64,000 nucleotides of DNA from Pseudomonadota bacterium. GTDB taxonomy: Bacteria > Pseudomonadota > Gammaproteobacteria > Pseudomonadales > JADFDG01. The stretch's first letter is position 1, and each line of letters starts with the position of its first letter. Below are positions 1 through 64,000 of the stretch, piece by piece. The notes under the pieces were generated by a model. That model was not told the origin of the DNA. It was given only the letters and a program-made list of their open reading frames with translations, and searched no databases. The translations under genes were made by a program, and so were the position numbers. The stretch covers positions 6,986 through 70,985 of the forward strand of contig JBMOOO010000014.1 in assembly GCA_049324475.1 (NCBI GenBank). The letters are read 5' to 3'.

Positions 1-1470
1 GGCCGGCGTGATTTCATACAGCGCGGTCACGGTCTGGCCTGCGCCCACGTCGCCGGCATCGACCTTGTCATTGTTGAAGTCCTCGCGCGCCAGCATGCGG
101 TTCTCGTAGCCGATCAGCCGGTACTCGCCCACCACCTGCGGGTTGAACTCCACCTGCACCTTCACATCGCTGGCCACGGTCACCAGTGTCGAGCGCACCT
201 GGTCGACCAGTACCTTGCGGCCTTCCTGCAACGTGTCGATGTAGGCGTAGCTGCCGTTGCCGGCGTCGGCCAGTTGCTCCATCAGCTGCTCGTTGTAGTT
301 GCCGGTGCCGAAGCCCAGCGAGGAGAACTGCACGCCGGATTCGCGCTCGCGCTCCACCAGGTCCTTCAAGGCCTCGAAGTCGGTGAGGCCCACGTTGAAG
401 TCGCCGTCGGTGGCGATCAGCACGCGGTTGATGCCGCCCTTGATGTAGCCGTCCTTCGCCATGCGGTAGGCAAGCCGGATGCCGGCCTCGCCGGCGGTGG
501 AGCCGCCGGCGCTCAGGTTGTCGATGGCACGCCGGATCTTCTCGCGCTCGCTGCCGGCAGTCGGCTCCAGCACCACCGCTTCACGGCCGGCATACACCAC
601 CAGCGACACGCGGTCCTGCGTACGCAGCTGGTCCACCAGCAGCTTCAGCGAGGATTTCAGCAGCGGCAGCTTGGCCGGGTCGTCCATGGAGCCGGACACA
701 TCGACCAGGAACACGAGGTTGGCCGCCGGCACCGCTTTCATGTCGACCTGGTCGGCCTTCACCGACACGCGCAGCAGCCAGTGCTGCGGATTCCACGGCG
801 CCGGCGCCAGTTCGGTGCCAACCAGGAACGGATGTTCCCGGGGCGTGCGGGCTTCATGCGCCGCAGGCGCATAGAAAGAGTCGTACGGGAAATAGTTGAT
901 CAGCTCCTCCACGCGCACCGCGTCCTGTGGCGGCAGCTGCCCCTGCGCCAGGAAACGCCGCACGTTGGAATAGCTGCCGGTGTCCACGTCGAGGCTGAAG
1001 GTGGACACCGGTTCATCGGCCACGCGTTTGACCGCGTTGTCATCCCGGTGCTGGTAGCGCTCGGTGTTGGCGGCATTCACCGGCGGCGGCGCGTAGTAAT
1101 CGGCCTCGGCATGGATGGACGGTGCCGCCGGCATGGCCATGACGCCGGCCACGCTCGCCACCGATTTCCGGTGCGCGTATCCGGATGCCGCCATCCGCTG
1201 CGGCGCGGCGAGCCCGGCACCGGCATCGCGACGGGCCAGCTCTTCTTTCGCGGTCACGGGTTTTTGCGCCGGCGCGGGCTGCGCCACCGGCCGCTGTTCC
1301 GGTTCGGCCGTGCTGTCTTCCGGCGGCGCCAGCACGGTATCGATGACGACATCGCCACCGGTTGCCGTACCGGTGGTGCTGTTCTCGTGGGCGCAGGCCG
1401 CCAGGTTCAGGGCCAGGACCAGGGCGGTGAGGCGGACCGGCAGGCGGGTATCGGGGATTCGGCTGTTCAT
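1..1470 (-). CDS. von Willebrand factor type A (VWA) domain lipoprotein, YfbK-like; partial, C-terminus lies outside the window
   Basis: The minus-strand frame is open to the window edge, so it is absent from the supplied track. ATG at 1468-1470. The N-terminus MNSRIPDTRLPVRLTALVLALNLAAC looks like a lipoprotein signal. The translation contains the MIDAS motif LVFLVDVSGSMDD, GGSTAGEAG, and the YfbK-type tail VQVEFNP..VGEYRLIGYENR. Confidence 0.8.
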   Translation of the reverse strand, partial: MNSRIPDTRLPVRLTALVLALNLAACAHENSTTGTATGGDVVIDTVLAPPEDSTAEPEQRPVAQPAPAQKPVTAKEELARRDAGAGLAAPQRMAASGYAHRKSVASVAGVMAMPAAPSIHAEADYYAPPPVNAANTERYQHRDDNAVKRVADEPVSTFSLDVDTGSYSNVRRFLAQGQLPPQDAVRVEELINYFPYDSFYAPAAHEARTPREHPFLVGTELAPAPWNPQHWLLRVSVKADQVDMKAVPAANLVFLVDVSGSMDDPAKLPLLKSSLKLLVDQLRTQDRVSLVVYAGREAVVLEPTAGSEREKIRRAIDNLSAGGSTAGEAGIRLAYRMAKDGYIKGGINRVLIATDGDFNVGLTDFEALKDLVERERESGVQFSSLGFGTGNYNEQLMEQLADAGNGSYAYIDTLQEGRKVLVDQVRSTLVTVASDVKVQVEFNPQVVGEYRLIGYENRMLAREDFNNDKVDAGDVGAGQTVTALYEITPA

Positions 1471-1711
1471 GCGTGGCTCCGTTCTGTGCAGGTTCGGGAA
1501 ATGACCTGTGGTTGCAGGTACGGAGGGGTTAACGAAAGCCGCCGGCCGGTCGGGTTGAATCCGGCAGGAATTTTTTTGACTGCCCGGTCACCCCGGTCTG
1601 GTGGCCACGGCGCACGACCGTTCGGCGCACCGGCCAAAGCTGACTGCAGGGTCGATGCTAAAGTCGGTCGCCTTGCGGCCCTGCCGCCCGCCCTCTCCTG
1701 TCTTTCGCCGG

Positions 1712-2746
1712 ATGGACCTGACGACTCCGATGCTGTCGCGCTGCGTATCTGCCCGTCTCGTCCGCGGCGCCCTGATGCTGGCCGCGCTGCTGGCGGCCGG
1801 TTGTTCGCCCTACAAGTTTGCCGGCGACCAGATCATGAAGCTGGGCAAGAAAGTCATCGTGCCGCACGAGCTGGCCGGTTCCGACCTGGGCATCGGTTGC
1901 CGTGCCGCCACCGCCTGGGCGGCACCGGGCATGGCCTTCGAACGGGTCGGCACCGACGTCAACCAGATGAGCGTGCTGCTGCTGGTCACCGCCGGTGTGT
2001 GCACCGAAGTCGACGCGGTCGAATACGAGCTGGCCTATCTGCGTGCCGCACACGCGCAAAACCCGCTGGCGGCACAGGATGCACGCGCCGAGCAGAAGCG
2101 CGCACACGCACTGGCGGCAAGACGCCAGTACGACGGTTATCTGCGCTTCATGAAGCACTACCGGAATCCGGCCGAAGGCAAATGCCCGAAGCTGCGCACG
2201 GACTTCGACGAGCTGGTGTTCCTGGTCGGGCTGCTCGGCGGCGTGCAGGCGGTGATCAACGACGCCCAGGCCAGCCAGACCGTCAACGTGCCGCGCGACA
2301 TCGCGCCGCTGGTGGGTCACCTGTCCGAGTGCGTGGACAGCGACAAGTGGTGGGATCTGCCGCTGGCGGTGCGCGCGGCCATGTGGAGCATCCTGCCGAT
2401 GCTGGCACCGCCGGATGTCGAACCGGCAAAAATCCTGGAAGAAGTTGCACACCGCGGCGAACGCGAAGGCGTGCGGCTGGGCCATGTGGTGTGGGCGATG
2501 TCGGCCTGGTCCGGCGGCGACAAGGCAACCACGCGGCGGGCGATCCGCGATTTCGCGCAGGCCGGCACGCGCTTCACGCCGAACCAGGAATACCGGATTC
2601 TCGACACCATCGCCGGCGAGATCATGCTGACGATTTCCGATCGCATGTGGACCGAGGCCGTCGGCCACCGCACACCCATGAACGGGCTCGGCACCTTCTG
2701 GGACGATACGCCGGCGATACTGCCGAACGTCGACGACCTGCTGTAA
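1712..2746 (+). CDS. hypothetical lipoprotein
   Basis: In-frame ATG at 1712 within track ORF 1601-2746. The N-terminus MDLTTPMLSRCVSARLVRGALMLAALLAAGCS has a lipobox (LAAGC). Amino-acid composition is normal compared with the antisense shadow ORF 1658-2668. I recognise no family. Confidence 0.6.
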   Translation: MDLTTPMLSRCVSARLVRGALMLAALLAAGCSPYKFAGDQIMKLGKKVIVPHELAGSDLGIGCRAATAWAAPGMAFERVGTDVNQMSVLLLVTAGVCTEVDAVEYELAYLRAAHAQNPLAAQDARAEQKRAHALAARRQYDGYLRFMKHYRNPAEGKCPKLRTDFDELVFLVGLLGGVQAVINDAQASQTVNVPRDIAPLVGHLSECVDSDKWWDLPLAVRAAMWSILPMLAPPDVEPAKILEEVAHRGEREGVRLGHVVWAMSAWSGGDKATTRRAIRDFAQAGTRFTPNQEYRILDTIAGEIMLTISDRMWTEAVGHRTPMNGLGTFWDDTPAILPNVDDLL

Positions 2747-2797
2747 GCGTCCCGTTCAGACACGGCGCATTCACGCACACCCTGCCTGAAGACGCGT

Positions 2798-3811
2798 CTA
2801 CAGCGAATAATCCAGCACGATTTTCCCGAAGTGGCCACCGCGCTGCATCAGCGCCAGCGCGTCTTTCGCCTGATCGAAGCGCAGCCGCTCGCCGATCACC
2901 GGCTTCAGTTTCGCCGCCGCGATTGCACGGTTCATCGCCGTGAAGTCTTCCTGCGAACCCACCGTGATGCCCTTCACCGTCGCATTCATCGCCATGATCT
3001 TCGCGGTCGGGATCACATCGGCAATGCCGGTGAGCACACCGATCATGCTGATGTGCCCGCCGATCTTCAGCGCGTTCAGCGACTGGTTGAACGTCCCCGA
3101 ACCGCCGACTTCCACCACCAGGTCCACGCCTTCGCCACCGGCCAGCTCGCGGGCACGCTTGCCCCATTCCGGCGTGGTCCTGTAGTTGATCACGTGATCG
3201 GCGCCCATCGCCCGGGCACGCGCCAGTTTTTCGTCCGAGCTGGAGGTGATGATCGTTTCCGCACCCAGCAGCTTCGCGAACTGCAGTGCGAACAGCGACA
3301 CGCCGCCGGTGCCCTGCAGCAGCACCCGCTGGCCGGCCTGCACGTTCGCTTCCACGGCCACCGCGCGCCACGCAGTCAGCGCCGCACAGGGCAGCGTTGC
3401 CGCTTCGGCATCGGTGAGATGCGCGGGCACCGGCATCACGCCGTCGGCCGGCAGGATGATGCAGTCGGCCAGGCAGCCGTCGAGATGTTCGCCCGGCACG
3501 TACGCCAGCCGCGCCCGCGTCGGCGCACCGGCCGGCCAGCGCGGGAAGAACGTGCTGCTCACGCGTTCGCCGGTCCGGCGCGCGCTGACGCCCGGGCCGA
3601 CCGCGTCAATGGTGCCGGCCCCGTCCGACAGCGGAATGCACGGCAGCTTCATGCGCGGGTTGGCCATGCCCATCACGGTGGCCAGGTCGTGGAAATTGAG
3701 CGAGGCCGCCGCCAGCTTCACCCGCACCTCGCCGTGCCCGGGTTCGGGCAACGCACGCTCCGCCGGCACCAGGCCGTCGAGGCCGAAACGGGTGAGTTCG
3801 ATGGCTTTCAT
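2798..3811 (-). CDS. zinc-type/MDR-family NAD(P)H-dependent oxidoreductase (quinone oxidoreductase-like alcohol dehydrogenase)
   Basis: 337-aa ORF. It has a GroES-like N-terminus (GEVRVKLAAASLNFHD) and a Rossmann motif (LLQGTGGVSLFALQFAKLLGA). Overall pattern matches the medium-chain dehydrogenase/reductase family. Confidence 0.8.
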   Translation of the reverse strand: MKAIELTRFGLDGLVPAERALPEPGHGEVRVKLAAASLNFHDLATVMGMANPRMKLPCIPLSDGAGTIDAVGPGVSARRTGERVSSTFFPRWPAGAPTRARLAYVPGEHLDGCLADCIILPADGVMPVPAHLTDAEAATLPCAALTAWRAVAVEANVQAGQRVLLQGTGGVSLFALQFAKLLGAETIITSSSDEKLARARAMGADHVINYRTTPEWGKRARELAGGEGVDLVVEVGGSGTFNQSLNALKIGGHISMIGVLTGIADVIPTAKIMAMNATVKGITVGSQEDFTAMNRAIAAAKLKPVIGERLRFDQAKDALALMQRGGHFGKIVLDYSL

Positions 3812-3979
3812 GCGTTTCTCCGTGGTGACGGCCGGGGTGACAGCACAGGTGACCGGGCGGGCGACAGGGTAGTACCAAACCGTGACTGGCTGGTACTGTC
3901 ATCGCCCTTGAGATTTCTCAAGGCCGGCAACCGCGGTCGCCGGCAGACTGCCGATGTCCCCCGATCCGCAGGAGCCGCC

Positions 3980-4861
3980 ATGGCCACCGCCCCGCACGTT
4001 TCCGGACCCGGCACCGCCGAACCGCATTCGGCCGTGACCGTTTCCGGCTACCGCGTTCCCGTCACCTGGTACGGTGCGCCGTCGCCGCACGCGACCCTGC
4101 TGCTGATGGCCGCGCTGGGGGTGGCCGCCCGTTTCTATGCACCGCTGGCCCAGGCCCTGTGCGACGCCGGCCTCAACGTGGCGCTGGTGGAGCAACGCGG
4201 TCACGGCGACAGCGCACTGCGGCCATCACGCGGCACCGATTTCGGATTCCGCGAGGCACTGGTCGAGGACATTCCCGCCGTGATGGATTTCGCCGCTGCA
4301 CGCGCGCCCGGCCTGCCGCTGTACCTGATGGGCCACAGTCTCGGCGGCCACTATTCCGCGATCACCGCCGGCCGTCTGCCGGAGCGCGTGGCCGGTGTGG
4401 TGCTCGCGGCCTGCGGCAGTCCGTGGACGGAAGCCTTTCCGGCGAAAACGCGCCGGCAGATACAGCTGCTGCTGACACTGATTCCGCTCACCGGCTTCCT
4501 GCTCGGCTATTACCCGGGCAACCGCATCGGCTTCGGCGGGCGTGAAGCGCGCACGCTGATGAGGGACTGGGCCACCGCGGCAAAAACCAACGCCTACCGC
4601 GCCACCGGCCTGGACGAGGATCTGGATGCGCAGATCGCGCGCTACGCCGGCCGCGTGCTGTCGCTGCGCATGGCCGACGACGACTTCGCGCCGGAAGCGG
4701 CCATGGCCGCGGTCACCGGCAAGTTCCGCTCGGCGCGGGTAACGAAACAGGTGCTCACCGAAGCCGACATCGGCGACCGCGCCGATCACTTCCGCTGGGC
4801 GCGCACGCCGCAGGCCACGGCGCACGCCGTGGCCGCGTGGACCCGCCGCGCGCCGGACTGA
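3980..4861 (+). CDS. alpha/beta-fold hydrolase
   Basis: In-frame ATG at 3980 inside the artefactually long track ORF 2831-4861. It has the nucleophile elbow LMGHSLGG and HGDS after strand 3. Only the C-terminal 293 codons have protein-like composition. Confidence 0.7.
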   Translation: MATAPHVSGPGTAEPHSAVTVSGYRVPVTWYGAPSPHATLLLMAALGVAARFYAPLAQALCDAGLNVALVEQRGHGDSALRPSRGTDFGFREALVEDIPAVMDFAAARAPGLPLYLMGHSLGGHYSAITAGRLPERVAGVVLAACGSPWTEAFPAKTRRQIQLLLTLIPLTGFLLGYYPGNRIGFGGREARTLMRDWATAAKTNAYRATGLDEDLDAQIARYAGRVLSLRMADDDFAPEAAMAAVTGKFRSARVTKQVLTEADIGDRADHFRWARTPQATAHAVAAWTRRAPD

Positions 4862-5177
4862 CGGTTCGCCGGACTGGCCGGCTGCTGACGCACACCGGGG
4901 CGCGATCCGGTGCCGGCGCCGGTTGGTGCTGCCCCGGGCCGGGCCGGATCTGGCACCATGGCGCCCGTCACTGGCCCCTCATCCGGAGGGGGCACGATGC
5001 CGGGCTGCCGGGCGGGCCGATTGTTACATCTGGTCCGTACGCCCCGGCCACGCCGCCACAGGCCTTGGGTAAACTTGCCGGCCACACCGACACGGGCATG
5101 TTCCCGGCCGGATGGCGGCCGGTTCGCCGCCGGATCACCGCCCGTAACCGCAAACCTGCAAGAGCCTCCCCGATACG

Positions 5178-7700
5178 ATGAAACGCTGGCTGGGCCTCGA
5201 CAGTTTCCTGCTGTTCTTCCTGCGCAAACTGCTGTTCATCTGGGTGCGCACCCACCGTCTGCCACAGGATTTCTCCACCCTGGGCATCGACCCGAAGCGC
5301 CCCGTCGTCTACGCCCTGCAGGACAAGTCGCTGTCGAACCTGCTGGTGGTCGAACACGAATGCCTGAAGCTGGGCCTGCCCCAGCCCTCGCGCACCAGCG
5401 GCATCCGCGGCACGGGCGCCGACCGCGCCTTTTTCTGCCTCACCCGCAACGACGGCCTGTTCTTCGGCCGCTACCGGCTGCCCTACATTTCCCAGCGCAT
5501 CGAACACCTGGTCGCCGCGGTGGAACGCGACAGCACGCTGGACGTGCAGATCGTGCCGGTGTCGGTTTACTGGGGCCGGCGTCCGGATCGCGAGAAATCA
5601 CTGATCCGCATCCTGCTCTCCGACACCTGGTCGGCGTCGGGCATGATCAAGAAAATGTTCATGATCCTGATCAACGGCCGCCAGACCTACATACAGTTCA
5701 GCAAACCGGTGTCGCTGCGCGAACTGGTGGCCGAGCAACTGGGCGAGGAACGCACGTCGCGCAAGCTGGGCCGGGTGCTGCGCGTGCACTTCCGCCGCGA
5801 ACGGGAAGCGATGATCGGCCCGGACCTGTCGCACCGCCGCACGCTGCTGGATGCACTGATCGCCGCACCGGCGGTCAAGGAAGCGATCCAGCAGGACGCG
5901 CGCGAGAAGGACATCACGGTCGAGGAAAGCACCGAGAAAGCCTGGGAGTACGCCAACGAGATCGCCTCCGACTACAGCCACACGGTGATCCGCTTCCTGG
6001 AAGTGGTGCTCACCTGGCTGTGGGAGCGGCTGTATGCCGGCGTCGAGGTCGGCCATGTCGGGCACCTGACCGACGTGGCGAAATCGCACGAGATCGTCTA
6101 CGTGCCCTGCCACCGCTCGCACATCGACTACCTGCTGCTCTCCTACATCATCTACAAGCACGGCATGGTGCCGCCGCACATTGCCGCCGGCATCAACCTG
6201 AACATGCCGGTGGTGGGCCCCATCCTGCGCCGTGGCGGTGCCTTCTTCATGCGCCGCAGCTTCAAGGGCAACCCGCTGTACTCGGCCGTGTTCTACGAAT
6301 ACCTGCACTCGATGTTCGCCCGCGGTTTCGCCGTGGAGTACTTCATCGAGGGCGGCCGCTCGCGCACCGGCCGGCTGCTGCAGCCACGTGCCGGCATGCT
6401 GGCCATGACCGTACGCAGCTTCCTGCGCGACACCAGCAAGCCGATCGCCTTCGTGCCGGTGTACATCGGCTACGAACGCATCCTGGAAAGCGGCTCCTAT
6501 GTGGAAGAGCTGCACGGCAAGCAGAAAAAGAAAGAGTCGCTGGGCGGTTTCTTCGAGACCGTCGCCCGCCTGTTCGGCCGTGCCGAGAAGCTGTCCGACC
6601 GCTTCGGCAAGGTGCACGTCAACTTCGGTGACCCGATCGATCTCGGGCCCTTCCTCGACACTTACGCGCCGGAGTGGCGCGAGGGCGGTTTCAGCGAGGA
6701 AGCCACCGCCTCCTGGCTGCCGCCGGTGGTGGAGAAGCTCGCGCGCACGGTCAACCGCCGCATCAACGACGCCGCCGACGTCAATCCGGTGAACCTGCTG
6801 AGCCTGGCGCTGCTGGCCACGCCCAAGCGGGTGATGGACGAGGATTCGCTGCGTACCCAGCTGGCGCTGTACCAGAAGCTGCTGGCCGATCTGCAGTACG
6901 GGCCGAACATCACCGTGACCGCCATGACGCCGGACGAGATGATCGCGCACGGCGAGAAGATGAAGATCCTGCAGCGCTACCGGCAGCCGCTGGGCGACCT
7001 GCTGTGGCTGGACGACGCCGCCTCGGTGACACTGACCTACTTCCGCAACAACGTGCTGCACCTGTTTGCCCTGCCGTCGCTGGTGGCCAACCTGCTGCTG
7101 CGCAACCGCACACTCAGCCGCGAACAGCTGGTTTCCATGGTCCGGCTGATCAACATCCCGCTGCGCGCGGAGCTGTTCCTGCAGCACGGGCCCCGCTCCG
7201 TGGTGCCCTACATCGACGCCGTGATCGCCGCCATGGAAAAGGCGGGTTTCATCGAGCACACCGAGGACGGGCGCCTGCAGGCACCGGTCACCGACACGCT
7301 GGAACACGCACAGATGAACGTGCTGGCCCAGACCATCCGGGAGACGCTGGAGCGCTACTACATCGTCATCTCGCTGGTGATGACCCATGCCGGCAACATC
7401 GACGAGGAACAGCTGGAGAAACTGTCGCAGCTGGTGGCCCAGCGCATGGCCATCCTCTACACCTTCAACTCGCCGGAGTTCTTCGATGCGCAGGTGATCA
7501 AGCGTTTCATCCGCACCATGAAGCGCGAGCAGCTGTTCGTCACCAATGCCGACGGCCGCATCGAATTCAGCGAGCCGCTGCGGCAGATCGAGGCCGACAC
7601 CCGCCGCATCCTGTCGGCGGAGATCCGCCGCAACATCGCCCAGCACACGAAAGTGGACCCGGCCGCACTGCCGGCCCCGGAAAAGAAAAAACGCAAGTAA
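5178..7700 (+). CDS. plsB: glycerol-3-phosphate 1-O-acyltransferase
   Basis: 840 aa, the size of PlsB. It has the HX4D acyltransferase motif VPCHRSHIDYLLLSY, plus FFMRRSF, VEYFIEGGRSRTGRLL and VPVYIGYE. Confidence 0.93.
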   Translation: MKRWLGLDSFLLFFLRKLLFIWVRTHRLPQDFSTLGIDPKRPVVYALQDKSLSNLLVVEHECLKLGLPQPSRTSGIRGTGADRAFFCLTRNDGLFFGRYRLPYISQRIEHLVAAVERDSTLDVQIVPVSVYWGRRPDREKSLIRILLSDTWSASGMIKKMFMILINGRQTYIQFSKPVSLRELVAEQLGEERTSRKLGRVLRVHFRREREAMIGPDLSHRRTLLDALIAAPAVKEAIQQDAREKDITVEESTEKAWEYANEIASDYSHTVIRFLEVVLTWLWERLYAGVEVGHVGHLTDVAKSHEIVYVPCHRSHIDYLLLSYIIYKHGMVPPHIAAGINLNMPVVGPILRRGGAFFMRRSFKGNPLYSAVFYEYLHSMFARGFAVEYFIEGGRSRTGRLLQPRAGMLAMTVRSFLRDTSKPIAFVPVYIGYERILESGSYVEELHGKQKKKESLGGFFETVARLFGRAEKLSDRFGKVHVNFGDPIDLGPFLDTYAPEWREGGFSEEATASWLPPVVEKLARTVNRRINDAADVNPVNLLSLALLATPKRVMDEDSLRTQLALYQKLLADLQYGPNITVTAMTPDEMIAHGEKMKILQRYRQPLGDLLWLDDAASVTLTYFRNNVLHLFALPSLVANLLLRNRTLSREQLVSMVRLINIPLRAELFLQHGPRSVVPYIDAVIAAMEKAGFIEHTEDGRLQAPVTDTLEHAQMNVLAQTIRETLERYYIVISLVMTHAGNIDEEQLEKLSQLVAQRMAILYTFNSPEFFDAQVIKRFIRTMKREQLFVTNADGRIEFSEPLRQIEADTRRILSAEIRRNIAQHTKVDPAALPAPEKKKRK

Positions 7701-7722
7701 GACCGACCTCCAGGAAGCCCCC

Positions 7723-8133
7723 ATGCGCACCGACGCCGAACGACTCAACCCGGAAATCGCCGCCCATGTGGCGGCCAACCGCTGGCTGTACTCGGCCGTG
7801 ATCTACTTCGTGATCGCGGTCGGGCTCGGCGTGTTCATGGGTGCCAGCCACGACCACCGCCTGGCGGGCGTGCATGTGCACCTGAACCTGCTGGGCTGGG
7901 TATCCATGGCGCTGACCGGTTTCCTGTACCGCGCCTGGCCGCGTGCGGCGGTATCCCGGCTGGCACGCGTGCACTTCTGGCTGTACAGCCTGGCACTGCC
8001 GCCGATGATGGTGGCGCTGGGCCTGTACCTCACCGGCACCGCCGCGGCCGAACCGGTGCTGGGCATCTGCTCGGTGCTGGTGTTTGTCGCCGTGCTGCTG
8101 TTCGCGATCAACGTCGCCCGCCACTCCCGCTGA
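7723..8133 (+). CDS. small 4-TM membrane protein with conserved His cluster (paralog A)
   Basis: In-frame ATG at 7723, 22 nt after the plsB stop. There are four hydrophobic helices. The motif LGVFMGASHDHRLAGVHVHLNLLGWVS is shared almost verbatim with the protein at 9002-9436. Confidence 0.7.
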   Translation: MRTDAERLNPEIAAHVAANRWLYSAVIYFVIAVGLGVFMGASHDHRLAGVHVHLNLLGWVSMALTGFLYRAWPRAAVSRLARVHFWLYSLALPPMMVALGLYLTGTAAAEPVLGICSVLVFVAVLLFAINVARHSR

Positions 8134-8252
8134 AAACCGCACCTTAGGGAACATTTAGGGTTTCCTTAGCGGACTTTTGGCAACGCCCCGGCCGCACACC
8201 GGCCAGCATCTCCGGCATCCCGCTGCACCGCGGCGGAATTGCCGGAGTTGCC

Positions 8253-8960
8253 ATGTCCGCCCCGCTGCAGCGCGTCGATCTCTACACCCTGGTCCACAAG
8301 GGGCTGCGCGCCCGCCTCTGCAACCTGCTGGTGGCCGCCGGCCGCCTCGACCACAGCAGTGACGCCGCCGTGGCCCTGCTGCTGGCCGACCTGCGGGAAA
8401 CGCTCGCCCTGCTCGCCCGCCACGCCGGACTGGAAGACCGGCACGTGCACACCGCCATGGAACGGCGACGCCCCGGCACCCGCCATGCCTGCGCCCGGGA
8501 ACACGCCGTGCACCGGCGCGATCTCGAGGAACTGCTGACCCTGGCACTGCGTCTGGAACACCTGCCGGCACTGCGCCGGCAGGTGGCCGCCACGGAGCTC
8601 TACCAGGTGCTGGCCCGCACGGTTGCGCACCAGCTGGAACATCTGGCGCTGGAGGAAAGCGTCAACAACCGCGTGCTGTGGGACGCTTTCTCCGACGACG
8701 AGCTCCGCGCCATCGAACAGGCAATGGCCGCGGAACTGACACCGGACGAACACAGCATTTTTCTACGCACCCTGCTGCCGCATGTGACGCCGGCAGAACG
8801 CACCCGGCTGCTGTCCGGCATGCGGACCGGCATGCCCGCGGAGGCCTTCGCCGGCGTGCTGACGCTCGCGGCCCGCCTGCTGCCCGGCGACGACATGCGC
8901 AACCTCGAATCCGCGCTCGGCATCGAGCGCAGACCGGCCGACTACGTCGGCCTCGCCTGA
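8253..8960 (+). CDS. hemerythrin-like (HHE cation-binding) domain protein
   Basis: 235 aa with high GC3. The His/Glu spacing is typical of hemerythrin-like four-helix bundles: LVHKGLRARL, HAGLEDRHVHTAME, REHAVHRRDLEEL and HQLEHLALEE. Confidence 0.65.
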   Translation: MSAPLQRVDLYTLVHKGLRARLCNLLVAAGRLDHSSDAAVALLLADLRETLALLARHAGLEDRHVHTAMERRRPGTRHACAREHAVHRRDLEELLTLALRLEHLPALRRQVAATELYQVLARTVAHQLEHLALEESVNNRVLWDAFSDDELRAIEQAMAAELTPDEHSIFLRTLLPHVTPAERTRLLSGMRTGMPAEAFAGVLTLAARLLPGDDMRNLESALGIERRPADYVGLA

Positions 8961-9001
8961 CGCGAACGCAAACCCTGTCCACCTTTCCGGGAGAAAACAC
9001 C

Positions 9002-9436
9002 ATGCAGAACGTACTCGCCGCCGGCACGATGCCGGCCCAGCACGACACCGCCCAGACCAGTGCACGCGCCGCCACACGGCGCTGGCTGAAGGTCTCCATC
9101 CTCTGGTTCGTGCTCGCCGTCAGCCTCGGCGTGTTCATGGGCGCCAGTCACGATCACCGGTTGATGGGCGTGCACGTGCACATCAACATGCTGGGCTGGG
9201 TGTCGCCGGCGCTGTTCGCCTTCGCGTACCAGTTCTTCCCCGCAGCCGCCACCACCCGGCTGGCCGGCGTGCAGTTCTGGCTGCACAACATCACGCTGCC
9301 GGTGATGATGGTCGCGCTCGCGTTCGTGCTGCTCGGGCACGAGGCGGAAGCCGGCCCGGTGCTGGGCATGACGTCGATGCTGATGTGGGCCAGCGTGCTG
9401 ATGTTCGCCTTCAACGTGCTGCGCCAGCGCGACTGA
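9002..9436 (+). CDS. small 4-TM membrane protein with conserved His cluster (paralog B)
   Basis: In-frame ATG at 9002 preceded by GGAGA. There are four TM helices. The motif LGVFMGASHDHRLMGVHVHINMLGWVS and later blocks (RLAGVQFWL, LPVMMVALA, PVLG, FAFNV) align with 7723-8133. Confidence 0.7.
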   Translation: MQNVLAAGTMPAQHDTAQTSARAATRRWLKVSILWFVLAVSLGVFMGASHDHRLMGVHVHINMLGWVSPALFAFAYQFFPAAATTRLAGVQFWLHNITLPVMMVALAFVLLGHEAEAGPVLGMTSMLMWASVLMFAFNVLRQRD

Positions 9437-9442
9437 GCCGGC

Positions 9443-10783
9443 TCAGCGGGCGTCGGCGTCCTGCAGCAGCAGGGGCCGGCGCACCGCCAGCCGGAACCGG
9501 CCACGGCCGGTCTTCTCGATACCCAGCGCGCTGTCGCGCTCGGCCAGCCGCTTCTGCAGCAGGATCAGCCGCGCCTCGAGGTTGTCGTCGACGTCCGGCA
9601 GCCGCAGGGAACGGTCCAGGCGCAGCTCGCGGTTGCTGAATTCGGTGCGCTGTTCCTGCACGTACAGGTTCAGCAGACGCCACAGGATGGCGCCGGCCAC
9701 GCCCTTGATCAGGTAATCCTCGCCGAGGAACACGCTGTCGTTCTGCGCGTAGTGCCGCACCACCAGCGGTGCACCGCTGACCGCCGGCTTCACCGCACCC
9801 GGACGCACGTCGTCGTCCTGGTCGGCGGCATGCTGCAACGCCAGCGCCGCCTCGCCGAGCAGCGCGGCGATCGCCACCAGGGCGTCCTCGTCTTCCCAGC
9901 TGAAACGCTGCGGCTCCGGGCTTTCCACATGCAGCACGCCCAGCAACCGGTTGGCAGCCACGATGGGCACCGCCAGCTGGCTGTGCGGTTCCGGCAGGCC
10001 GGGGAACGGGATCGCGGTTTCCAGCAGGTCATCCATGCCGGCGCCGGCGATGTGCTCGCGGATGGCGCGGCCGTAGGCATATTCGGTGGTCATGTGCGCG
10101 ATGCGGATCGGCGTGCGGTGCTGTGCCGCCACACCGATCACGCCACGGCCGAGCGGAAATTCCGAACCCACGCCCGACTGTGGATAGCCGCGGCTGGCCA
10201 CGGTGTAGAGCCGCCCGGCATCGGCATACAGCACCATGGCGTGACCGATGCCGAGTTCGGCTTCCAGGCCGGACAGCGTGCGCTCCAGCAGCGTGGCCAG
10301 GTCGGTGCTGCCGACGATGCGCGGCACCAGCGCACGCACGGCCGTCATGCGGCTGCGCTGCGTCACCGGTTTCGGCGCCGCTTCCACGCCCGGCACGTGC
10401 TCGACGTCCAGGACCTGGTAGACATCGGAGCCCTGCAGGCGGAACACACCGCTCATGCCGGTGTGCGAGGCGATCGCCGCCAGCTTGGCCTTCATGGTCT
10501 CGAACAGCGCGCCTTCCCCTTCCGTGCGCCGGTACAGCAGCGCCAGCCGGTAGCGGGCCGAGGTTTCCGGATGGATCAGGAACAGGGTGGCCTGCGGGTT
10601 GGCCAGGATGTTCTCGCGCGTCTTGTTGAAGAACTGGAAGGTGAGCGCAACATGGCCGGGATCGACATAGTGCACCTGCGACACATAGGTGACATTGGGC
10701 ACACCGTCGGTGTCGCAGGTGGCCAGCATGGAAGGTACCGCACCTTCGAAGCAGGGCCGGATCGCGTCCAGGCACACTTTCAT
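9443..10783 (-). CDS. PNPOx-like split-barrel + GAF + C-terminal winged-helix-like domain protein (putative one-component regulator)
   Basis: Internal ATG at 10783 (MKVCLDAIRPCFEG) of track ORF 9443-11284, overlapping the upstream gene's stop by 4 nt. The N-terminus is PNPOx-like (VPNVTYVSQVHYVD...FFNKTRENILANPQATLFL). The middle is GAF-like (GHAMVLYAD...GVIGVAAQHRTPIRIAH...LAVPIVAANRLLGVLHVES). The C-terminus (KGVAGAILWRLL...RTEFSNRELRLD...NLEARLILLQKRLAE...IEKTGRGRFRL) resembles OmpR/PhoB-type DNA-binding domains. Confidence 0.65.
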   Translation of the reverse strand: MKVCLDAIRPCFEGAVPSMLATCDTDGVPNVTYVSQVHYVDPGHVALTFQFFNKTRENILANPQATLFLIHPETSARYRLALLYRRTEGEGALFETMKAKLAAIASHTGMSGVFRLQGSDVYQVLDVEHVPGVEAAPKPVTQRSRMTAVRALVPRIVGSTDLATLLERTLSGLEAELGIGHAMVLYADAGRLYTVASRGYPQSGVGSEFPLGRGVIGVAAQHRTPIRIAHMTTEYAYGRAIREHIAGAGMDDLLETAIPFPGLPEPHSQLAVPIVAANRLLGVLHVESPEPQRFSWEDEDALVAIAALLGEAALALQHAADQDDDVRPGAVKPAVSGAPLVVRHYAQNDSVFLGEDYLIKGVAGAILWRLLNLYVQEQRTEFSNRELRLDRSLRLPDVDDNLEARLILLQKRLAERDSALGIEKTGRGRFRLAVRRPLLLQDADAR

Positions 10784-11271
10784 GACGTGCCTCCGATGCG
10801 CGCGCCGGCACCGGGCCCCGGCGTCTGCGCATACACGGCCTCGACCGTGAAAGTGACCGCCACGCACTGCGCGGACGGCGCCACGCCGTGCAGCGCCAGC
10901 GCGAACTCGCGGGCATAGCCCAGCGGGATGATGTCGGCAGCAAAGGCCTGCGCGTGCTGTTCGATCAGTGCGGAATCGGTCGGCTGCAGCGCACCGGTGC
11001 GCGCGTCGCTGCCCTTGATCTGCAGCGTACGGTGCGTGCTGGGCAGGGAAAACACCGCCGCCACCTGACGCGTGGCGGCGATGTCGTTGAGCAGCTGGCG
11101 GGCGCCCTCGGCTTCCAGCAACAGGGTGACTTCGCGGCGATCGGCGGAGACACGGCAGCCGACCGCCTTCATCACCGACGGCACACGGCGGGCGTCGCGC
11201 GAAGACACCGTGATGGACACAGGGCCGCCGAGAAATCCGGCCTGTTCGGCAGTCAGCGGGCTGGCAGTCAT
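10780..11271 (-). CDS. pyridoxamine 5'-phosphate oxidase-like (split beta-barrel flavin/heme-binding family) protein
   Basis: In-frame ATG at 11271 (MTASPLTAEQAGFLGGPVSITVSS). It has a 4-nt ATGA-type overlap with the downstream gene. The pattern of short beta-strands is typical of the PNPOx-like family. Confidence 0.55.
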   Translation of the reverse strand: MTASPLTAEQAGFLGGPVSITVSSRDARRVPSVMKAVGCRVSADRREVTLLLEAEGARQLLNDIAATRQVAAVFSLPSTHRTLQIKGSDARTGALQPTDSALIEQHAQAFAADIIPLGYAREFALALHGVAPSAQCVAVTFTVEAVYAQTPGPGAGARIGGTS

Positions 11272-11346
11272 GCGCGGGCGGCATCCGGACCGGTGCAGGA
11301 AGCGCCTATCCTGCCGCAGGCCACCGCCCGCGGCCAACCGGAACCG

Positions 11347-12918
11347 TCAGACCGGCGGCGGCGCCGGCAGGGTGCCGGGCTGCGCGGCCGGGCGGCGACC
11401 GCCACGCAGATAGATGCCGGACGGCACCGGCGGCCAGATCTCGCTCAGCAGCACCGAACGCGGGCCGCCGGTGACCATGCGCGCATGATGCCGGCGCAGC
11501 TCGCGCGGCTCCGACACACCGCAGGAATGCGCGATCACTTCCACCTCGTGCACGAGATGGCGGTGGAACTGGTAGACCCGTTCGGCCTTTTCCATCGGCA
11601 CCAGTCCGCGCTGCAGGCGTGGATCGTGGGTGGTGATACCGGTGGGGCAGGTGTTCTTGTCGCACTGCATGGCCTGGATGCAGCCCAGCGCGAACATGTA
11701 ACCGCGTGCCGACACGCAGAAATCCGCACCCAGTGTCAGCGCCCAGGCGACCATGTTGGGCGTGATCAGCTTGCCGGCGGCCACCACCCGAACCCGTTCG
11801 CGCAGGCCGTAGCCGCTCAGCAGGTCCACCATCATGGGCAGCGATTCGGCCAGATGCAGGCCGACATCGTCCATCAGCGCCATGGGCGCGGCGCCGGTAC
11901 CGCCGTCGCCACTGTCGATGGAAATGTAATCCGGCGCCGACTCGATGCCGCGGCGATGGATTTCCAGGAAGAAATCGTCCAGCCAGTCGGAAGCGCCGAT
12001 CACCAGCTTGATGCCCACCGGCTTGCCGGTAACCTCGCGCACGCGGGCGATGGCGTCGAGCAGCTCGCCGCTGCTGGCGATGTCCGGATGCCGGTTCGGA
12101 CTGATCGAGGGTTCGCCCGCCGGGATGCCGCGCACGGCGGCGATTTCCGGCGTCACCTTGCCGCCGGGCAGGATGCCGCCCTTGCCCGGCTTGGCGCCCT
12201 GGCTGAGCTTGATCTCGAACATCTTCACCTGCGGATGCGCCGCCACCTCGCGCAGTTTTTCGTCGCTGAGGTTGCCCTGCGCGTCGCGCACGCCGTAGCG
12301 TGCAGTGCCGATCTGGAACACGATGTCGGCGCCGCCTTCCAGATGCCAGGGCGACAGACCGCCCTCGCCGGTGTTCATCCAGCAGCCCGCCTTCGCCGCG
12401 CCCTTCGACAGGGCCAGCACCGCCGGTTTCGACAGCGCGCCGAAACTCATGCCGGAAATGTTGTGCAGCGACTTCGCCAGATAGGGCTGGCGTGCATGCG
12501 GCCCGATCAGCATCGGCTGCGTTTCCGCCTTGCTGGTGTCCAGCGTCGGGTACGGCGCGTTGAGGAAGATCACCCGGCCCGGCGCCAGCATGCTCTTGGT
12601 GGAGCCGAACGGCACCAGCGTGGAGAGATCCTTCGCCGCGCGGTACACCCATGCACGTTGTGCACGATTGAACGGCAGCTCTTCGCGGTCCATCGCAAAG
12701 AAATACTGGCGGAAGAATTCGCCCATCCGCTCGAAGAAATAGCGGAAGCGGCCCAGCAGCGGATAGTTGCGGCGCACCGTGTGCGCCGTCTGGAAGAAAC
12801 GGTCGTACACCCACATGGCGGCCAGCACGAGCACCAGTACCAGCAGGGCTGCGACCAGCGCCAGCAGGGCGACGTCGACCAGCGTTTCCAGCCACCTGTG
12901 CACCTGCGGTGACAGCAT
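11347..12918 (-). CDS. membrane-anchored FMN-binding glutamate synthase-family protein (GltB domain-2-like)
   Basis: Start taken at MLSPQVH (12918). An N-terminal TM helix (LVDVALLALVAALLVLVLVLAAMWV) is followed by glutamate-synthase central-domain motifs: ISGMSFGALS, NTGEGGLSP, KLSQGAKPGKGGILPG, DSGDGGTGAAP and GADFCVSARGYMFALGC. Confidence 0.8.
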   Translation of the reverse strand: MLSPQVHRWLETLVDVALLALVAALLVLVLVLAAMWVYDRFFQTAHTVRRNYPLLGRFRYFFERMGEFFRQYFFAMDREELPFNRAQRAWVYRAAKDLSTLVPFGSTKSMLAPGRVIFLNAPYPTLDTSKAETQPMLIGPHARQPYLAKSLHNISGMSFGALSKPAVLALSKGAAKAGCWMNTGEGGLSPWHLEGGADIVFQIGTARYGVRDAQGNLSDEKLREVAAHPQVKMFEIKLSQGAKPGKGGILPGGKVTPEIAAVRGIPAGEPSISPNRHPDIASSGELLDAIARVREVTGKPVGIKLVIGASDWLDDFFLEIHRRGIESAPDYISIDSGDGGTGAAPMALMDDVGLHLAESLPMMVDLLSGYGLRERVRVVAAGKLITPNMVAWALTLGADFCVSARGYMFALGCIQAMQCDKNTCPTGITTHDPRLQRGLVPMEKAERVYQFHRHLVHEVEVIAHSCGVSEPRELRRHHARMVTGGPRSVLLSEIWPPVPSGIYLRGGRRPAAQPGTLPAPPPV

Positions 12919-13000
12919 GTTGCCTCCCTGCGCATGCCGCCCCGGAACCGGGGCCCTGCGCCGGAGCATACGTCAGGCCGGGCGGACCTGTGCAGCGCCA

Positions 13001-13032
13001 GCGAAAACGCCGCCCGGAGGCGGCGTTTTCGC
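13001..13032 (-). terminator. GC-rich hairpin downstream of the thiolase gene
   Basis: Perfect 14-bp stem with a 4-nt loop: GCGAAAACGCCGCC-CGGA-GGCGGCGTTTTCGC. It lies between the thiolase stop (13099) and the next gene's start (12918). Confidence 0.55.
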
Positions 13033-13098
13033 TATCGGCGGACCGTCCGCAGCGAGGCGTTGCGCGGTGGGCGCGCCTCAGGCGGGCGCCACGGCAAA

Positions 13099-14388
13099 TC
13101 AGCGCTCCAGAATCGCCACCACGCCCTGGCCGCCGGCGGCGCAAACGGAAATCAGGACCCGGCCGGAGCCTTTCGCATCCAGCAGCTTCGCCGCGTTGGC
13201 GACGATGCGGCCGCCGGTGGCGGCAAACGGATGGCCGGCGGCCAGCGAGCTGCCCTTCACGTTCAGCTTGCTGCGGTCGATGCTGCCCAGTGCCTTCGAC
13301 AGGCCCAGACGCTCCTTGCAGAACTTCTCGCTTTCCCAGGCTGCCAGCGTGGCCAGCACCTGCGAGGCGAAAGCTTCGTGGATTTCGTAGTAGTCGAAAT
13401 CCTGCAGGCTCAGGCCATTGCGGGCCAGCATGCGCGGCACGGCATAGACCGGCGCCATCAGCAGGCCTTCCTTGTAGCCGCCACGGCCGGTGAAATCGAC
13501 CGCCGCGGTTTCGGCATCCTTCAGGAACGCCAGCGGTTTCAGGCCTTTCTTGGCAGCCCATTCCTCGCTGGCCAGCAGCACGGCGGACGCGCCGTCGGTG
13601 AGCGGTGTGGAATTGGCGGCGGTCATGGTGCCGTCGGCACCGCCGAACACCGGCTTGAGCGTGGCGAGTTTCTCGATCTTCGAGTCACCGCGCATGTTGT
13701 TGTCTTTTTCCAGACCCTTGAACGGCGTGATCAGGTCTTTCTGCCAGCCGTCGGCATAGCTCTTCGCCAGATTCTGGTGGGAAGCCACGGCCAGTTCGTC
13801 CTGCGCCTGGCGGGCGATGTTCCACTCTTTCGCGGTGATGGCAGCGTGGTCACCCATGGCAAGGCCCGTGCGCGGCTCACCGTTCTTCGGGATGTCCGGC
13901 ATGAACCAGGCAGTGCTCAGCAGGCCGAGCGCCTTCTTCGCCTTGTCGCCGTTGGTTTTCTGCGCGTTGATCACCATCAGCTTGCGGCGCAGCGAGTCAT
14001 TGAGGCCGATCGGCGCGTCGGACGTGGTGTCGACACCGCCGGCGATGGCGGAATCCACCTGGCCCAGCGCAATCTTGTTGCCGACCAGGATGGCGGCCTC
14101 AAGGCCGGTACCGCAGGCCTGCTGCACGTCGTAGGCCGGGGTATGCGGATCCAGCGTGGTGTCGAGCACGGCTTCGCGCACCAGGTTGAAATCACGCGAG
14201 TGCTTCATCACCGCGCCGGCGGCCACTTCGCCCAGGCGCTCGCCCTTGAGCCTGTAGCGGTCGACCAGCCCCTGGATGGCCGCGGCCAGCATTTCCTGGT
14301 TGGAGACGCCGAGGTAGGCACCGTTGGAGCGGGCAAAGGGGATACGGTTGCCGCCGAGGATGGCGACGCGACGGACCTGCTGACTCAT
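13099..14388 (-). CDS. acetyl-CoA C-acyltransferase (thiolase family)
   Basis: 429 aa. The ATG is preceded by GGAGAA. It has a thiolase N-terminus (VAILGGNRIPFARSNGAY), an active-site region (QQACGTGLEAAILVGNKIALG) and a C-terminal end (CAAGGQGVVAILER). Confidence 0.88.
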   Translation of the reverse strand: MSQQVRRVAILGGNRIPFARSNGAYLGVSNQEMLAAAIQGLVDRYRLKGERLGEVAAGAVMKHSRDFNLVREAVLDTTLDPHTPAYDVQQACGTGLEAAILVGNKIALGQVDSAIAGGVDTTSDAPIGLNDSLRRKLMVINAQKTNGDKAKKALGLLSTAWFMPDIPKNGEPRTGLAMGDHAAITAKEWNIARQAQDELAVASHQNLAKSYADGWQKDLITPFKGLEKDNNMRGDSKIEKLATLKPVFGGADGTMTAANSTPLTDGASAVLLASEEWAAKKGLKPLAFLKDAETAAVDFTGRGGYKEGLLMAPVYAVPRMLARNGLSLQDFDYYEIHEAFASQVLATLAAWESEKFCKERLGLSKALGSIDRSKLNVKGSSLAAGHPFAATGGRIVANAAKLLDAKGSGRVLISVCAAGGQGVVAILER

Positions 14389-14629
14389 GGCGGTTCTCCG
14401 GTTGCAGTGCAGAAAGACGGAAATGGATCAGGAGGCGCATCTTACAGGCCGCCGGCCACAACAGATTTGCCGGCGTGACCGGACGCATGTCCGTCGGGTC
14501 AATACGTGACCCCGTAGTCACGACTTATGATGCGCGCCTTCCGGACGCCCGCGCGTCCGTTTCCACGGTTTTGCGATTGCCCCACCGTTGCGCCACCCCT
14601 CGCCCTTTTGCACTGCCGGAGACCCTGCC

Positions 14630-16027
14630 ATGGACCGTTACACCTCGTTCGCCAATTCCGGCTTCGGCCGTTCGCTGCTGTCCTCGCTGGGCATGCCGAC
14701 CCCGACCGCGCTGGAGCGCTTCAATCCGGAACAGACCGGCCTGATCAGCGGTGCCGTGCTGTTCGGTGCCACCGGCGACGGCAGCGTCGCGCGCGCCATC
14801 GGCAACGTGCTGAAAAGCGGCGCCGCGGAAACCTTCGTGTATGCGCAGGGCGGTGAGACTGCCGGCGCAGCCCTCGGCGGCAGTGCGAAAACCTGGGACG
14901 GCACGCAGGAATCGGAACAGAAATTCAAGGGCCTGGTGTTCGATGCCAGCGGCATCCGCAACACCACGGAACTGAAGGCACTGTGGACCTTCTTCCATCC
15001 GGTGGTGAAGAAGATGACCACCAATTCGCGCGTGATCGTGGTCGGCCGCCCGCCGGAACAATGCAGCGACCCGAAAGCCGCCACCGCGCAACGCGCGCTG
15101 GAAGGCCTGACCCGCTCGCTGGGCAAGGAAATCAAGCGCGGCGGCACCACCGCACTGGTCTATGTTGCCGAGGGCGCCGAAGCCAACCTCGACTCCACCC
15201 TGCGCTTCTTCCTGTCGCCGAAATCCGCCTACGTGAGCGCGCAGGTCGTGCGCATCGGCAAGGCCGACACGGTCAGCGTCGACGCCGCGAAACCGCTGGC
15301 GGGCAAGATTGCCCTGGTCACCGGCGCCAGCCGCGGCATCGGCGAAGCCATCGCCGGCGTGCTGGCGCGCGACGGTGCGCACGTGATCTGCCTGGACATC
15401 CCGCAGGCCGGCGCCGAGCTGAAAGCCGTGGCCGACCGCATCGGCGGCTCCACACTCGCCCTGGACATCACCGACCCGGCAGCGCCGGTCACCATCGCCG
15501 ACTTCGTGAAGAAGACGCATGGCGGCCTGGACGTGATCGTGCACAACGCCGGCGTCACCCGCGACAAGATGCTGGGCAACATGCCGGACAAGTTCTGGGA
15601 CATGGTGATCAACATCAACCTGTCGAGCGAAGAGCGCATCAACGATGCCCTGCTGGCCGCCGACGCCATCAAGGCCAACGGCCGCATCGTCTGCGTCAGC
15701 TCCATTTCCGGCATCGCCGGCAACCTGGGCCAGACCAACTATGCCGTCTCCAAGGCCGGCGTGATCGGCATGGTGCAGTCCATGGCGCCGGTGCTGAAGG
15801 CGAAGAACATCACCATCAACGCCGTGGCACCGGGCTTCATCGAAACCCAGATGACCGCCGCCATTCCGTTCACCATCCGCGAAGCCGGCCGCCGCATGAA
15901 CTCCATGAGCCAGGGCGGCCTGCCGCTGGACGTGGCCGAGGCGATCGCCTGGTACAGCAATCCGGCCAGCAACGGCGTCACCGGCCAGGTCGTGCGCGTC
16001 TGTGGCCAGTCGCTCATCGGTGCCTGA
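14630..16027 (+). CDS. 3-oxoacyl-(ACP/CoA) reductase with N-terminal extension (FabG4-like SDR)
   Basis: In-frame ATG at 14630 (MDRYTSFANSGFGRSLL). A non-SDR N-domain of about 200 aa precedes a classical SDR: ALVTGASRGIGEAIA, NNAGVTRD, SSISGIAGNLGQTNYAVSKAG and PGFIET. This architecture is known from mycobacterial FabG4. Confidence 0.8.
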   Translation: MDRYTSFANSGFGRSLLSSLGMPTPTALERFNPEQTGLISGAVLFGATGDGSVARAIGNVLKSGAAETFVYAQGGETAGAALGGSAKTWDGTQESEQKFKGLVFDASGIRNTTELKALWTFFHPVVKKMTTNSRVIVVGRPPEQCSDPKAATAQRALEGLTRSLGKEIKRGGTTALVYVAEGAEANLDSTLRFFLSPKSAYVSAQVVRIGKADTVSVDAAKPLAGKIALVTGASRGIGEAIAGVLARDGAHVICLDIPQAGAELKAVADRIGGSTLALDITDPAAPVTIADFVKKTHGGLDVIVHNAGVTRDKMLGNMPDKFWDMVININLSSEERINDALLAADAIKANGRIVCVSSISGIAGNLGQTNYAVSKAGVIGMVQSMAPVLKAKNITINAVAPGFIETQMTAAIPFTIREAGRRMNSMSQGGLPLDVAEAIAWYSNPASNGVTGQVVRVCGQSLIGA

Positions 16028-16028
16028 C

Positions 16029-16083
16029 CCGGGAAACGCAGCCACATCCGGAAAACGCAACAAATCCGGGAAACGCAACAACG
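16029..16083. repeat. three tandem 18-19-nt direct repeats in the 3' region of the FabG4-like gene
   Basis: CCGGGAAACGCAGCCACAT / CCGGAAAACGCAACAAAT / CCGGGAAACGCAACAACG read directly, beginning 1 nt after the stop codon, followed by CCGGGGG. Confidence 0.85.
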
Positions 16084-16087
16084 CCGG

Positions 16088-16105
16088 GGGCCGCAATCGC
16101 GGCCC
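16088..16105 (+). terminator. hairpin after the tandem repeats
   Basis: GGGCCGC-AATC-GCGGCCC (7-bp stem) followed by TCGTGCTTT. Confidence 0.45.
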
Positions 16106-16156
16106 TCGTGCTTTAATGGCCGCCGAATTCGAAGAACAACGCGCGAGGAACGCCCC

Positions 16157-17188
16157 ATGTCCGCAAAGTCACCCGCCAGATCCACCGCCGAGCGCCTGCT
16201 CGATGCCCACGTGGCCTTCATGATCGCGCAGCTGGAAAAAGAACCGCTGCGGCTGAACATCGAGGAAGAGCTTGACCATGCGCTGGCCGCCGCCGAGAAG
16301 ATCACCCTGAACGAAGCGGTGACCCGCGACCAGATCAAGGACACGGTCAAGACCTATGCCGTCGACCTGGACCTGCACGGTGCCATTCCGGAACTGGTGG
16401 GCGACATTGCCCGCGCCATCTACAAGCACGGAATCCACGACCGCACCTCCCTCAACGATCTGGTCAGCGACAAGCAGTTCAGCGACCTTTTCGACCAGAT
16501 CATGGAAATGAAGGAACTGCGCGAGAAGATCATCAAGCAGTCGATCGGCAACCCGCTGTACGGTGCGCTGGTGTCGGACGTGCTGTACAACGGCATCAAG
16601 GGCTATATCAACGACAACCCGCTGACCAAGAACAGCCAGGTCGCGGCCGGCGCACTGAAGCTCGGCAAGACCCTGCTGTCCAAGGCGTCGCCCGGGCTGG
16701 AGCAGTCGCTGGAAGACGGCATCAAGAAGTACATCTCCTCCAACATCAAGGCTTCCCAGCGCAGCACCGAGAAATTCATCCGGGCACGGCTGGAGGACGA
16801 TTCGGTCAAGGAACGCGCGATCGACCTGTGGGACGAGCACAAGCACCGCAAGGTGGCCGAGTTCCGCGACTGGATTTCCGAACGCGATGTGGAAGAAGGC
16901 TTCGTCGCCGGTTACGAGTACTGGCGGCGCCTGCGCAAGACCGAGTACTACTGGACCATCATCGCCACCGGCATCGATGCTTTTTTCGACAAGTACGGCA
17001 ACAGCTCGCTGCGCGAAATTCTCGACGAGGTCGGCGTGCACCGGGAGATGATGGTGGCCGAGGCGATGCGCTATGCACCGCCGGTCATCACCATGCTGAA
17101 GCAGAAAGGCCTGCTGGAGCCGCGCATCCGCCGGCAGCTGGAGAAGTTCTACCTCTCCGAAGAAGCACGGGGCATCCTCGGCGACTGA
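16157..17188 (+). CDS. hypothetical cytoplasmic helical protein (343 aa)
   Basis: Lys/Glu/Ile-rich, protein-like composition, in contrast to the antisense shadow ORF 16169-17041. No signal peptide or TM segment. I recognise no motif. Confidence 0.7.
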   Translation: MSAKSPARSTAERLLDAHVAFMIAQLEKEPLRLNIEEELDHALAAAEKITLNEAVTRDQIKDTVKTYAVDLDLHGAIPELVGDIARAIYKHGIHDRTSLNDLVSDKQFSDLFDQIMEMKELREKIIKQSIGNPLYGALVSDVLYNGIKGYINDNPLTKNSQVAAGALKLGKTLLSKASPGLEQSLEDGIKKYISSNIKASQRSTEKFIRARLEDDSVKERAIDLWDEHKHRKVAEFRDWISERDVEEGFVAGYEYWRRLRKTEYYWTIIATGIDAFFDKYGNSSLREILDEVGVHREMMVAEAMRYAPPVITMLKQKGLLEPRIRRQLEKFYLSEEARGILGD

Positions 17189-17231
17189 GCCGGGATGGCG
17201 GATCGACGGGGCCGTGCAGCCGCAGCCGCGC

Positions 17232-17789
17232 CTACACCAGACGCAGCCAGGCCAGGCCGAGCCCCACCGCCAGTCCCGCCAGATGCGACTCCCAGGAACT
17301 GCGCGCCGCTGTCGGCAGCGCGCCCCACAGGATGCCTGAATACAGCATCAGCAACCCGATGCTGATCGCGAGATACAGCAACTGCCCGGACAGGAACCCG
17401 TGCAGCGCCAGGAATCCGAACAATCCATAGACAAGCCCGCTGGCACCGATGTGCACCGCACGGCGTGCCAGCAGCCACACCAGCAGGCCACTGCCGAGGG
17501 CAATCGCCAGCACGACCCACCAGAATCCGGACGGAAACAGCTTGCCCAGCAGCAGCGACAGCACGCACAGCGGCAGCAGGTTGGCAAAAAAGTGGCCGAG
17601 GTTCTCGTGCAGCAATGGCGCCAGGAAAATGCCGGGAACCGAATCGGCATCGCGCGGCACGATGCCCAGCGCATTCAGTTTCCGGAAGGTGACCAGGTTG
17701 ATCAGTTCGGCGGCGATCACCGCCAGCACCAGATACAACCCGGGGCCGGCGTGACCGGCGGCCCACTGCAGCTGTTCGGGGACGCTCAC
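17232..17789 (-). CDS. rhomboid-family intramembrane serine protease
   Basis: Motifs LLHENLGHFFANLL (H..H..N), HIGASGLVYGLFG (GxSG) and a distal ESHLAGL His. I prefer the GTG start at 17789, 13 nt after the pyrC stop. The ATG at 17861 would overlap pyrC by 59 nt, so the start is uncertain. Confidence 0.75.
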   Translation of the reverse strand: MSVPEQLQWAAGHAGPGLYLVLAVIAAELINLVTFRKLNALGIVPRDADSVPGIFLAPLLHENLGHFFANLLPLCVLSLLLGKLFPSGFWWVVLAIALGSGLLVWLLARRAVHIGASGLVYGLFGFLALHGFLSGQLLYLAISIGLLMLYSGILWGALPTAARSSWESHLAGLAVGLGLAWLRLV

Positions 17790-17802
17790 CGGCGCCCCGC
17801 GC

Positions 17803-18843
17803 TCACTCCGCGACCTGCCACTGCAACTCGCGGCCGGCCCAGAACGGCACGATCTCGCCACCGCCGAAGCTCAGCCGTTCCGGCACCGTCCAGGCTTCGC
17901 GTTTCAGCATGATCTTCTGCGTGTTGCGCGGCAGCCGGTAGAAGTCCGGGCCGAAGTGGCTGGCGAAGCCTTCCAGCCGGTCCAGCGCGCCGGCCTGATC
18001 GAAGAATTCCGCGTACAGCGGCAGGGCGGCCGGCGCCGAATAGCAGCCGGCACAGCCGCAGGCATTTTCCTTGGCATGGCGCGCGTGCGGCGCCGAGTCG
18101 GTGCCCAGGAAGAAGCGAGGATCGCCGCTCACCGCCACTTTCTGCAGCATTTCCTGGTGCGTGCGGCGCTTGAGCACCGGCAGGCAGTAGTTGTGCGGGC
18201 GCAGGCCGCCGGTGAACAGGTCATTGCGGTTCATCAGCAGGTGCTGCGGCGTGATGGTGGCGGCAATGCCGGCCCGGGCGCCCAGCACGAACTGCGCGGC
18301 ATCGGCGGTGGTGATGTGTTCGAACACGATGCGCAGTGCCGGGAAACGTTCACTGACCGGCTGCAGGTGGCGTTCGATGAACACCTTCTCGCGATCGAAC
18401 ACATCGATCGCGGCCTCCGTCACCTCGCCATGGACCAGCAGCGGCAGGTCGACTTCCTGCATGGCTTCCAGCACCGGGAAGATTTTCTCCAGTGCCGTCA
18501 CGCCGCCATGCGAATTGGTGGTGGCACCGGCCGGGTAGAGCTTGGCCGCCGTCAGGGTGCCATCGCGTTTACCGGCACGGATGTCGGCCGGGTCCGTGTG
18601 ATCGGTCAGATACAGCACCATCAACGGCTCGAAGGAGACGTTGGCCGGCACGGCGGCGCGAATACGCGCCCGATACTCCCGGGCCAGCGCACTGGTGGTG
18701 ACCGCGGGAACCAGATTCGGCATGCAGATGGCGCGGGCAAACACACGCGCCGTGGCGGGCACCACGTCCGCCAGCACCGTGCCGTCACGAAAATGCAGGT
18801 GCCAGTCGTCCGGGCGGGCGATGCTCAGGGTCTTGCCGGTCAC
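17803..18843 (-). CDS. pyrC: dihydroorotase (class II, homodimeric type)
   Basis: The GTG start at 18843 gives (M)TGKTLSIARPDDWHLHFRDG, co-linear with the E. coli PyrC N-terminus. It also has AKLYPAGATTNS, VHGE, FEHITT and FLGTDSAPH. 347 aa. The upstream part of track ORF 17803-19074 is not protein-like. Confidence 0.9.
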   Translation of the reverse strand: MTGKTLSIARPDDWHLHFRDGTVLADVVPATARVFARAICMPNLVPAVTTSALAREYRARIRAAVPANVSFEPLMVLYLTDHTDPADIRAGKRDGTLTAAKLYPAGATTNSHGGVTALEKIFPVLEAMQEVDLPLLVHGEVTEAAIDVFDREKVFIERHLQPVSERFPALRIVFEHITTADAAQFVLGARAGIAATITPQHLLMNRNDLFTGGLRPHNYCLPVLKRRTHQEMLQKVAVSGDPRFFLGTDSAPHARHAKENACGCAGCYSAPAALPLYAEFFDQAGALDRLEGFASHFGPDFYRLPRNTQKIMLKREAWTVPERLSFGGGEIVPFWAGRELQWQVAE

Positions 18844-18847
18844 AACA

Positions 18848-19864
18848 TCACTCCGCGTTCTGTTTGCGTTTGCGGTACTCGACCGGCGTTTCGCCGACCC
18901 AGCGCTTGAACGCACGGTAGAAGGTACTCGGCTCGGAGAAGCCGGTGAGATAGACGATCTGGTCGATGGTCTCGTCGGTGCGCGCCAGCAGGCGCTTGGC
19001 CAGCCGGCAACGGAAGTCGGCCAGCACCTGGTTGAAGCTGGTGTCGGCCTCGGCCAGGCGCGTGCGCAAGGCACGCGGCTTGATGCCCAGCCGCGCCGCC
19101 ACGTGTTCGAGACTGACTTCGCCGTCTTCCAGACTCTCGCCGATGATGCGCTTCACCTCGGCGACCAGGTCGCGGCGTTCCAGCTCGGCCACCCGCTCGC
19201 TGGCCACCTGTTCGTGCAGGCGCAGCAATTCCGGCTCGGCGTGCAGCGACGGCTTGGCCAGCACGAGACGGTCGAACCAGACACGGTTCTCTTCCGCACC
19301 GAGCTCCACCGGGCAGCCGAACACACGCTGGTACTCCGCCATGGGAGCGCCGTGCGTGTGCCGGAAGCTGATGCGCTCCGGCACGAAGGCACCCTCGGTG
19401 ATGTGCTGGAAAAACCGCACCAGCCCGATGGCCACGCACTCGACCGTGTGCCGGGGCACGGTGCTGCCGGAGCCGTCGATGGAACCGAAAGAGAGATAGC
19501 AGGATGCCGGCGTGAGCTCGAGCCGGGAGTCGACCGCGTCCGACAGCAGCCGCTGGTATTTCTGGGCGCGCTTCAGGCCGTCGCCGAAGGTCGGGCTGGA
19601 CAGGAACAGGTATTCCAGCACCTGGCCGCGGAACACCGGTATGTGCTCGCCCAGCAGCAGACCGCCGTTGGCGTTGCCGGTCACGTCCTCGACCGCGCGC
19701 CAGAACAGGTTGTGGCCGGCGTGCGGCGTGCGCAGGCTGGTGTCGTCAAGCTGGTTTGCAGCCATGCCGAGCCGGTTGAGCACGGCTTCGGCATCCACCC
19801 CGGCGCTGCGCATCGCCTGGTAGATCATCCGCAGCACGATGACGCCGTCGGTCAGTTCGCTCAT
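18848..19864 (-). CDS. AraC-family transcriptional regulator
   Basis: 338 aa. The C-terminal dual HTH reads LGIKPRALRTRLAEADTSFNQVLADFRCRLAKRLL...IDQIVYLTGFSEPSTFYRAFKRWVGETP. The N-terminal ligand-domain pattern matches OruR/ArgR-like AraC proteins. Confidence 0.85.
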   Translation of the reverse strand: MSELTDGVIVLRMIYQAMRSAGVDAEAVLNRLGMAANQLDDTSLRTPHAGHNLFWRAVEDVTGNANGGLLLGEHIPVFRGQVLEYLFLSSPTFGDGLKRAQKYQRLLSDAVDSRLELTPASCYLSFGSIDGSGSTVPRHTVECVAIGLVRFFQHITEGAFVPERISFRHTHGAPMAEYQRVFGCPVELGAEENRVWFDRLVLAKPSLHAEPELLRLHEQVASERVAELERRDLVAEVKRIIGESLEDGEVSLEHVAARLGIKPRALRTRLAEADTSFNQVLADFRCRLAKRLLARTDETIDQIVYLTGFSEPSTFYRAFKRWVGETPVEYRKRKQNAE

Positions 19865-20023
19865 CCGATCCCTTGCCGGTGCCCGTACGGGCCGAAGGAA
19901 GCACTACAAGGGGGCAATAGTAGTGATGTGTCGCCGCCACCGGCAACGATGACGGGCCGGCCGGCGACCGCTGCGCCGGGCATCCGTGCAGGGACTGTCA
20001 ATGGAAGGCCGCGGCGGGCTGCC

Positions 20024-20029
20024 TATAAT
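20024..20029 (+). promoter_or_regulatory. candidate -10 hexamer for the MaoC-like gene
   Basis: A perfect TATAAT lies 52 nt upstream of the ATG at 20081, in an otherwise GC-rich spacer. The hexamer 17 nt upstream (ATGGAA) matches TTGACA poorly. Confidence 0.3.
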
Positions 20030-20080
20030 GGCCGCCCGACCGTGCAATCCGCCCGTGAATCCGTCGTACCGGAGTACCGC

Positions 20081-20947
20081 ATGAACAGCCTGACCACGCG
20101 TGAACTGAACTCGCCGACCCCGACCCTGACGCTGTACCGCCGTGCGCTGCTGCGCCGGAAGACATCGGGCGAGAAGACGCTGCCGCGGCTGTCCCTGCTG
20201 ATGCGCGGCCGCCGCGCCGATCCGCACCAGCTGGAGCTGTACAACCAGGCCTGCGGCTTCCTCACCGGCCGGGAAATGCCGGCGGTCTATCCGCACATCC
20301 TCGCGTTCCCGCTGCACATGGAGCTGATGACGTCCGAGGGCTTCCCGTTCCCGCTGCTCGGCCTGGTGCACATTTCCAACACCATTACCCGCCATCGCCC
20401 GCTGACCATCAACGAAGCGCTGGACATCCACTGCCGTTTCGGCGAGCTGGAGCCGCATGACAAGGGCACGGCATTCAGCGTGATCACGGAAGCCTCGGTA
20501 CAGGGTCGCACGGTCTGGGAGAGCTCCAGCACCATGCTGTACCGCCATCCGGTGCCGGGTGGCGACCGGAAGGAAGCCGCGACGGAAGACGATCTGAAAG
20601 GCGCTGCCAGCGAACTCTGGAAGGTGTCTTCCGACATGGGCCGGCGCTACGCGGCGGCCTCCGGCGACCGCAATCCGATCCACCTGTGGCCGATCACGGC
20701 CAAGGCCTTCGGCTTCAAGCGTCACATCGTGCACGGCATGTGGACCAAGGCCCATGCGGTGGCCAGGCTGGCACCGCAGATCGGTGCCCGCCCGTTCACG
20801 GTGGCGGTCGGCTTCAAGTTGCCGGTATTCCTGCCGGCCGAGGTGAGCTTCATCCAGAAAAAGGACGCCGCCGGCATCCGCTTCGACGTACGCGACAAGG
20901 ACGGCGTGAAACCGCACCTGAAAGGCGCGGTCAAGTTCCTGGATTGA
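20081..20947 (+). CDS. MaoC-like (R)-specific hydratase/dehydratase, double hot-dog (HtdX-like)
   Basis: In-frame ATG at 20081 inside the chimeric track ORF 18641-20947. The C-terminal half has the MaoC signature SGDRNPIHLWPITAKAFGFKRHIVHGMW. Confidence 0.8.
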   Translation: MNSLTTRELNSPTPTLTLYRRALLRRKTSGEKTLPRLSLLMRGRRADPHQLELYNQACGFLTGREMPAVYPHILAFPLHMELMTSEGFPFPLLGLVHISNTITRHRPLTINEALDIHCRFGELEPHDKGTAFSVITEASVQGRTVWESSSTMLYRHPVPGGDRKEAATEDDLKGAASELWKVSSDMGRRYAAASGDRNPIHLWPITAKAFGFKRHIVHGMWTKAHAVARLAPQIGARPFTVAVGFKLPVFLPAEVSFIQKKDAAGIRFDVRDKDGVKPHLKGAVKFLD

Positions 20948-21015
20948 GCGACACCACACCGGTCAGCGCCACCGGGCCTCGTGCCTGGAGGCGCTGCCGC
21001 CGTGCGCGGAAACGC

Positions 21016-21270
21016 TTACGAGGGGCGGCTGTGGCGTACGGTCGCCACCATGAACAGCGCGCCGTTCACGGTTTCGCCCAGTTCCTGGCCCAGCGTGCGC
21101 ACGAATTCGTAGGTACGGTCGGCGCTGGCGCCCTGCTCCCGGCAATCGGCGGCGAAGCCGCCGATCACCCGGTGGAAACGCTCGACGCGGCGCGTACCCC
21201 AGTCGAAGCCGGCCACCAGCAGGCGGTTGGCGTTCATCAGTTCACCGGTGATGCGGTCAGGCGTGCTCAT
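21016..21270 (-). CDS. small hypothetical protein (84 aa), paralog of the upstream 91-aa protein
   Basis: 4-nt overlap with 21267-21542. It shares the blocks GT.R.ER.H..I, DR..Y..+R....ELGE and F.MV with its neighbour. Confidence 0.55.
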   Translation of the reverse strand: MSTPDRITGELMNANRLLVAGFDWGTRRVERFHRVIGGFAADCREQGASADRTYEFVRTLGQELGETVNGALFMVATVRHSRPS

Positions 21271-21542
21271 GGCGTCTTCTCCTTGTCCTTGCGGGCGGCA
21301 GCGGCCAGGCGGGCGCTCTCGACCATCTCGAACAGGTCGGTGGCCGCCTCGCCCAGTTCGCGGTTGATGCCGCGGATCAGGGTATAGATCGACTGCCGGT
21401 CGATCACATCCTCACCCTTGATCTCGCGCACATGCTGCGTGGCGTAGTCCGCAATCATGTTGTGGATACGCTCCAGGCGTTCGGTGCCGCTGTCCACCGC
21501 CACCTGCAGGCTGTCCTTCAGCGTCTCGATTTTTCCGATCAT
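21267..21542 (-). CDS. small hypothetical protein (91 aa)
   Basis: Starts 25 nt after the desaturase stop on the same strand. Predicted helical with a Lys-rich tail (AAARKDKEKTP). Paralogous to 21016-21270. Confidence 0.6.
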   Translation of the reverse strand: MIGKIETLKDSLQVAVDSGTERLERIHNMIADYATQHVREIKGEDVIDRQSIYTLIRGINRELGEAATDLFEMVESARLAAAARKDKEKTP

Positions 21543-21567
21543 GGCCTCGCTCCCGTGGGCAGGATGT

Positions 21568-22716
21568 TCAGGCGGTGGCTGCTTCGACAGACCGCTTGCC
21601 TTTCGGCGGCAGGGCCAGCGCGAAAATGCGGCGCACCACGGTTCCGAACTGTTTCGTCATCGAGCCGGTGTTGTACGGCAGGCCGTACTTCCGGCACAGG
21701 GCACGGACTTCCGGCGCGATTTCCGCGTAACGGTGTGCCGGCAGGTCCGGGAACAGGTGATGCTCGATCTGGTGCGACAGGTTGCCGGTCATCACGTGCA
21801 TCAGCTTGCCGCCTTCGATGTTGGCCGAGCCCAGCAACTGGCGCAGATACCACTGGCCGCGGGACTCCTGACGGGTTTCCTCTTCGGTGAAGATGGCCGT
21901 ACCGTCCGGGAAGTGACCGCAGAAGATCACCGAGAACGCCCACACGTTGCGCACGATGTTGGCAGTGAAGTTGCCGGCCAGCACGGGCAGGAAGAACGGA
22001 CCAGCCAGCGCCGGGAAAACCACATAGTCCTTCAGCACCTGCTTGCGCGCCTTCTTCCAGACCAGCTTGAGTTCAGCCAGTGCCTGCTCACGCGATTTTT
22101 CGCCGGACAGAACCTTTTCCGTTTCGATGTCGTGCAGGGCCACGCCCCACTCGAAGAACAGGGCCAGCGCCAGCGCATAGGCCGGGTTGCCGAGGTATTT
22201 CGGCTCCCAGGGCTGCTCTTCGGCCATGCGCAGGATGCCGTAGCCGACATCGCGGTCCTTGCCAACGATGTTGGTGAACGTGTGGTGCATGTAGTTGTGC
22301 GAGTGACGCCAGGTATCGCCCGGGCAGGTGGTGTCCCAGTCGTACTTGTTGCCGTTGAGGGCCGGATCCTTCATGAAGTCGTACTGGCCGTGCATCACGT
22401 TGTGACCGATCTCCATGTTCTCGAGGATCTTGGAGACGGAGAGCAGTGCGGTTCCGGCCAGCCAGGCCGGCGGCAGGACGCCGGCGAACAGCAGCGCACG
22501 GCCACCGATCTCGCAGCGGCGCTGGATCTTCATCATGCGGCGGATGTACTGCGCGTCGCGCTCGCCCAGATCGGCGATGGTTTTCTCGCGGATGGCGTCC
22601 AGCGCTTCGCCGAAGGCGTCGATGTCAGCCGGCGTCAGGTGCGGGAACATCGCACGGATGGTCGGGCTGACGTTATTGGTCCGGGTGAGCTGGGTGATGG
22701 CAGCGGTCATGGTCAT
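21568..22716 (-). CDS. desB: acyl-CoA (delta-9-type) fatty acid desaturase, membrane di-iron
   Basis: Start at MTMTAAITQ (22716), preceded by GGAGG. Three His boxes are present: HNVMHGQY, WRHSHNYMHHTFTN and HQIEHHLFP. Paired with a reductase and a divergent TetR, as in Pseudomonas aeruginosa desCB-desT. Confidence 0.8.
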   Translation of the reverse strand: MTMTAAITQLTRTNNVSPTIRAMFPHLTPADIDAFGEALDAIREKTIADLGERDAQYIRRMMKIQRRCEIGGRALLFAGVLPPAWLAGTALLSVSKILENMEIGHNVMHGQYDFMKDPALNGNKYDWDTTCPGDTWRHSHNYMHHTFTNIVGKDRDVGYGILRMAEEQPWEPKYLGNPAYALALALFFEWGVALHDIETEKVLSGEKSREQALAELKLVWKKARKQVLKDYVVFPALAGPFFLPVLAGNFTANIVRNVWAFSVIFCGHFPDGTAIFTEEETRQESRGQWYLRQLLGSANIEGGKLMHVMTGNLSHQIEHHLFPDLPAHRYAEIAPEVRALCRKYGLPYNTGSMTKQFGTVVRRIFALALPPKGKRSVEAATA

Positions 22717-22739
22717 GGCCTCCGTCGTGGATTCGTTGG

Positions 22740-23888
22740 TCAGATGTCGAGTGCGACGTCGCCCATCGGGACGCTGACGCACAACTGGATGTCATCGCCG
22801 GCTTCGGTCGACAGCTCGCCGGTAATCAGGTTCTTCGTCACGCCGCTCTTCTTGGTGCACTTGCAGCTCATGCAGATGCCCATGCGGCAGCCGGCTTCCG
22901 GTTTCAGACCGGCCGCTTCCGCCTGGTCCAGCAGCGAGCGGCCGTCGCTGACCACGAAGCGCTCGGCGCGTACGAAGCGGACTTCACCGCCAACGGCATC
23001 GGCCACGGCGGCCGGGGCAGCAGCGATGAAACGCTCGATGTGCAGCTTGTCTTCCAGTCCGCGGGTGGCGCATTCGGCACGGACGGCATCGATCAGCGCC
23101 TGCGGACCGCATACGAAGATCTCGGCAGCGGCCAGTTCCCCGGCCGGCACCAGCGCATCCAGGTGCGCGGCAGAAAAGTGACCGGTGAAATCATCGGCAT
23201 CCGCTGCCGCGCGGGTCAGGGCGAAGCGGACCTCGACGTTCGGGTGCTTCTCGGCAATGTCGAGCAACTCCATGCCGAAGATCACGTCGTCGTAGGTCGG
23301 CGCGTAGTGCAGCACCGTGACGCGGCCGGCATAGTTCTCGTCAGCCAGTGTGCGCAGCATGGCCATGTTCGGCGTGATGCCGCTGCCGCCGCTGACCAGC
23401 ACGATGCGGGCCGGCAGAGCACCCGACAGCGACGCTTCCGGCAGCACGTAGTCGCCTTCGGCCTGTGACAGCGTGACGACCATGCCCGGCGTCGCGGCCG
23501 CCGACAGCGGACCGGAGACCAGACCACCGGCAACGGTCTTGACCGTGATGTCGATCAGGCCGTCGTTGCGGCGGGCCGAGGAGGAAACCGAATAGCAGCG
23601 GCTGCGGCGCACACCGCCCAGGTCGGCAGCAATGCGTACATACTGGCCGGCGCGGGCACCCAGCCAGTTGCCGTTGGGGCGCAGGCGGATGGTGGTGGCA
23701 TCGGCGGTTTCGCGGATGGTCGCCACCACTTCGGCGCGGACTTCGGACACCGACCACAGCGGGTTGAACAGTTCCAGATAGCGGTCGACACCGTGCGGGG
23801 TCGCCAGCGCGGCCACCAGGTCCGACGCCAGCAGGCGGCGCAGGCCTTTGGGCAGGTCGGCCTTGGGCAGGGAAGCGATCCGGGACAT
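22740..23888 (-). CDS. desC: ferredoxin-NAD(P)H oxidoreductase (FNR-like FAD/NAD domain + C-terminal 2Fe-2S ferredoxin), desaturase electron donor
   Basis: 382 aa. It has an FAD-binding RCYSVSS motif, an NAD-binding VLVSGGSGITP motif, and a plant-type 2Fe-2S Cys cluster (CRMGICMSCKC...LCVS) at the C-terminus. Confidence 0.8.
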   Translation of the reverse strand: MSRIASLPKADLPKGLRRLLASDLVAALATPHGVDRYLELFNPLWSVSEVRAEVVATIRETADATTIRLRPNGNWLGARAGQYVRIAADLGGVRRSRCYSVSSSARRNDGLIDITVKTVAGGLVSGPLSAAATPGMVVTLSQAEGDYVLPEASLSGALPARIVLVSGGSGITPNMAMLRTLADENYAGRVTVLHYAPTYDDVIFGMELLDIAEKHPNVEVRFALTRAAADADDFTGHFSAAHLDALVPAGELAAAEIFVCGPQALIDAVRAECATRGLEDKLHIERFIAAAPAAVADAVGGEVRFVRAERFVVSDGRSLLDQAEAAGLKPEAGCRMGICMSCKCTKKSGVTKNLITGELSTEAGDDIQLCVSVPMGDVALDI

Positions 23889-23911
23889 GGCACACCTCGC
23901 AGGTCGGCATC

Positions 23912-23928
23912 AGTGAACAAGTGTGCAC
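23912..23928. promoter_or_regulatory. putative DesT/TetR operator 1
   Basis: AGTGAACAAGTGTGCAC is an imperfect palindrome (GTGAACA-AG-TGTGCAC) in the AT-enriched desC/desT divergent spacer. Confidence 0.5.
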
Positions 23929-23950
23929 AAGATACCCGGATCGTTATTTT

Positions 23951-23967
23951 AGTCAACACTTGTGCAC
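23951..23967. promoter_or_regulatory. putative DesT/TetR operator 2
   Basis: AGTCAACACTTGTGCAC is a second copy of the same 17-mer (AGTSAACANNTGTGCAC), 39 nt from the first. Confidence 0.5.
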
Positions 23968-24060
23968 TAAAAACATTTCATCCTTTACATATCAATAGGT
24001 TATGAGTTCAAATAGCCGACAATCCTGTACACAGAGCCGGCCTGCCCCCGGGGATCCGAC

Positions 24061-24699
24061 ATGAACCAGCCGACCGGCCCCCGCGAGGAAAAGAAGCAGA
24101 AGACCCGGCAGGCCCTGCTGGATGCCGCCCTGCTGCTGCTGGAGGGCGAGCAGAGCTTCGCCAGCCTCAGCCTGCGCGAAGTGACCCGCGAGGCCGGCAT
24201 CGTGCCCACCGCCTTCTACCGGCACTTCGCCGACATGGATGAACTGGGGCTGGCCCTGGTCGACGAGTCCTTCCACACACTGCGCCAGATGATGCGGGCG
24301 GCCCGCAGCGGCCAGTTGCCGGCCGAGCAGCTGATCCGGCGCTCGGTCACCGTGTTCGTGGCGCATGTCCGCGCCAACTCGCGCTACTTCCAGTTCCTGC
24401 TGCGTGAACGTGCCGGCGGCCGCAACGCGCTGCGCAACGCAATCCGCACGGAAATCCGCCTGTTCGTCAGCGAACTGGCCACCGACCTGGCGCGCTTCCC
24501 CGCCCTGAACACCTGGTCCACCGAAGACCTGCAGATGATGGCGGGATTGCTGGTGGCCACGATGATGAACGGCGTGCTGGACATCCTCGACCTGCCGGCC
24601 GGACGGCCGGAGGACGAACTGGCCACCATCGAGCTGCTGGAGAAGCAGATGCGGCTGGTGATCCTCGGTGCCGGCCAGTGGAAAAGCGGCAAGACCTGA
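24061..24699 (+). CDS. desT: TetR-family transcriptional repressor (DesT-like)
   Basis: 212 aa. The N-terminal TetR HTH reads KTRQALLDAALLLLEGEQSFASLSLREVTREAGIVPTAFYRHFADMDELG. It is divergent from the desaturase operon. Confidence 0.75.
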   Translation: MNQPTGPREEKKQKTRQALLDAALLLLEGEQSFASLSLREVTREAGIVPTAFYRHFADMDELGLALVDESFHTLRQMMRAARSGQLPAEQLIRRSVTVFVAHVRANSRYFQFLLRERAGGRNALRNAIRTEIRLFVSELATDLARFPALNTWSTEDLQMMAGLLVATMMNGVLDILDLPAGRPEDELATIELLEKQMRLVILGAGQWKSGKT

Positions 24700-24703
24700 G
24701 CCG

Positions 24704-26815
24704 TCAGGCCTCGGCATCCACACCCAGCAATTCGCCCAGCGGTCGTGGCTTGCCCACGCCGTAACCCTGCGCGTAATCGACGCCGAATCCGCGCAGCACA
24801 GTCACCAGCGCATCGTTCTCGACGAACTCGGCAATGGTTTTCAGCTGCATCGTGCGCGCCACTTCCGCGGTCGCCTTCACCACCGCCTGGTCGAAGGACG
24901 AGCTTTCCAGCGTCTTGATGAAACCACCGTCGATCTTCAGGTAATCGAACGGGAAGGACTTCAGATAGTCGAAGGTGGCGAGACCGGTGCCAAAATCGTC
25001 CAGCGAAACACTGGCGCCGAACTCGCGCAGGCTTTCGATCAGCCGCCGGGCATGCTCACGGCTGGCAATGGCCTGGCTCTCGGTGATCTCGAAGCACAGC
25101 TTCTGCGGCGCGATGCCGTATTTCTGCACGGTCTGCCGGATCCACGGCGACAGCGCCGGATCGCTGACCGACCAGCCGGTGAGATTGATCGCGCACTTGG
25201 CAAGCTTTGCCGTGGCTTGCGGCTGTGCGGCCAGGAATGCCAGCAGCCGCTCGATCACATAACGGTCGATGGCGCCGGTCAGCTGCGCGCGCTCCGCGGC
25301 AGGCAGAAAATGCCCGGGCGGCAGGATACTGCCGTCACGCTCGCGCAGGCGCAGCAGGATCTCGCAGTGCAGCCCGTCATCAGCACCGCTCAGCGGCACG
25401 ATGGGCTGTGCATACAACACGAAACGCTGTTCCTGCAGCGCCGCCTTCACCTGTTCCTGCCGCCGGACCAGATCGCGACGCTCGGCCACCAGGTCTCGCT
25501 CGCCGGAGGCCACCTCAATGCGCACGCCGGTGCGCGTGGATGCCATCGCCAGTGCCAGGTTGGCCGCGAGCAGCACTTCCTCCACGTCGCGATCGCCCAC
25601 CGGCACCACGGCGATGGTCGGGCGCAATGCGACCACGTCGTGTTCGCCGCGGAACAGCCGGTTGTCGAGCGTGTCGTAGAACGACTGCGCGATGCGACGA
25701 CCACCCGCAGCGTCCTCGCCCGGCAACAGGATGGCGAAGCGCCCGCGGTCCAGTCGCATCGCCTCGTTGCCGTAACGCTGCGGCAGGTCACGCGCCAGCC
25801 CGGTTTCCAGTTCTTCCGTGGCAGCGGCGCCGAGCAGGTCGGCAACGCTGCTGATGTCCTCGATGCGCGCCATCATCAGGCAGGCCTGCTGCCCCTGCAG
25901 CAGCGCCAGCCGTTCACGCAATGCCCGTTCGTTGCCGAGGCCGGTCAGCACGTCGCGGCGGGCAAGATCGCGCTCGCGCTGCAGCATCTCGTTGCGCTCC
26001 ACCGACACCGCGTTCAGCAGCTGTGCCAGCACGGTGAGGCCGGCGATCCGCAGCACCAGCTCAAGCACGTCACGGTTGGAATCCATCGGCCCGGCGCTCA
26101 GGGCCACGGCCAGCATGGTGGACATCAGCAACAGCACGGCCAGATGCAGGAAGGCCGGTCGCGCCCGCATGGCCGGCCAGGCGATCAGCAGGCCGGCCAG
26201 CAGCACGACCACATCACGGATGTCGCTGCGCACGAACAGGGTGAGCCCGAACACCGCCAGTGACACCAGCAGCCAGCGGACTGCCAGCTCGCGGTCCGGC
26301 CACAAGGCGGCGAAGCCGTCACGTGCCAGCGTGCGCGTGAGCAGGCCGAACAGCAGCGCCCCCATCGATTCGGAAACCCAGAAGGCGAAGAACAGTTCGC
26401 CGAAGGCCATGTCGCGGTACAGGCCGGCCCAGTGGAAACCGGCAGCACCGACCAGCGCACTGACCGTGGCGCCGGCACCGACGCCGGCCACATAGAAACG
26501 GGCAATGCGCCCGAGGGCACCGCGACCCAGACCCGCCAGCCCGCGGAAGACGAGCACGCCGGCCGCCGTGCCGGCCGCGATTTCCAGCGAGGCCACGGGT
26601 ACCAGCAGCAGGCTCTGGCCCGTGGCCACGACCCAGACCGCGAACCCGGCCAGCACCGCCAGCAGCCCGGACCCGCCGCGCGCCAGCACCAGGCCCAGGG
26701 CAAGTCCCAGCGGCGGCCACACCAGCGAGGCGTCACCGGTGGCCGACACCCAGCGGGACAGACCGATGGCCAGGGCCGTGCCGGTCGCGGCCAGCAGGAA
26801 CTGCCATGCATTCAT
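24704..26815 (-). CDS. MASE1 membrane sensor - degenerate GGDEF - EAL phosphodiesterase
   Basis: Start taken at MNAWQFLL (26815); 26842 is an alternative. The N-terminal multi-TM region has WPPLGLALGLVL (MASE1-like). The GGDEF position reads RLDRGRF. The EAL domain is intact: EILLRL, FEITES, SLDDFGTG, KIDGGFI, AEFVEN and YAQGY. Confidence 0.8.
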   Translation of the reverse strand: MNAWQFLLAATGTALAIGLSRWVSATGDASLVWPPLGLALGLVLARGGSGLLAVLAGFAVWVVATGQSLLLVPVASLEIAAGTAAGVLVFRGLAGLGRGALGRIARFYVAGVGAGATVSALVGAAGFHWAGLYRDMAFGELFFAFWVSESMGALLFGLLTRTLARDGFAALWPDRELAVRWLLVSLAVFGLTLFVRSDIRDVVVLLAGLLIAWPAMRARPAFLHLAVLLLMSTMLAVALSAGPMDSNRDVLELVLRIAGLTVLAQLLNAVSVERNEMLQRERDLARRDVLTGLGNERALRERLALLQGQQACLMMARIEDISSVADLLGAAATEELETGLARDLPQRYGNEAMRLDRGRFAILLPGEDAAGGRRIAQSFYDTLDNRLFRGEHDVVALRPTIAVVPVGDRDVEEVLLAANLALAMASTRTGVRIEVASGERDLVAERRDLVRRQEQVKAALQEQRFVLYAQPIVPLSGADDGLHCEILLRLRERDGSILPPGHFLPAAERAQLTGAIDRYVIERLLAFLAAQPQATAKLAKCAINLTGWSVSDPALSPWIRQTVQKYGIAPQKLCFEITESQAIASREHARRLIESLREFGASVSLDDFGTGLATFDYLKSFPFDYLKIDGGFIKTLESSSFDQAVVKATAEVARTMQLKTIAEFVENDALVTVLRGFGVDYAQGYGVGKPRPLGELLGVDAEA

Positions 26816-27001
26816 GCCCTGCACCGCTTTTTCTTCGCCCATGCCACCCCCGCCCGCCGAACCTGCATCTTCGCCGGCCCGGGCCGGGCCGGCCACCGGC
26901 AACGGCGTGCATCCGTCAGCCCCTGCGACCGGCGATTCCACCGGTCACGGCCGATCAGTACACTGTGCGCCGCTTTCGACCCGCCCAGCCGGAAACCCGC
27001 C

Positions 27002-27559
27002 ATGAAACCGATGAATCCCGCTCCGCACATTGCCAGCTTCATTTTCCTCAGCCGCTGGCTGCAGGCGCCGCTCTATCTCGGCCTGATCGTGGCGCAGGGC
27101 GTGTATGTGGTGAAGTTCATGCAGGAGCTGGCGCACCTGGTGACCGGCTTCAACACGCTGTCCCACACCGACATCCTGCTGCTGGTGCTTGGCCTGATCG
27201 ACGTGGTGATGATCGCCAACCTGCTGATCATGGTGATACTCGGCGGCTACGAGATCTTCGTTTCACGCCTGCACATCGACAAGCATCCCGACCAGCCCGA
27301 CTGGCTGAACCATGTCGATGCCGGCATGCTGAAAGTGAAACTGGCGATGAGCCTGATCGGCATTTCTTCCATTCACCTGCTGCGTTCCTTCATCGACGCC
27401 GGCAACCTCAGCGAGCACCAGCTGAAGTGGGAAGTGATCATCCACTGCGTGCTGGTCGGCTCCGCCGTGTTCCTTGCAGTGACCGACCGCATGATGATGG
27501 TGCTGGGTCACTCCCGCCCCACCGGCAACGGCGCTCACTCGGGCAACGCCACACACTGA
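27002..27559 (+). CDS. yqhA: UPF0114 family inner-membrane protein
   Basis: In-frame ATG at 27002. It is co-linear with E. coli YqhA: SRWLQAPLYLGL, GGYEIFVSRL and IGISSIHLLRSFID. Confidence 0.8.
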   Translation: MKPMNPAPHIASFIFLSRWLQAPLYLGLIVAQGVYVVKFMQELAHLVTGFNTLSHTDILLLVLGLIDVVMIANLLIMVILGGYEIFVSRLHIDKHPDQPDWLNHVDAGMLKVKLAMSLIGISSIHLLRSFIDAGNLSEHQLKWEVIIHCVLVGSAVFLAVTDRMMMVLGHSRPTGNGAHSGNATH

Positions 27560-27581
27560 TGCGCTGACGGCGCGCGGTCCG

Positions 27582-28397
27582 CTATCGCAGGGGCCGCGGC
27601 AGGGTTGCCGATTCCAGGCGGCAGCTGCGCAGTTCGCAGCGTATGACGTGGCGGCGGTTGTCGCAGGCCGCCACGTACAGTTCCTGCGATTCGGTTTCTT
27701 CCAGCTGGACCAGTACCGGATTGCGGCACTGGCGTGACGCCAGCAGTTTTTCCGCCTGCAACAGCGACGTACCGGTGCGATAGCCCGCCACCCGCTCGCG
27801 ACCGCTGACCGGCACGGCCAGCGCCGCAGCATCGAACACCGCTGCCGTGGCACCGCCGGAACCGCCCAGGCCTTCCCGGCGCAGGGCCGCCATGGCCGGC
27901 GTGTCGAGGGCGATGTCCTGGCCGCTGTCGTCATAGCGCGCCAGCTCGAAACTGCAGATGCGTGCCTGCCCGGCAGCATCGCGGGCGGCAGCGCCCGGTG
28001 CACCGCGCACGGCCTGCCCGGCAGCATGCAGGGCATCGACACGCAGGCCGACGGCAGGCAGGACCGACAGTTCGGCAGCGAGCGGCGCCAGCGGCGTACG
28101 GGCCAGGGCAGCGGCATCGGCCGCCAGCGCGGCACGGTAACGGGCATCGGCTGCGCTGAGCAGCGAGGCCTGCCGCCCGCGCCAGTCGGCTTCCAGCACG
28201 GCAACCCGGCCGCGCCAGTCATCGTCGATGGCGGAACAGATCCGGCCGAACGCTTCCAGCCGCAGCGACGCAGCCAGCACCTGCGCAACGGCCGTGTCGT
28301 ATTCCTGCGCCGTGATGGCCGGCGGGACGGCAGCGCACCCGGACAACACAGCCACGGCCGCCGCTGCCACCACCATACGCCATGCCATGCCTGTCAC
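27582..28397 (-). CDS. hypothetical lipoprotein
   Basis: The N-terminus MTGMAWRMVVAAAAVAVLSGC carries a lipobox. The protein is Ala-rich but less pathological than the competing shadow ORF 27263-28288. I recognise no family. Confidence 0.5.
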   Translation of the reverse strand: MTGMAWRMVVAAAAVAVLSGCAAVPPAITAQEYDTAVAQVLAASLRLEAFGRICSAIDDDWRGRVAVLEADWRGRQASLLSAADARYRAALAADAAALARTPLAPLAAELSVLPAVGLRVDALHAAGQAVRGAPGAAARDAAGQARICSFELARYDDSGQDIALDTPAMAALRREGLGGSGGATAAVFDAAALAVPVSGRERVAGYRTGTSLLQAEKLLASRQCRNPVLVQLEETESQELYVAACDNRRHVIRCELRSCRLESATLPRPLR

Positions 28398-28436
28398 CGT
28401 TGCGTCCTGCCCTGCCGACTGCGCGGGAGCAACAGC

Positions 28437-29030
28437 CTACAGGATGCGACAGTCCTCGGCGAAATCCGGACGCGGCCCGCGCGGATGCGCCGAGCCCGGC
28501 ACGCCGTAACCGATGTTGATCAGGAAGTTGGATCTGACCGCCGTGCCGGCAAAAAATGCCTCGTCCACCTTCGCGTTGTCGAAACCGGACATGGGGCCGC
28601 AGTCCAGGCCCAGGGCACGCGCCGCCATGATGACGTAGGCACCCTGCAGCGTGGCGTTGCGGAAGGCCGTGGTCTCGGCCAGCTTCGCATTGCCCGCGAA
28701 CAGATCCCGGGCGCCGGGAAAGGACGGAAACAGGCGCGGCATTCTTTCGAAGAACGCGTAATCGGTGGCGACCACGATGGTCGCCGGAGCGGCCATCGTT
28801 TTCGCCAGGTTGCCTTCGGACAGCGCCGGTTTCAGTTTTTCCTTCGCCGCTGCCGATTTCACGAACACCAGCCGCATCGGCAGACCGTTCATGCTGGTCG
28901 GGCCCCACTTCGCGAGATCCCAGATCGCCCGCAGCTGCTCGTCGGTCACGGGCTCGTCCCGGAATTTTCCGGTGGTGCGCGCTTCCGTGAACAGCTGGCG
29001 CAGGCTTTTGTCGTCGAGCGGTGCGTTCAT
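28437..29030 (-). CDS. nitroreductase-family protein, malonic semialdehyde reductase RutE-like
   Basis: 197 aa. Motifs: FTEARTTGKF, WGPTSMNGLPMRLVFV, QGAYVIMAARALGLDCGPMSGFD and NFLINIGYG. Confidence 0.75.
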   Translation of the reverse strand: MNAPLDDKSLRQLFTEARTTGKFRDEPVTDEQLRAIWDLAKWGPTSMNGLPMRLVFVKSAAAKEKLKPALSEGNLAKTMAAPATIVVATDYAFFERMPRLFPSFPGARDLFAGNAKLAETTAFRNATLQGAYVIMAARALGLDCGPMSGFDNAKVDEAFFAGTAVRSNFLINIGYGVPGSAHPRGPRPDFAEDCRIL

Positions 29031-29067
29031 GACGGTCTCCGGTGTTGCGGCCGTTACTGCTTCAGGT

Positions 29068-29469
29068 TCACGCTTTTTTCAGTTTCGCATCCAGGCTCCA
29101 GGCACCGGCGCCGTGTGCCGCCAGGAACAGGAAGCCGCCACCGAGTGCCAGGTTCTTCATGAACATGATCTGCTGCGCGGCATCGGCCGGATTGTGGAAC
29201 AGGATGCCGGACAGGATCGAGAAACCGGCCAGGGCGATCGCGGCGATGCGGGTCTGGAAGCCGAGGATGATGGCCAGGCCGCCACCCAGCTCGGTGAGGA
29301 TCACCAGCGGCAACAGTTCGCCCGGCACGCCCTGGCTGGCCATGTAGCCGGCCGTCCCTTCATAGCTGCCGATCTTGCTGTAACCCGCCATCACGAAAAT
29401 GACGGAAATCAGGATGCGGCCGGCCAGGTCGAGCGGAGCCGCGAAGCGGTTGAAAAGATTGTCGAGCAT
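29068..29469 (-). CDS. DoxX-family membrane protein
   Basis: Start at MLDNLFNRF (29469), preceded by GGAGAA. Motifs: LAGRILISVIFVMAGYSKI, ELGGGLAIILGFQTR and GAGAWSLD. Confidence 0.8.
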   Translation of the reverse strand: MLDNLFNRFAAPLDLAGRILISVIFVMAGYSKIGSYEGTAGYMASQGVPGELLPLVILTELGGGLAIILGFQTRIAAIALAGFSILSGILFHNPADAAQQIMFMKNLALGGGFLFLAAHGAGAWSLDAKLKKA

Positions 29470-29537
29470 GTCGTTCTCCTTGTTGTCGATGGTGTGGGGT
29501 ATTGCGTGGTATTGCCGTGAAACTGTCCGGCTGCCGG

Positions 29538-30248
29538 TCAATTGCGTTCGGTAACCGGCGGCAGATCGAAAAACAGGAACTCGCTGTGCTCGCCGGCAGA
29601 CACCTGCGGCTGCGCCTCGTCGCGGATCGCCAGGCCGTCACCGGCTGCCAGCGCATGACCACCGCTCACGCTGAGCCGGCCGCGCACCATGTGCAGGTAT
29701 CCGATGCGTCCCGGCGCCAGCGGCAAGGCCAGCGTGTCACCGGCAGCCAGCACACCGCGGTGGATGCGCACGTTCTGGCGCACCGTCAGCGACCCTTCGG
29801 CACCGTCCGGCGATGCCACCAGCTGCAGGCCGGCCACGCGTTCGAAGCGTTTCTGTTCATAGCCCGGCGCACCGCCGAGCACATCCGGCAGGATCCAGAT
29901 CTGCAGGAATTTCAGCGTGTCGTTCCGCGAAGCGTTGAATTCGCTGTGATAGATGCCGCTGCCGGCGTGCATCAGCTGGAATTCGCCGGCCGGGACCTGC
30001 TCGCGGTTGCCGGTGGAATCCTCGTGGGCGATGGTGCCGTCGATCACGTAGGTCAGGATTTCCATGTCACGGTGGCCGTGGCTGCCGAAGCCGGCACCCG
30101 GGGTCACCGTGTCGTCGTTGATCACCCGCAGCGCCGAAACGCCGAGGTGGCGCGGATCAAAGTAGTCACCAAAGGAAAAACTGTGCCGGCTGTCCAGCCA
30201 GGCCAGACGGGTCTGGCCCCGGTCTTCGGCGGCGCGTACCTGGTACAT
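29538..30248 (-). CDS. pirin-family (YhhW-like, bicupin) protein
   Basis: Start at MYQVRAAEDRG (30248). Motifs: SRHSFSFGDYFDP, GFGSHGHRDMEILTYV and HSEFN. Confidence 0.85.
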   Translation of the reverse strand: MYQVRAAEDRGQTRLAWLDSRHSFSFGDYFDPRHLGVSALRVINDDTVTPGAGFGSHGHRDMEILTYVIDGTIAHEDSTGNREQVPAGEFQLMHAGSGIYHSEFNASRNDTLKFLQIWILPDVLGGAPGYEQKRFERVAGLQLVASPDGAEGSLTVRQNVRIHRGVLAAGDTLALPLAPGRIGYLHMVRGRLSVSGGHALAAGDGLAIRDEAQPQVSAGEHSEFLFFDLPPVTERN

Positions 30249-30310
30249 GGCGGGCTCCTCGGGGGTGGTTGTTCGGGGTACGGGGCCAAGATAGGAGTTG
30301 GCCCGGCGGG

Positions 30311-30329
30311 CTGAAATCGCTAATTTCAG
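30311..30329. promoter_or_regulatory. candidate LysR-type binding site
   Basis: CTGAAAT-CGCTA-ATTTCAG is a perfect 7-bp inverted repeat in the pirin/LysR divergent spacer, 26 nt upstream of the LysR ATG. Confidence 0.45.
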
Positions 30330-30354
30330 AGGATCTTGTTCAGCGGATTCGAAC

Positions 30355-31269
30355 ATGCAGCCCGTCACCCTCGACGCCCTGCGCGTACTGGACGCCATCG
30401 ACCGGCGCGGCAGCTTTGCCGCCGCGGCCCAGGAACTGCACCGGGTCACGTCGGCCGTCTCCTATGCCATCCAGAAACTGGAAGACGACATGGGCGTGGT
30501 GCTGTTCGACCGCGACGGTCACCGGGCAAAGCTCACACCGGTCGGCCGGCTGGTGCTGGAGCGCGGCCGCGAACTGCTGGCGGCAGCCGATCGCCTGGCG
30601 CTGGATGCACGCGAGCTGCACGACGGCTGGGAAACCGAATTGCGCATCGCCTTCGACAACGTGCGGGATGTCGACGTGCTGTTCCCGTTGCTGGCGGAAT
30701 TCCAGCGTGTGCGTCCGGCCACCAGCGTGCGGCTGATGGACGAAGTCATGGGCGGCGCCTGGGAAGCACTGGAAACCGATCGCGCGGACATTGTCGTGGC
30801 CGGTCTGGTGGCCTCGTCGCCGCCGGCAGGCATCCGGGTGGAAACACTCGGCACGATTCCGTTCCTGATGGCCGCCGCGCCCGGCCATCCGGTGACGCGT
30901 GAACGGCAACCGCTGGAAGACGACGTGCTGCGCCGTTACCCGGTCATTGCCGTGGCTGATTCCTCGCGCGTGCGCCCGCCGCTGACCGTCGGCCTGCTGG
31001 CGCGCCAGACAACCCTCACGGTGTCGGATTTCCGCGCCAAGGAGCAGGCGCTGATGGCCGGGCTCGGCATCGGGACACTGCCGGAAAACCGGCTGGCACC
31101 GCTGGTGGCGGCCGGCAGGCTGGTGGTGTTGCGCACGGCGAGCCTGCGTGAACCCGGCAACTTTGTCATGGCCTGGAAAGGCAGCGGTGGCGGCCGTGCA
31201 CGGCGCTGGTTTCTGGAACGCATTCCGGATGCCTGGTCCGTGACCGATCAGTCACGCAATGTTTCGTGA
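30355..31269 (+). CDS. LysR-family transcriptional regulator
   Basis: In-frame ATG at 30355. The HTH reads LRVLDAIDRRGSFAAAAQELHRVTSAVSYAIQKLEDDMGVVLFDR. It is divergent from the pirin-DoxX-nitroreductase operon. Confidence 0.88.
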   Translation: MQPVTLDALRVLDAIDRRGSFAAAAQELHRVTSAVSYAIQKLEDDMGVVLFDRDGHRAKLTPVGRLVLERGRELLAAADRLALDARELHDGWETELRIAFDNVRDVDVLFPLLAEFQRVRPATSVRLMDEVMGGAWEALETDRADIVVAGLVASSPPAGIRVETLGTIPFLMAAAPGHPVTRERQPLEDDVLRRYPVIAVADSSRVRPPLTVGLLARQTTLTVSDFRAKEQALMAGLGIGTLPENRLAPLVAAGRLVVLRTASLREPGNFVMAWKGSGGGRARRWFLERIPDAWSVTDQSRNVS

Positions 31270-31389
31270 GCAGAGGCTGAGCGCCAAGGCTTGGAGGCCC
31301 GACAAGCCGCCCGTATAGTGCGAAAAAACGTCGGTCCGCCGTGCCCGGCAACCGCGATAACAACAAAGAACACTCGATGGAGCCTTCGA

Positions 31390-32664
31390 ATGGCAGTCCC
31401 CGCTCGCTCCCGCTGGCACGCGCTTTCCCTCCCGGTCTCCCTCCTGCTGCTTCTTTCCCTGGTCAGTCCTGCCCACGCTGCGCCGGCCGGTGCACGGCCG
31501 GCCGGCATCGGCACGGACACCGAGACCGTCGAGGAAGGCGAAGCCGAGTTCGATGAAATCGAGGCCCTGAAGGCCAAGGCCGCCCAGGAAGGCGACTGGG
31601 GGCAGTCCAAGGAAGACGAGGTCAAGGTCAACGAACGCATCTTCACCAAGACCTGGAACAAGGCCCCGTTCGGTTCCGACGCCTTCGACATGACACCGGA
31701 ACAGATCCAGGCGAACTGGGGCGACATCATGCGCGCCATCCGCGTGCCCTATCCGTCGCCGGAATACCTGCGCACCCGTTCCGAACGTTTCCCGGTGTTC
31801 AAGCAGAGCGTCCCGAATTTCAACGGTGACTACGAAGAACTGTCCCGCAACGTCATCAATGTCTGGCGGCTGTTCTTCCGCGGCGACTTCCAGGAAGCCG
31901 AGCGCGAGGGCGACAAGTACGGCGTGGCCGGCATGATCCCGGGCAAGGTCTCGCAGATGATCTATGCGGTCTATCTGGAGCCGAACCTGGCCGACAAGCA
32001 CATGCTGCTGCAGGACGTGGCCAACACCGTGCGTGAGTACAGCACGGCCGTCGACCAGATGAAAAAGGAAAAGCAGTTCCAGGCCGACTACATCATCCTG
32101 CGCGTGGGCTACTCCTACTCGATCGGCCGCATCGCCGAGGACGTGCCCATCCCGGTTGCCATCGGCCGCAACTACGTGTTCAAGCTGCTGGGCGCCACCA
32201 ACGACATCCTTGAACTCGATCCGGACAACCCGCTGGGCCTGGCCTTCCGCGCCGGCATCGACGCCAACGTGGTGCGCAAGGTCGGCAAGGCCACCGGCCG
32301 GGTTACCTTCGGTGCCAAGCAGACCAACGTGAAGAGCTACTTCGACCGCGTGCTGAAGGACGTCCCGGACTGGGCCATCCTGCGCTACGAATATGCCAAC
32401 GCCCTGCTGTACATGGACAAGAAGCGCCAGATCGACGAAGCACTGGCCCAGTTCCAGGAGGCCAGCAAGGCGCGCCCGCGTATCGCCATGGAAGCACTGG
32501 ACGCCATGTACGCCGCCAAGCGCCGCAAGGAAGTCGAGGCCCTGTCCCGCTGGTCCGGCAGCTTCCGCTCGTTCGAACGCAAGCGCCTGAAATACCAGAA
32601 GGACAACAACATCAACCTGTACTGCGTACTGCCGAAGGTCTGCCCGGCGTATATCATCCAGTAA
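31390..32664 (+). CDS. hypothetical secreted protein (about 425 aa)
   Basis: ATG at 31390 with GGAG 8 nt upstream. Signal peptide MAVPARSRWHALSLPVSLLLLLSLVSPAHA. The mature part is acidic and Lys-rich and ends with two Cys (YCVLPKVCPAYIIQ). I recognise no family. Confidence 0.65.
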   Translation: MAVPARSRWHALSLPVSLLLLLSLVSPAHAAPAGARPAGIGTDTETVEEGEAEFDEIEALKAKAAQEGDWGQSKEDEVKVNERIFTKTWNKAPFGSDAFDMTPEQIQANWGDIMRAIRVPYPSPEYLRTRSERFPVFKQSVPNFNGDYEELSRNVINVWRLFFRGDFQEAEREGDKYGVAGMIPGKVSQMIYAVYLEPNLADKHMLLQDVANTVREYSTAVDQMKKEKQFQADYIILRVGYSYSIGRIAEDVPIPVAIGRNYVFKLLGATNDILELDPDNPLGLAFRAGIDANVVRKVGKATGRVTFGAKQTNVKSYFDRVLKDVPDWAILRYEYANALLYMDKKRQIDEALAQFQEASKARPRIAMEALDAMYAAKRRKEVEALSRWSGSFRSFERKRLKYQKDNNINLYCVLPKVCPAYIIQ

Positions 32665-32704
32665 GCCGGCCCGGCGCGGGTCTGCGTCTGGAGACCCGCA
32701 CGCC

Positions 32705-33298
32705 GTGAGCCGCTTCCTTGCCTACCTGAGCCGCCTGCGCCACATCGTGCGCTGGGGGCTCAAGCGCAACACCGCACCGGAAAATGTCGTCGAACACAGC
32801 TGGGAAGTGGCGGTCATCGCCCACCTGCTGGCCAATGTCCGCAACACCTACTTCGGCGACCGGCTCGACGCCAATGCCGTCGCGGCCGCTGCCCTGTTCC
32901 ACGACGCCAGCGAAGTGCTGACCGGTGACATGCCGTCGCCGGTGAAATACCACTCTCCGGAAATCACCCGCGCCTACAAGGCCATCGAACACCGGGCCCA
33001 GCTGGAACTCTGGCGGCAACTGCCGCCGGAACTGCAACCGGCCTACCGGCCGCTGCTGCTGGATGACGACCTGCCGGCCGCACACCACGAACTGATCAAG
33101 ATCGCTGATACGCTGTCCGCGCTGCTGAAGTGCCGCCACGAGATGCGCGCCGGCAACCACGAGTTCGCGACCGCCCTGGCCGATATCGCCATGCGGGCGG
33201 AGAAGCTGGCGGAAACGCGTCCGGAAGTGCGCTGGTTCCTCGACAACTGCGAACCGGCCTTCGACATGACCCTGGACGAATTGCTGGCGAAACGCTGA
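32705..33298 (+). CDS. yfbR: 5'-deoxynucleotidase, HD-domain
   Basis: GTG start. It is co-linear with E. coli YfbR: LSRLRHIVRW, ENVVEHSWEVAVIAH, FHDASEVLTGDMPSPVKY and IKIADTLSALLKC. Confidence 0.88.
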   Translation: MSRFLAYLSRLRHIVRWGLKRNTAPENVVEHSWEVAVIAHLLANVRNTYFGDRLDANAVAAAALFHDASEVLTGDMPSPVKYHSPEITRAYKAIEHRAQLELWRQLPPELQPAYRPLLLDDDLPAAHHELIKIADTLSALLKCRHEMRAGNHEFATALADIAMRAEKLAETRPEVRWFLDNCEPAFDMTLDELLAKR

Positions 33299-33375
33299 AA
33301 CCCGGCGTTGCCTGCTGTCGCAGGCGCGGCTTTCATGCTCTCAGGCGGGACTCTTTATTCCCGCAGGCGCGCCTC

Positions 33376-33939
33376 TTATGCGCGCAAGCGCGATTGCGGC
33401 GGAAACTGCGCGCGCAGGAATTCCATCTGGTCTCCGAGGATGCGCCGGCTGTTCACCAGCGCCAGATACTCGGCCATGTTCGGCGTGTAGGGCAGTGCCA
33501 GCAGCTCCAGGCCACACTCGTCCAGGGTCCGGCTGCCCTTGTGCTGGTTGCAGCGACGGCAGGCCGTGATCACGTTCAGCCAGGTGTCCTTGCCGCCACG
33601 CGAACGCGGATGGATGTGGTCGCGGGTCAGGTCACGGTCGTAGAACTGCTTGCCGCAGTACAGGCAGATGTTCTGGTCGCGACGGAACAGGGAGCTGTTG
33701 GTCAGCGGCGGCACCGTGCGGTAGGGAGCAAGCAGACGCCCTTCGCAGGCGATGATGCTGTGCACCTCCACCAGCGACTGCAGGCCGGTGATACGGGAGT
33801 GCCCGCCGCGGATGCGGTAGACCACGTCGCCGAGCGTCCAGCCGATCAGGTCCCGCGCATAGAGGCAGACGGCCTGCTCCCAGTCGAGCCATTCGACCGG
33901 TTGTCCCGCCATATCGACCCTCAGGATGCGCGCGGACAT
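33376..33939 (-). CDS. HNH endonuclease-domain protein
   Basis: 187 aa. The HNH/zinc motif reads CLYCGKQF...TRDHIHPRSRGG...NVITACRRCNQHKG. The N-terminal ~90 aa are uncharacterised. An alternative start is at 33912. Confidence 0.8.
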   Translation of the reverse strand: MSARILRVDMAGQPVEWLDWEQAVCLYARDLIGWTLGDVVYRIRGGHSRITGLQSLVEVHSIIACEGRLLAPYRTVPPLTNSSLFRRDQNICLYCGKQFYDRDLTRDHIHPRSRGGKDTWLNVITACRRCNQHKGSRTLDECGLELLALPYTPNMAEYLALVNSRRILGDQMEFLRAQFPPQSRLRA

Positions 33940-34035
33940 CGCCGTTTACCGCCCTGCGTTAACATACCTGCACGAAAAATCGCCCCGAGCATAACCGCGG
34001 CCCGTGACGGCTGCCAACTCGCCGGAATCCGGATC

Positions 34036-35178
34036 ATGCCATCGCCTCTGGACCGCGCCACCGAACTGCTGGGTACCGGCCGCCGCTTCCTGCGCAATGC
34101 CGTGCAGCGGCGTGCCAACCCGCACAAGTTCATCGAGAACAACCTCACGCCGCACGGCGAGATCCTGCGTGACGGCCTGCTCACGGTCCGGCACTACCCG
34201 CGGCTGGCCAATCCTTCGATTGCAGTGGAGGGCACCACGGTCCCGGTCAGTGGCCGGCAGCACCGGCTGCCGCTGGTGCTGGTACCACCCCTGGGCGTGC
34301 ACGCCTGGGTGTTCGACCTGCTGCGCGAACGCAGCATGGTCCGCTACTTCCTGGCACGCGGTTTCGACGTCTACCTGATCGACTGGGGTGCGCCCGGTGC
34401 CAACGATCACGACCTCGCGCTCGACACGTACGTGAATCGCTGGTTCCCGCAGGCGCTGGCCGCCATCCGCCGGCACAGCGGCCGGGACGATCTGTCCCTG
34501 CTCGGCTACTGCATGGGCGGCCTGCTGTCGCTGATGTACCTGGCCGCCAGCGGCGATCGCCACGTACGCAATCTCGCCACCATCGCCAGCCCCATCGACA
34601 TCCACGCCGGCGGTACCCGCGGCCGCGTACTGGAGGCGATCAGCAAACCGGCCATGGCGGTGCACGAGCGGCTGGGCATCCGGCTGGATTTCTTCGCCAA
34701 CCGCCATCGTTTCCACGTACCCGGCTGGATGCTGGCACTGGCGTTCCGCGCCACCAATCCGCCCGGCACGGTACGCGCCTACATCGACATGGTGCGCAAC
34801 CTGGCCGACACCGAATACATCACCGAGTACATGAGCATGGGCCAGTGGTTCACGGACATGCCCTACTACCCCGGCGGCGTGGTGCAGGACATGGCGGAAA
34901 AATTCGCGATCGCCAACCGCATGGCCGGCGGTCACATGGTGATCGGCGAAGCCGAACTCGACTTCGCCCGCATCGACTGCAACCTGATTGCCCTTGCCGG
35001 CGACAACGACCGCATCGTCGGCGTGGATGCCGCCAGGAAAATCCTCGACATCGTCGGCAGCCACGACAAGCAGTTCCTGGTCGGCCCCGGCGGCCATGCC
35101 GGCGTGTTTGCCGGCAGCCGTGCACCGGCGGAGGTCTGGCAACCGATCGCCGACTGGCTCAGCCCGCGCTCGGACTGA
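34036..35178 (+). CDS. alpha/beta hydrolase resembling class III PHA synthase PhaC (Cys nucleophile)
   Basis: In-frame ATG at 34036. FDVYLIDWGAP and the lipase-box variant LLGYCMGG (G-x-C-x-G-G) match PhaC. Candidate Asp (GDNDRIV) and His (GGHAGVF) residues are present. About 380 aa. Confidence 0.6.
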   Translation: MPSPLDRATELLGTGRRFLRNAVQRRANPHKFIENNLTPHGEILRDGLLTVRHYPRLANPSIAVEGTTVPVSGRQHRLPLVLVPPLGVHAWVFDLLRERSMVRYFLARGFDVYLIDWGAPGANDHDLALDTYVNRWFPQALAAIRRHSGRDDLSLLGYCMGGLLSLMYLAASGDRHVRNLATIASPIDIHAGGTRGRVLEAISKPAMAVHERLGIRLDFFANRHRFHVPGWMLALAFRATNPPGTVRAYIDMVRNLADTEYITEYMSMGQWFTDMPYYPGGVVQDMAEKFAIANRMAGGHMVIGEAELDFARIDCNLIALAGDNDRIVGVDAARKILDIVGSHDKQFLVGPGGHAGVFAGSRAPAEVWQPIADWLSPRSD

Positions 35179-37531
35179 GCCCGTCGCCGAACAGGCGCAT
35201 CAGCAGGTCATCCAGGTCGCCGGCGCGTACCGGCTTCGGCAGGTGCGCATCCATGCCGGCGGCCAGGCATTCGGCGCGATGTTCCGGCAGGGCGTCCGCC
35301 GTCACCGCCACGATCGGCACCCGGCCGCGACGCCGGCGCGCTTCTTCCTCGCGCACGCGCCGGGTCGCCTCCATGCCGTCCAGGCCCGGCAGGTTGCGGT
35401 CCATGAACAGCACGTCGTAGTCGCGCGCGCAGGCATAACGCATGGCTTCCTCGCCGGTGGCGACCATGTCCACTTCCAGGCCACGCCGCTCCAGCAGCCC
35501 GCGCAACACCAGCTGGTTCACCGGATTGTCCTCGCACACCAGGGCACGCCGGCCACGCCAGTGGTTCTCCGGCACGCCGTCGCGCGCCTCGCCCGGCAAC
35601 TGCACCGGCTGCAGCGGCAAGGACACGGTGAAGGTGCTGCCTTCGCCGATCCGGCTTTCCAGCGTGATATCGCCACCCATCAGCCTCGCCAGATCGCGGG
35701 CAATCGTGAGCCCGAGACCGGTACCGCCCCGGCCGCGCGCACCGCGGCCTCCCACCTGGTGGAAACTGTCGAACACCGCCTGCTGTTGCCCCGCCGGAAT
35801 GCCGATGCCGGTATCACGCACACGCAACAGCAGGCGCCGGCCGTCCGAGGAGGACTGTGCCAGCAGCGTCACCGAACCGTGGTCGGTGAACTTGACGGCG
35901 TTGCTCACCAGATTGAGCAGCATCTGCCGCAGGCGGACCGGATCGATGCTGACGGCTGTCGGCAGACCGTCCTCGCAACGGCTGGACAGCTCCAGGCGGC
36001 GCTGGGTGGCGACACCGCGGAAAGTGTCGATCACGCTCGCCATCAACGGCCTCAGTGCCACCGGTTGCGGCCGCAGCTCCACACGACCCGCCTCGAGCTT
36101 GGCAGTGTCGAGCACATCGTCGATCACCGTCACCAGCGAGTCTGCCGACTCCTGGATCGTCCGCAGCATGTCCTGTTGCTGCCGGCTGAGCTCACTGTCG
36201 CGCAACAATTCCACCATGCCGACGATGCCGTTCATGGGCGTGCGGATCTCGTGACTCATGTGCGCCAGGAACTGCGACTTGGCCTCGGCCCTCGCCTGCG
36301 CCACCGAGGCATGCTTCAGGGCGCTGTCACGCTCGATGTTCACGGCACGGATGCGATAGGCCAGCGCGAATGACATCAGCACCACTTCCGCCACCTGCCC
36401 GAACTTGATCGCATTCAGGAACGCGGCCAGCGGCGGCAACAGACCGTGATTGGCCATGATGGTGACCGTGGCGCCGACCATGGTCGCGCCCCAGGCCACG
36501 TTGTAATAGAACGCCGGCCGGTGCCCCTGCAGCGCCACCAGCGCACCGGCCAGCACCACGGTGGGAATGGCCAGCATGATCAGCGTGTCGACCGCGATCA
36601 CCAGCTCGCGCCCGTAGAAGAAGCAGGTCAGCAGCGCAAACGCGGCATACAGGACGAGCAGGCCCTGCATCACCCGGTGCAGCCATGGCAGACGCTCGCG
36701 GGTTTCCAGGAACACCATGGCAAACCACAGGGTCGAGGACGCCGCCGCGTACACCGCGAACGGAAAGGCCCGGTGCTTGAGCCAGACGTTGTCGCCCAGC
36801 GGCAGGTAATGCCAGCCGTCCACCGTGAGCACACACAGGAAGATGCTCATGATGCTCACGCAGTAGGCGAGGTAGCTCTGGTCCCGGATGGTGAAGAACA
36901 GGAACAGGTTGTAGATGAACAGCGTGGCCACCACCGCGCCGTACAGCACCAGCAGCAGCAGCTCGCCCTGGCGCCAGCCGGCCAGCGACAACGGCGTGTC
37001 CACCCGCAGCGGCACCACCATCGAGGACTGCGACCAGGTGCGCAGGTAATAGGTGGCTTCGTCGCCGGGCGCGAGCGTGAGTGCGAACACCGGCTGCTGC
37101 ACATCAATCACGCGATGCACGGACGGCGCCATCCGGCCCTGCGGCAGGAAGACGTGCACGGCGCCGTTCTTCAGCTGGAACAGGCGCGCGTCGTCCAGCG
37201 TGGGCTCGGCCACCACCAGATACAGCGCCTGGGACGTGTCGGTGTCGTTGGCCAGGGTGAAACGCTGCCACCAGGCAGAACGGGAAATACCCGGTGCCAA
37301 CGGCTCGTCATGCAAACGACGGAAACGGCCGCCGGCATCCGCCTGGAGAACGTCCTTCAGCGTCATCGTGCCGGCCGGATCCTCCAGCACGGCAACAGCC
37401 GCCGGAGCGATTTCCGGTTGCATCATGAGCGACGACACGGAAAGCACGGCCACATCGGCACGCGCGGCGGCACCGGCCAGCAACAGACCGGCCAGCAACA
37501 TGCCCCACCCGCGCACCCGACTCGATGCCAT
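35159..37531 (-). CDS. 7TMR-DISM hybrid sensor histidine kinase (DISMED2 periplasmic domain, 7 TM, HisKA, HATPase_c, REC)
   Basis: Start at MASSRVRGWGMLLAGLLLAGAAARA (37531) within track ORF 35159-38044. A periplasmic domain is followed by seven hydrophobic helices. The H-box reads FLAHMSHEIRTPMNGI, with N/G boxes (NAVKFT, DTGIGI, GGTGLGL). The C-terminal receiver reads ALVCEDNP...LFMDRNLPGLDG...KP. Its last 20 nt overlap the convergent PhaC-like gene. Confidence 0.85.
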   Translation of the reverse strand: MASSRVRGWGMLLAGLLLAGAAARADVAVLSVSSLMMQPEIAPAAVAVLEDPAGTMTLKDVLQADAGGRFRRLHDEPLAPGISRSAWWQRFTLANDTDTSQALYLVVAEPTLDDARLFQLKNGAVHVFLPQGRMAPSVHRVIDVQQPVFALTLAPGDEATYYLRTWSQSSMVVPLRVDTPLSLAGWRQGELLLLVLYGAVVATLFIYNLFLFFTIRDQSYLAYCVSIMSIFLCVLTVDGWHYLPLGDNVWLKHRAFPFAVYAAASSTLWFAMVFLETRERLPWLHRVMQGLLVLYAAFALLTCFFYGRELVIAVDTLIMLAIPTVVLAGALVALQGHRPAFYYNVAWGATMVGATVTIMANHGLLPPLAAFLNAIKFGQVAEVVLMSFALAYRIRAVNIERDSALKHASVAQARAEAKSQFLAHMSHEIRTPMNGIVGMVELLRDSELSRQQQDMLRTIQESADSLVTVIDDVLDTAKLEAGRVELRPQPVALRPLMASVIDTFRGVATQRRLELSSRCEDGLPTAVSIDPVRLRQMLLNLVSNAVKFTDHGSVTLLAQSSSDGRRLLLRVRDTGIGIPAGQQQAVFDSFHQVGGRGARGRGGTGLGLTIARDLARLMGGDITLESRIGEGSTFTVSLPLQPVQLPGEARDGVPENHWRGRRALVCEDNPVNQLVLRGLLERRGLEVDMVATGEEAMRYACARDYDVLFMDRNLPGLDGMEATRRVREEEARRRRGRVPIVAVTADALPEHRAECLAAGMDAHLPKPVRAGDLDDLLMRLFGDGLSPSAG

Positions 37532-37702
37532 CACCGGCTCTCCCTGCACAGCGGCCGACAACCGGGCGGTGACATTCCCGCCCGGCCGGAGTCCGACTAT
37601 AGCGCGGCCCGGCCCGCCTTCGGGCCGCGGGCATGACGTGCTATGGTTCCGGCCCGCGCGCATGCCCATGACAACAACACCCGGAACCGTCGGAGACCTT
37701 CC

Positions 37703-38725
37703 ATGCGACCCCTGCGTCCGCTCGCTGCCACACTGAGTGCCCTCGCCCTCGTCCTTGCTGCCACCGCCGCCCAGGCCACGGACCTGACAAAACGGTCGGT
37801 CTGCGTGTTCGACATCGTCGGTACCCATGGCGACCTGTTCAACGCCATGAAGGATTTCCGGATCGAGGCCATGAAGTGGGGCGTCGATCTCGAACTGCGT
37901 CCGTACACCAACGAGAAGATCGCCGCCGAGGACTACAAGGCCGGCCAGTGCGATGCCGCGGTGATGACGGGTCTGCGTGCCCGCACTTTCCTGCCCTATG
38001 CCGGCACCATCGATTCGGTCGGCAGCGTGCCCGACGTCAACCACATGCGGCTGCTGATGCAGGCACTGGCCGACCCCAAGAGCGCACCGAAACTGCGCAA
38101 CGGCCCGTTCGAGGTGGCCGGCATTGCCCCGCTGGGTGCCGCCTACATCTTCACCCGTGACAAGGCCGTGAACAGCCTGACCAAGGCCTCCGGCAAACGC
38201 GTGGCCGTACTCGACTACGATCCGTCACAGGCACGCATGGTGGCGCAGGTCGGCGCCTCGCCGGTGCCCTCCGACATCACCAACTTCGCCGGCAAGTTCA
38301 ACAACGGCTCGGTCGACATCATCGGTGCACCGCTGGCCGCCTACAAACCGCTGGAACTCTGGAAAGGCCTGGAGCCGAACGGCGGCATCATCAACTACCC
38401 GTTCGTGATGCTGTCCATGCAGTTCCTGATCCGTCACGAGAAGTTCGCCGGGACGCCGGACTTCTCGCAGAAATCGCGCGAATATTTCTACGCAAACTTT
38501 GACCGCATCCTGTCTGCGCTGGACAAGGCCGCGCAGGAAGTCCCGCAGAAATACTTCGTCGAGATCCCCGCCACCGACAAGGTCAAGTACGAAGCGCTGA
38601 TGCGCGACGCCCGCGTCCAGCTGCGCAACGAGGGCTATTACAACGGCGACATGCTGACCCTGCTGCGCAAGGTGCGCTGCAAGGTCGACTCCGCGCGCGG
38701 CGAATGCACCGACAAACTCGAATAA
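37703..38725 (+). CDS. periplasmic solute-binding-like protein, paralog 1 (family not recognised)
   Basis: ATG at 37703 with GGAG upstream. Signal peptide MRPLRPLAATLSALALVLAATAAQA. It shares blocks with 44159-45184 and 45241-46302: CVFDI.G.HGD, AAEDYKAGQCDA, GKRVAVLDYDP, GASPVPSDITNFAGKFNNGSVDII and LLRKVRCKVDSARGECTDKLE. Confidence 0.8.
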   Translation: MRPLRPLAATLSALALVLAATAAQATDLTKRSVCVFDIVGTHGDLFNAMKDFRIEAMKWGVDLELRPYTNEKIAAEDYKAGQCDAAVMTGLRARTFLPYAGTIDSVGSVPDVNHMRLLMQALADPKSAPKLRNGPFEVAGIAPLGAAYIFTRDKAVNSLTKASGKRVAVLDYDPSQARMVAQVGASPVPSDITNFAGKFNNGSVDIIGAPLAAYKPLELWKGLEPNGGIINYPFVMLSMQFLIRHEKFAGTPDFSQKSREYFYANFDRILSALDKAAQEVPQKYFVEIPATDKVKYEALMRDARVQLRNEGYYNGDMLTLLRKVRCKVDSARGECTDKLE

Positions 38726-38729
38726 GGCC

Positions 38730-39935
38730 TTGAACGCAGGGCGCCACACAGCGCTGCAGGAACTGGCCGGAGTCCTGGCCGGTACTGCGGCGCTCTGGCG
38801 CCCGGCGCCGTTCCACGACGACCCGCCCTGGGTCGTCCGCTTTCCCGCCCTGCGCGACGCCCTGCTGGCGCTCGACGACGCCGGCATCGACGCCCTCGAA
38901 CACGATCCGCAGCAACTGGCCGACCGGATCGCGCAGCACATACCGGAATTTGCCGGCCTGATGCCTCCGGCACTGCGCTGCCTGGACAGTCGCGAAATCC
39001 CGCTGCCGCTGGATCTGCCGGAAAGCCTCGGCCGCGACGTGCCCGGCCGCAAATGGCAGCAGACGCTGCACTTTGCCGCCGCCTGCGGCAGGCCGCAGGG
39101 CACGGTACTGGACTGGTGCTGCGGCAAGGCACACCTGGGACGCGTGCTGGCACGGCACTACGGCAACGCGGTGAGCGGCATCGAACGCAACGGTGCGCTG
39201 TGTGCGGCCGGCCGCGCGCTTGCACAGCGCGAACACCTGCCGGTGCAGTTGCACCAGGCCGACGTGCTGCGGCATCCGCCCGTGGACGTGCTGCGCGACA
39301 GCATGCATGCCGTGGCATTGCACGCCTGCGGCTACCTGCATCTGGCGCTGCTGGAGCAGGCTGCCGCAGCCGGCGTGCCGGCACTCGATCTCGCGCCCTG
39401 CTGCTATCACCTCACCGCCGACGAAAACTGGCAGCCGCTCAGCCGCGCACTGGCCGGCACGGCCCTGACGCTCAGCCGCGCGGAGCTGCGACTGGCCGTG
39501 CACGAGACCGCCACCGCCAGCGCACGCGTGACAACGCAAAGCCGTCGCCTTGCCTCATGGCGGCTGGGTTTCGACCGGCTGCAACGTACCCTGCGCGGCA
39601 TCGACGAATACCTGCCCACGCCGTCACGGCCGGCCCGCGTGCTGCGCGACGGCTTTGCCGCGTTCTGCCGGGACCTGGCCGCCCACCACCGGATCGCCCT
39701 GCCCGCAGGCACGGACTTCACGCACTGGGAGAACACCGGCAGGCAGCGGCTGGCACGGGTACGGCGCCTGGAGCTGGTACGGCATGCCGTGCGCCGGCCG
39801 CTGGAAATCCTGCTGGTGACGGACCGGGCCCTGTGGCTGGAGGATCACGGCTACGAGGTCTCGCTCCGGCTGTTCTGCCCACCCGGGCTGACGCCGCGCA
39901 ACCTGCTGGTCCGGGCCCGCCGGTCCGCCGCCTGA
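38730..39935 (+). CDS. class I SAM-dependent methyltransferase-like protein
   Basis: TTG start 4 nt after the preceding stop. GRKWQQTLHFAA...VLDWCCGKAHLGRVLA...SGIERN resembles the motif-I region of a methyltransferase family that I recall carrying W-C-x-G-K-G-H-L-G. The antisense ORFs 38583-39539 and 38638-39384 are Arg/Ala shadows. Confidence 0.6.
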   Translation: MNAGRHTALQELAGVLAGTAALWRPAPFHDDPPWVVRFPALRDALLALDDAGIDALEHDPQQLADRIAQHIPEFAGLMPPALRCLDSREIPLPLDLPESLGRDVPGRKWQQTLHFAAACGRPQGTVLDWCCGKAHLGRVLARHYGNAVSGIERNGALCAAGRALAQREHLPVQLHQADVLRHPPVDVLRDSMHAVALHACGYLHLALLEQAAAAGVPALDLAPCCYHLTADENWQPLSRALAGTALTLSRAELRLAVHETATASARVTTQSRRLASWRLGFDRLQRTLRGIDEYLPTPSRPARVLRDGFAAFCRDLAAHHRIALPAGTDFTHWENTGRQRLARVRRLELVRHAVRRPLEILLVTDRALWLEDHGYEVSLRLFCPPGLTPRNLLVRARRSAA

Positions 39936-40004
39936 TGCACCGGCTCGCGGCTCCGTGTAAATTTGGAACGTTAGTGCCACATTAAAAGAACAACAGGAGT
40001 CCCG

Positions 40005-41429
40005 ATGGCATCCGAGCACCCCGCCCGACCGGAACACGACCCGGCCCGACGCCGCCTGCTGGCCACGTCCATGGCCGGGCTGGCCCTGACCGCTGCCGGC
40101 AGCACCCTGCTGCCGGGCACGGTGCGCGCCGACGGCGCCACGACAGCGGCCGGTGCTGCCGGCGCCCGCTGGCAGAACTGGTCGGGAGGCCAGTCGGTGC
40201 AGCCGTCCGCCATCTTCTATCCGCAGAACGAGGCGGATCTGGCGCGTATTGTGAAAACGGCGGTGCCGCCGATCCGGCCTTTCGGCGGCAGCCACTCCTT
40301 TGCACCGCTGGTGCCGACACCGGGCACGCTGGTGTCGCTGGAGCAGATGACCGCACTCACCGCCCACGATCCCCGGGCACTCACCGCCACCTTCACCGGC
40401 GGCACCCGCATCGCCGTGGCCGGTGAAATGCTGGCCGCCATCGGTCAGAACTTCTTCAACGAGCCGGACATCAATCTGCAGTCGCTGGCCGGCGCCGTCA
40501 GCACCGCCACCCACGGCACCGGGCTCGGCCTGCAGTGTCTTTCTGCCTACGTGACACAGATGAAGCTGGTGCTGGCCGACGGCAGCGTGGTCACCTGCTC
40601 GATGGACAGGGACCGCGAGCTGTTCGAGGCCGCCCGCGTTTCCATGGGCACCATCGGCATCATCGCGGAGCTGACCTTCCGCAACATGGCCGCCTACAAG
40701 CTGCGCGAGGAAACACAGGTGATGGACATCGCCGAGGCGATGCAGCACATCGAGCAGCGCAGGAACACGGACCGTCATATCGAGTTCTTTGCCTTCCCGT
40801 ACGGCGGCAAGGCCGTGGTCAAGCGCATGAACATCACCACCGAGGCCGACACGCCGCCGGTAGAGGAAACCATCGACCAGAACCAGGCGCTGGAAATGGC
40901 CGCCGACATCGTGAAGGCCGCGCCGTTCACCAAGGGCGTGATCCAGAAGATCGTCGGCGCCTTCATCAGTGACGAGGTGCGGGTGGCACCGGCGCATCGC
41001 ATGTTCCCCAGTCCGCGCACCGTGCAGTTCAACGAGATGGAGTACACGGTACCGGCGGACCAGGGCATTGCCTGCCTGCAGGAAGTGATCGACACCATGC
41101 GCGCGCGCGACCTGCCGGTATTCTTCCCGATCGAGTACCGGTACGTGGCGGCGGATGATATCTGGATGAGTCCGTTCGGCGGACGCGCCGGTGCGTCCAT
41201 TTCCATCCACCAGTACGCACGCCAGGATTACCGGGAAGTGTTCGACGCGGTCGAACCGATCCTGAAAAAATACGAAGGCCGGCCGCACTGGGGCAAGCTG
41301 AACACGCTGACGGCAAAAGACCTGCACGCGCGCTATCCGCGCTTCGGCGATTTCCTCGCCGTGCGGAAACGGGTCGATCCGCAGGGTCGTTTCCTCAACA
41401 CCTACATGAAGACGCTGTTCGGCGCCTGA
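40005..41429 (+). CDS. FAD-linked oxidase of the D-arabinono-1,4-lactone / L-gulonolactone oxidase (ALO) family with Tat signal
   Basis: The N-terminus has a twin-arginine motif and an h-region (RRRLLATSMAGLALTAAGS...VRADG). It has a PCMH-type FAD domain (GGSHSF, ISTATHGTG-like STATHGTG) and an ALO C-terminal signature (GRPHWGKLN). Confidence 0.8.
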   Translation: MASEHPARPEHDPARRRLLATSMAGLALTAAGSTLLPGTVRADGATTAAGAAGARWQNWSGGQSVQPSAIFYPQNEADLARIVKTAVPPIRPFGGSHSFAPLVPTPGTLVSLEQMTALTAHDPRALTATFTGGTRIAVAGEMLAAIGQNFFNEPDINLQSLAGAVSTATHGTGLGLQCLSAYVTQMKLVLADGSVVTCSMDRDRELFEAARVSMGTIGIIAELTFRNMAAYKLREETQVMDIAEAMQHIEQRRNTDRHIEFFAFPYGGKAVVKRMNITTEADTPPVEETIDQNQALEMAADIVKAAPFTKGVIQKIVGAFISDEVRVAPAHRMFPSPRTVQFNEMEYTVPADQGIACLQEVIDTMRARDLPVFFPIEYRYVAADDIWMSPFGGRAGASISIHQYARQDYREVFDAVEPILKKYEGRPHWGKLNTLTAKDLHARYPRFGDFLAVRKRVDPQGRFLNTYMKTLFGA

Positions 41430-41436
41430 GCCTGCC

Positions 41437-42750
41437 ATGAAGAGACGGAAAGTGCTGATCGGTGCCGCCGCCGCGGCCGGCGTGGCCGCCACCGGCTGGC
41501 TGCTGCGGCCGGAAGACCGTGGCGCACCCCACGACGCCTGGTTCCGCAGCCTGAACGACCTGCTGCGGGCACAGGGCCCCGGCCGGCCGGTGCTGGTCGT
41601 AGACCTGGACCGGCTGGAGCGCAATTGCGCCCGGCTGCAGGAGACCGCCGCCGGTCACGGCAAGAAACTGCGTATCGTCGCCAAGTCGCTGCCGTCCCTG
41701 CCCATGCTGCAGCATGTGCTGGCGCGCACCGGCAGCAACCGCCTGATGAGTTTTCACCAGCCGTTCCTGAGCGCACTGGCTGCACAGGCGCCGGCATCCG
41801 ACCTGCTGCTGGGCAAACCCATGCCGGTACGCGCGGCGGAAACCTTCTACCGCCGGCTGGGCAACCAGGGCGGATTCGATCCCTCGCGGCAACTGCAGTG
41901 GCTGGTCGACAGCCACGAGCGGCTGCAGCAGTACGCGCAGCTGGCACGCAGCCTGGGCACGAAAATGCAGGTGAACGTCGAGATCGATGTCGGCCTGCAC
42001 CGCGGCGGCCTCGCCGTGCCGGAACAGCTCGACCCGCTGCTGGCGACCATGGCTGCCGATCCCGATCACCTGGTGTTTTCCGGTTTCATGGGCTATGACG
42101 CCCACGTCGGCAAGGTGCCGTCGATCCTCGAAAGCCGCGACACCTCGCTGGCCAGGGCCAATGCGGTGTATCGCGGTTTCATGGCGCGCGCGCAGGCACT
42201 GCGACCGGCGCTGGATACCGCGACGCTGACCCTCAACGGGGCTGGCAGCCCGACCTTCCGCCTGCACGATGCGCAGTCGCCGCTGAACGAGATCTCGGTG
42301 GGCTCGGCGCTGGTGAAACCGTCCGATTTCGACCTGGAGCCGCTGGCGGATTTCGAACCGGCGGCGTTCATCGCCACACCCGTGCTCAAGGCCATGGATG
42401 GATTGCGCCTGCCCGGCAGCGACCTGATCGGCAATACCTGGGCCATGTGGGACCGCAATCGCCGCCGCACCTTTTTCATCTACGGCGGCAAGTGGATGGC
42501 GCATTTCGTATCGCCACCCGGGCTGGCCGACAACACGCTGTACGGCAGCAGTTCCAACCAGGCCATTGCCAACGCGTCGCCCGCCGTGGAACTCGCTGTC
42601 GACGACTACGTTTTCCTGCGTCCGACCCAGAGCGAAGCCGTGCTGCTGCAGTTCGGCGATCTCGTGGCCGTGCGTGGCACCGGTACACCGGAAGGTGCAC
42701 GCATCGAGGCCTGGTGGCCGGTGCTGGCGCCGGCCCACGAAACCGCGTGA
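41437..42750 (+). CDS. alanine-racemase-fold (fold-type III) PLP enzyme, DSD1/D-threonine-aldolase-like, with Tat-like N-terminus
   Basis: Starts 7 nt after the oxidase. The N-terminus is MKRRKVLIGAAAAAGVAATGWLL. VLVVDLDRLERNCARL...KLRIVAKS carries the candidate PLP lysine. Later motifs are EIDVGLHRGG and GFMGYDAH. Confidence 0.65.
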   Translation: MKRRKVLIGAAAAAGVAATGWLLRPEDRGAPHDAWFRSLNDLLRAQGPGRPVLVVDLDRLERNCARLQETAAGHGKKLRIVAKSLPSLPMLQHVLARTGSNRLMSFHQPFLSALAAQAPASDLLLGKPMPVRAAETFYRRLGNQGGFDPSRQLQWLVDSHERLQQYAQLARSLGTKMQVNVEIDVGLHRGGLAVPEQLDPLLATMAADPDHLVFSGFMGYDAHVGKVPSILESRDTSLARANAVYRGFMARAQALRPALDTATLTLNGAGSPTFRLHDAQSPLNEISVGSALVKPSDFDLEPLADFEPAAFIATPVLKAMDGLRLPGSDLIGNTWAMWDRNRRRTFFIYGGKWMAHFVSPPGLADNTLYGSSSNQAIANASPAVELAVDDYVFLRPTQSEAVLLQFGDLVAVRGTGTPEGARIEAWWPVLAPAHETA

Positions 42751-43745
42751 GTCACTGGCCGCTGTTCGAGCGCTTTCCGGCGCTGCAGGCCACGCTGGCC
42801 CCGCTGCCGTTGTGCGGGCTGCCAACGCCGGTGCAGGCCATGCCGGCCATTGCCGGCCATGCCTGGATCAAGCGCGACGATCTCACCCACCCGGAATACG
42901 GCGGCAACAAACTGCGCAAGCTGGAGTTCATTGCCGGCGAAATGCGTGCACGCGGAGCACGCCGCGTGTACACCTTCGGCGCCACCGGTACCAATGCCGG
43001 CGTGGCCGCCGCCATGGTCTGCAGACAGCTCGGCATTGCCTGCACCGTGCTGACCTTCGACCAGCCGGCATCGGCCACGGTGGCGAAAAACCGGCAACTG
43101 ATGGATCACTACGGCGCGCACCGCGTGCATACCGGTTCCCTGTTCGCCACGGCACTGGCCTGGTACGTGCACCCGCGGCGACTCGACCCGCACAGTTACT
43201 TCCTGTTCGCCGGCTGCTCCAACCCGGTCGCCACCTTCGGCCACGTCAACGCCGCCTTTGAACTGAAAACACAGATCGCACGCGGCGAATGCCCGGAACC
43301 GGAAGAGATCGTGGTCGCGGCCGGCAGCGCCGCCACGCTCGCCGGCCTCACCCTGGGCTGCCGGCTGGCCGGCCTGCGCAGCCGCGTGACCGGCATCCGG
43401 GTGGCACCGGCACGGGTCGGCCCTTTCGCGGCCTGCACACCGGGCGTGGTGACCGCCATGATGCGGCGCGCAGCGCAGACCCTCGCCCGGGCCTGCCCGG
43501 AGGAAACGCTGCCGCCATGGCCGGATGTGGAACTGCGCGACGACTGGTACGGGCCCGGTTACGGCGTCACCACGCCGGCCGCCGACCTGGCCATCGCCCG
43601 GGCCGCCGCCGCCGGCATTCCCCTGGAGCAGACCTACAGCGGCAAGGCGTTTGCCGCGTTCCTCGATCACCTCGACCGCACCCGCGGGCCGGTACTGTTC
43701 TGGAATACGTACAGCTCCCGGCCGTCGCCCGCGCTGCAGGACTGA
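42747..43745 (+). CDS. ACC deaminase / D-cysteine desulfhydrase-family (fold-type II) PLP enzyme
   Basis: The GTG start overlaps the upstream stop (GTGA). The hallmark motif is KRDDLTHPEYGGNKLRKLEF. No signal peptide. Confidence 0.75.
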   Translation: MSHWPLFERFPALQATLAPLPLCGLPTPVQAMPAIAGHAWIKRDDLTHPEYGGNKLRKLEFIAGEMRARGARRVYTFGATGTNAGVAAAMVCRQLGIACTVLTFDQPASATVAKNRQLMDHYGAHRVHTGSLFATALAWYVHPRRLDPHSYFLFAGCSNPVATFGHVNAAFELKTQIARGECPEPEEIVVAAGSAATLAGLTLGCRLAGLRSRVTGIRVAPARVGPFAACTPGVVTAMMRRAAQTLARACPEETLPPWPDVELRDDWYGPGYGVTTPAADLAIARAAAAGIPLEQTYSGKAFAAFLDHLDRTRGPVLFWNTYSSRPSPALQD

Positions 43746-43816
43746 TCCCGGTCAAGGTGCCCTTCCCCCGCCATGCCGACCATAGGAGCCGGTCATACAC
43801 GCGGAGGGATCACACC

Positions 43817-43996
43817 ATGGAATTCGTACTGGCAGACCTGTTCGGCTCCCTGGGCGGCCTGCTCACGCTCTTCATCGTCCTGTTCTGCATCGCCGCCATC
43901 CCGGCAGGCATTTACTTCGCGATGAAGAATGCCGTGCAGCTGTCCGCCGAACAGGACCGCATCAACGCGGAGAAGCACCGGCGGCAGGCACCCTGA
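43817..43996 (+). CDS. small single-TM membrane protein (59 aa)
   Basis: ATG at 43817 preceded by GGAGGG. One hydrophobic helix (LGGLLTLFIVLFCIAAIPAGIYF) and a basic tail. Confidence 0.45.
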   Translation: MEFVLADLFGSLGGLLTLFIVLFCIAAIPAGIYFAMKNAVQLSAEQDRINAEKHRRQAP

Positions 43997-44158
43997 GGGG
44001 CCGCCGGGGGACCGGCGCCCCGTCCGGGGCCTGAGGGGGCATTTACCGCAAAGGCCATGACCGGCGGGCGAATCGGTCATGGACCGGGGGCAGGGGTTGC
44101 GGAACAGTAGGCGGTCCGGGTCTACCCGCAGAACAACAACCCCCGCCGAGGCTCCCCG

Positions 44159-45184
44159 ATGCGTCTGTTCGCCCTGCCAGCTCTCCTGCTGTCCGCCCTG
44201 CTGTTCTCCACCGGCTCCGGTGCCGCGGACCAGCAGGTACCCGCCAATGTGGTCAAGCGGAAGTTCTGCGTGTTCGATATCGCCGGCGCGCACGGTGACA
44301 TCTACCGCACCATGCAGGACTACCGGCTGGAGATGCTCAAGCACGGGGTCGATTTCGAGCTGGTGCCCTACACCAGCGAGAAGATTGCCGCCGAGGACTT
44401 CAAGGCCGGCCTGTGCGATGCCGCCGACCTGACCTCGTTCCGTATCCGCAACTTCATCAAGTTTGCCGGCACTGTCGACGCGGTCGGCGCACTGCCGACC
44501 CGCGAGCACGTACGCCTGGCACTGCAGGCCCTGGCCCATCCCAGCATGGCGCCGAAGCTGAAGAGCGGCCCGTATGAGATCGCCGGCATCGTGCCGATCG
44601 GCGCGGCCTACGTGTTCAGCCGCGACCGCCGCATCGACACCATCACCAAGGCTGCCGGCAAGCGCGTGGCCGTACTCGACTACGACCCGGAGATGGCAAA
44701 GATGGTGTCGCGCCTCGGCGCCTCGCCGGTGCCCTCCGACATCACCAACTTCGCCGGCAAATTCAACAACGGTTCGGTCGACATCATCGTGGCACCGATC
44801 GCTGCCTACAAACCCCTGGAACTGTACAAGGGCCTGGAGCCGAGCGGCGGCATCATCGATTTCCCCTTCACCCAGCTCTCCGCCATGGTGATCGTGCGCA
44901 GCGAGAAATTCCCGCCGGACATGCTGCAGTTCGCCCGCGAGGAAATCTTCCGCAACCTCGACCGCATCTACGAAATTGTCGACCGCATGGGCACCGATGT
45001 GCCGAAGAAGTACTGGGTCCCGATTCCGGAAGCGGACAAGGGCAAGTATGAAATCCTGATGCGCGACACCCGCATCCAGCTGCGCGAAACCGGCTACTAC
45101 GACGGCGAGGCCCTGACCCTGCTGCGCAAGGTGCGCTGCAAGGTCGAGCCGGCCCGCGCGGAGTGCACCGACAAGACCGAGTAG
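44159..45184 (+). CDS. periplasmic solute-binding-like protein, paralog 2
   Basis: 341 aa. Signal peptide MRLFALPALLLSALLFSTGSGA. It has the same conserved blocks as 37703-38725, including a 73-nt stretch differing at only 2 positions. Confidence 0.8.
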   Translation: MRLFALPALLLSALLFSTGSGAADQQVPANVVKRKFCVFDIAGAHGDIYRTMQDYRLEMLKHGVDFELVPYTSEKIAAEDFKAGLCDAADLTSFRIRNFIKFAGTVDAVGALPTREHVRLALQALAHPSMAPKLKSGPYEIAGIVPIGAAYVFSRDRRIDTITKAAGKRVAVLDYDPEMAKMVSRLGASPVPSDITNFAGKFNNGSVDIIVAPIAAYKPLELYKGLEPSGGIIDFPFTQLSAMVIVRSEKFPPDMLQFAREEIFRNLDRIYEIVDRMGTDVPKKYWVPIPEADKGKYEILMRDTRIQLRETGYYDGEALTLLRKVRCKVEPARAECTDKTE

Positions 45185-45240
45185 GCACCCCATCCCGGAA
45201 ATCCTTTCCGGAATCCCGAAACGGCCACTGGAGAACAACA

Positions 45241-46302
45241 ATGAAAAGACTGCTGGCTGCCCTTGCCCTGACCGCGTTTGCCACCACGGCGGGCGCGGCC
45301 GACATCAAGGCCGAAGACTTCATCTCTGCACCCGGCGTGAAAGCGCCGGCCCCGGTCAGCGGCCCTCCGCTCAAACGCAAGGTCTGTGTCTGGGACATCG
45401 CCGGTGCCAACGGTGACCTGTTCCGGACCATGGCCGACCTGCGCATCGGCATCCTGCGCTACGGCATCGACCTGGAGCTGCTGCCCTACACCAGCGAGCG
45501 GGTCGCCGCCGAGGACTTCAAGGCCGGCCAGTGCGATGCGGTCAACCTGATGACACTGCGTGCGCGGAACTTCATCAAGTTCTCCGGATCCCTGGATGCG
45601 ATCGGCGCCCTGCCGACCCGCGAGCACCTGCGCCTGGCCCTGACCGCACTGGCCGATCCGCGCATGGCTCCGAAGCTGAAAAGCGGCCCGTATGAAGTGG
45701 CCGCGTTCATCCCGATCGGCGCGGCCTACATCTTCACCAATGACCGCAGCGTGACGTCGATCGCCAAGGCCTCGGGCAAACGCATCGCCGTGCTCGACTA
45801 CGATCCGACCATGTCGAAGATGATCGCCGGTATCGGCGCCTCACCGGTGCCTTCCGACGTCACCAACTTCGCCGGCAAGTTCAACAACGGCTCGGTCGAC
45901 ATCATTGCCGCGCCGCTGGCCGCCTACAGCCCGTTCGAGCTGTACAAGGGGCTGGAACCGCGCGGAGGGATCGTCGATTTCCCGTTCACCCAGCTGACCG
46001 CGCAGGTGCTGGTGCGCAGCGACAAGTTCCCGGCCGAGATGCTGCAGTACTCGCGCACGGTGGTGGCCCGCCACTTTGAGTCGACCATGGAAATCGTGGA
46101 CGCGATGTCCGGCGAAATTCCGGCCAAGTACTGGATCAAGATCCCGAAGACCGACCAACTGCGCTATGAGCTGATGATGCGGGAAGCCCGCGTCCAGCTG
46201 CGCGAGGAAGGCTATTACGACGGCGACATGCTGGCCCTGCTGCGCAAGATCCGCTGCAAGCTGGATTCCGGCCGCGGCGAGTGCACCGACAAGCAGGAGT
46301 AA
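45241..46302 (+). CDS. periplasmic solute-binding-like protein, paralog 3
   Basis: ATG at 45241 preceded by GGAG. Signal peptide MKRLLAALALTAFATTAGA. It has the same conserved blocks and ends LLRKIRCKLDSGRGECTDKQE. Confidence 0.8.
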   Translation: MKRLLAALALTAFATTAGAADIKAEDFISAPGVKAPAPVSGPPLKRKVCVWDIAGANGDLFRTMADLRIGILRYGIDLELLPYTSERVAAEDFKAGQCDAVNLMTLRARNFIKFSGSLDAIGALPTREHLRLALTALADPRMAPKLKSGPYEVAAFIPIGAAYIFTNDRSVTSIAKASGKRIAVLDYDPTMSKMIAGIGASPVPSDVTNFAGKFNNGSVDIIAAPLAAYSPFELYKGLEPRGGIVDFPFTQLTAQVLVRSDKFPAEMLQYSRTVVARHFESTMEIVDAMSGEIPAKYWIKIPKTDQLRYELMMREARVQLREEGYYDGDMLALLRKIRCKLDSGRGECTDKQE

Positions 46303-46312
46303 CCCCCTGCCG

Positions 46313-46348
46313 AACGAAAACGCCGCCTTCGGGCGGCGTTTTCGTTTC
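46313..46348. terminator. strong hairpin between convergent genes (bidirectional terminator candidate)
   Basis: CGAAAACGCCGCC-TTCG-GGCGGCGTTTTCG is extended by A/T pairs and followed by TTTCC. It lies between the stop at 46302 (+) and the stop at 46387 (-). Confidence 0.7.
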
Positions 46349-46386
46349 CGGCGGCGGCCGGGAAAGAGGTCGTGCCCGAAGGCGCG

Positions 46387-47358
46387 CTACCGTTTTTTCT
46401 TGCCGTGCAGCGGAATCACGTCGACCGGATGATCGGCGGAACGGCCGACATGCTTGTGGATGAAACGACCGATCTCGCGCACCGCCTCCTTGCCTTCCGG
46501 GATGAAATACGCCAGCGCCTGGAACACGTGCATCATGCCCGGATACACCGTCAGCTTGACCGGAATGCGCGCCTTCTTCGCCGCCGCCTCGACCCGTTCG
46601 GCATCCGACAACAGCACTTCGTTGCCGCCCACCTGGATCAGCAACGGCGGAAATCCGCTGTAGTCGCCGTAGATCGGCGACAGGAACGGATCGTGCGGCG
46701 AATGCTCGCCGGCATAGACCCGCGCCAGGAATTTCAGCACATTCACCGGAATGTAGGGCTCGTGGCGTGCGTTCTCCCGCAGCGAATCACCGGTGGCGGT
46801 GAGATCGGCCCAGGGTGAAATCAGCACGGCACCGGCCGGCAGCGGCAGGCCCAGCTCGCGGAATTTCAGCATGGACACCAGCGTCAGGTTGCCGCCGGCG
46901 CTGTCGCCGCCGATGAAGATGTTCTGCGGCTCGTAGCCGCGGGCCAGCAGCCAGCGATACACACGCACCACGTCCCAGATCGGTGCCGGGTATTCGTGGT
47001 CCGGCGGCTGCCGGTAATCCACCGCCAGCACTTTCATGCGGCCGGCCTGGGAGATGCGCCAGGTCAGCGTGCGGTGCGAACGCGGCGAACCGAAGAAATA
47101 GCCACCGCCATGCAGATAGATGAACACGCGATCCTGGTGCAGTTCGTCCGCACACACCACCCATTCGCAGGGCACGTCGCCGGCGTGTACGGGAATGATC
47201 TCGGCATTGCGCGGCACCGGCAGCACCATGGTCAGGGCATCAAACCCGAGCTGCGAGAATTTCATCAGGCGCGGCGTGAACTTCACCCGCGCGATCACCG
47301 GTTTCACGAAAGTACGCGCGGCCAGGTTCAGGGCCTGCGCCTGCCAGCTGGTGGTCAT
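46387..47358 (-). CDS. alpha/beta hydrolase, hormone-sensitive-lipase-type esterase/lipase
   Basis: Oxyanion motif YLHGGGYFFGSP and nucleophile GGDSAGGN. I prefer the ATG at 47358 (GGAG 8-11 nt upstream) to the track start at 47391. Confidence 0.8.
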   Translation of the reverse strand: MTTSWQAQALNLAARTFVKPVIARVKFTPRLMKFSQLGFDALTMVLPVPRNAEIIPVHAGDVPCEWVVCADELHQDRVFIYLHGGGYFFGSPRSHRTLTWRISQAGRMKVLAVDYRQPPDHEYPAPIWDVVRVYRWLLARGYEPQNIFIGGDSAGGNLTLVSMLKFRELGLPLPAGAVLISPWADLTATGDSLRENARHEPYIPVNVLKFLARVYAGEHSPHDPFLSPIYGDYSGFPPLLIQVGGNEVLLSDAERVEAAAKKARIPVKLTVYPGMMHVFQALAYFIPEGKEAVREIGRFIHKHVGRSADHPVDVIPLHGKKKR

Positions 47359-47412
47359 CCGGTCTGCTCCGTGTTCTTGTTGTTCTGGCATGAGGGTCCG
47401 CCACCGGCGAGT

Positions 47413-48735
47413 CTACAACCGGGTCAGCGTCACCGGCAGCCCGTCGCGCGGCTTCGCGATCGGCACCAGCTGGTAAGGCATGCGGTAGTGGCGCGGTACG
47501 CTCCAGCGGTAGCGCAGCAGGACCTGGTGCAGGATGGCCTTGACCTGCAGGTCGGCGAAATGCTGGCCGATGCACATATGGGCGCCGCCGCCGAAAGGCA
47601 CCCAGGCATACGGGTGGCGCTTGTGCTCATCGCGGCCAGGCGCAAACCGTTCGGGATCAAAGCGGAACGGTTGTGACCAGATCTCTTCCATGTGGTGGGT
47701 GTGGATCGGTGCCAGCCCGATCTGGGTATGGGCGGGAATGCGGTAACCCATGAATTCGAATTCACGGGTCGCGTAGCGCGGCATCACCGGCAGTGGCGGG
47801 TAACGGCGCAGCGCTTCCTTCATGGTCCAGCCCAGTGCCGCCAGCTTTTCCAGATCGTCGAATTCCAGTCCGTCCCGCGCCAGCGCCCGCGACTCCTCGC
47901 GCAGGCGTTCCTGCCAGGCCGGCTCCTGCCCGAGCGCGTAGAACATGGTGGTCAAGGTGGACGTGGTGGTGTCATGCGCCGCCATCATCAGGAATGCCAT
48001 GTGATCGACGATCTCGTCGTCGGTGTAGCGTTCACCGGATTCACTGACGGCATGGCAGAACGCGCTGAAGAAATCCGGTGTTTCGCGCGCGCGCTTTCCC
48101 GGCAGCAGACCGTGGAAGGTGCGCACCAGATGCTCGCGGCCGCGCAGGCCGCGCCGGTACAGCGTGCCTGGCAGGTCGAAGCGCACCGCTGCAATGGAAC
48201 CTTCCACCGTATCGATGAAGGCCTGGTTCAGGCGCGTGGCCTCGACACCCGGCTCGATGCCCATGAACACCCGCGAGGCAAGATCCAGCGTGAGCTGCTT
48301 GACCGCCGGGAACACGCGGAAATCGCTGCCGCTCTGCCAGGCACGCAAGCCGTCGGCGATGTGCCCGTTCATGTGTCCCAGGTAGGTGACCAGCGCCGGC
48401 TTCTTGAACGCGTGGTTCATGATCCGGCGCTGGAAGCGGTGCTCCTCGCCGTCCATGGTCATGATCGCGCCCGGGAATACGTGATCGATCACCCAGCCCC
48501 AGCCCAGGCGCGAGGAAAAGATCTCGTCGCGGTTCTGCAGCACCAGCTGGTTGGCCTCGGGCCCGAACAGCGCCACGCTGGACAGCTTGCCCCAGCCGCT
48601 GCGCACCACCGGACCGTTGCGCCGGTACAGCTCGCGGGTGGTGGCGCCGATGTCACGATAGAAACCGACGAAGTACTGGAACGGCCAGGAACCGTTGTCG
48701 TGGGGAATCCGGTGATCGGCGGCCAGCGTGGTCAT
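47413..48735 (-). CDS. cytochrome P450 monooxygenase
   Basis: Start at MTTLAADHRIP (48735). Heme-thiolate loop FGGGAHMCIGQHFA, I-helix MMAAHDTTTS and EALRRYPP (ExxR). Confidence 0.88.
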   Translation of the reverse strand: MTTLAADHRIPHDNGSWPFQYFVGFYRDIGATTRELYRRNGPVVRSGWGKLSSVALFGPEANQLVLQNRDEIFSSRLGWGWVIDHVFPGAIMTMDGEEHRFQRRIMNHAFKKPALVTYLGHMNGHIADGLRAWQSGSDFRVFPAVKQLTLDLASRVFMGIEPGVEATRLNQAFIDTVEGSIAAVRFDLPGTLYRRGLRGREHLVRTFHGLLPGKRARETPDFFSAFCHAVSESGERYTDDEIVDHMAFLMMAAHDTTTSTLTTMFYALGQEPAWQERLREESRALARDGLEFDDLEKLAALGWTMKEALRRYPPLPVMPRYATREFEFMGYRIPAHTQIGLAPIHTHHMEEIWSQPFRFDPERFAPGRDEHKRHPYAWVPFGGGAHMCIGQHFADLQVKAILHQVLLRYRWSVPRHYRMPYQLVPIAKPRDGLPVTLTRL

Positions 48736-48786
48736 CGGTACCTCTGCAGGGCGGCGGAAACGGGCACGTTGACCGCAGTCTGCCAT

Positions 48787-48797
48787 TGGTATGACCA
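48787..48797. promoter_or_regulatory. candidate GntR/FadR-type operator 1
   Basis: TGGTATGACCA (TGGT-N3-ACCA palindrome) lies in the P450/phyH divergent spacer and is followed by a half-site, TTTGGTCACC. Confidence 0.5.
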
Positions 48798-48862
48798 TTT
48801 GGTCACCCGCCGATCGTCTTCCGACCGGCTGCACTGGCCGCGGGCGCCTGTCACGGGCAGAG

Positions 48863-48873
48863 TGGTCTGACCA
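48863..48873. promoter_or_regulatory. candidate GntR/FadR-type operator 2
   Basis: TGGTCTGACCA is a second perfect TGGT-N3-ACCA palindrome, 14 nt upstream of the phyH-like ATG. Confidence 0.5.
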
Positions 48874-48886
48874 ATAACGCGGATCA

Positions 48887-49693
48887 TTGGCCATGCCCCT
48901 GAACGCACTCCCGGCAGACGAGAAAGCCTTCTACGAATCAGAGGGTTACCTGCTCCGGCGCGGCCTGTTCACGCAGGGCGAACTCGCACCCTGGCTGCAG
49001 CGGCTGGACGACATCATCACCGGGCAGATCGCTCGCCCCGCCAACATGCTGGTGATGAAGGACATCATGGTGGCCAAGGGCCGTGTGCAGGCTGCCCGTC
49101 CGCAGGATGCCGTCGCCAAGGTCCAGGACCTGCAGGACGACCCGGTGTTCAGCACCTACCTGTTCAGCGAAAAGCTGCTCGACCTGGTCGAGAACTTCTG
49201 CGGCCCGGACATCAAGACCGTGCACAACATGCTGATCAACAAGCCGCCGGGCGTGGACGGCCGCCACCCGTTGCACCAGGACCTGCTGTATTTCCCGTTC
49301 CGGCCGGAAGACCGCATCGTCGCCACCTGGACTGCGCTGGAAGCCGTGAACCGCGACAACGGCTGCCTCGCGGTGATTCCCGGCTCGCATCGCGAAGGTC
49401 TGCGCGAGCACGGCAACATCGACGACAACCGCAATATCAACCTGGCCTATTTCGGCGCGAAGGATGTCGATCTCGGGCGTCGCGTGCACATCGCGATGGA
49501 TGCCGGCGACGTGCTGTTTTTCCACCCGCTGCTGCTGCACGGTTCCGGCCGCAACCGCTCCGCGGGCTACCGGCGTGCGATTTCGGCACACTATGCGTCC
49601 TGTGGATGCCGCTATGTCGCCAACGGCGAGCAGATGGCGAAAGTCCGCCACTACCGGCTGGCGCGCGGCAACGAAGTGCCTGGAGGGCTGTGA
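48887..49693 (+). CDS. phytanoyl-CoA dioxygenase (PhyH) family Fe(II)/2-oxoglutarate oxygenase
   Basis: 268 aa. The HxD motif is within HPLHQDLLYF, the distal His is within FFHPLLLHGSGRN, and RRAISAHY is also present. Confidence 0.8.
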   Translation: MAMPLNALPADEKAFYESEGYLLRRGLFTQGELAPWLQRLDDIITGQIARPANMLVMKDIMVAKGRVQAARPQDAVAKVQDLQDDPVFSTYLFSEKLLDLVENFCGPDIKTVHNMLINKPPGVDGRHPLHQDLLYFPFRPEDRIVATWTALEAVNRDNGCLAVIPGSHREGLREHGNIDDNRNINLAYFGAKDVDLGRRVHIAMDAGDVLFFHPLLLHGSGRNRSAGYRRAISAHYASCGCRYVANGEQMAKVRHYRLARGNEVPGGL

Positions 49694-50388
49694 TGAAAGC
49701 ACGCAAGGGACTGTCGCAATCGCTGTACGAAACCCTGCGCGACAAGATCGTGGCCGGCGACTACCCGCCGGGCGTGCGCCTGCCCGCCGAACGCGAGCTG
49801 GTGGAGCTGTACGGCGTCAACCGCGGCGCGGTGCGCGAGGCCATCAACCGGCTGGCGCAATCCGGGCTGGTGGCCACCGTGCACGGCGGCGGCACGCGGG
49901 TGGAGAACTACCTGTCGACGGCCGGGCTGGACCTGCTGGTGACACTGGTGGTGGCCGGCGACGGCACGCACCGGCGCGAGGCCGTGCGCAGCCTGATCGA
50001 GATGCGCACGGCACTGGCGGTGGATGCCGCGCGGCTGGCGGCGCAGCGCCGCCACGAATCCCAGGTGGCGACATTGCGCACGCTGGCACACGGTCTTGCC
50101 ACGATGTCGGACGATGCCTCGCTGCAGGATCGCCTGCTCGCCGTGTGGGAAGGCATCGTGGCCGCCAGCGGCAATCTCGCCTACCGGCTGGCTTTCAACA
50201 CCCTGCGCGACGGCTACCTGCTGTTCGGCAAGCCCATGCACCAGGTGGTGCGGGAATCCTTCCACGCACCGGACTACCGCTTCCTGATCGATGCCATCGC
50301 CATCGGTGACGCGGCGCGCGCCGAACGGGGTGCGCGCCGCATCGTGGAGAAGGACGCCGCCGCCTTCATCACCCGCTTCAGCCTCTGA
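49693..50388 (+). CDS. GntR-family (FadR-subfamily) transcriptional regulator
   Basis: The ATG overlaps the phyH-like stop (TGATG). The wHTH reads LYETLRDKIVAGDYPPGVRLPAERELVELYGVNRGAVREAINRLAQSGLV. The C-terminal domain is all-helical. Confidence 0.85.
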   Translation: MKARKGLSQSLYETLRDKIVAGDYPPGVRLPAERELVELYGVNRGAVREAINRLAQSGLVATVHGGGTRVENYLSTAGLDLLVTLVVAGDGTHRREAVRSLIEMRTALAVDAARLAAQRRHESQVATLRTLAHGLATMSDDASLQDRLLAVWEGIVAASGNLAYRLAFNTLRDGYLLFGKPMHQVVRESFHAPDYRFLIDAIAIGDAARAERGARRIVEKDAAAFITRFSL

Positions 50389-51067
50389 GCGCGCGATACA
50401 CCGTCACGTGCTTCACCCACTCCGCCTCGCCGAGATCGGGTACCGCAATGCAGTCCTGCGACCACAGCCGCTCGTAGCCGGGCTCCCGGAAATCACGCAC
50501 CCGCGAATCCGCCACCAGCACGGTGCCGGCGCGACGGCGGAAGTCGGCCAGGAAAGGCATGTTCTCCCGGTCGTACAACACGTCGGCGGCAGCGATCAGG
50601 TCGATATCGCCGTCGCACGTGAAGTAGTCCGGCGACAGCTCCACCGACACGCCGTTCAGGCGCGCGTTGGCCCGCGCCGCGGCCAGTGATTGCGGATCGA
50701 TGTCGCAGGCAATGGCGCGACGTGCACCGGCCCGTGCCGCCGCCACGGCCACCACGCCGGAGCCGGCGCCGAAATCCAGTACGGTACGGCCGTGCACGGC
50801 CTGCGGATGGTCCAGCAGCCAGCGTGCCAGCACGGCGCCGCTGCCCCAGCAGAACGCCCAGTACGGCGGGCTCTCCATCAGGGTGCGGGCCACTTCCGGC
50901 GGCAGCGGCCCTGCCGGGTAATCGGCGTTGATCAGCCACAGCCTCAGTTCCGGTACCAGTGGCAGCGCCGCCGGTACCAGGTGTGCACCGGGCAGCAGGC
51001 CACGCAGGCCGGCATCCAGGGACTGGGCGTCGGGACAGATGACGGATGCAGCGTCGGTCATAGGCAA
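50378..51067 (-). CDS. class I SAM-dependent methyltransferase (PrmA / protein-lysine MTase-like)
   Basis: 229 aa. Motif I is VLDFGAGSGVVAVAAARAG, followed by IACDIDP. The convergent gene overlaps the GntR gene's end by 11 nt. Confidence 0.7.
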   Translation of the reverse strand: MPMTDAASVICPDAQSLDAGLRGLLPGAHLVPAALPLVPELRLWLINADYPAGPLPPEVARTLMESPPYWAFCWGSGAVLARWLLDHPQAVHGRTVLDFGAGSGVVAVAAARAGARRAIACDIDPQSLAAARANARLNGVSVELSPDYFTCDGDIDLIAAADVLYDRENMPFLADFRRRAGTVLVADSRVRDFREPGYERLWSQDCIAVPDLGEAEWVKHVTVYRALRG

Positions 51068-51196
51068 GCCGGGGCAGTACCGCTAAAGTCGCTGGGTCGC
51101 TTTTGTCGCCGGAACCGCTCCCGCACAGGCTGTGCCGGATTCCGGTGAGCGCCGCACGCTACACGAATCGCCGACAACAACAAGACCGGAGCGGCC

Positions 51197-53074
51197 GTGT
51201 CCAGCAAGCTGTCCGCCATGCTTTTCCTGCTCGCGGCGCTGTGTGCCTCCATGGCCCGTGCCGACGGTGCGACCGATGCCGAGATGGCGCAGCTGTTCGA
51301 TGCCGTCGAGCGCGATCCCGGCGCCCTCAACCGCATGCGCCCGGTGCTGGAACGCCTGACGGCACCGCAGATGGCCCAGGCCATCGCCTCCACCGGCAAC
51401 TCCCATTTCACCTGGCTGTATCCCATGATCCTGCGCGCCCAGGACTATCCGGCGCTGGAAGGCCTGCCGATCGCGCAGCTGTCGGTGGTGGCGTTGCGCG
51501 GCGACAAACTGGTGCCGATCCCGTTCCAGATCGACGAGTTCGATACCCGCGGCCTGGTGTTCGTGCCGGGTGTGCAGACACCGGGCATCTTCAACCCGGG
51601 CGGGCTGATCAAGCGCGAACGGGAAACCGACGGCGTGGCCGGCCGCTACGACCGCGGCGACGAGCTGGTGTTCATGTACCGCGATGCCGGCCGCCGGCGC
51701 GCCACCGCAGCGGAGTTCGCGAGGATCACCGGCAAGGTACTGGCGACACTGGAGCTGAAACGCGAAGGCCTGCCGGTGCGCTATGCCTACGTGATGCAGA
51801 ACCAGCCGCTGCGTGCCGCGGCCGACTACGTGAAGGTCAACCTGCCGGCCGGCACGGTGCAGACCACCGTCGCCGACATCGTCTGGGACCCGGATTCCAT
51901 GGCGCTGTTGAAGAAGATCGCCCCGCGGGTTGGCCCTTCCAGCGGCAAGAACATCATCGACGGCGTATACGGCGAGGTCAGCACCGGCCTGATGCAGAAA
52001 AACCTGCGTTTCTCGCTCAACACCACCGACAACATCCGGGTACAGCCGATCGCCGTGCGGGACGGCCCGGTACGGGCCGTGCTGCTGGTGAAGCTGCGCA
52101 TCTTCTACGCCGGCCTGCCGGTATTCCACGACTACCTGAACGTGGCGATGTACGAGCAGGGTGCCAGCCTGCTGGCCAGGGTGCGGCTGGACAGCCTGGA
52201 TGCGGTCAAGTACTTCGTCGGCCTGATCAAGGAGCCGCACATCGAGGCCACCATCGACTTCGCCAATCTGGACGGTGCCGAAGTGCGCTGGGAGGCCGTG
52301 CATGCCGCCACCGAGCGCGCCATTGTCGATGGCGAAATGAACGGCATCGAGAGCGCCATGAATTCGGTACGCATGCCCGGCGACTGGCTGTGGATGGACA
52401 GCAAGCGTGGCTGGCAGTTCTTCTTCAGCAACAACTTCTCGGTGGAACAGGAAGGCCTGCTGCAGGCCTTCCTCGACGGCATGGACATCCACATGATCTA
52501 TGAGGATGGTGCCGACCGGACCCGCGAGGGCGAACAGTTCCCGGGCGCCGGACCGCGCTTCGGCGTGACCACGCGCGGCATGCCTCTGATCCTGGTCAAC
52601 CTGCTGACCTCCATGCGCGGGATCGACCTGGGCAAGCTGAAGAGCGTCGAGGAACTGATCGACGCCATGATCGAACTGGATGAGCAAGGCAAGCTGGACC
52701 GCCTCAACCAGAACATCGACCTGGTGCACAAGCGACTGGTCGAGGAGGGCAAGGTGAGCACCATCGAGGATGTCGCCGAACTGCTGGTACGCGACATCCG
52801 GCGCATCGGCTTCCGGCCGGCCGAGCAGGAACAGCTGGCCCGCCTGGCCCGCCGGGCCGTGCTCGAAGCCGGCAACCTGGAGCAGTACCGGCTCGGGCAG
52901 GTCCTGAAAGCCATGAAGCGGATCGCACAGGAAGAGGGCTTCGACTTCAACAAGCTGCAGTTCGCCCTGCTCGACAACACGCTCTGGTTCCCGGACAACG
53001 TCGGCGAAGCCGGCCCGGCGGCCTTCGACCGGGAAGTGCGCAATCCGCCACGGGCCACGCTGCTGCCGCCCTGA
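51197..53074 (+). CDS. large hypothetical secreted protein (625 aa)
   Basis: GTG start with GGAG upstream. Signal peptide MSSKLSAMLFLLAALCASMARA. Composition is normal, unlike the 874-aa antisense shadow ORF 51083-53707. The C-terminal third is predicted helical. I recognise no family. Confidence 0.7.
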   Translation: MSSKLSAMLFLLAALCASMARADGATDAEMAQLFDAVERDPGALNRMRPVLERLTAPQMAQAIASTGNSHFTWLYPMILRAQDYPALEGLPIAQLSVVALRGDKLVPIPFQIDEFDTRGLVFVPGVQTPGIFNPGGLIKRERETDGVAGRYDRGDELVFMYRDAGRRRATAAEFARITGKVLATLELKREGLPVRYAYVMQNQPLRAAADYVKVNLPAGTVQTTVADIVWDPDSMALLKKIAPRVGPSSGKNIIDGVYGEVSTGLMQKNLRFSLNTTDNIRVQPIAVRDGPVRAVLLVKLRIFYAGLPVFHDYLNVAMYEQGASLLARVRLDSLDAVKYFVGLIKEPHIEATIDFANLDGAEVRWEAVHAATERAIVDGEMNGIESAMNSVRMPGDWLWMDSKRGWQFFFSNNFSVEQEGLLQAFLDGMDIHMIYEDGADRTREGEQFPGAGPRFGVTTRGMPLILVNLLTSMRGIDLGKLKSVEELIDAMIELDEQGKLDRLNQNIDLVHKRLVEEGKVSTIEDVAELLVRDIRRIGFRPAEQEQLARLARRAVLEAGNLEQYRLGQVLKAMKRIAQEEGFDFNKLQFALLDNTLWFPDNVGEAGPAAFDREVRNPPRATLLPP

Positions 53075-53224
53075 ACATCCCGGGCCCGCGGGAAATACAA
53101 ATCCCGAACCTGCTATTGAATTTCCCGCGCGCGGGCCAATACTTGGCCCCCTGCCCTGCCATCGTCGGCAGGCGCCCGCCGGTACTGCACCGGTATCCGC
53201 CACACACCTCATGGAGACACGGAC

Positions 53225-53803
53225 ATGGCCTTCGAACTGCCGCCGCTGCCGTATGCCAAAGACGCCCTCGCCCCGTTCATCACCGCCGAGACCATCGATT
53301 TCCACTACGGCAAGCATCACCAGGCCTATGTCACCAACCTGAACAACCTGGTGAAGGGTACCGAGCACGAAAACAAGACGCTGGAGCAGATCATCACCAG
53401 CTCCAGCGGCGGCATCTTCAACAACGCCGCGCAGATCTGGAACCACACCTTCTACTGGAACGGCCTGAAGCCGGCCGGCGGCGGCGAACCGACCGGCGCA
53501 CTGGCCGATGCCATCAACAAATCGTTCGGCTCGTTTGCCGCCTTCAAGGAAAAATTCTCCGCCAGCGCCGTCGGCAACTTCGGTTCCGGCTGGACCTGGC
53601 TGGTGAAAAACAAGGACGGCTCGCTCGAGATCGTCAACACCTCCAACGCCGGCTGCCCGCTCACCGAAGGCAAGAAGCCGCTGCTGACCGTCGACGTGTG
53701 GGAGCACGCCTACTACATCGACTTCCGCAACCTGCGCGCCAAGTATGTGGAAACGTTCTGGAACTACGTGAACTGGGACTTCGTCGCCAAACAGTTCGCC
53801 TGA
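53225..53803 (+). CDS. sodB: iron superoxide dismutase
   Basis: 192 aa. Motifs: [40 protein letters not shown] and [13 protein letters not shown]. Confidence 0.95.
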
Positions 53804-53823
53804 TCCGGGAACGCACCGGCAAA

Positions 53824-53845
53824 AAGGGCCGCATCAGCGGCCCTT
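53824..53845. terminator. hairpin between convergent sodB and kinase genes
   Basis: AAGGGCCGC-ATCA-GCGGCCCTT followed by TCTGTTTCC. Confidence 0.6.
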
Positions 53846-53870
53846 TCTGTTTCCGGCATGCCGCCGACGG

Positions 53871-56030
53871 TTACGCGGGGCTGCCGGCCTCGACGGCACT
53901 GCGTACCGCCGCCAGCAGCTTCTCGGTCTCGATCGGCTTGCCGAACATCGCACGAATGTTGTGCTTGCCGAAGTCGGCGATATCGATGTCGGCGCCGTAA
54001 CCGGACACCAGCAACACCGGCAGGCGGGCATCCAGCGTCTGGAGTTCCCGCGCCAGCGTGACCCCGTCCATCTCGGGCATGGAATAGTCGGTGATCACCA
54101 GCTTCACCTGACCCGGATTGTCACGGATCAGGCGGATCGCTTCGGCGGCACTGGTCAGCGCACGCGCACGGTAACCGTGACTGATCAGCAGCTCGGCCAC
54201 AAACGAGCCCGCGCCGATATCATCATCCACAACAAGTACCGGCATGACGGCACCGGGTTCGGCAACAACGGATTCCACAGGTTCCTCCGCCAGCGGCAGA
54301 TACAGCGTGAAGGTGGTTCCGCGTCCGACTTCGGACGCAACGGCGACGTGGCCGCCGTATTCATGCATCAACCGGTTCACCATCGCCAGCCCCAGGCCGG
54401 TGCCGCGCCCTTCGCCCTTGGTGGTGAAAAACGGCTCGAACATCTGGCGACGTACTTCTTCCGGAATGCCGCTGCCGGTATCGGTGATGCGGATCATGGC
54501 GTAGCTGCCGGAAAACGCATGGTGGCAGGCGTCGCAGAAACATTCCTTGAGCTGGTCGATGTCGGTGCTGACGTGCAGCAGACCCTGCCCGTCCATGGCA
54601 TCGGAGCCGTTCAATGCCAGGTTGAGGATCACCTGGTCGAGCTGGTCGGCATCGAACAGCGCGGTCAGCTTCGAGAGCGACAGGCTGCTTTCCACTTCCA
54701 CCGACGACGGCAGCACGGCCCGCAGGAAATCCAGCGTGCCCATCAGCTGCTCGCCGAGGTCGATCCGGGTCACCGCCACCGTCGAGGCGGCACCGAACTT
54801 CATCAGCTGTTTGACCAGCAGGCGGGAGCGCCGGATCGCATCGTCGATGCGCGACAGGCAAGCATTGAGCATGTCCGGATCGCGGCGTGCGTACTGGCGG
54901 GCCAGCGAGGTGTAGCCGGACACCGCGGTAATGATGTTGTTGAAGTCGTGGGCGATGCCCGCGGTCAGGTGACCAACCGCCTCCATCTTCTGGGCCTGGA
55001 TCAGTTCGGCTTCCAGGCGTCGCTTCTCGGTGGCATCGCTGCGCCGGCCATGATTGCTCAGTGCACCGGCAAACTGGTCCGCCAGCTCGCCGGCAAAGGC
55101 AATCTCTTCCGCCGTCCACTGCCGGCGCTGGCGCACCGATTCCAGACAGATGACGCCGCGCACCTGGCCGGCCACGCGCACCGGCGCGTCCAGCATCGAG
55201 GTGATTTCGTGCCGTGACAGATAGTTGCTGCCGAATTCGCTGGTGCGGGGGTCGAGGTTGGCGTCGGCGGCATCGATCGCGCGCTCGTCACGCAGGGCGG
55301 CATAGTAACGGGGGAAATCCGTGGCGGTGATGGCAGCGCCGGCACCGTGGCGGCGTGGCGTGCGCTCGTAGAGATCGATGCAGGACAGGGTGCGGCCGTC
55401 ATCCGAGAGCACCCACATGCCGACACGCTCGACCAGCAACAGATTGGCCGCCACCTCGTTGATCATGTGTGCAACGTCGGTGAGCCGCCCTTCCGTGACG
55501 GCAGGCGAGGTGGCCAGCCGCACCAGCTCCTGCTGCTCGCGGCGGCGCAGCTCATCCTGTTCGCGCTGCCGCTGTTCATAGATCTTGCGCGGTGTCACAT
55601 CGACAATCACGCCTTCACGCAGCGGCATGCCCTGCTCATCGGTGCGCAGGCGGCCGCGGTCATAGACCCAGCGTGTTTCGCCCAGCCGGGTCTGCACGCG
55701 GTATTCCACGGCATAGCTGCCGTCACCACGACGCGCATCATCGACCGCGCGCGCAACCCGGGCGCGGTCTTCCTCGATCAACAGATCGTCGAGCCGGGCC
55801 AGGCCGGCGTCGAACTGGTCGGAGGTGTAACCGGTGAGATCGATGACGGCGCCGGCCACGAACACCGGCCCCTGGCCGTCGGCCCGACGCCGGTAATAGA
55901 CGCCGGGCAATTGCGCCGGGTCGAGTTCCAGCCGGCCGTTGTCCAGCTCGGGCTCGTGACGCCTGAGCCAGAGAAAAGCGGCGGCCGCGGCCGCAGCCAG
56001 CAAGGCAATGGTGACGAGCAGTTCCATCAT
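53871..56030 (-). CDS. hybrid sensor histidine kinase (TM, PAS, GAF, HisKA, HATPase_c, REC)
   Basis: 719 aa. N-terminal TM helix MMELLVTIALLAAAAAAAFLWL. PAS-like (YAVEYRVQTRLGETRWVYDRG) and GAF-like (VERVGMWVLSDD...APVRVAGQVRGVICLES) regions. H-box LTAGIAHDFNNIIT and G-boxes DTGSGI, GTGLGL. Receiver VLVVDDD...ITDYSMPEMDG...KP. Confidence 0.85.
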   Translation of the reverse strand: MMELLVTIALLAAAAAAAFLWLRRHEPELDNGRLELDPAQLPGVYYRRRADGQGPVFVAGAVIDLTGYTSDQFDAGLARLDDLLIEEDRARVARAVDDARRGDGSYAVEYRVQTRLGETRWVYDRGRLRTDEQGMPLREGVIVDVTPRKIYEQRQREQDELRRREQQELVRLATSPAVTEGRLTDVAHMINEVAANLLLVERVGMWVLSDDGRTLSCIDLYERTPRRHGAGAAITATDFPRYYAALRDERAIDAADANLDPRTSEFGSNYLSRHEITSMLDAPVRVAGQVRGVICLESVRQRRQWTAEEIAFAGELADQFAGALSNHGRRSDATEKRRLEAELIQAQKMEAVGHLTAGIAHDFNNIITAVSGYTSLARQYARRDPDMLNACLSRIDDAIRRSRLLVKQLMKFGAASTVAVTRIDLGEQLMGTLDFLRAVLPSSVEVESSLSLSKLTALFDADQLDQVILNLALNGSDAMDGQGLLHVSTDIDQLKECFCDACHHAFSGSYAMIRITDTGSGIPEEVRRQMFEPFFTTKGEGRGTGLGLAMVNRLMHEYGGHVAVASEVGRGTTFTLYLPLAEEPVESVVAEPGAVMPVLVVDDDIGAGSFVAELLISHGYRARALTSAAEAIRLIRDNPGQVKLVITDYSMPEMDGVTLARELQTLDARLPVLLVSGYGADIDIADFGKHNIRAMFGKPIETEKLLAAVRSAVEAGSPA

Positions 56031-56310
56031 GGCGGCATTCCCTGACCCTGCCCCGGGTTCCCCAACGTGCTCCCTGCACTATGACGGCGCACCCTGCATG
56101 GCGACTGCGGACCGGTACGCAGTGAAAGCACCGGGACAACGCAACCGTCGCCAGTTGCAGATCACGCTTACGTAAAAGGTATTACTTCCGGACACTACAC
56201 CATGCCCGGATCGACTTGAAGGGCTTCAAATCCCGTTACAAAACCGGTCTTTCCGTTCGTCGCCGCCGCTCGCCGGCGGCCCCTTATGATGGCCACCCCT
56301 CCGGAGCCCG

Positions 56311-57063
56311 ATGCGCACGATGAAGACCCTCGCCTACACCCCCTGGAAATGGCTGGTGGCCATTCCCGGCATCGCGCTCAGCACCCTGTTTTTCGGCACC
56401 GCCTGCCTGCTGCTCCTGCTGGTCCTGCCACCCCGCCGGGTCAACCGTTTCATACCGGTGTGGTGGGCGCGGGTGAACCTGGCCCTGATCCCGGTCGCCG
56501 TCAACGTGCACGGACGTGAGCACCTGGAGCCCGGGCAGTCCTACCTGATTGCCGCCAACCATCTCAGCCATATCGACATCCTCGCGCTGTACGCCACGCC
56601 CGGCCTCGACCTGCGTTTCGTCATGAAGCAGGAACTGCGCAAGGTACCGGTCATCGGCGTTGTCTGCGCCGGTCTCGGCTATATCTACGTGAACCGCAGC
56701 AACCGGCACGAGGCAGTACGCTCGCTCAATGCTGCCAAGCCGCGCCTGACCAGCGACGGCGCGTCGGTGATTTTCTTTCCTGAAGGCACCCGCAGCGTCG
56801 ACGGCCGCCTGCACGATTTCAAGAAAGGGGCATTCGTGACGGCACGTGACATGAACCTGCCGATCCTGCCGGTCACACTGCGCGGCAGCGACGGCGTGCT
56901 GCCGGCAAAAACCCTGGGATTGCTGCCGGGCCGCGTCGACGTGATCATCCACCGGCCGATTTCCGCCGCACAGGTGCAGAACAGCAGCGCGGAGGAACTC
57001 ATGACGCAGACGCGGGCCGTCATTGCCGGCGTGCTGCCGCCGGACCGCATCGCCAGCGACTGA
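56311..57063 (+). CDS. 1-acyl-sn-glycerol-3-phosphate acyltransferase (PlsC/LPLAT family)
   Basis: 250 aa. An N-terminal TM helix, the HX4D motif AANHLSHIDIL, and FFPEGTRS and ILPVTLRG motifs. Confidence 0.8.
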   Translation: MRTMKTLAYTPWKWLVAIPGIALSTLFFGTACLLLLLVLPPRRVNRFIPVWWARVNLALIPVAVNVHGREHLEPGQSYLIAANHLSHIDILALYATPGLDLRFVMKQELRKVPVIGVVCAGLGYIYVNRSNRHEAVRSLNAAKPRLTSDGASVIFFPEGTRSVDGRLHDFKKGAFVTARDMNLPILPVTLRGSDGVLPAKTLGLLPGRVDVIIHRPISAAQVQNSSAEELMTQTRAVIAGVLPPDRIASD

Positions 57064-57178
57064 ACCGGCGCCGGGCACGGCGATTGACGCGGTGTTTCCC
57101 GCGCCGGGTGGCGACGCCCCCGCATGACCCGTCCCCGGACTCCTGTGCTATGTTGGCCCCTCATTCCGGGAGTCCTGC

Positions 57179-57865
57179 ATGCGTCTGCCTGTCCTGCCCG
57201 CCCTGATCCTGACCGTTCTTCTGGCGGCACCGCTGCAGGCAGACGAAGGCTGGATCAGCGCTGCCAAGGCACGCACGCCACAAGACATTTCCCTGTGGAC
57301 CCGCACGGTGCCGGGCGCGGAACTGAAAGCCTTCCGCGGCGCCACCCATGTCGATGTGCCCGTGGCCGGCATGGCGGCCTTTCTCTACGACACGCACGCG
57401 ATGCCGGACTGGATCTTCCGTTGCCGGGAGGCGCGCATCCTCGCCGAACACGAGGACGGCACTGTCGACCTGCACCTGAAGATCAAGGGCATCTGGCCAC
57501 TGGAAGACCGTGACGCCGTCATCCATGTGACCCCGGAGGTGACACCGGGCGGCGGGCTGCGCCTGACCGGTGTGGCAGCACCCGATCTGCTGCCGTTGCA
57601 GCCCGGCTACATCCGCATTCCGTCGATCGAATCCACCTGGCTGATGCAACCGGCCGACAACGGCCTGCTGCGCATCGAATGGTCAGGACATGTCGACCCG
57701 GCCGGCAACGTGCCACGCTGGCTCGCCAACGCGCTGGTGACGCTGGTGCCGCGCTACACCCTGCGGCATGTGCACATGCTCACCGAAGACGAGAAATGGC
57801 GCAGTCCTGCCCGGCTGGAACAGGGCTGGCGCCTGATCGAACGCAGCAGGCGCCGGGCTCCCTGA
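57179..57865 (+). CDS. secreted START/SRPBCC-like lipid-binding domain protein
   Basis: Signal peptide MRLPVLPALILTVLLAAPLQA. Its length (~200 aa mature) and pattern (FRGATHVDVP...MPDWIFRC...PLEDRDAVI...GNVPRWLAN) are typical of bacterial START-like domains. Confidence 0.55.
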   Translation: MRLPVLPALILTVLLAAPLQADEGWISAAKARTPQDISLWTRTVPGAELKAFRGATHVDVPVAGMAAFLYDTHAMPDWIFRCREARILAEHEDGTVDLHLKIKGIWPLEDRDAVIHVTPEVTPGGGLRLTGVAAPDLLPLQPGYIRIPSIESTWLMQPADNGLLRIEWSGHVDPAGNVPRWLANALVTLVPRYTLRHVHMLTEDEKWRSPARLEQGWRLIERSRRRAP

Positions 57866-57875
57866 CACCGTTTCC

Positions 57876-58943
57876 ATGACTCTCGCCATCAACGACGTGC
57901 TGGTGCTGCGCGCCGGGCCGGAAGCCCGCGCGCGCATTGCCGCCGACGGCATCTCGCCGGACCTGTTCTCGACCATGCTCGGCGCATCCGGCGGACCGAA
58001 GTGGCTGATCCTCGCCGGACTGGACCGTTTTCTGGCCGGCGAATTCTTCCGCGCCCGCACGGCGCCGCTGGCCTTGCTGGGCACGTCGATCGGCAGCTGG
58101 CGGCATGCCTATTTTGCGCGCCGGGATCCACTGGCCGCCCTCGATTGTTTTCTCGACGCCTACCTGCAGCAGCGCTACAGCGCGCGACCGACCGTGGCCG
58201 AACTGACCCGCGAGGCGGAGCGCCTGCTGGGTGTGCTGCTGGGCGAACACGGCCGGCAGGAAATCGTCGCCCATCCCGTGTTCCGCACCCACATCATCGC
58301 GGCCCGCTGCCGCGGCCTGACCCGCAGCGAGCAACGGGCGCCGCTGCTGGCCGGGCTGGTGCTGGCGGCACTGCTGAACACGGTGTCGCGCCGGACGCTG
58401 GCCCTGCAGTTCGAGCGGGTGATGTTCGCCAGCCATGCCGGCAGCGCATTACGCCTGGACGGAGCGCCGGCACGGCACGCACCGCTGGACGAAGCCAATC
58501 TCGTCGATGCCCTGCTGGCCACTGCCGCGGTACCGATGGTGTTCGCACCGCGGCGGGACATTGCCGGTGCACCGCCCGGCGTGTACCGCGACGGCGGCAT
58601 CACCGACTACCACTTCGATCTCGCCATCGAGGCCCCGCCCGGGCTGGTGCTCTACCCTCACTTCTACCCGCACATCACGCCCGGCTGGTTCGACAAGATG
58701 CTGCGCTGGCGCCGGCCGCACGGTGCGCTGGCCGCGCGAACCCTGCTGGTGGCGCCGGCACCGCAGTTCACTGCCAACCTGCCGGGCCGCGCGATCCCGG
58801 ACCGCCGGGATTTTGCCCGCCATGATGACGACACCCGTGAAGGCTTCTGGCGCGCCGCCGTAAACGAAAGTGCCCGCCTTGGCGAGGCTTTCGCCGCCTG
58901 GTGTCGCGATCCGGAACCGGCACGCTGGCTGACGCCGCTATAA
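57876..58943 (+). CDS. patatin-like phospholipase
   Basis: Oxyanion motif GASGGPKW, nucleophile GTSIGS (GxSxG) and catalytic Asp motif YRDGGITDY. Starts 10 nt after the START-like gene. Confidence 0.7.
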   Translation: MTLAINDVLVLRAGPEARARIAADGISPDLFSTMLGASGGPKWLILAGLDRFLAGEFFRARTAPLALLGTSIGSWRHAYFARRDPLAALDCFLDAYLQQRYSARPTVAELTREAERLLGVLLGEHGRQEIVAHPVFRTHIIAARCRGLTRSEQRAPLLAGLVLAALLNTVSRRTLALQFERVMFASHAGSALRLDGAPARHAPLDEANLVDALLATAAVPMVFAPRRDIAGAPPGVYRDGGITDYHFDLAIEAPPGLVLYPHFYPHITPGWFDKMLRWRRPHGALAARTLLVAPAPQFTANLPGRAIPDRRDFARHDDDTREGFWRAAVNESARLGEAFAAWCRDPEPARWLTPL

Positions 58944-58974
58944 TCGCGGCCTGCCAACCACCGGGAGCCCCGCC

Positions 58975-59172
58975 ATGACCGAAGCCGAATTTGCCGACCT
59001 CTCGCTCAAGATCGGCGTGGGCGGGCTGATCCTGCTGATGGGCTTCATCATGTTCGATCTGGCGAAGAAATCCGGCGCCGGCAAGTTCGGTACCTTCATC
59101 ATTTTCCTGGTGCTGGGCCTGTGCGTGGCCGCGTTCCTGATCAAGGAAATCCTCATCGTCGTGCTGGAGTGA
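58975..59172 (+). CDS. small 2-TM membrane protein (DUF2788-like)
   Basis: 65 aa. FDLAKKSGAGKFGTFIIFLVLGL resembles the DUF2788 family as I remember it. Confidence 0.5.
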   Translation: MTEAEFADLSLKIGVGGLILLMGFIMFDLAKKSGAGKFGTFIIFLVLGLCVAAFLIKEILIVVLE

Positions 59173-59180
59173 GCCGGGCC

Positions 59181-60389
59181 ATGAACCAGGCAACCCGCCG
59201 CCCGCTCGAGGGCATCCGCGTCATCGAGGTCGGGCAGTTGCTGGCCGGGCCCTTCACCGGCACGCTGCTTGCCTACTTCGGCGCGGAAGTGATCAAGATC
59301 GAACCGCCGGGTGGCGACCCGATCCGTGGCTGGCGCAAGCTGGACGAGAACGGCACGTCGTACTGGTGGCGTTCACTGGGCCGCAACAAGAAGTGCATCA
59401 CCATCGACATGAAAAGCGCGGAGGGCCGCGCACTGGTGCGCAGGCTGGCCGACAACGCCGACGTGCTGATCGAGAACTTCAAGCCGGGCGTGATGGAAAA
59501 CTGGCAACTCGGACCGCAGGACATCGCGCAGTCGAACCCGAAGCTGGTCTACGCGCGCATCAGCGGCTACGGCCAGACCGGCCCCTATGCACCCAAACCC
59601 GGCTACGCATCGGTGACGGAAGGCATCAGCGGCTTCCGCTACGTGAACGGCTTTCCGGGCGAGCCGCCGGTGCGGCCTAACCTGTCGATCGGCGACACGC
59701 TGGGCGCGCTGCACGCCGCACTCGGCATCCTGATCGCACTGTGGGACCGCGAGCAGCACACCGGCGGCAAGCAGGGACAGGTGGTCGACATCGCACTGTA
59801 CGAGTCGATCTTCAACCTGATGGAAGGCGTGGTGCCGGAATTCTCCGGCGCCGGCCTCGTGCGCGAGGCCTCGGGCACAACGATCACCGGCATCGTGCCG
59901 ACCAACACCTACAAGTGCCGCGACGGCAAGTTCGTGGTGATCGGTGGCAACGGCGACTCGATCTTCCAGCGGCTGATGAAGACTGCCGGCCATCCGGAAA
60001 TGGCAAACGATCCGCGGATGGCGACCAACCCGGGCCGCGTCACGCACGAGAAAGCGATCGACGACGCACTGCGCGGCTGGTGCGCGGCGCACGATGCTGC
60101 GCATATCCTGGCTGAACTGGACAAGGCACAGGTGCCCGGCGGGCCGATCTACTCGGTAGCCGACATGTTCGCCGACCCGCACTTCAACGCGCGCGGGCTG
60201 TTCGAGAACGTGACGGTGAACGGCAAGCCGCTGGCGATCCCGGCGATCCTGCCGAAGCTCGCCGGCACGCCCGGCGCCACCGAGTGGCCGGGCCCGGAAG
60301 TGGGCAGCCACAGCGAGGAAGTGCTGCGCGATGTACTGAAGCTGTCCGCGGATGAAATCGCCGGCCTGAAACAGCGCGGCGTGGTCTGA
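59181..60389 (+). CDS. CoA-transferase family III (CaiB/BaiF-type) protein
   Basis: In-frame ATG at 59181. Motifs: LEGIRVIEVGQLLAGPFTGTLLAYFGAEVIKIE, ADVLIENFKPG and SIGDTLGALHAA. Confidence 0.85.
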   Translation: MNQATRRPLEGIRVIEVGQLLAGPFTGTLLAYFGAEVIKIEPPGGDPIRGWRKLDENGTSYWWRSLGRNKKCITIDMKSAEGRALVRRLADNADVLIENFKPGVMENWQLGPQDIAQSNPKLVYARISGYGQTGPYAPKPGYASVTEGISGFRYVNGFPGEPPVRPNLSIGDTLGALHAALGILIALWDREQHTGGKQGQVVDIALYESIFNLMEGVVPEFSGAGLVREASGTTITGIVPTNTYKCRDGKFVVIGGNGDSIFQRLMKTAGHPEMANDPRMATNPGRVTHEKAIDDALRGWCAAHDAAHILAELDKAQVPGGPIYSVADMFADPHFNARGLFENVTVNGKPLAIPAILPKLAGTPGATEWPGPEVGSHSEEVLRDVLKLSADEIAGLKQRGVV

Positions 60390-60452
60390 GCCACGCCACA
60401 ACGGCGGCCGCCACTCCCCGCCACGCCGGTTCCCCGGCGGCCTGCGGCCGGC

Positions 60453-60821
60453 TCAGTGGTGGATGTAACTGTTCGTATTGGTCTTTTCCGGATGCCTCGC
60501 CAGGTGCGCGTGGCGGTGCATGGCGGGCCCGGCCAGCCGCGCCAGGATGGCGCCGAGATCGCTGTCTTTCGCCAACCGCTGGTACGCGGCCTGACCGGTA
60601 ATGGCAGCGGACAGCGCATAACCGGGTTCGGCCGCCGGCAGCAACGTCACGTCCTCGTGGCGGCAACGCACGGCATCGTTGCCCGCCTTCGCAAGCAGTT
60701 CGCACACCGTGCGCGAGAAACACTGCCTCACCTCTGCCATCGATCCGGCCGCCGCCACGTCCCTGCGATACCGGTGGACGAGCTCGTTCTCGAACCGGGT
60801 GAAGGATCTCTGATCGGTCAT
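60453..60821 (-). CDS. hypothetical protein (122 aa)
   Basis: ATG at 60821 preceded by GGGAGGG. Composition is moderate, whereas the competing + strand ORF 60456-61091 is Arg/Pro-rich. I recognise no family. Confidence 0.45.
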   Translation of the reverse strand: MTDQRSFTRFENELVHRYRRDVAAAGSMAEVRQCFSRTVCELLAKAGNDAVRCRHEDVTLLPAAEPGYALSAAITGQAAYQRLAKDSDLGAILARLAGPAMHRHAHLARHPEKTNTNSYIHH

Positions 60822-60900
60822 GACGCCCTCCCTGAGGCACACCGGCGGTTATCGGTCCTTCATCCTAGCCGCGGCCGGCACCACCCGGATTTGACGGGGA

Positions 60901-62760
60901 TCAACGGCGACCGGCCGACTGATGGGCGGCAAGCCGCCAGCGCGCCACACCGAACACCACCAGTACCAGCAACAGCGGTGCCACCACGATGTTCAGCCAG
61001 CGCAGCACCGTACCCAGCGACTCGATGTCACTGCCCAGCTGATGCTGAACGTCGCGCAGTTCCTTGCGGATGCGGACCTTCTCGGCCATGAAGCGCTCCA
61101 GCTCCTGCACCTGCGCATCATCCAGCTCGAATGCCTTGGCATCCTGCTGCTTTTTCGATTCCAGCGCGCGCAGCTTGTCCTCGGTTTCTGCCAGCTGCGC
61201 TTCCAGTTCCTGTTCCTTGGCCTGCAGATCGATCGCCGCCTGGCGCTCGAGGCTGTCCACCGCTTCGAACGGACGCTCGTAGCGGCCACGACCGCGGATG
61301 TTCATCAGATCGGCACTGCCCATCAGGCTGTCGACGGCATTGATCGCAAAGTCACCGTTGTCGGCGAATGCCGAGGCCACCTGCTGCCCCATGAAGTCCT
61401 GGATACGCACCCACAGACGGTCGCTGAGCACGTCGGTGTCTGCCACGATCAGGATATTGGCCGGCTTCTCTTCCACCGCGGCCTGCATCGCCGGTTCGCC
61501 CGGTTTTGCCGGCGCCACGCCGGCAACCTTGCCGGTCACGCGTGCTGCCAGCACATAGCGCTCGCCGGTCGGACGGAAGCCTTCATACAGTTTGGTGTGA
61601 TCATCCAGCATCGCGAAGCTGCCGGCCGGCAGCAGCATGGCCTGATCGCTGGACTCCACCAGCGGCGTGAACACGGATGCCGAACCTTCCGCGTGCTTCA
61701 GCACGCCGCTCGACGCCATGATCAGGCGCTCGAGACGCGCCGTGACCGGGTCCTGGTTCGGGAATTCGCCCGGGCCGAACTGGTTGATGGCCACGTGCGG
61801 CACCGGACGGCCGTATTCGCTGCTGGCCACCGGCACCGCCAGCGAGGCATCGCCCAGCACCTGGTTCGGGTCGTACTGCACACCCCAGGCGGCAAACAAT
61901 GCCGGCAGGTCGGACGAACTTTCCGCACCGCCGAACATGCCACCGCCGGCCCGTTCCGCGAACGGATCGACGAACACCAGCGTGGCGCCACCGGCGCGCA
62001 CGTAACGGTCGATGGCCGCCACCGACTTGTCCGGCAACGCGCCCGGGTGCACCAGCACCAGCAGGCTGACGTCGTCCTTGATGGCATCGAAATCCGGCGG
62101 CAGCGCTTCCACCGTGTACAGCTGCTCCAGCTGTGCAAACGAAGCCCAGGGCGGCGAAGGCTGACGGCTCATGAAATCGAATCCGCCCTGCACCTCCAGC
62201 CCGCTCACCAGTGCGATCTTCGGTGCGGTCTTGCGCGAGGCTTTCCATACCACCTGGCTGAGATCGTACTCCAGGGTTTCCTCGCGGTCCGGCCGGAAGA
62301 AATCGATGATCTCCGGCTTGCCGTTGTCGCCGGTCACCGCCAGGCCGAACCAGATTTCCGGTCCGCCGGCGATCACCGGCACGCTCATCAGGCCCAGTTC
62401 ATTGGCGCGGTCTTCCTCGCCGGAGAACGGCTCCGGATCGACCAGGGTGAATTCCAGTTTCCCGCCGGACAGGCGCTGGTATTCACGCAGCAGCTCCTGC
62501 ACACGCTGCGCGTAGTTGCCGATCTGCGGCACGCCTTCGGCAAGTTCTGCCGAAAAAAACAGCTCGGCTTTCACCGGCTTCTCCATGCCCTTGAGCATGC
62601 GCTTCGTGCCGTCGGTGACGGTGTAGAGGTCGTCCTCGGTGAGGTCCAGCCGGACGTTCGGCAGCATGCTCACCACCTGGGTCAGCACCGCGACCAGCAG
62701 GGCAATCACCAGCAGACCGAGGCCGGAAAACAGTGCGCGTTTCTTCATGGATGCATTCAT
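60901..62760 (-). CDS. GldG-like auxiliary component of an ABC-2 transport system
   Basis: 619 aa. An N-terminal TM helix is followed by VRLDLTEDDLYT, a large periplasmic region, a coiled-coil segment (QAKEQELEAQLAETEDKLRALE) and a C-terminal TM helix. This is the typical GldG-family layout. Confidence 0.75.
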   Translation of the reverse strand: MNASMKKRALFSGLGLLVIALLVAVLTQVVSMLPNVRLDLTEDDLYTVTDGTKRMLKGMEKPVKAELFFSAELAEGVPQIGNYAQRVQELLREYQRLSGGKLEFTLVDPEPFSGEEDRANELGLMSVPVIAGGPEIWFGLAVTGDNGKPEIIDFFRPDREETLEYDLSQVVWKASRKTAPKIALVSGLEVQGGFDFMSRQPSPPWASFAQLEQLYTVEALPPDFDAIKDDVSLLVLVHPGALPDKSVAAIDRYVRAGGATLVFVDPFAERAGGGMFGGAESSSDLPALFAAWGVQYDPNQVLGDASLAVPVASSEYGRPVPHVAINQFGPGEFPNQDPVTARLERLIMASSGVLKHAEGSASVFTPLVESSDQAMLLPAGSFAMLDDHTKLYEGFRPTGERYVLAARVTGKVAGVAPAKPGEPAMQAAVEEKPANILIVADTDVLSDRLWVRIQDFMGQQVASAFADNGDFAINAVDSLMGSADLMNIRGRGRYERPFEAVDSLERQAAIDLQAKEQELEAQLAETEDKLRALESKKQQDAKAFELDDAQVQELERFMAEKVRIRKELRDVQHQLGSDIESLGTVLRWLNIVVAPLLLVLVVFGVARWRLAAHQSAGRR

Positions 62761-62772
62761 GGCGACAATTCC

Positions 62773-63519
62773 TCAGCCGGCCTTCTTCAGGTCGATCACG
62801 ATCGCCGTGGCCAGCAGCCAGCCGCCGATCATCACGAGGAAGTAGAAAAGATCACGGACATCCAGCACACCCTTGCTGATGGCGTCGTAATGGGTCAGGA
62901 ATGACAGGTTCGACACGGCATCGACCAGCAGACCCGGCGCCCAGCCCTTGAACGCAGCCAGCACCATCGGGAAACCGGCAATCACCAGCAGGAAACACAC
63001 CACCACGGTGATGATGAAGGCGACCACCTGGTTGGAGGTGGCCGCCGACAGGCAGGAACCGATGGCGAGATATGCACCGGCCATCAGCCAGCTGCCCACA
63101 TAGGCAGCCAGGATGGCGCCGTTGTCGGGTGCGCCCAGCCAGTTCACGGTGATCACCAGCGGGAACGTCAGCGCGAGCGCGAGGCCTGCGAACAGCCAGC
63201 CGGCCAGGAACTTGCCGAGCACGGCATCGCGCAGCCGGATCGGCAGCGTGAGCAGCAGCTCCAGCGTGCCGCTCTTGCGCTCTTCCGCCCACAGGCGCAT
63301 GGCCAGTGCCGGCATCAGGAACAGGTACAGCCAGGGGTGGAAGGCAAAGAACGGCAGCAGGTCGGCTTGCCGGCGCTCGAAGAAGTTGCCGATGTAGAAC
63401 GTGAACACGGCCGTGAGCACGAGGAAGATCGCGAGAAACACATAGGCCAGCGGCGTGGCGAAGTACGCATAGAGTTCGCGGCGCGTTACGGCGGCGATGT
63501 TGCTGAAATCCTGTTTCAT
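62773..63519 (-). CDS. ABC-2 type transporter permease (GldF-like)
   Basis: Start at MKQDFSNIAAVTRREL (63519) with GGGAG upstream. Six hydrophobic helices and an ERKSGTLELLLTLP motif. Confidence 0.8.
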   Translation of the reverse strand: MKQDFSNIAAVTRRELYAYFATPLAYVFLAIFLVLTAVFTFYIGNFFERRQADLLPFFAFHPWLYLFLMPALAMRLWAEERKSGTLELLLTLPIRLRDAVLGKFLAGWLFAGLALALTFPLVITVNWLGAPDNGAILAAYVGSWLMAGAYLAIGSCLSAATSNQVVAFIITVVVCFLLVIAGFPMVLAAFKGWAPGLLVDAVSNLSFLTHYDAISKGVLDVRDLFYFLVMIGGWLLATAIVIDLKKAG

Positions 63520-63535
63520 CGAGGCTGCTCCCGGA

Positions 63536-64000
63536 TCAGGCCGCACGGTCGCGGGTGAGGCGACGGAAGACTTCGTCGAGGCGACCGCGCTCGACCACCA
63601 GATCCGTCACCGGCCACTGCCGTTCACGGGCCAGCGCCAGGAAGCCCGGCAGCAGGTCACGACCGGTGTCGGCGATCAGGGTGCGACGACGACCTTCCGC
63701 TTCCACCGCAATCACGCCCGGAATGGCGGCCAGTGCGGCATCGACACCCTCGGCATCGCTGCTTTCTGCATCGAGGGTGACGCTCAGTGCCCGGTGATAG
63801 CGCGACTGCGCCTCCAGGGCATCCGGCGTGCCGTCGCTCACCACGGTGCCGTCGGCGATGATTACCGCGCGCGTGCACACCGCTGTCACTTCCTCGAGGA
63901 TGTGCGTGGAAATGATGATGATGCGCCCGGCCGACAGCCGCTGGATCAGTGCGCGCACCTGGTGCTTCTGGTTCGGATCGAGGCCGTCGGTGGGTTCGTC
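63536..64000 (-). CDS. ABC transporter ATP-binding protein (GldA-like); partial, N-terminus outside the window
   Basis: The frame is open to the window end. The last codons in the window read DEPTDGLDPNQKH (Walker B / D-loop), followed by IIISTHILEEV (H-loop). Confidence 0.85.
   Translation of the reverse strand, partial: DEPTDGLDPNQKHQVRALIQRLSAGRIIIISTHILEEVTAVCTRAVIIADGTVVSDGTPDALEAQSRYHRALSVTLDAESSDAEGVDAALAAIPGVIAVEAEGRRRTLIADTGRDLLPGFLALARERQWPVTDLVVERGRLDEVFRRLTRDRAA

Follow-up and report, generated by a model that had tools for sequence, protein, structure and literature searches.

The locus lies in a 64-kb window (the whole stretch of DNA that was analysed) and comprises two genes for small proteins with four transmembrane helices (4-TM proteins, referred to as A and B), which flank a gene for a hemerythrin-like protein and are preceded by plsB and followed by a converging pair of genes (Table 1). 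The initial annotation had placed the start of A 22 nt past the plsB stop codon, with which the open reading frame coordinates agree, and had judged about half of the residues to be common to the two membrane proteins. They are true paralogs with 55% identity over 131 residues (E 7e-48) and 74-81% identity between the DNA of the two copies, and the nearly identical stretch LGVFMGASHDHRL(A/M)GVHVH(L/I)N(L/M)LGWVS that had been pointed out is found in A and B alike. Both genes have intact reading frames and plausible ribosome-binding sites. A scan of positions 7500-9700 for promoters and terminators returned no sigma-70-like promoter and two terminator-like matches, no more than in shuffled sequence, and an Rfam search of positions 7600-9600 gave nothing credible. 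The DNA motif upstream of the hemerythrin-like gene and the converging gene pair had been absent from the initial annotation.

Table 1. Features of the locus, in window coordinates.
Feature	Position	Strand	Remarks
plsB (glycerol-3-phosphate acyltransferase)	5178..7700	+	NCBIfam PlsB equivalog, 1026 bits; upstream neighbour, outside the conserved module
Paralog A, 136 aa, four helices, single-unit homolog of subunit I of heme-copper oxidases	7723..8133	+	Lineage-specific extra copy, upstream of the motif
42-bp motif, four TTAG(G)-like repeats ~11 bp apart	8144..8185	+	67 nt 5' of the hemerythrin-like start codon; probable operator/activator site
Hemerythrin-like di-iron protein, 235 aa	8253..8960	+	Four-helix bundle and C-terminal helical extension of ~90 aa
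Paralog B, 144 aa, single-unit oxidase homolog	9002..9436	+	One operon with the hemerythrin-like gene, 41-nt gap
PNPOx-GAF protein, 446 aa, converging	9443..10783	-	PNPOx_N split-barrel, GAF and 117-aa C-terminal domain
163-aa protein, no family assignment	10780..11271	-	4-nt overlap of its stop with the PNPOx-GAF start

Kinship of the 4-TM proteins with heme-copper oxidases

Judged by sequence profiles and a structural model, A and B are homologous as single units to subunit I of heme-copper oxidases (HCO), each being the counterpart of one of the three four-helix units in this 12-helix catalytic subunit, and they have kin in DUF2871 and among the HCO homology (HCOH) proteins. Their own Pfam matches are weak (COX1, E 7e-4; DUF2871, E 5e-3) and both fall below the curated thresholds, while their relatives match both families. 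Searched against PDB sequences, the family profile matches the CcoN subunit of cbb3 oxidase (3mk7_A, E 0.01) with its H-x-H on H345/H347, whereas A alone yielded only a chance match. AlphaFold2 models A with confidence as a compact four-helix bundle (pLDDT 92.8; helices 10-42, 48-71, 79-103 and 107-133). In a Foldseek search with this model, ba3 oxidase subunit I accounts for all of the 16 best PDB matches (probability 0.95-1.0), the best of them at query-normalised TM-scores of 0.53-0.65 and E about 0.04. The family itself is large, with 1,905 cluster representatives at E <= 1e-3 and a consistent length of 120-160 aa, and it is bridged to COX1 by relatives that are fusions of three units and reach 92-96 bits against the Pfam threshold of 34.8 bits. 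Three such proteins (P0138, P0153 and P0265; 400-413 aa) lie above this threshold and carry the H-x-H in every one of their three tandem units.

DUF2871 proteins resemble A and B in being small membrane proteins with four helices and a length of about 130 aa. At 17.5 bits each against the 27.4-bit gathering threshold of PF11070, A and B appear to be a sister group to DUF2871 and not members by Pfam's definition; some relatives have precomputed PF11070 matches, and the two that were rescanned score 20.4-23.9 bits, also below the threshold. DUF2871 has been noted to co-occur with cytochrome c and FixP domains in SynGenome prompt-response pairs (Evo paper). The initial annotation had recognised no named family for the membrane proteins, a view that is superseded by the COX1 and DUF2871 matches, the CcoN profile match, the ba3 fold and the fusion bridge; the HMM searches it had suggested did find known kin, although the kind itself is uncharacterised.

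Single-unit HCOH proteins were reportedly defined by computation alone, by Pei, Li, Kinch and Grishin (Protein Sci 2014;23:1220). They are said to have four helices that most resemble helices 9-12 of subunit I of oxidases and NO reductases, with conserved heme-ligand histidines, and homo- or heterotrimers were reportedly proposed for them. A and B are alike in their four-helix, oxidase-like architecture and conserved heme-ligand histidines. To our knowledge, no single-unit HCO homolog has been studied experimentally, and we know of no description in that 2014 work of the operon with this hemerythrin-like subfamily, the 42-bp motif, the PNPOx-GAF/163-aa pair or the two-paralog arrangement.

In an alignment of 108 sequences, H51, H53, M39, G36, G58, W59 and F85 are invariant (108/108), while the H-D-H pair varies, with H43 present in 72 and H45 in 78 sequences. 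Of the four-histidine metal or heme site that had been envisaged, a heme or metal site is plausible, but only H51-x-H53 is invariant. The pair is placed at the end of helix 2 that faces outward, and it aligns with the heme ligands H345/H347 in helix 10 of CcoN, and also with CcoN H60 (helix 2) and, more weakly, H207 (helix 6). Positive charges are concentrated at the N terminus, in loop 2-3 and at the C terminus across the 108 sequences, and the topology shown by the family, as read from its sequences, has both termini in the cytoplasm and the predicted heme side in the periplasm. H51 and H53, two residues apart in a helix, face different sides, an arrangement that suits the binding of two separate hemes, as seen in helix X of oxidases. 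The naturally occurring proteins with three tandem units argue for the unit working as a trimer. We infer that A and B bind heme and that single units would assemble as trimers that rebuild the 12-helix core.

A and B share with COX1, CcoN and NorB the fold of one third of the subunit, an H-x-H at the position of the helix-10 heme ligands and an outward heme side. They differ in having four helices instead of 12, in lacking ligands for the copper or iron of a binuclear centre and in having no partner subunits (CcoO/P, NorC) nearby. Neither the 12 helices nor the six metal-ligand histidines of a canonical subunit I, which include the binuclear-centre ligands of helices 6 and 7, are present. Nothing in A and B corresponds to the copper ligands of helix 7, which makes a role as a canonical reductase of O2 or NO unlikely; a heme module for electron transfer or ligand sensing is more likely.

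The hemerythrin-like protein and the conserved module

The presence of a 235-aa hemerythrin-like gene between A and B, as originally annotated, is upheld by both the ligand set and the modelled fold of its product, which has the four-helix bundle and the H, HxxxE, H, HxxxE/D di-iron ligands of hemerythrin/HHE proteins. The residues H15 / H57-x3-E61 / H84 / H130-x3-E134 are invariant across its homologs, and the model (pLDDT 92.3) finds its best fold match in the hemerythrin-like (Hr) domain of FBXL5 (target-normalised TM-score 0.82-0.85), with DcrH-Hr matched as well. In Pfam terms the protein stays at 17.8 bits against the 25.3-bit Hemerythrin threshold (PF01814), which none of the relatives seen reaches either, their precomputed matches being rated weak or faint. 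It scores far below the RIC/YtfE/ScdA models (NCBIfam YtfE, 15.5 bits vs 254; DnrN, 9.8 vs 300) and has no ScdA_N match. The four-helix bundle and the H/HxxxE/H/HxxxE ligands are common to this protein, the FBXL5 Hr domain, DcrH-Hr and RIC/YtfE/ScdA, whereas its ~90-aa helical extension at the C terminus, for which there is no match, and the missing ScdA_N set it apart from FBXL5, DcrH-Hr and RIC. No signal peptide was found by reading, and by its sequence the protein is predicted to be cytoplasmic and di-iron. With the heme side of the 4-TM proteins predicted to be periplasmic, a direct contact of the metal sites is not obvious.

Comparison of loci indicates that the conserved unit consists of the 42-bp motif, the hemerythrin-like gene, often followed by a 4-TM gene, and the converging 163-aa/PNPOx-GAF pair. 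This module occurs at about 17 independent loci, cultured Pseudomonas included, and is present in the window and in L001, L002, L011, L081, L084, L086 and L087. The cultured relatives are P. benzenivorans, with CP073346 at 3.900-3.914 Mb as the region of interest, and P. taeanensis MS-3. When six loci were sampled with the PNPOx-GAF protein as the only criterion, the hemerythrin-like gene was found in five, the 4-TM gene in three and the motif in all six. The order hemerythrin-like gene then 4-TM gene on the same strand recurs in L001, L002, L004, L011, L081, L084, L087, L088, L091 and L093, with tight spacing (41-43 nt gaps or overlapping genes), while L089 and L092 have the hemerythrin-like gene without a 4-TM gene and L003, L029 and L053 the reverse.

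The 4-TM genes linked to the hemerythrin-like or PNPOx-GAF genes belong mostly to one clade. In the wider family the gene stands alone among varied housekeeping neighbours, and a hemerythrin gene adjoins it at only 3-4 of 80 loci, so that a functional link with hemerythrin, if there is one, is limited to a single clade. A neighbour census of these 80 genome loci (149 flanking ORFs, clustered and searched against Pfam) revealed neither a prevailing partner nor any oxidase, cytochrome or NO genes, and none of the other loci among the 80 has two 4-TM copies within 6 kb.

Copy A is restricted to two MAGs, that of the window and the related L081, and 15 of the 17 module loci lack it. In L081, copy A and the hemerythrin gene have a GGDEF gene between them, encoded on the opposite strand, and L011 has the order plsB, motif, hemerythrin-like gene and 4-TM gene with no A copy. 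The triad of A, hemerythrin-like protein and B, originally suggested as a possible module, is hence not the conserved unit. Likewise, the link to plsB that had been left unexplained looks like clade-specific synteny from the gene orders compared, since plsB adjoins the module in only three of the ~17 loci (the window, L081 and L011), whose MAGs are probably related.

The upstream motif and the converging gene pair

The 42-bp motif occurs once in the window. A position weight matrix built from an alignment of nine loci scores 27-54 bits in nine further PNPOx-GAF loci outside the training set, compared with <= 6.0 bits in shuffled 12-kb sequence; these independent matches include L003, L029 and L053, where the PNPOx-GAF gene is present. 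From its sequence and placement, the motif is a probable operator or activator site. A sigma-54 reading of its TGGCA was rejected, because conservation does not extend to TGGCA and, by reading, there is no -12 element.

The PNPOx-GAF protein matches Pfam PNPOx_N (37.7 bits) and GAF_2 (53.7 bits), with weak HutZ matches to the split-barrel domain, and has homologs in more than 7,000 protein clusters. Its C-terminal domain (117 aa) is highly conserved and, searched against Pfam and the PDB, gave no match and no DNA-binding family. An assignment as an OmpR/PhoB winged helix (Trans_reg_C) is unsupported by hhalign, Pfam or the PDB; with approximate PhoB/OmpR sequences hhalign gave a probability of 0.2%, so that the resemblance seen by eye is a lead only. 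The motif is present at every locus examined that has the PNPOx-GAF gene, and the 163-aa gene lies directly upstream of that gene in all complete loci. An hhalign comparison of the 163-aa protein, as a possible PNPOx-like barrel, with the N-terminal domain of the PNPOx-GAF protein was in register but insignificant (probability 1.4%). The PNPOx-GAF protein is a candidate sensor and regulator of the motif on the basis of these associations; an unlinked regulator could bind the motif instead.

Proposed mechanism and alternatives

The explanation that we hold with slightly better than even confidence is that A and B are single-unit HCO homologs forming heme-binding trimers, with B in one operon with the di-iron hemerythrin-like protein under the control of the motif and the PNPOx-GAF protein. 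The 4-TM units would form homotrimers or mixed A/B trimers equivalent to an oxidase-like 12-helix core, in which each interface could hold a b-type heme, for which one unit would supply its first and the adjacent unit its second histidine as ligands. By comparison of loci, the hemerythrin-like gene and B form an operon that follows the four phased repeats and converges on the 163-aa/PNPOx-GAF pair. With the motif as its target, the PNPOx-GAF protein would control this operon in response to a small molecule that it senses, which might be heme, flavin or a redox signal. Copy A would be a derived duplicate, lying between plsB and the motif and probably transcribed with plsB, outside motif control. 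Speculatively, the system might let the cell respond to O2, NO, its redox state or its heme/iron status. A far-reaching extension of this explanation seems unlikely to us: A and B, maybe as a mixed trimer, would be a symmetric three-heme oxidase core, a living analogue of the pre-triplication ancestor, and would form with the hemerythrin-like protein an O2/NO redox device that is switched on by a one-component PNPOx-GAF regulator with a novel DNA-binding domain acting on the four phased repeats.

The initial annotation had instead suggested that A, the hemerythrin-like protein and B make up one O2-, NO- or iron-responsive complex with a four-histidine metal site, tied to phospholipid synthesis through plsB. 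The single strand, the short gaps and the lack of a predicted terminator between the genes speak for this, as do the recurrence of the gene order in one related MAG (with the GGDEF gene inserted), the adjoining plsB of L011 and the lipid-related neighbours at some module loci (CTI, WS_DGAT, acyl-CoA dehydrogenase). It is nonetheless improbable given the rarity of copy A, the regulatory motif sitting between A and the hemerythrin-like gene, the opposite-strand gene in L081, the variability of H43 and H45 and the restriction of the plsB adjacency to three probably related MAGs. Equally little credence is given to the 4-TM proteins handling a metal ion such as copper in place of heme, as a metallochaperone or small transporter with Met39 and H51/H53 at the periplasmic face. 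Sites of histidine and methionine are typical of Cu(I) proteins, the three residues are invariant and near the outer membrane face, and the variable H-D-H loop could supply ligands in some members; however, H51/H53 coincide exactly in the alignment with residues of cbb3 oxidase that ligate heme, they point away from one another, which suits the chelation of a single ion poorly, and copper-handling genes are not enriched in the neighbour census.

It is also doubtful that the hemerythrin-like protein and a 4-TM trimer form a primitive oxidase or NO-handling enzyme in which the former delivers O2 or processes NO, comparable to bacteriohemerythrin with particulate methane monooxygenase or RIC/NorA with NO reductase. 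The tight operon, the weak YtfE/DnrN similarity and the HemN and cytochrome c genes at some module loci would suit such an enzyme, and roles of HCOH proteins in denitrification or NO detoxification were reportedly suggested from genomic context by Pei et al. in 2014. Against it stand the missing binuclear-centre (CuB or FeB) ligand set, the lack of nir, nor or nos genes at any module locus examined and the loci that have either gene without the other. That A and B are decayed, functionless fragments of a cbb3-type oxidase subunit gene is almost certainly wrong: the steady length across the 1,905 cluster representatives, the invariant motifs, the compact model and the intact, translatable frames effectively refute this idea, which was rejected.

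With the trimeric heme module as the favoured explanation, the locus represents a defined, apparently regulated system that holds a single-unit HCO homolog. How respiratory oxidases and NO reductases came by their 12-helix catalytic subunit is an open question, for which single-unit homologs are obvious pre-triplication models, and the two paralogs at one locus could serve to test the mixed-trimer idea. Furthermore, the locus exposes a large unnamed regulatory module composed of the widespread PNPOx-GAF protein, its 163-aa partner and the putative 42-bp operator. Relatives of the locus point to the cultured hosts Pseudomonas benzenivorans and P. taeanensis, in which genetics is feasible.

Family and histidines of the small membrane proteins

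The two small four-transmembrane (4-TM) proteins A and B are paralogs, as the initial annotation proposed: over 131 residues they share 55% identity (E 7e-48; 74-81% at the DNA level), and the near-identical stretch it had quoted is present in both. The family, which it did not recognise, can be identified. A matches Pfam COX1 (PF00115) weakly and below threshold (E 7e-4), and a match to DUF2871 (PF11070) is weak as well (17.5 bits against a Pfam threshold of 27.4 bits). A profile of the family run against PDB sequences finds CcoN of cbb3 oxidase (3mk7_A, E 0.01), and the AF2 model of A, which shows a four-helix bundle with high confidence (pLDDT 92.8), has as its best Foldseek matches in the PDB exclusively Thermus ba3 oxidase subunit I (probability 1.0). 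A and B are very probably single-unit relatives of oxidase subunit I, each corresponding to one third of it, and stand close to DUF2871; the family to which they belong has been described computationally and is otherwise uncharacterised. A word-indexed search returned 166 relatives (120-160 aa), the majority of them from MAGs of beta- and gammaproteobacteria and from Bacillaceae. A genome scan gave at least 594 matching loci among the 600 pattern matches listed, and of 1.84 billion cluster representatives searched with a profile, 1,905 matched at E <= 1e-3.

The metal or heme site that had been suggested from four histidines is plausible for one pair of them. H51 and H53 are invariant in all 108 aligned relatives, as are G36, M39, G58, W59 and F85, but H43 is retained in 72 and H45 in 78 of the 108, so that a four-histidine site is not a feature of the family. 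Counted along the printed profile alignment, the family H-x-H falls on H345 and H347 of CcoN, which in the cbb3 structure ligate heme b3 and heme b, respectively, from helix 10; in weaker sub-alignments the first histidine falls on H60, a heme b ligand in helix 2, and the second on H207, a CuB ligand in helix 6. Two residues apart in their helix, H51 and H53 face different directions, like the two histidines of oxidase helix 10, which ligate two different hemes. Lysine and arginine are on average more frequent at the N terminus (1.6), in loop 2-3 (2.1) and at the C terminus (2.2) than in loops 1-2 (0.8) and 3-4 (0.6), which gives an N-in/C-in topology and puts the H-x-H at the outward-facing end of helix 2, the membrane side on which the oxidase carries its hemes.

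Three proteins from the cluster-representative search (P0138, P0153 and P0265; 413, 408 and 400 aa) consist of three tandem 4-TM units with an H-x-H in each and pass Pfam COX1 (92-96 bits against a threshold of 34.8, with three matched stretches each). These fusions bridge the single-unit and oxidase families and, in the manner of a 'Rosetta stone', point to a trimer as the working form of the 4-TM unit. They resemble symmetric 12-helix oxidases, but the arrangement of their six histidines is unlike that of true oxidases. By the symmetry of the oxidase, in which H60 and H347 share heme b, a heme could sit at each of the three interfaces, with one unit contributing its first histidine as a ligand and the neighbouring unit its second. 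The 4-TM protein is moderately likely to be a heme-binding trimer. Pei et al. 2014 reportedly proposed homotrimers or heterotrimers for single-unit 'HCO homology' proteins, and the trimer reading agrees with that proposal. The helix-7 copper ligands of the oxidase have no equivalent in the 4-TM family, which makes a canonical binuclear O2/NO-reducing centre unlikely. Two unlinked copies of the 4-TM family or DUF2871 occur in several genomes (e.g., L041 and L066 in one Bacillaceae MAG; F1613_RS03065 and RS02965 in Staphylococcus epidermidis), so mixed trimers could be general rather than specific to the window.

The hemerythrin-like protein and the conserved gene order

The ORF map and the sequence bear out the described order of plsB, A, the hemerythrin-like gene and B, and a GGAG-like ribosome-binding site, read from the sequence, lies 7-9 nt 5' of each of the last three. 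Calling the middle protein hemerythrin-like was also justified, though its Pfam Hemerythrin score (17.8 bits) is below the threshold of 25.3. H15, H57, E61, H84, H130 and E134 are invariant among its relatives, which is the classical di-iron pattern, and in a confident model (pLDDT 92.3) the first ~150 residues align structurally with the hemerythrin-like domain of FBXL5 (rmsd ~2 Å, target-normalised TM-score 0.82-0.85) and less well with DcrH-Hr. For the C-terminal extension of five short helices no match was found. Identity with RIC/YtfE was ruled out (15.5 bits, where the cut-off is 254).

Features of the window and of comparison loci (L numbers, from other genomes or metagenomic contigs)
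Locus	Feature	Position	Strand	Remark
Window	plsB	5178-7700	+	NCBIfam PlsB equivalog, 1026 bits
Window	A, 136 aa	7723-8133	+	starts 22 nt past plsB stop (ORF map and sequence)
Window	42-bp motif	8144-8185		
Window	hemerythrin-like gene, 235 aa	8253-8960	+	ORF map
Window	B, 144 aa	9002-9436	+	ORF map
Window	PNPOx_N-GAF protein gene	9443-10783	-	converges on hemerythrin-like gene and B
Window	163-aa protein gene	10780-11271	-	4-nt overlap with PNPOx-GAF gene, translationally coupled
Window	540-aa Glu_synthase-domain (FMN-type) protein gene	11347-12969	-	hydrophobic N terminus; directly after 163-aa gene
Window	antisense ORF, 726 aa	5598-7778	-	
L081	42-bp motif	7897-7938		
L088	42-bp motif	8542-8583, 10409-10450		two copies
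L089	42-bp motif	4598-4639		
L090	42-bp motif	7913-7954		
L084	CTI / WS_DGAT genes	818-4337, 10184-12562		
L086	CTI / WS_DGAT genes	12794-14708		
L086	4-TM gene, apparent remnant	7557-7865		
L087	hemN	5087-6328		
L093	hemN	1-27		

The membrane/hemerythrin/membrane triad, which had been suggested as a possible module, is not conserved. Among the 80 genome loci with the closest 4-TM homologs among the matches listed, none has two 4-TM copies within 6 kb, and the hemerythrin-like gene is present in four (L001, L002, L004, L011), each time immediately upstream of the 4-TM gene on the same strand. Neighbours are otherwise varied (DUF445, HAD phosphatases, argS, enoyl-CoA hydratases), and oxidase or nitrogen-oxide genes are not enriched in this census. 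On contigs carrying the hemerythrin-like gene or its relatives a four-gene order recurs: hemerythrin-like gene, 4-TM gene, a converging PNPOx_N-GAF gene (~450 aa) and a ~165-aa gene preceding the latter.

In L081, from the closest MAG, the order is plsB, 4-TM, an opposite-strand GGDEF gene, hemerythrin-like gene, 4-TM, converging PNPOx-GAF gene, 169-aa gene and Glu_synthase-domain gene; the GGDEF gene shows that copy A is separable from the pair formed by the hemerythrin-like gene and B. L011 has plsB, hemerythrin-like gene and 4-TM gene and lacks copy A, most plausibly a derived duplicate. A clusters with both L081 copies in a neighbour-joining tree, in which the 4-TM genes linked to hemerythrin-like or PNPOx-GAF genes mostly form one clade. 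The conserved system is a putatively motif-controlled hemerythrin-like(-4-TM) operon beside the PNPOx-GAF/163-aa pair, not the sandwich. In L086 the 4-TM gene has apparently shrunk to a fragment (called gene of 63 aa; E 1e-7 with the family HMM) and is followed by a 266-aa gene, suggesting that this component can be lost. A Glu_synthase-domain gene after the 163-aa-type gene is common to the window and L081.

The 42-bp motif and a candidate regulator

Aligning nine regions upstream of hemerythrin-like genes revealed a 42-bp motif, TTAGGGAACATTTAGGGTTTCCTTAGCGGACTTTTGGCAACG, which is AT-rich although the surrounding DNA is GC-rich and which contains four TTAG(G)-like repeats spaced by ~11 bp. 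A position weight matrix derived from the nine loci matches a single site in the 64-kb window and also the remaining three PNPOx-GAF loci among the 80, which were not in the matrix (L003, 49 bits; L053, 36.7 bits; L029, 26.9 bits). In these three, the genes from the motif to the 4-TM gene do not encode hemerythrin: L003 has 306-aa and 134-aa ORFs akin to L088's acetyltransferase and GFA genes, and those of L029 and L053 encode E1-type transketolase-like subunits. L062 gives a weaker match (23.6 bits) immediately upstream of a 4-TM gene that has no PNPOx-GAF neighbour within 6 kb.

The PNPOx-GAF protein belongs to a large family (>7,310 clusters at 60-70% identity; Pseudomonas, Burkholderiales, Moraxellaceae). 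Six loci were sampled through this protein only: Pseudomonas benzenivorans (L088), Mangrovitalea sediminis (L089), a Chromatiales MAG (L090), P. taeanensis MS-3 (L091) and two metagenomic contigs (L092, L093). In all six a 165-aa gene precedes the PNPOx-GAF gene, and the motif lies upstream of the converging operon (35-54 bits against <=6.0 in shuffled 12-kb sequence), its position throughout. That operon contains the hemerythrin-like gene in five and a 4-TM gene in three of the six; L090 has a c-type cytochrome instead, and in P. benzenivorans one motif copy precedes the acetyltransferase and GFA genes and the other the hemerythrin-like/4-TM pair. With the motif present in 17 of 17 independent PNPOx-GAF loci examined, the stable core comprises the sensor pair and the motif, joined in most loci by the hemerythrin-like gene; the 4-TM gene is frequent cargo.

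Strict co-occurrence makes the PNPOx-GAF protein a candidate binder of the motif, and its regulatory link to the operon is reasonably probable. Its PNPOx domain is weakly similar to HutZ, a heme-binding protein (E 7e-3 in PDB, 8e-4 in NCBIfam). The C-terminal 117 residues are highly conserved, with 38 columns unchanged among 11 sequences, and match no Pfam or PDB family; by eye they resemble an OmpR/PhoB winged helix, which hhalign does not support, and such a fold, as a lead, would suit the phased direct repeats. The regulatory module appears to be undescribed, and a physiological role concerning O2, NO, redox state or heme/iron can be suggested only tentatively. The occurrence of hemN (oxygen-independent coproporphyrinogen oxidase) beside or near the 163-aa/PNPOx-GAF pair in two loci fits a heme or low-oxygen theme. 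JGI often labels the PNPOx-GAF family 'adenylate cyclase', while scans found PNPOx_N and GAF domains only. The 163-aa protein has a conserved QTPGPxAG motif at its C-terminal end.

plsB and lipid-related neighbours

The physical link to phospholipid synthesis that had been pointed out is confined to the window, L081 and L011, and we read it as clade-specific synteny; the neighbours in other module loci are chemoreceptor, acetyltransferase/GFA, CTI, wax-ester synthase or HemN genes. The regulated promoter of the hemerythrin-like gene and B should lie downstream of A. Since the motif starts 10 nt past A's stop codon, with no predicted terminator there, read-through from plsB and A is possible. 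The very long ORFs antisense to plsB and its neighbours (4000-13000) are not genes but a typical feature of high-GC DNA. In two loci the module is flanked by genes for fatty-acid cis-trans isomerase (CTI) and wax-ester synthase (WS_DGAT), so that, with plsB in three others, a lipid-metabolism neighbourhood recurs.

Follow-up and report, generated by a model that had tools for sequence, protein, structure and literature searches.

The locus lies within a 64-kb stretch of DNA (the window) and comprises three minus-strand open reading frames, designated g1, g2 and g3, whose coordinates and layout agree with the preliminary description, together with a converging group of plus-strand genes and a putative control element. 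The features are as follows:

7723-8133, plus strand: tmA, a tmB paralogue (55% identity) that precedes the repeat array
8144-8187, plus strand: four direct 11-bp repeats, TTAGGGAACAT TTAGGGTTTCC TTAGCGGACTT TTGGCAACGCC, proposed g3 operator
8204-8209, plus strand: -10-like hexamer CAGCAT, separated from the array by 16 nt and in alignment with the cCTAnacT box conserved after arrays
8253-8960, plus strand: hemerythrin-like gene, 235 aa, convergent with g3, proposed regulated target
9002-9436, plus strand: tmB, 144 aa, His-rich 4-TM protein
9443-10783, minus strand: g3, 446 aa, split barrel, GAF and winged helix, proposed transcription factor
9446-9772, minus strand: predicted C-terminal OmpR/PhoB-like winged helix of g3, residues ~338-446 (AF2, Foldseek)
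9848-10306, minus strand: GAF domain of g3, residues ~160-312 (PF13185, PF01590)
10379-10783, minus strand: N-terminal PNPOx-like split barrel of g3, residues ~1-135 (PF01243; AF2)
10780-11271, minus strand: g2, 163 aa, divergent PNPOx-like split barrel, translationally coupled to g3
11347-12918, minus strand: g1, open reading frame for an FMN protein of the Glu_synthase family whose N-terminus carries a hydrophobic segment

In the window, g2 and g3 overlap by 4 nt, the stop codon of g2 and the start codon of g3 sharing the sequence ATGA; GGAGG lies 9 nt upstream. The stop codons of tmB (9434-9436) and g3 (9443-9445) are 6 nt apart, and tmB, which follows the end of the hemerythrin-like gene (8960) after a 41-nt gap, is probably co-transcribed with it. 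The paralogue tmA is not obviously under control of the array, since it lies upstream of it. The g1 open reading frame, for which an alternative start at 12969 is possible, encodes a member of the Glu_synthase family (PF01645; 284 bits, E 2e-84, above the Pfam cut-off).

The preliminary description treated g1, g2 and g3 as a three-gene flavin operon. A dedicated flavoenzyme or metabolic operon, in which g3 would be an enzyme-associated regulatory subunit, is consistent with the shared strand of the three genes in the window, the 75-nt spacer between g1 and g2, the membership of g1 in an FMN family and the lack of a terminator-like site in that spacer, the sole minus-strand terminator-like match being inside the g2 coding region. 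This reading is contradicted by the comparison of related loci, in which a g1 homologue is absent within ±8 kb in 84 of 84 cases, and by the closest relative (85% identity; locus L087), in which a thiolase gene, not g1, directly precedes g2. No evidence of flavin was found for g2 or g3, and the reading is scarcely credible. Co-occurrence of the three genes, proposed earlier as a check, holds for g2 and g3 (84/84) and fails for g1 (0/84). The conserved unit is g2 with g3, and g1 is a neighbour in the window genome only, outside that unit.

Within this unit, g2 is directly upstream of and adjacent to g3 in every one of the 84 loci, and the two occur as natural single-protein fusions in four clusters (P0144, P0160, P0174 and P0177), the first of which matches PF01243 with 31.4 bits in its g3-like part. 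The g2 protein of the window has no Pfam match of its own, while its homologues approach or pass the PF01243 cut-off of 28.1 bits: P0372 (48% identity with g2) reaches 28.7 bits, its match covering profile positions 1-108 of 120, and P0294 scores 26.5 bits. Comparison of the g2 and g3 (N-domain) family profiles by hhalign gave no significant similarity, so the suggestion of a g2-g3 heterodimer draws on linkage and fusions. Members of the PNPOx-like split-barrel group are obligate dimers whose cofactor sites lie at the interface, an arrangement that would suit a g2-g3 pair.

The presence in g3 of a PNPOx-like barrel and a GAF domain, noted previously, is borne out by Pfam matches above cut-off to PNPOx_N in residues 6-90 (PF01243; 37.7 bits, gathering cut-off 28.1) and to GAF in residues 160-312 (PF13185, 53.7 bits, E 3e-14; PF01590, 43.5 bits, E 6e-11). 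These were the only Pfam domains found N-terminal of the winged helix, with no match to Response_reg. The full-length AF2 model (pLDDT 81) predicts an all-beta barrel with helices for the N-domain and a flexible linker before the C-terminal domain. The nearest solved relatives of the GAF domain, searched with a family profile, are those of PtsP/EI-Ntr (3ci6 and 3trc; E ~2e-10). Those of the barrel are all weak, with heme-binding HutZ and HupZ approximately level with one FMN-binding PNPOx-related protein (3f7e), which leaves the earlier "flavin-type" label unsupported. Cysteines C39 of g2 and C23 of g3 were considered as a universally conserved sensing site and rejected, as both vary in a divergent subfamily.

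An identical g3 exists, full-length homologues with 61-85% identity number over 100, and a relative is encoded by at least 591 species genomes, which are proteobacterial and in some cases acidobacterial. Among the carriers that can be cultured are Pseudomonas paeninsulae, Rhodanobacter and Variovorax. The presence of the fusion in so many genomes rules out an assembly or annotation artefact, which its absence from related genomes had been expected to indicate. Database labels for proteins of this family are "GAF domain-containing protein", "histidine kinase" or "adenylate cyclase". The architecture, previously described as not known to be characterised, is conserved, and a literature search found nothing on the combination of split barrel, GAF and winged helix.

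The C-terminal domain is the most conserved part of g3. Structure prediction for this segment, which the preliminary description had proposed for the C-terminal 110 aa, returned a winged helix: the domain-only AF2 model (pLDDT 89) has the topology of OmpR/PhoB effector domains, N-terminal beta sheet included, in the order E-E-E-H-E-H-H-E-E-E (three strands, a1, a beta strand, a2, a3 and a beta hairpin). Foldseek searches of the PDB with the full-length model were swamped by GAF and phytochrome matches and required the domain-only model, for which the nine best response-regulator matches all fell in the top 17. The matches include the DNA-binding domains of SaeR, AdeR, GlnR, DrrD, PhoB, BaeR, PrrA and ArlR, with ToxR at rank 20, and have TM scores of 0.5-0.64, probabilities up to 1.0 and ~90 aligned columns at an rmsd of ~3-4.7 A, with modest E-values of 0.02-0.3. 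All of 43 diverse C-terminal domains retain R405, R412 and R427-G428, residues that map to helix 3 and the wing. The same domain ends the STAND NTPase-TPR protein P0207, at the position that the DNA-binding domain occupies in MalT-type regulators.

Searches at the sequence level were negative. Neither residues ~335-446 of g3 nor the 43 diverse domains, at E up to 10, matched any Pfam or NCBIfam model, and PDB sequence searches with phmmer and with hmmsearch (three profiles) returned no match for the C-terminal domain. Against five OmpR/PhoB DNA-binding domains, of which three came from related loci and the others were those of PhoB and OmpR, hhalign gave a probability of 0.4%. The earlier assignment of this segment to the OmpR/PhoB type therefore stands for the fold (AF2, Foldseek) and fails for sequence membership of Trans_reg_C (HMMER, hhalign); in the predicted model, the segment adopts an OmpR/PhoB-type winged-helix fold.

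A new finding is a conserved, operator-like array in which an 11-bp unit is directly repeated four times. The array of the window, in promoter position upstream of the hemerythrin-like gene, is the only such site in 64 kb (PWM score 53 bits; next best <10). Of 85 sources, 61 contain four TTAG cores spaced 11 bp apart; spacings of 8-10 or 12-14 bp gave 0-1 matches and shuffled sequences 0-2. With a leave-one-out PWM, an array was found near g2-g3 in 78 of the 85 sources at 24-55 bits, compared with a shuffle maximum of 13.6, and was not found in the DNA examined for the other 7. The association also holds reciprocally and is exclusive to g2-g3. When metagenomes were scanned for nothing but the DNA pattern, blind to genes, 80 contigs were recovered, of which 69 carry homologues of g2, g3 or the targets; among the 20 that leave room of 2.5 kb or more, 17 carry g3. 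Information content in the arrays is limited to the four units and the -10-like box. For loci in the convergent arrangement, k-mer enrichment in the region preceding g2 gave no conserved motif above the GC-rich background.

In most loci the array is upstream of, and co-oriented with, the neighbour of g2-g3, which encodes a hemerythrin-like, cytochrome c, 4-TM or cupin protein. The hemerythrin-like gene is convergent with and adjacent to g3 in 50 of 84 loci and is followed by a 4-TM gene in the same order in L005, L006 and L041. The protein of the window matches PF01814 weakly (17.8 bits; cut-off 25.3), while the orthologue that follows the array in L107, to which it is 28% identical over 219 aa by tblastn, scores 43.8 bits. 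The link to the hemerythrin-like and 4-TM genes, only hinted at before, is real and stronger than supposed, given the convergent arrangement in 50/84 loci and the conserved array in the promoter, and the neighbouring hemerythrin-like gene appears to be controlled through the array by the putative regulator g3.

A different protein could in principle read the array, for example a conventional response regulator of the OmpR family or an alternative sigma factor acting on unit 4; g2-g3 would then be a sensor or enzyme that is merely encoded nearby, its C-terminal domain serving protein-protein contacts and not DNA binding. Consistent with this are the lack of detectable sequence homology between that domain and known DNA-binding families, the absence of an array within 5 kb of the STAND-TPR protein bearing the same domain, and the sequence of unit 4, which is often GGAAC or GCAAC, ~19 nt before the -10-like box, and which we take to resemble ECF-type -35 elements. 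A sigma factor does not, however, explain four phased 11-bp direct repeats, and the fold matches are to DNA-binding domains of the very class that recognises tandem repeats of 10-11 bp. Across loci the g2-g3 regulator is the sole constant while the target gene varies, and other regulator genes are not consistently present. No OmpR-family response regulator gene is encoded within the 64-kb window. Binding by another protein is accordingly a distinctly improbable reading, and g3 is very likely an unrecognised and widespread bacterial transcription factor working with g2.

The direction of control is suggested by the promoter. At the array promoter of the window no -35 match was found, and a generic sigma-70 promoter and terminator scan detected no full promoter in the region of the array and hemerythrin-like gene. 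Were g3 a repressor that occludes the -35 region and is released when the barrel or GAF binds a ligand, the position of the fourth repeat over the expected -35 site would be accounted for, and many one-component regulators are ligand-released repressors. Against this, array promoters across loci keep the -10-like box and show nothing resembling a -35 hexamer at 17 ± 1 nt, a combination that is the usual mark of activator-dependent promoters such as those with a pho box, and four sites reaching about -70 are more typical of activators. Repression is a real possibility but an unlikely one, and activation by g3 is preferred.

These observations lead to the proposal, which is likely as a whole, that g2 and g3 each supply one subunit of a transcription factor of one-component type that acts through the array. 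The N-terminal barrel of g3 and the free-standing barrel of g2 would form a heterodimeric cofactor or ligand site for heme or flavin, a pairing proposed because PNPOx-like barrels normally dimerise. The GAF domain may relay the signal, dimerise the protein or add a second ligand input, and the flexible linker would lead to the winged-helix output. Four winged helices, as two dimers or a tetramer, would bind head to tail on the four TTAGG-N6 direct repeats, which are spaced one helical turn apart and end 16 nt before the -10-like box of a promoter without a -35 element. From this position g3 would most probably activate the adjacent operon in the manner of PhoB, free of phosphorylation; the activated genes would be the hemerythrin-like gene and tmB in the window and a small c-type cytochrome, cupin or 4-TM gene in other genomes. 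The metalloprotein targets suggest that the signal is redox, O2, NO or heme.

The predicted topology of the C-terminal domain is shared with OmpR/PhoB response regulators (N-terminal beta sheet, a2-a3 pair and wing with an RG turn), as is its location behind a flexible linker. PhoB reads pho boxes as tandem direct repeats replacing the -35 element, and the proposed g3 site likewise consists of tandem direct repeats with an 11-bp period in place of -35, although with four repeats rather than two. Unlike these regulators, g3 has no receiver or phospho-acceptor, its input being the split barrel, GAF and separate barrel protein, and it is negative in the Trans_reg_C HMM and profile comparisons. 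ToxR/CadC and SARP/AfsR/EmbR also carry an OmpR-type winged helix without a receiver, ToxR being among the g3 fold matches, and AfsR-type proteins combine it with STAND NTPase-TPR modules as in P0207; in these families, however, the winged helix is N-terminal and recognised by Trans_reg_C, and the sensors are periplasmic or BTAD/NB-ARC.

GAF-containing transcription factors are ligand-controlled one-component regulators, and CodY, NorR, FhlA, NifA and regulators with IclR-type GAF-like sensors resemble g3 in having sensor and DNA-binding output on one polypeptide. CodY differs in its winged helix, which is not of OmpR/PhoB type, and its palindromic site, and NorR, FhlA and NifA differ in acting via AAA+ sigma-54 modules; no member of this whole group has a PNPOx-like barrel or partner barrel subunit, and the nearest solved GAF to that of g3 is from PtsP. 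The barrel relates g3 (residues 6-90) and the g2 family, through PF01243, to HutZ/HugZ/HupZ and FMN-binding PNPOx-related proteins, from which g3 differs in the fusion of its barrel to signalling and DNA-binding domains, with no catalytic role implied.

If this reading is correct, a protein family present in hundreds of species genomes, and missing from transcription-factor censuses through its current labels, becomes assignable as a transcription factor, and its predicted operator and targets make it directly testable. The OmpR/PhoB-type output would gain a new input module, the two-subunit PNPOx-like barrel with GAF, and the fold would be a portable, phosphorylation-independent output domain undetected by any Pfam model searched. 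Bacterial hemerythrin-like and His-rich 4-TM proteins, which are poorly understood and probably connected with O2, NO or redox physiology, would also gain a regulatory handle. The broader proposition, narrowly favoured, is that g2-g3 found a new and widespread family of heme- or flavin-based redox- or gas-sensing transcription factors, defined by a heterodimeric barrel encoded by two genes, a relative of the OmpR/PhoB effector domain that is independent of phosphorylation and has had no model until now, an operator of four 11-bp TTAGG repeats and small metalloprotein targets (hemerythrin-like, cytochrome c, cupin and His-rich 4-TM).

The arrangement of these elements varies among loci. In L001 and L007 a 4-TM gene adjoins g3 and the hemerythrin-like gene is missing, the array being just beyond the 4-TM gene in L001 and ~2 kb from g3 in L007. 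A divergent arrangement, with the array between g2-g3 and the target, also occurs, and in four loci the array points into the 3' end of g3.

The 446-aa product of the minus-strand gene g3 is probably a one-component regulator, in which a sensor module of a new kind is joined to a member of a DNA-binding domain family that has no model so far; its operator and target genes are likewise new predictions. An ORF check recovered all three minus-strand reading frames of the preliminary description:

11347-12918, minus strand: g1, Glu_synthase family (PF01645, E 2e-84), with a hydrophobic N-terminus
10780-11271, minus strand: g2, 163-aa ORF
9443-10783, minus strand: g3, 446 aa, PNPOx_N and GAF by Pfam

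The g1-g2 spacer is 75 nt; g2 stops and g3 starts within a shared ATGA, preceded by GGAGG. Both the PNPOx-like barrel and the GAF domain proposed for g3 were confirmed by Pfam, at residues 6-90 (PNPOx_N, 37.7 bits; cut-off 28.1) and 160-312 (E 3e-14), and residues ~335-446 had no match in domain-model or sequence searches.

The domain fusion in g3 is real and widespread. Its absence from related genomes, an outcome contemplated in the preliminary description, was not found: screening a single genome per species turned up a relative in at least 591 of them, with Beta- and Gammaproteobacteria, Azospirillum and some Acidobacteriota MAGs among the matches listed. Besides one identical protein, over 100 full-length homologues share 61-85% identity with g3; they come from taxa including Pseudomonas, Moraxellaceae, Burkholderiales and Chromatiales, and databases label them "GAF domain-containing protein", "histidine kinase" or "adenylate cyclase". 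A full-text literature search found no published account of this architecture.

The most conserved part of g3 is the C-terminal ~110 residues (alignment of 26 homologues), for which HMMER-level searches with the single domain sequence and two family profiles gave no convincing match to Pfam or PDB sequences. AlphaFold2 modelled the isolated domain with a pLDDT of 89 and a pTM of 0.84 (19-sequence alignment), the preceding linker being of low confidence in the full-length model (pLDDT 58 for the 10-residue block 321-330). The modelled order of elements (three beta strands, a1, short strand, a2, loop, a3, beta hairpin, further strand) is, in this prediction, the OmpR/PhoB effector topology. The top Foldseek ranks against PDB were mostly OmpR/PhoB-family DNA-binding domains, with SaeR the best match (E 0.02, probability 1.0), AdeR, GlnR, DrrD, PhoB, BaeR, PrrA and ArlR also in the top 17, and ToxR at rank 20. 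These matches span ~90 aligned columns at TM 0.5-0.64 with modest E-values, and the winged helices of Stn1, ScpB and Cdt1, with lower TM and probability, are mixed in from rank 5. Alignment by hhalign of a 43-sequence domain profile with five OmpR/PhoB DNA-binding domains gave no significant match, but the expected pairing of a3 and of the wing did appear (NLEARLILLQKRL with AIDVHVHHLRRKL; TGRGR with TVRGV). Because the fold matches but the profile comparison is not significant, the domain is treated as having an OmpR/PhoB-like predicted fold, homology being unproven. The OmpR/PhoB-type C-terminus suggested earlier was thus upheld as a predicted fold by AlphaFold2 and Foldseek, but not as sequence membership of Trans_reg_C, to which the Pfam and hhalign comparisons detected no homology. 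Pfam found no receiver domain, ruling out a response regulator.

An exhaustive search with this domain recovered 857 cluster representatives, most with the ~450-aa architecture. One of them, P0207 (L085 5001-7559), is an 852-aa STAND NTPase (AAA_22/NACHT) with TPR_MalT, present on 23 contigs, which ends in the same domain (52% identical). The C-terminal end is where MalT-type regulators have their DNA-binding domain. Two tandem copies of the domain occur in P0121, a 249-aa metagenomic protein fragment; it could be an incomplete sequence or represent a separate two-domain architecture.

Comparison of 84 related loci (80 from a genome scan and four from contig look-ups) revised the proposed three-gene operon. 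Immediately upstream of g3 and on the same strand, g2 was present in 84/84 loci, while g1 was missing from all 84; the conserved unit is therefore g2 and g3. In the closest relative (g3 85% identical; L087 4100-6004) a thiolase gene abuts g2, whereas in the window g1 separates g2 from the thiolase gene (13099-14388), pointing to an insertion specific to this lineage. Although g2 itself has no match in Pfam or NCBIfam, its homologue P0372 (48% identical) passes PF01243 with nearly the whole model covered, and the g2 family is, judged by sequence, probably a divergent PNPOx-like barrel. Four clusters of natural g2-g3 fusions (~650-660 aa, Pro/Ala-rich linkers) point to joint action of the two barrels and, since PNPOx-like barrels are obligate dimers, it is natural to infer a g2-g3 heterodimer. 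Residues g2 C39 and g3 C23 are invariant in close relatives and variable in a divergent subfamily, in which g3 C11 and the g2 C-terminal QTPGPxAG motif are retained.

The genes converging on g3 vary. A hemerythrin-like gene occupies this position in 50/84 loci, a gene for a secreted c-type cytochrome of ~165 aa that carries a CNDCH motif in 14 of another 27, and a His-rich 4-TM gene similar to tmA and tmB adjoins g3 in five. In the window these features are:

7723-8133, plus strand: tmA, His-rich 4-TM gene
8144-8187: array of four direct repeats, TTAGGGAACAT TTAGGGTTTCC TTAGCGGACTT TTGGCAACGCC, within the spacer (8134-8252) that precedes the hemerythrin-like gene
8253-8960, plus strand: hemerythrin-like gene
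9002-9436, plus strand: tmB, His-rich 4-TM gene

The paralogues tmA and tmB are 55% identical, flank the hemerythrin-like gene and share the His-rich motif GASHDHRLxGVHVHxNxLGWV; in Pfam they resemble COX1 helices and DUF2871 only weakly. Of the two, tmB alone is downstream of the array. The 6-nt separation of the tmB and g3 stops was confirmed, and both stop codons lie inside a 12-nt palindrome (9434-9445, TGAGCCGGCTCA). As no terminator-like structure was detected where these genes converge, target-operon transcripts could run antisense into g3.

DNA inspection upstream of hemerythrin-like genes identified the four direct repeats at 11-bp spacing, the array at 8144-8187 being the only such site in the 64 kb window. 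Four TTAG cores (up to three mismatches) at period 11 were present in 61/85 sources, compared with 0-1 matches in total at periods 8-10 and 12-14 and 0-2 in shuffles. The consensus is TTAgGAAAtTc TTAGGatT..C TTAGg.Aa.AT TTAGcAACGc, followed after 16 nt by cCTAnacT; information content is near zero outside the repeat units and this box, and no -35-like hexamer was found at 17 +/- 1 nt in array promoters. A leave-one-out PWM detected the array in 78/85 sources at 24-55 bits (shuffle maximum 13.6) and found none in the DNA scanned from the other seven. Units 1 and 2 form an imperfect dyad in some arrays (window 8147-8165; L005, L018, L023), either AGGAAAC...GTTTCCT or AAGCAA...TTGCTT with apparently compensating changes, inconsistently across loci.

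In most loci the array precedes the hemerythrin-like, cytochrome c or 4-TM gene next to g2-g3 by ~100-250 bp and shares its orientation. The DNA upstream of g2 showed no motif in the convergent arrangement. In a second, divergent layout the array lies between g2-g3 and a target encoding a hemerythrin-like protein, a Cupin_2 protein or an SDR. Six metagenome contigs of the divergent subfamily (L127, L154, L158, L141, L151, L140; g3 ~40% identical) have the array between g2 and a Cupin_2 gene (~170 aa) that is transcribed divergently, and in L164 the first gene past the array is an SDR, then a cupin. The array points into the 3' end of g3 in four loci (L016, L055, L068, L082), 45-144 bp past its stop; in the last three a thiamine-dependent dehydrogenase E1-alpha gene is then on the other strand.

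In a reciprocal test, the sole query for a scan of metagenome contigs was a degenerate DNA pattern of 20 bases. Of the 80 contigs returned, 69 encode homologues of g2, g3, the hemerythrin-like protein or the cytochrome c, and g3 is present on 17 of the 20 that continue for at least 2.5 kb in the direction of the array. It was this test that brought the divergent layout to light. Homologue-free contigs were mostly short (about 1-1.7 kb) or AT-rich. No TTAGG array was found within 5 kb of the STAND protein P0207. Across loci the g2-g3 pair is constant while the target gene varies, the standard comparative argument for operator assignment, and the array is therefore assigned to g2-g3 as their predicted operator.

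In the proposed mechanism, g2 would bind the N-terminal barrel of g3, which would sense a cofactor-linked signal, and the OmpR/PhoB-like winged helix of g3 would occupy four sites arranged head to tail at a spacing of one helical turn, up to the -35 position of a promoter having only a -10-like box. PhoB at pho boxes is the comparison for such a site arrangement, and this resemblance makes activation more likely than repression. The g3 protein is proposed to work like a PhoB-type activator, although without a receiver domain, and CodY is likewise a GAF and winged-helix one-component regulator. The g3 GAF domain is closest to those of PtsP, and the barrel keeps a K-T-R-x-N stretch across the homologue alignment, which we take to be typical of PNPOx-like phosphate-binding segments. 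The solved sequences nearest to the barrel are the heme-binding HutZ (E 0.011) and HupZ (E 0.75) and one FMN-binding protein (E 0.46). All the proposed targets are metal or heme proteins, so the signal may be O2, NO, redox or heme.

Follow-up and report, generated by a model that had tools for sequence, protein, structure and literature searches.

AAnAAnAA tracts at ribosome-binding sites of an uncultured gammaproteobacterium as candidate Hfq distal-face sites

The octamer AAnAAnAA is placed in a strongly non-random manner in the window (the whole stretch of DNA analysed, 64 kb), where it recurs on the sense strand at ribosome-binding sites, mostly of genes for exported proteins. A catabolite-repression (CA) site is an AAnAAnAA in the 5′ UTR near the Shine–Dalgarno sequence, which is read by the distal face of Hfq (PMC5113210, PMC5990048). 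With about even confidence, the octamers can be read as such Crc-type Hfq distal-face sites, which would repress translation initiation. Each octamer described in the earlier note was found at its position, the near-match included, and GGAG or GAGG lies 6–10 nt upstream at the start codons named below.

16132..16139, plus strand: AAGAACAA, 17 nt 5′ of ATG 16157 and 5 nt 5′ of GAGG; cytoplasmic protein of 343 aa without assigned function.
31359..31366, plus strand: AACAACAA (longer form AACAACAAAGAACA), 23 nt 5′ of ATG 31390; exported protein of 424 aa without assigned function.
37671..37679, plus strand: near-match ACAACAACA, 23 nt 5′ of ATG 37703; AdeT/TRAP-DctP-like binding protein, paralogue 1.
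39986..39993, plus strand: AAGAACAA, continuing into AGGAG, 11 nt 5′ of ATG 40005; Tat-signal FAD-linked oxidoreductase of the ALO family.
44132..44139, plus strand: AACAACAA (longer form AGAACAACAAC), 19 nt 5′ of ATG 44159; AdeT/TRAP-like binding protein, paralogue 2.
45234..45241, plus strand: AACAACAA, between GGAG and ATG 45241, its last A shared with the start codon; AdeT/TRAP-like binding protein, paralogue 3.
47374..47384, minus strand: AACAACAAGAA, two overlapping octamers with four AAN triplets (AACAACAA at 47377–47384, overlapped by AACAAGAA at 47374–47381), 15 nt 5′ of ATG 47358; cytoplasmic esterase of the hormone-sensitive-lipase type.
51176..51183, plus strand: AACAACAA (longer form ACAACAACAAG), 13 nt 5′ of GTG 51197 and 4 nt 5′ of GGAG; exported protein of 625 aa without assigned function.

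The starts at 51197 and 47358 are the same in the output of an independent gene caller for identical Logan contigs.

Both strands of the window contain 16 occurrences of AAnAAnAA against 3.70 ± 2.12 expected from dinucleotide shuffles (maximum 9), and AACAACAA occurs five times against 0.49 expected, in all five cases just 5′ of a start codon. The gene map of the window comprises 59 genes, and 58 start windows (−40..+3) were scanned. The motif is present in 8 of the 58 on the sense strand and in 0 of 58 on the antisense strand; within-window shuffles give a mean of 0.42–0.44 windows, and none of 5000 reaches eight, so that the enrichment near starts is about 20-fold over local expectation. The earlier note had named a lack of such enrichment as its refutation, and this clearly fails, with 8/58 sense windows against 0.42 expected. 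One of the eight, AAGAAAAA at 7683..7690 (plus strand, 32 nt 5′ of ATG 7723), was dropped: it belongs to the coding sequence of plsB, in the Lys-rich stretch that encodes the C-terminus, and for this reason a relative retains it as AAGAAGAA; being coding-derived, it is not counted, which leaves 7/58. The seven intergenic sites are all on the sense strand and at most 31 nt from a start; sense positions at most 40 nt upstream of a start make up 17.5% of intergenic strand-positions and hold 7/7 of the intergenic sites (p = 5e-6), with no motif at the 3′ intergenic and antisense intergenic positions of the window. The remaining eight matches are inside coding sequence, for the most part where Lys codons follow one another (AAAAAGAA or AAGAAAAA type).

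The arrangement of the tracts is equally regular. They lie 0–12 nt (median 5) from the Shine–Dalgarno sequence and 11–23 nt from the start codon, except for the 45234 site, which overlaps its ATG. Among de novo 6-mers of the −40..−1 windows, the top ones after GGAG are AACAAC (9 against 0.8 expected) and ACAACA (8 against 0.8), and while AAnAAnAA is found in eight windows, no alternative placement of six A within an octamer is found in more than two. Pairs of ACA, AAC, and CAA in non-coding leaders are spaced by 3, 6, and 9 nt (for ACA, in 22, 12, and 10 windows, respectively), with only 1–3 windows for each of the spacings 4, 5, 7, and 8; this 3-nt periodicity is what Hfq binding with one triplet per subunit predicts. 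An A stands two bases upstream of the octamer in 18 of 21 instances, as in a partial fourth triplet. Triplets of the AGN type show no enrichment (14 found, 9 expected, p = 0.06), and therefore the specificity is narrower than the enterobacterial ARN rule. The motif tracts are predicted to be unpaired with P = 0.79–0.98 (0.79 for the 16132 site, 0.94 for the 31359 site), against 0.40–0.56 in the rest of each leader. For a tract of A and C only, the unpaired state is almost automatic.

In orthologues from uncultured relatives, at 58–85% protein identity, the motif is kept in place while the flanks diverge. The 51197 leader is the best conserved: a strict motif is present in 6/7 orthologues, of which L010 has as little as 58% protein identity. 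The motif is retained in 2/2 orthologues of the 45241 leader (AAGAATAACAACAA directly 5′ of AGGAG in L002, AACAACAA farther upstream in L001), in 2/2 of the 31390 leader (AATAACAA in L003 and AACAACAA in L004, both directly 5′ of AGGAG), and in 3/6 of the 47358 leader (kept in L001, L002, and L005; absent from L003, L004, and L009). The 44159 leader has it in strict form in 2/6 (AACAAGAA in L001, AACAACAA in L002), with one-mismatch forms in L003 and L004 and loss in L005 and L009. The near-match before 37703 corresponds to a strict AACAACAA in L001 and, equally positioned in L002, L003, L004, and L009, to CA-rich near-matches. For the 16132 and 39986 sites, the strict motif is not conserved in the orthologues seen: the latter has none in L001 or L002, and the former is, jointly with it, the least supported site because its single orthologue seen (L012) bears only a near-match. 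Where orthologues differ, C is replaced by G or T at N with every A retained (AAGAACAA, AACAAGAA, AATAACAA, AAGAACAATAA). Sense matches are present in 4/16, 4/17, 2/20, and 2/9 start windows of the relatives, with 0 antisense; together with the window, and with L004 included, this gives about 24 sense start-window matches and 0 antisense.

The carriers are TRAP-like binding proteins, the Tat oxidoreductase, two exported proteins without assigned function, and the esterase, and six sites are grouped in 20 kb of genes for binding and exported proteins. Products classed as exported by eye account for 5/8 of the genes with a start-proximal motif and 6/50 of the others (Fisher p = 0.004); thus, the earlier claim that the motif mostly precedes signal-peptide proteins is borne out, although the products of 16157 and 47358 are not exported. 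These gene classes agree with the known position of transporters as conserved Crc targets (PMC3003667). The presumably well-expressed sodB and plsB have no tract, and the plsB neighbourhood of a relative has the motif at no more than 1/19 genes. The motif is not a generic high-GC feature: samples of a Ralstonia megaplasmid and S. meliloti pSymB, taken as high-GC controls, give 0/112 start windows (Fisher p = 1e-4 to 4e-4). The same scan of P. putida pWW0 gives 2/87, namely a sigma-54 regulator gene adjoining xylS and an annotated benA-type dioxygenase gene.

The window PlsB matches a protein of "MAG: Pseudomonadota bacterium" at 100% identity; its relatives at 72% identity or more are all uncultured, and the next matches, at 51% at most, belong to Moraxellaceae, Alcanivoracaceae, Hahella, Marinobacteraceae, and even Chitinimonas. 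The host is an uncultured gammaproteobacterial lineage far from Pseudomonadaceae. Thus, of the earlier reading as an Hfq/Crc CA motif "in Pseudomonas", the motif, strand, place at the ribosome-binding site, and target classes stand, but the Pseudomonas premise does not. The 59 genes of the window include no hfq, crc, or cbrAB, and 141 kb from relatives has none of them either; over the same sequence, no CrcZ/CrcY, GcvB, other Rfam family, or multi-motif sponge RNA was detected. These missing partners are weak evidence against Hfq sites, because the sequence covered is only part of the genome. The CbrAB–CrcZ module has been described as unique to Pseudomonadaceae (PMC8871633).

With the Pseudomonas CA motif (amiE, alkS, benR, rbsB, transporter mRNAs), the window sites share the consensus, the sense-strand placement at the ribosome-binding site, the unpaired state, similar targets (uptake proteins and peripheral catabolic enzymes), and the strongest conservation for transport-type genes; they differ in the strong C bias at N and in the host. 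A Pseudomonas genome holds about 5,500 genes. The density here is 12–14% of genes, against about 5% per Pseudomonas genome when 279 and 294 candidates (PMC3003667), found there in a wider −70..+16 window, are divided by that number, and the window may be a motif hot spot. The enterobacterial (ARN)n sites for the Hfq distal face in 5′ UTRs likewise consist of three or four consecutive triplets in exact 3-nt register, single-stranded, near the start, with no need for Crc, but in the window only A is enriched at R, and Hfq binding is putative.

A documented alternative that the earlier note did not consider is a CA-rich (ACA) enhancer upstream of the Shine–Dalgarno sequence of transporter mRNAs (PMC3879156). 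The tracts would then be unstructured translational enhancers or ribosome standby sites that raise initiation for abundant periplasmic proteins, perhaps via ribosomal protein S1, and they might also be sites at which a G/U-rich small RNA similar to GcvB pairs. As the main rival, this reading is possible but less probable than Hfq sites, and it is compatible with Hfq binding at the same tract. In Salmonella and E. coli, GcvB-targeted ACA enhancers (gltI, dppA, yifK) are likewise A/C-only tracts upstream of the Shine–Dalgarno sequence of periplasmic binding protein and transporter mRNAs; such motifs, which are the GcvB target, boost the yifK and dppA mRNAs in a position-flexible and additive way (PMC3879156). 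The window sites match in their predicted unpaired state, in the binding and exported proteins that make up most carriers, in ACAACA among the top 6-mers, in at least one ACA per strict site (the excluded 7683 apart), and in C at 30/42 (71%) of N positions against about 33% C in the same leaders. The nominally free N positions are thus constrained, which counts against Hfq sites, and the ACA content fits this rival equally well. However, the published ACA elements have no fixed spacing (PMC3879156), whereas the spacing here is strictly 3, 6, or 9, and A positions rather than ACA are conserved: when G or T takes the place of C at N in an orthologue, an ACA is lost, and pairing with one small-RNA seed would be disturbed by a mismatch. 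Moreover, all motif genes already have a strong GGAG or GAGG, sodB and plsB have none of these tracts although they are presumably well expressed, and no GcvB was detected in the window or the relatives' loci.

A DNA-level signal, such as an operator or promoter element through which one transcription factor would control these genes, is improbable. The intergenic regions with the sites are short and must also accommodate promoters, and a second, separate conserved block is found just 5′ of the 51197 motif. Against it stand the strict strand bias, a position that follows the Shine–Dalgarno sequence and start codon (in one case between the two), and the lack of dyad symmetry; the 40005 and 45241 sites are 56–69 nt after an upstream co-directional gene, and no sigma-70-like promoter was found in 36–54 kb.

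Chance, composition, or functionless slippage-generated (AAC)n microsatellites are the least probable explanation and one already contradicted by the counts, since, although the leaders (21% A) are somewhat A-richer than the whole window and slippage can create AAC repeats, composition-preserving leader shuffles give 0.4 against 8, whole-window dinucleotide shuffles never reach the observed numbers, 3′ and antisense intergenic positions have no matches, the high-GC controls have none, and orthologous positions keep the motif.

Repression of translation by Hfq alone through ARN sites has a precedent (introduction of PMC5990048), and therefore Crc is not required in principle. If the octamers are Hfq sites, they would act as single-stranded (AAN)3–4 tracts of mRNA leaders, 0–12 nt 5′ of the Shine–Dalgarno sequence, probably bound by the Hfq hexamer on its distal face with one A-A-N triplet per subunit, with or without a Crc-like partner. 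From its place beside the ribosome-binding site, the hexamer would block access of the 30S subunit and limit translation, and release would presumably follow upon titration of Hfq or over-induction of the mRNA. The logic of this control would equal that of the Pseudomonas catabolite-repression motif.

The octamer AAnAAnAA, which the earlier note had read as the Hfq/Crc catabolite-repression (CA) motif of Pseudomonas, occurs 16 times on the two strands of the window (66.4% G+C), as against 3.70 ± 2.12 (largest value 9) in dinucleotide-preserving shuffles; the form AACAACAA is found five times versus 0.49 expected from such shuffles. Octamers were counted both by regular expression and with a pattern tool, and the counts concur. 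To place them relative to genes, a codon-usage model was trained on long ORFs with high third-position G+C, non-overlapping ORFs were picked, and start codons were chosen by coding score plus a Shine-Dalgarno match. The map comprises 59 genes, of which 58 start windows (-40..+3) were scanned, and the starts at 7723, 47358, 48893, 51197, and 53225, among others, match the gene calls on identical or near-identical public contigs.

All octamers listed in the earlier note are present where it had placed them, and so is the near-match ACAACAACA (37671-37679, upstream of the start at 37703); only the esterase site needs amendment, since it is correctly located on the minus strand but consists of two overlapping octamers, AACAACAAGAA, at 47374-47384. 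The proposed enrichment near starts is borne out as well. The motif is present in sense orientation in 8/58 start windows and in antisense orientation in 0/58, while shuffling of each window predicts 0.42-0.44 windows (maximum 3-4; eight is attained in 0/5000 trials) and a pooled first-order Markov model predicts 0.23. Eight of the 16 matches are intergenic and form seven sites, all seven in sense orientation and no more than 31 nt from a start, in positions that make up 17.5% of the intergenic strand-positions (p = 5e-6). The other eight matches are intragenic, seven of them sense (mostly runs of Lys codons) and one antisense. GGAG or GAGG lies 6-10 nt upstream of all seven starts claimed for the strict motif.

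The octamer at 7683, counted among the eight windows, was rejected as an eighth leader site because it belongs to the Lys-rich C-terminal codons of plsB, so that 7/58 windows remain. The same coding role explains why a relative retains it in the form AAGAAGAA: these codons produce a AAGAAAAA or AAGAAGAA octamer at 7683-7690 and at about 12509-12516 of L013, a related locus with the plsB neighbourhood. In both it falls 32-44 nt before the next gene, which encodes a small membrane protein, that is, in the usual place of the leader motif.

When k-mers of the -40..-1 windows are ranked without supervision, GGAG comes first, and the top 6-mers are AACAAC (9 windows vs. 0.8 expected) and ACAACA (8 vs. 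0.8). Among all arrangements of six A residues in eight positions, AAnAAnAA alone stands out with 8 windows, every other reaching at most 2, and the control patterns CCnCCnCC and GGnGGnGG are not enriched. When the same pipeline was self-trained on other replicons, the motif was found in 0/62 start windows of the Ralstonia GMI1000 megaplasmid (two 50 kb samples, 66-69% G+C), 0/50 of S. meliloti pSymB (50 kb, 63% G+C), and 2/87 of P. putida pWW0 (100 kb). The window differs from the two negative controls combined with Fisher p = 1e-4 (8/58) or 4e-4 (7/58). The pWW0 carriers are a sigma-54 regulator gene adjoining xylS and an annotated benA-type dioxygenase gene, both of the toluene/xylene pathway, which is known to be under Crc control.

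Genes of the window preceded by the octamer or the near-match (plus strand unless stated), their products, and the strict motif in orthologues
16157 (octamer at 16132): no family, without signal peptide; 0/1 orthologues, near-match only
31390 (31359): no family, signal peptide, exported; 2/2 orthologues, one as AATAACAA
37703 (near-match at 37671-37679): AdeT1_2 family, weakly TRAP-DctP-like binding-protein paralogue, signal peptide, exported; 1/5 orthologues plus four CA-rich near-matches
40005 (39986): ALO-family FAD-linked oxidoreductase, twin-arginine leader, exported; 0/2 orthologues
44159 (44132): AdeT1_2 family, weakly TRAP-DctP-like binding-protein paralogue, signal peptide, exported; 2/6 orthologues plus two one-mismatch forms
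45241 (45234): AdeT1_2 family, weakly TRAP-DctP-like binding-protein paralogue, signal peptide, exported; 2/2 orthologues
47358, minus strand (47374-47384): hormone-sensitive-lipase-type esterase, without signal peptide; 3/6 orthologues
51197 (51176): no family, signal peptide, exported; 6/7 orthologues, down to the related locus L010 (58% identity), with diverging flanks

The suggestion that the motif favours exported proteins holds: 5/8 motif genes encode them, compared with 6/50 others (assigned by eye; Fisher p = 0.004). Pfam and NCBIfam gave no family for the 16157, 31390, and 51197 products, PDB sequence searches with the 44159 and 51197 proteins found no match, and exact-protein lookup returned no identical entry for the 44159 product or for that of the right-end gene of the window. 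The three AdeT1_2 paralogues (37703-38725, 44159-45184, and 45241-46302) resemble TRAP DctP weakly, under the NCBIfam cut-off, and no TRAP membrane components adjoin their genes; they share 54-65% identity with one another across genomes and are kept in all relatives. Other genes of the window serve lipid and peripheral metabolism (thiolase, SDR, MaoC, PlsB, desaturase, P450, PhyH, a FadR-like regulator, START and patatin proteins, and a CoA-transferase) or encode sensor kinases and regulators.

Synteny with relatives covers the stretch from 28 to 57 kb of the window, with 58-90% protein identity. The HNH endonuclease (33376-33939, minus strand) and SodB (53225-53803) are far more conserved across relatives, at 86-90% and 90-96% identity, than their neighbours at 60-80%. 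When the leaders of orthologues are aligned on the start codon, the variants AAGAACAA, AACAAGAA, AATAACAA, and AAGAACAATAA alter N and retain every A. In the related loci, the same caller finds the sense motif in 4/16, 4/17, 2/20, 2/20, 2/9, 1/19, and 1/7 start windows and the antisense motif in none, where shuffle means are 0.07-0.36. According to the gene calls of the species-representative genome collection, the carriers in L010 are both AdeT paralogues, the 51197 orthologue, and an autotransporter gene. The motif is rare in the plsB neighbourhood: it precedes at most 1/19 genes in L013, that one being coding-derived, and 2/20 complete genes in L011 (collection's gene calls). It is therefore specific for a class of genes and not a lineage-wide style of leader.

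Twenty-one instances close to starts, taken from the window and its relatives, were aligned (45234 was not tabulated, its flank being too short). By definition the A positions do not vary; the 42 N positions hold C in 30 cases, G in 8, T in 2, and A in 2. In 18/21 instances an A also stands two positions 5′ of the octamer, hence the consensus A-N-AAC-AAC-AA. Between the end of the motif and the Shine-Dalgarno sequence there are 0-12 nt (median 5), and 11-23 nt separate the motif from the start codon; the exception is 45234, where the octamer is placed between GGAG and ATG. Pairs of ACA, AAC, or CAA in non-coding leaders are spaced by 3, 6, or 9 nt (for ACA, in 22, 12, and 10 windows), while spacings of 4, 5, 7, and 8 occur in just 1-3 windows. 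The AAN triplets follow one another in register, 3-4 per site, as in (ARN)n sites, for which at least three are required. A purine of either kind at R is not supported, ARNARNAR with at least one G at R being found 14 times versus 9.1 expected (p = 0.06), whereas the same test gives 22 versus 1.7 for AANAANAA. Partition-function folding of -70..+40 predicts the motif to be unpaired with a probability of 0.79-0.98, against 0.40-0.56 for the rest, which is near-automatic for A/C tracts. The C bias at N may be due to a protein contact, to an ACA enhancer, or to avoidance of structure.

Several other signals were noted around these genes. No sigma-70-like promoter was found by a promoter scan of 36-54 kb, including the region upstream of 51197. 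Two blocks, CTAAAGTC and GCACGCTACACGA(A/T)T(C/G)GCC, precede the 51197 motif (51062-51175) and are kept upstream of orthologues in the loci L001, L002, and L010, down to 58% protein identity; they may represent a promoter or operator. An additional segment of about 50 nt, with CCGGATTCCGG in it, separates them in the window. Terminator-like signals at 51196-51184 and 44153-44138 (minus strand) were rejected, as each is just the motif complement TTGTTGTT, preceded by a weak stem of 5-6 bp, and for any minus-strand gene lies on the wrong side. On the minus strand, AAGAAAAA at 26828-26835 stands 12 nt upstream of the in-frame ATG 26815 (MNAWQ...) of a MASE1-GGDEF-EAL gene with four candidate starts (26941, 26896, 26842, and 26815), and would be a further leader site if 26815 is the true start. 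The P450 gene (47413-48894, minus strand) may start at 48735 (440 aa, the public call) or at 48894 (493 aa), the latter putting its ATG back-to-back with the divergent PhyH ATG at 48893 (plus strand); the former is favoured because, in tblastn comparisons with relatives, the alignment of the long form does not begin until residue 44-50. L014, a near-identical Logan contig of the same organism, has 16 extra bases in the intergenic region upstream of plsB relative to window 4862-5177 (offset 4807 before, 4823 after), which suggests strain-level indel variation. To the left of the window, at about 3794-3805 of L014, the gene after an ECF sigma factor opens, before the sigma gene has ended, with ATGAACAACAAC, and thereby has AACAACAA within its first codons.

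In Pseudomonas, the CA site is AAnAAnAA or AAnAAnAAnAA, essentially an ARN motif, located in the 5′ UTR near the Shine-Dalgarno sequence; Hfq recognises it with its distal face, and Crc stabilises the complex (PMC5113210, PMC5990048). Such binding blocks translation initiation of genes for taking up and using non-preferred substrates; CrcZ-type RNAs, which carry several CA motifs, relieve the block (PMC5113210, PMC5990048). Transporters are CA targets conserved across species (PMC3003667), and Hfq alone can repress via ARN-type sites (introduction of PMC5990048). The published sequence-level features of the Pseudomonas CA site are all matched by the window sites. The seven intergenic sites lie at -31..-7 of starts, on the sense strand and inside the CA-site range of -70..+16, and the motif occurs above chance and is kept in orthologues, the two properties demanded by Browne et al. 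(2010). The 3-nt periodicity with fixed A and variable N is expected if one triplet binds per Hfq subunit.

The host is a different matter. The PlsB of the window (gene at 5178-7700) has a 100% identical counterpart, encoded on a 78 kb contig of a ‘MAG: Pseudomonadota bacterium’, and contigs identical to the window come from three Logan runs. About 14 PlsB clusters at 72-84% identity are all uncultured (MAGs or metagenome contigs), and the species-representative collection supplied five syntenic loci, each from an unclassified Gammaproteobacteria or Pseudomonadota MAG. The next matches, at no more than 51%, are from Moraxellaceae, Alcanivoracaceae, Hahella, Marinobacteraceae, Alkalimarinus, and even the betaproteobacterium Chitinimonas. 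This identity gap, together with the uncultured relatives, indicates an isolated uncultured lineage and not Pseudomonas; with the nearest named families at or below 51%, the host falls outside Pseudomonadaceae. The Hfq/Crc reading of the earlier note is partly supported: sequence features, position, and conservation agree with it, and the host family does not.

Of the components of the Pseudomonas system, hfq, crc, and cbrAB are all missing from the 59 genes mapped in the window. Hfq is expected in Gammaproteobacteria generally. In the window, a small part of the genome, scans with Rfam and for tRNA genes gave no match, nor did Rfam in seven related loci (141 kb), CrcZ/CrcY/CrcX-type sponge RNAs included, and nowhere between genes of the window do three or more motifs cluster. 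No usable account of the distribution of Crc outside Pseudomonas was found in the literature, and the CbrAB-CrcZ module is reported to be unique to Pseudomonadaceae (PMC8871633). The window sites appear, by their sequence, to behave like CA/ARN sites; that they belong to the Pseudomonas Hfq/Crc-CbrAB-CrcZ system is unproven. The chances that these leaders are Hfq-occlusion sites holding down translation initiation are put at about even, because the protein side is lacking in the sequence seen and CbrAB-CrcZ is said to be restricted to Pseudomonadaceae.

The main alternative is that the tracts are translational enhancers of the kind described for the gltI, dppA, and yifK mRNAs of Salmonella and E. 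coli, where C/A-rich ACA tracts 5′ of the Shine-Dalgarno sequence stimulate translation and are targets of GcvB (PMC3879156). The strict leader sites all contain ACA (7683 excluded), the N positions are 71% C, and A/C tracts do precede the Shine-Dalgarno sequences of binding-protein genes. However, the published enhancers have no spacing requirement (PMC3879156), whereas the register here is strictly 3 nt; orthologues tolerate replacement of C by G or T at N; all carriers already have strong Shine-Dalgarno sequences; the tract is missing from sodB and plsB; and Rfam detects no GcvB in the window or the relatives’ loci. Enhancement as the function of the tracts is, on these grounds, possible but rather doubtful, and it is compatible with occlusion by Hfq, the two not being exclusive. 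That the motif is a DNA-level operator is very improbable, and chance or slippage is still harder to credit, both being contradicted by the strand bias, the tracking of the Shine-Dalgarno sequence, the conservation, and the controls.

Returning to occlusion by Hfq, a bolder and rather unlikely version of it may be considered, in which a deep-branching lineage outside Pseudomonadaceae would run a dense CA-motif regulon (about one gene in eight here) of binding proteins and exported enzymes without CbrAB-CrcZ, by means of Hfq alone or of Hfq with a Crc-like or new partner and a different antagonist RNA, the C bias at N then reflecting a partner-specific contact. A Pseudomonas genome has about 5,500 genes. 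Under the -70..+16 rule the motif density of the window is 8/58 (14%), compared with roughly 5% of Pseudomonas genes (279-294 of about 5,500), and as a single region the window may be a hot spot. These Pseudomonas figures are the 279 PAO1 and 294 KT2440 genes of Browne et al. (2010), with a false-discovery estimate of 27% (PMC3003667).

The principle itself is already known. The leaders, which are short and have one motif each with natural C/G/T variation at N, make a clean set for separating Hfq occlusion from CA-rich enhancement. If they are true sites of Hfq, with or without Crc, catabolite control through A-rich motifs would extend past Pseudomonas and Azotobacter to lineages represented by metagenomes only, and sequence alone could suffice to predict the uptake and peripheral catabolic genes that rank as ‘non-preferred’ in such organisms.
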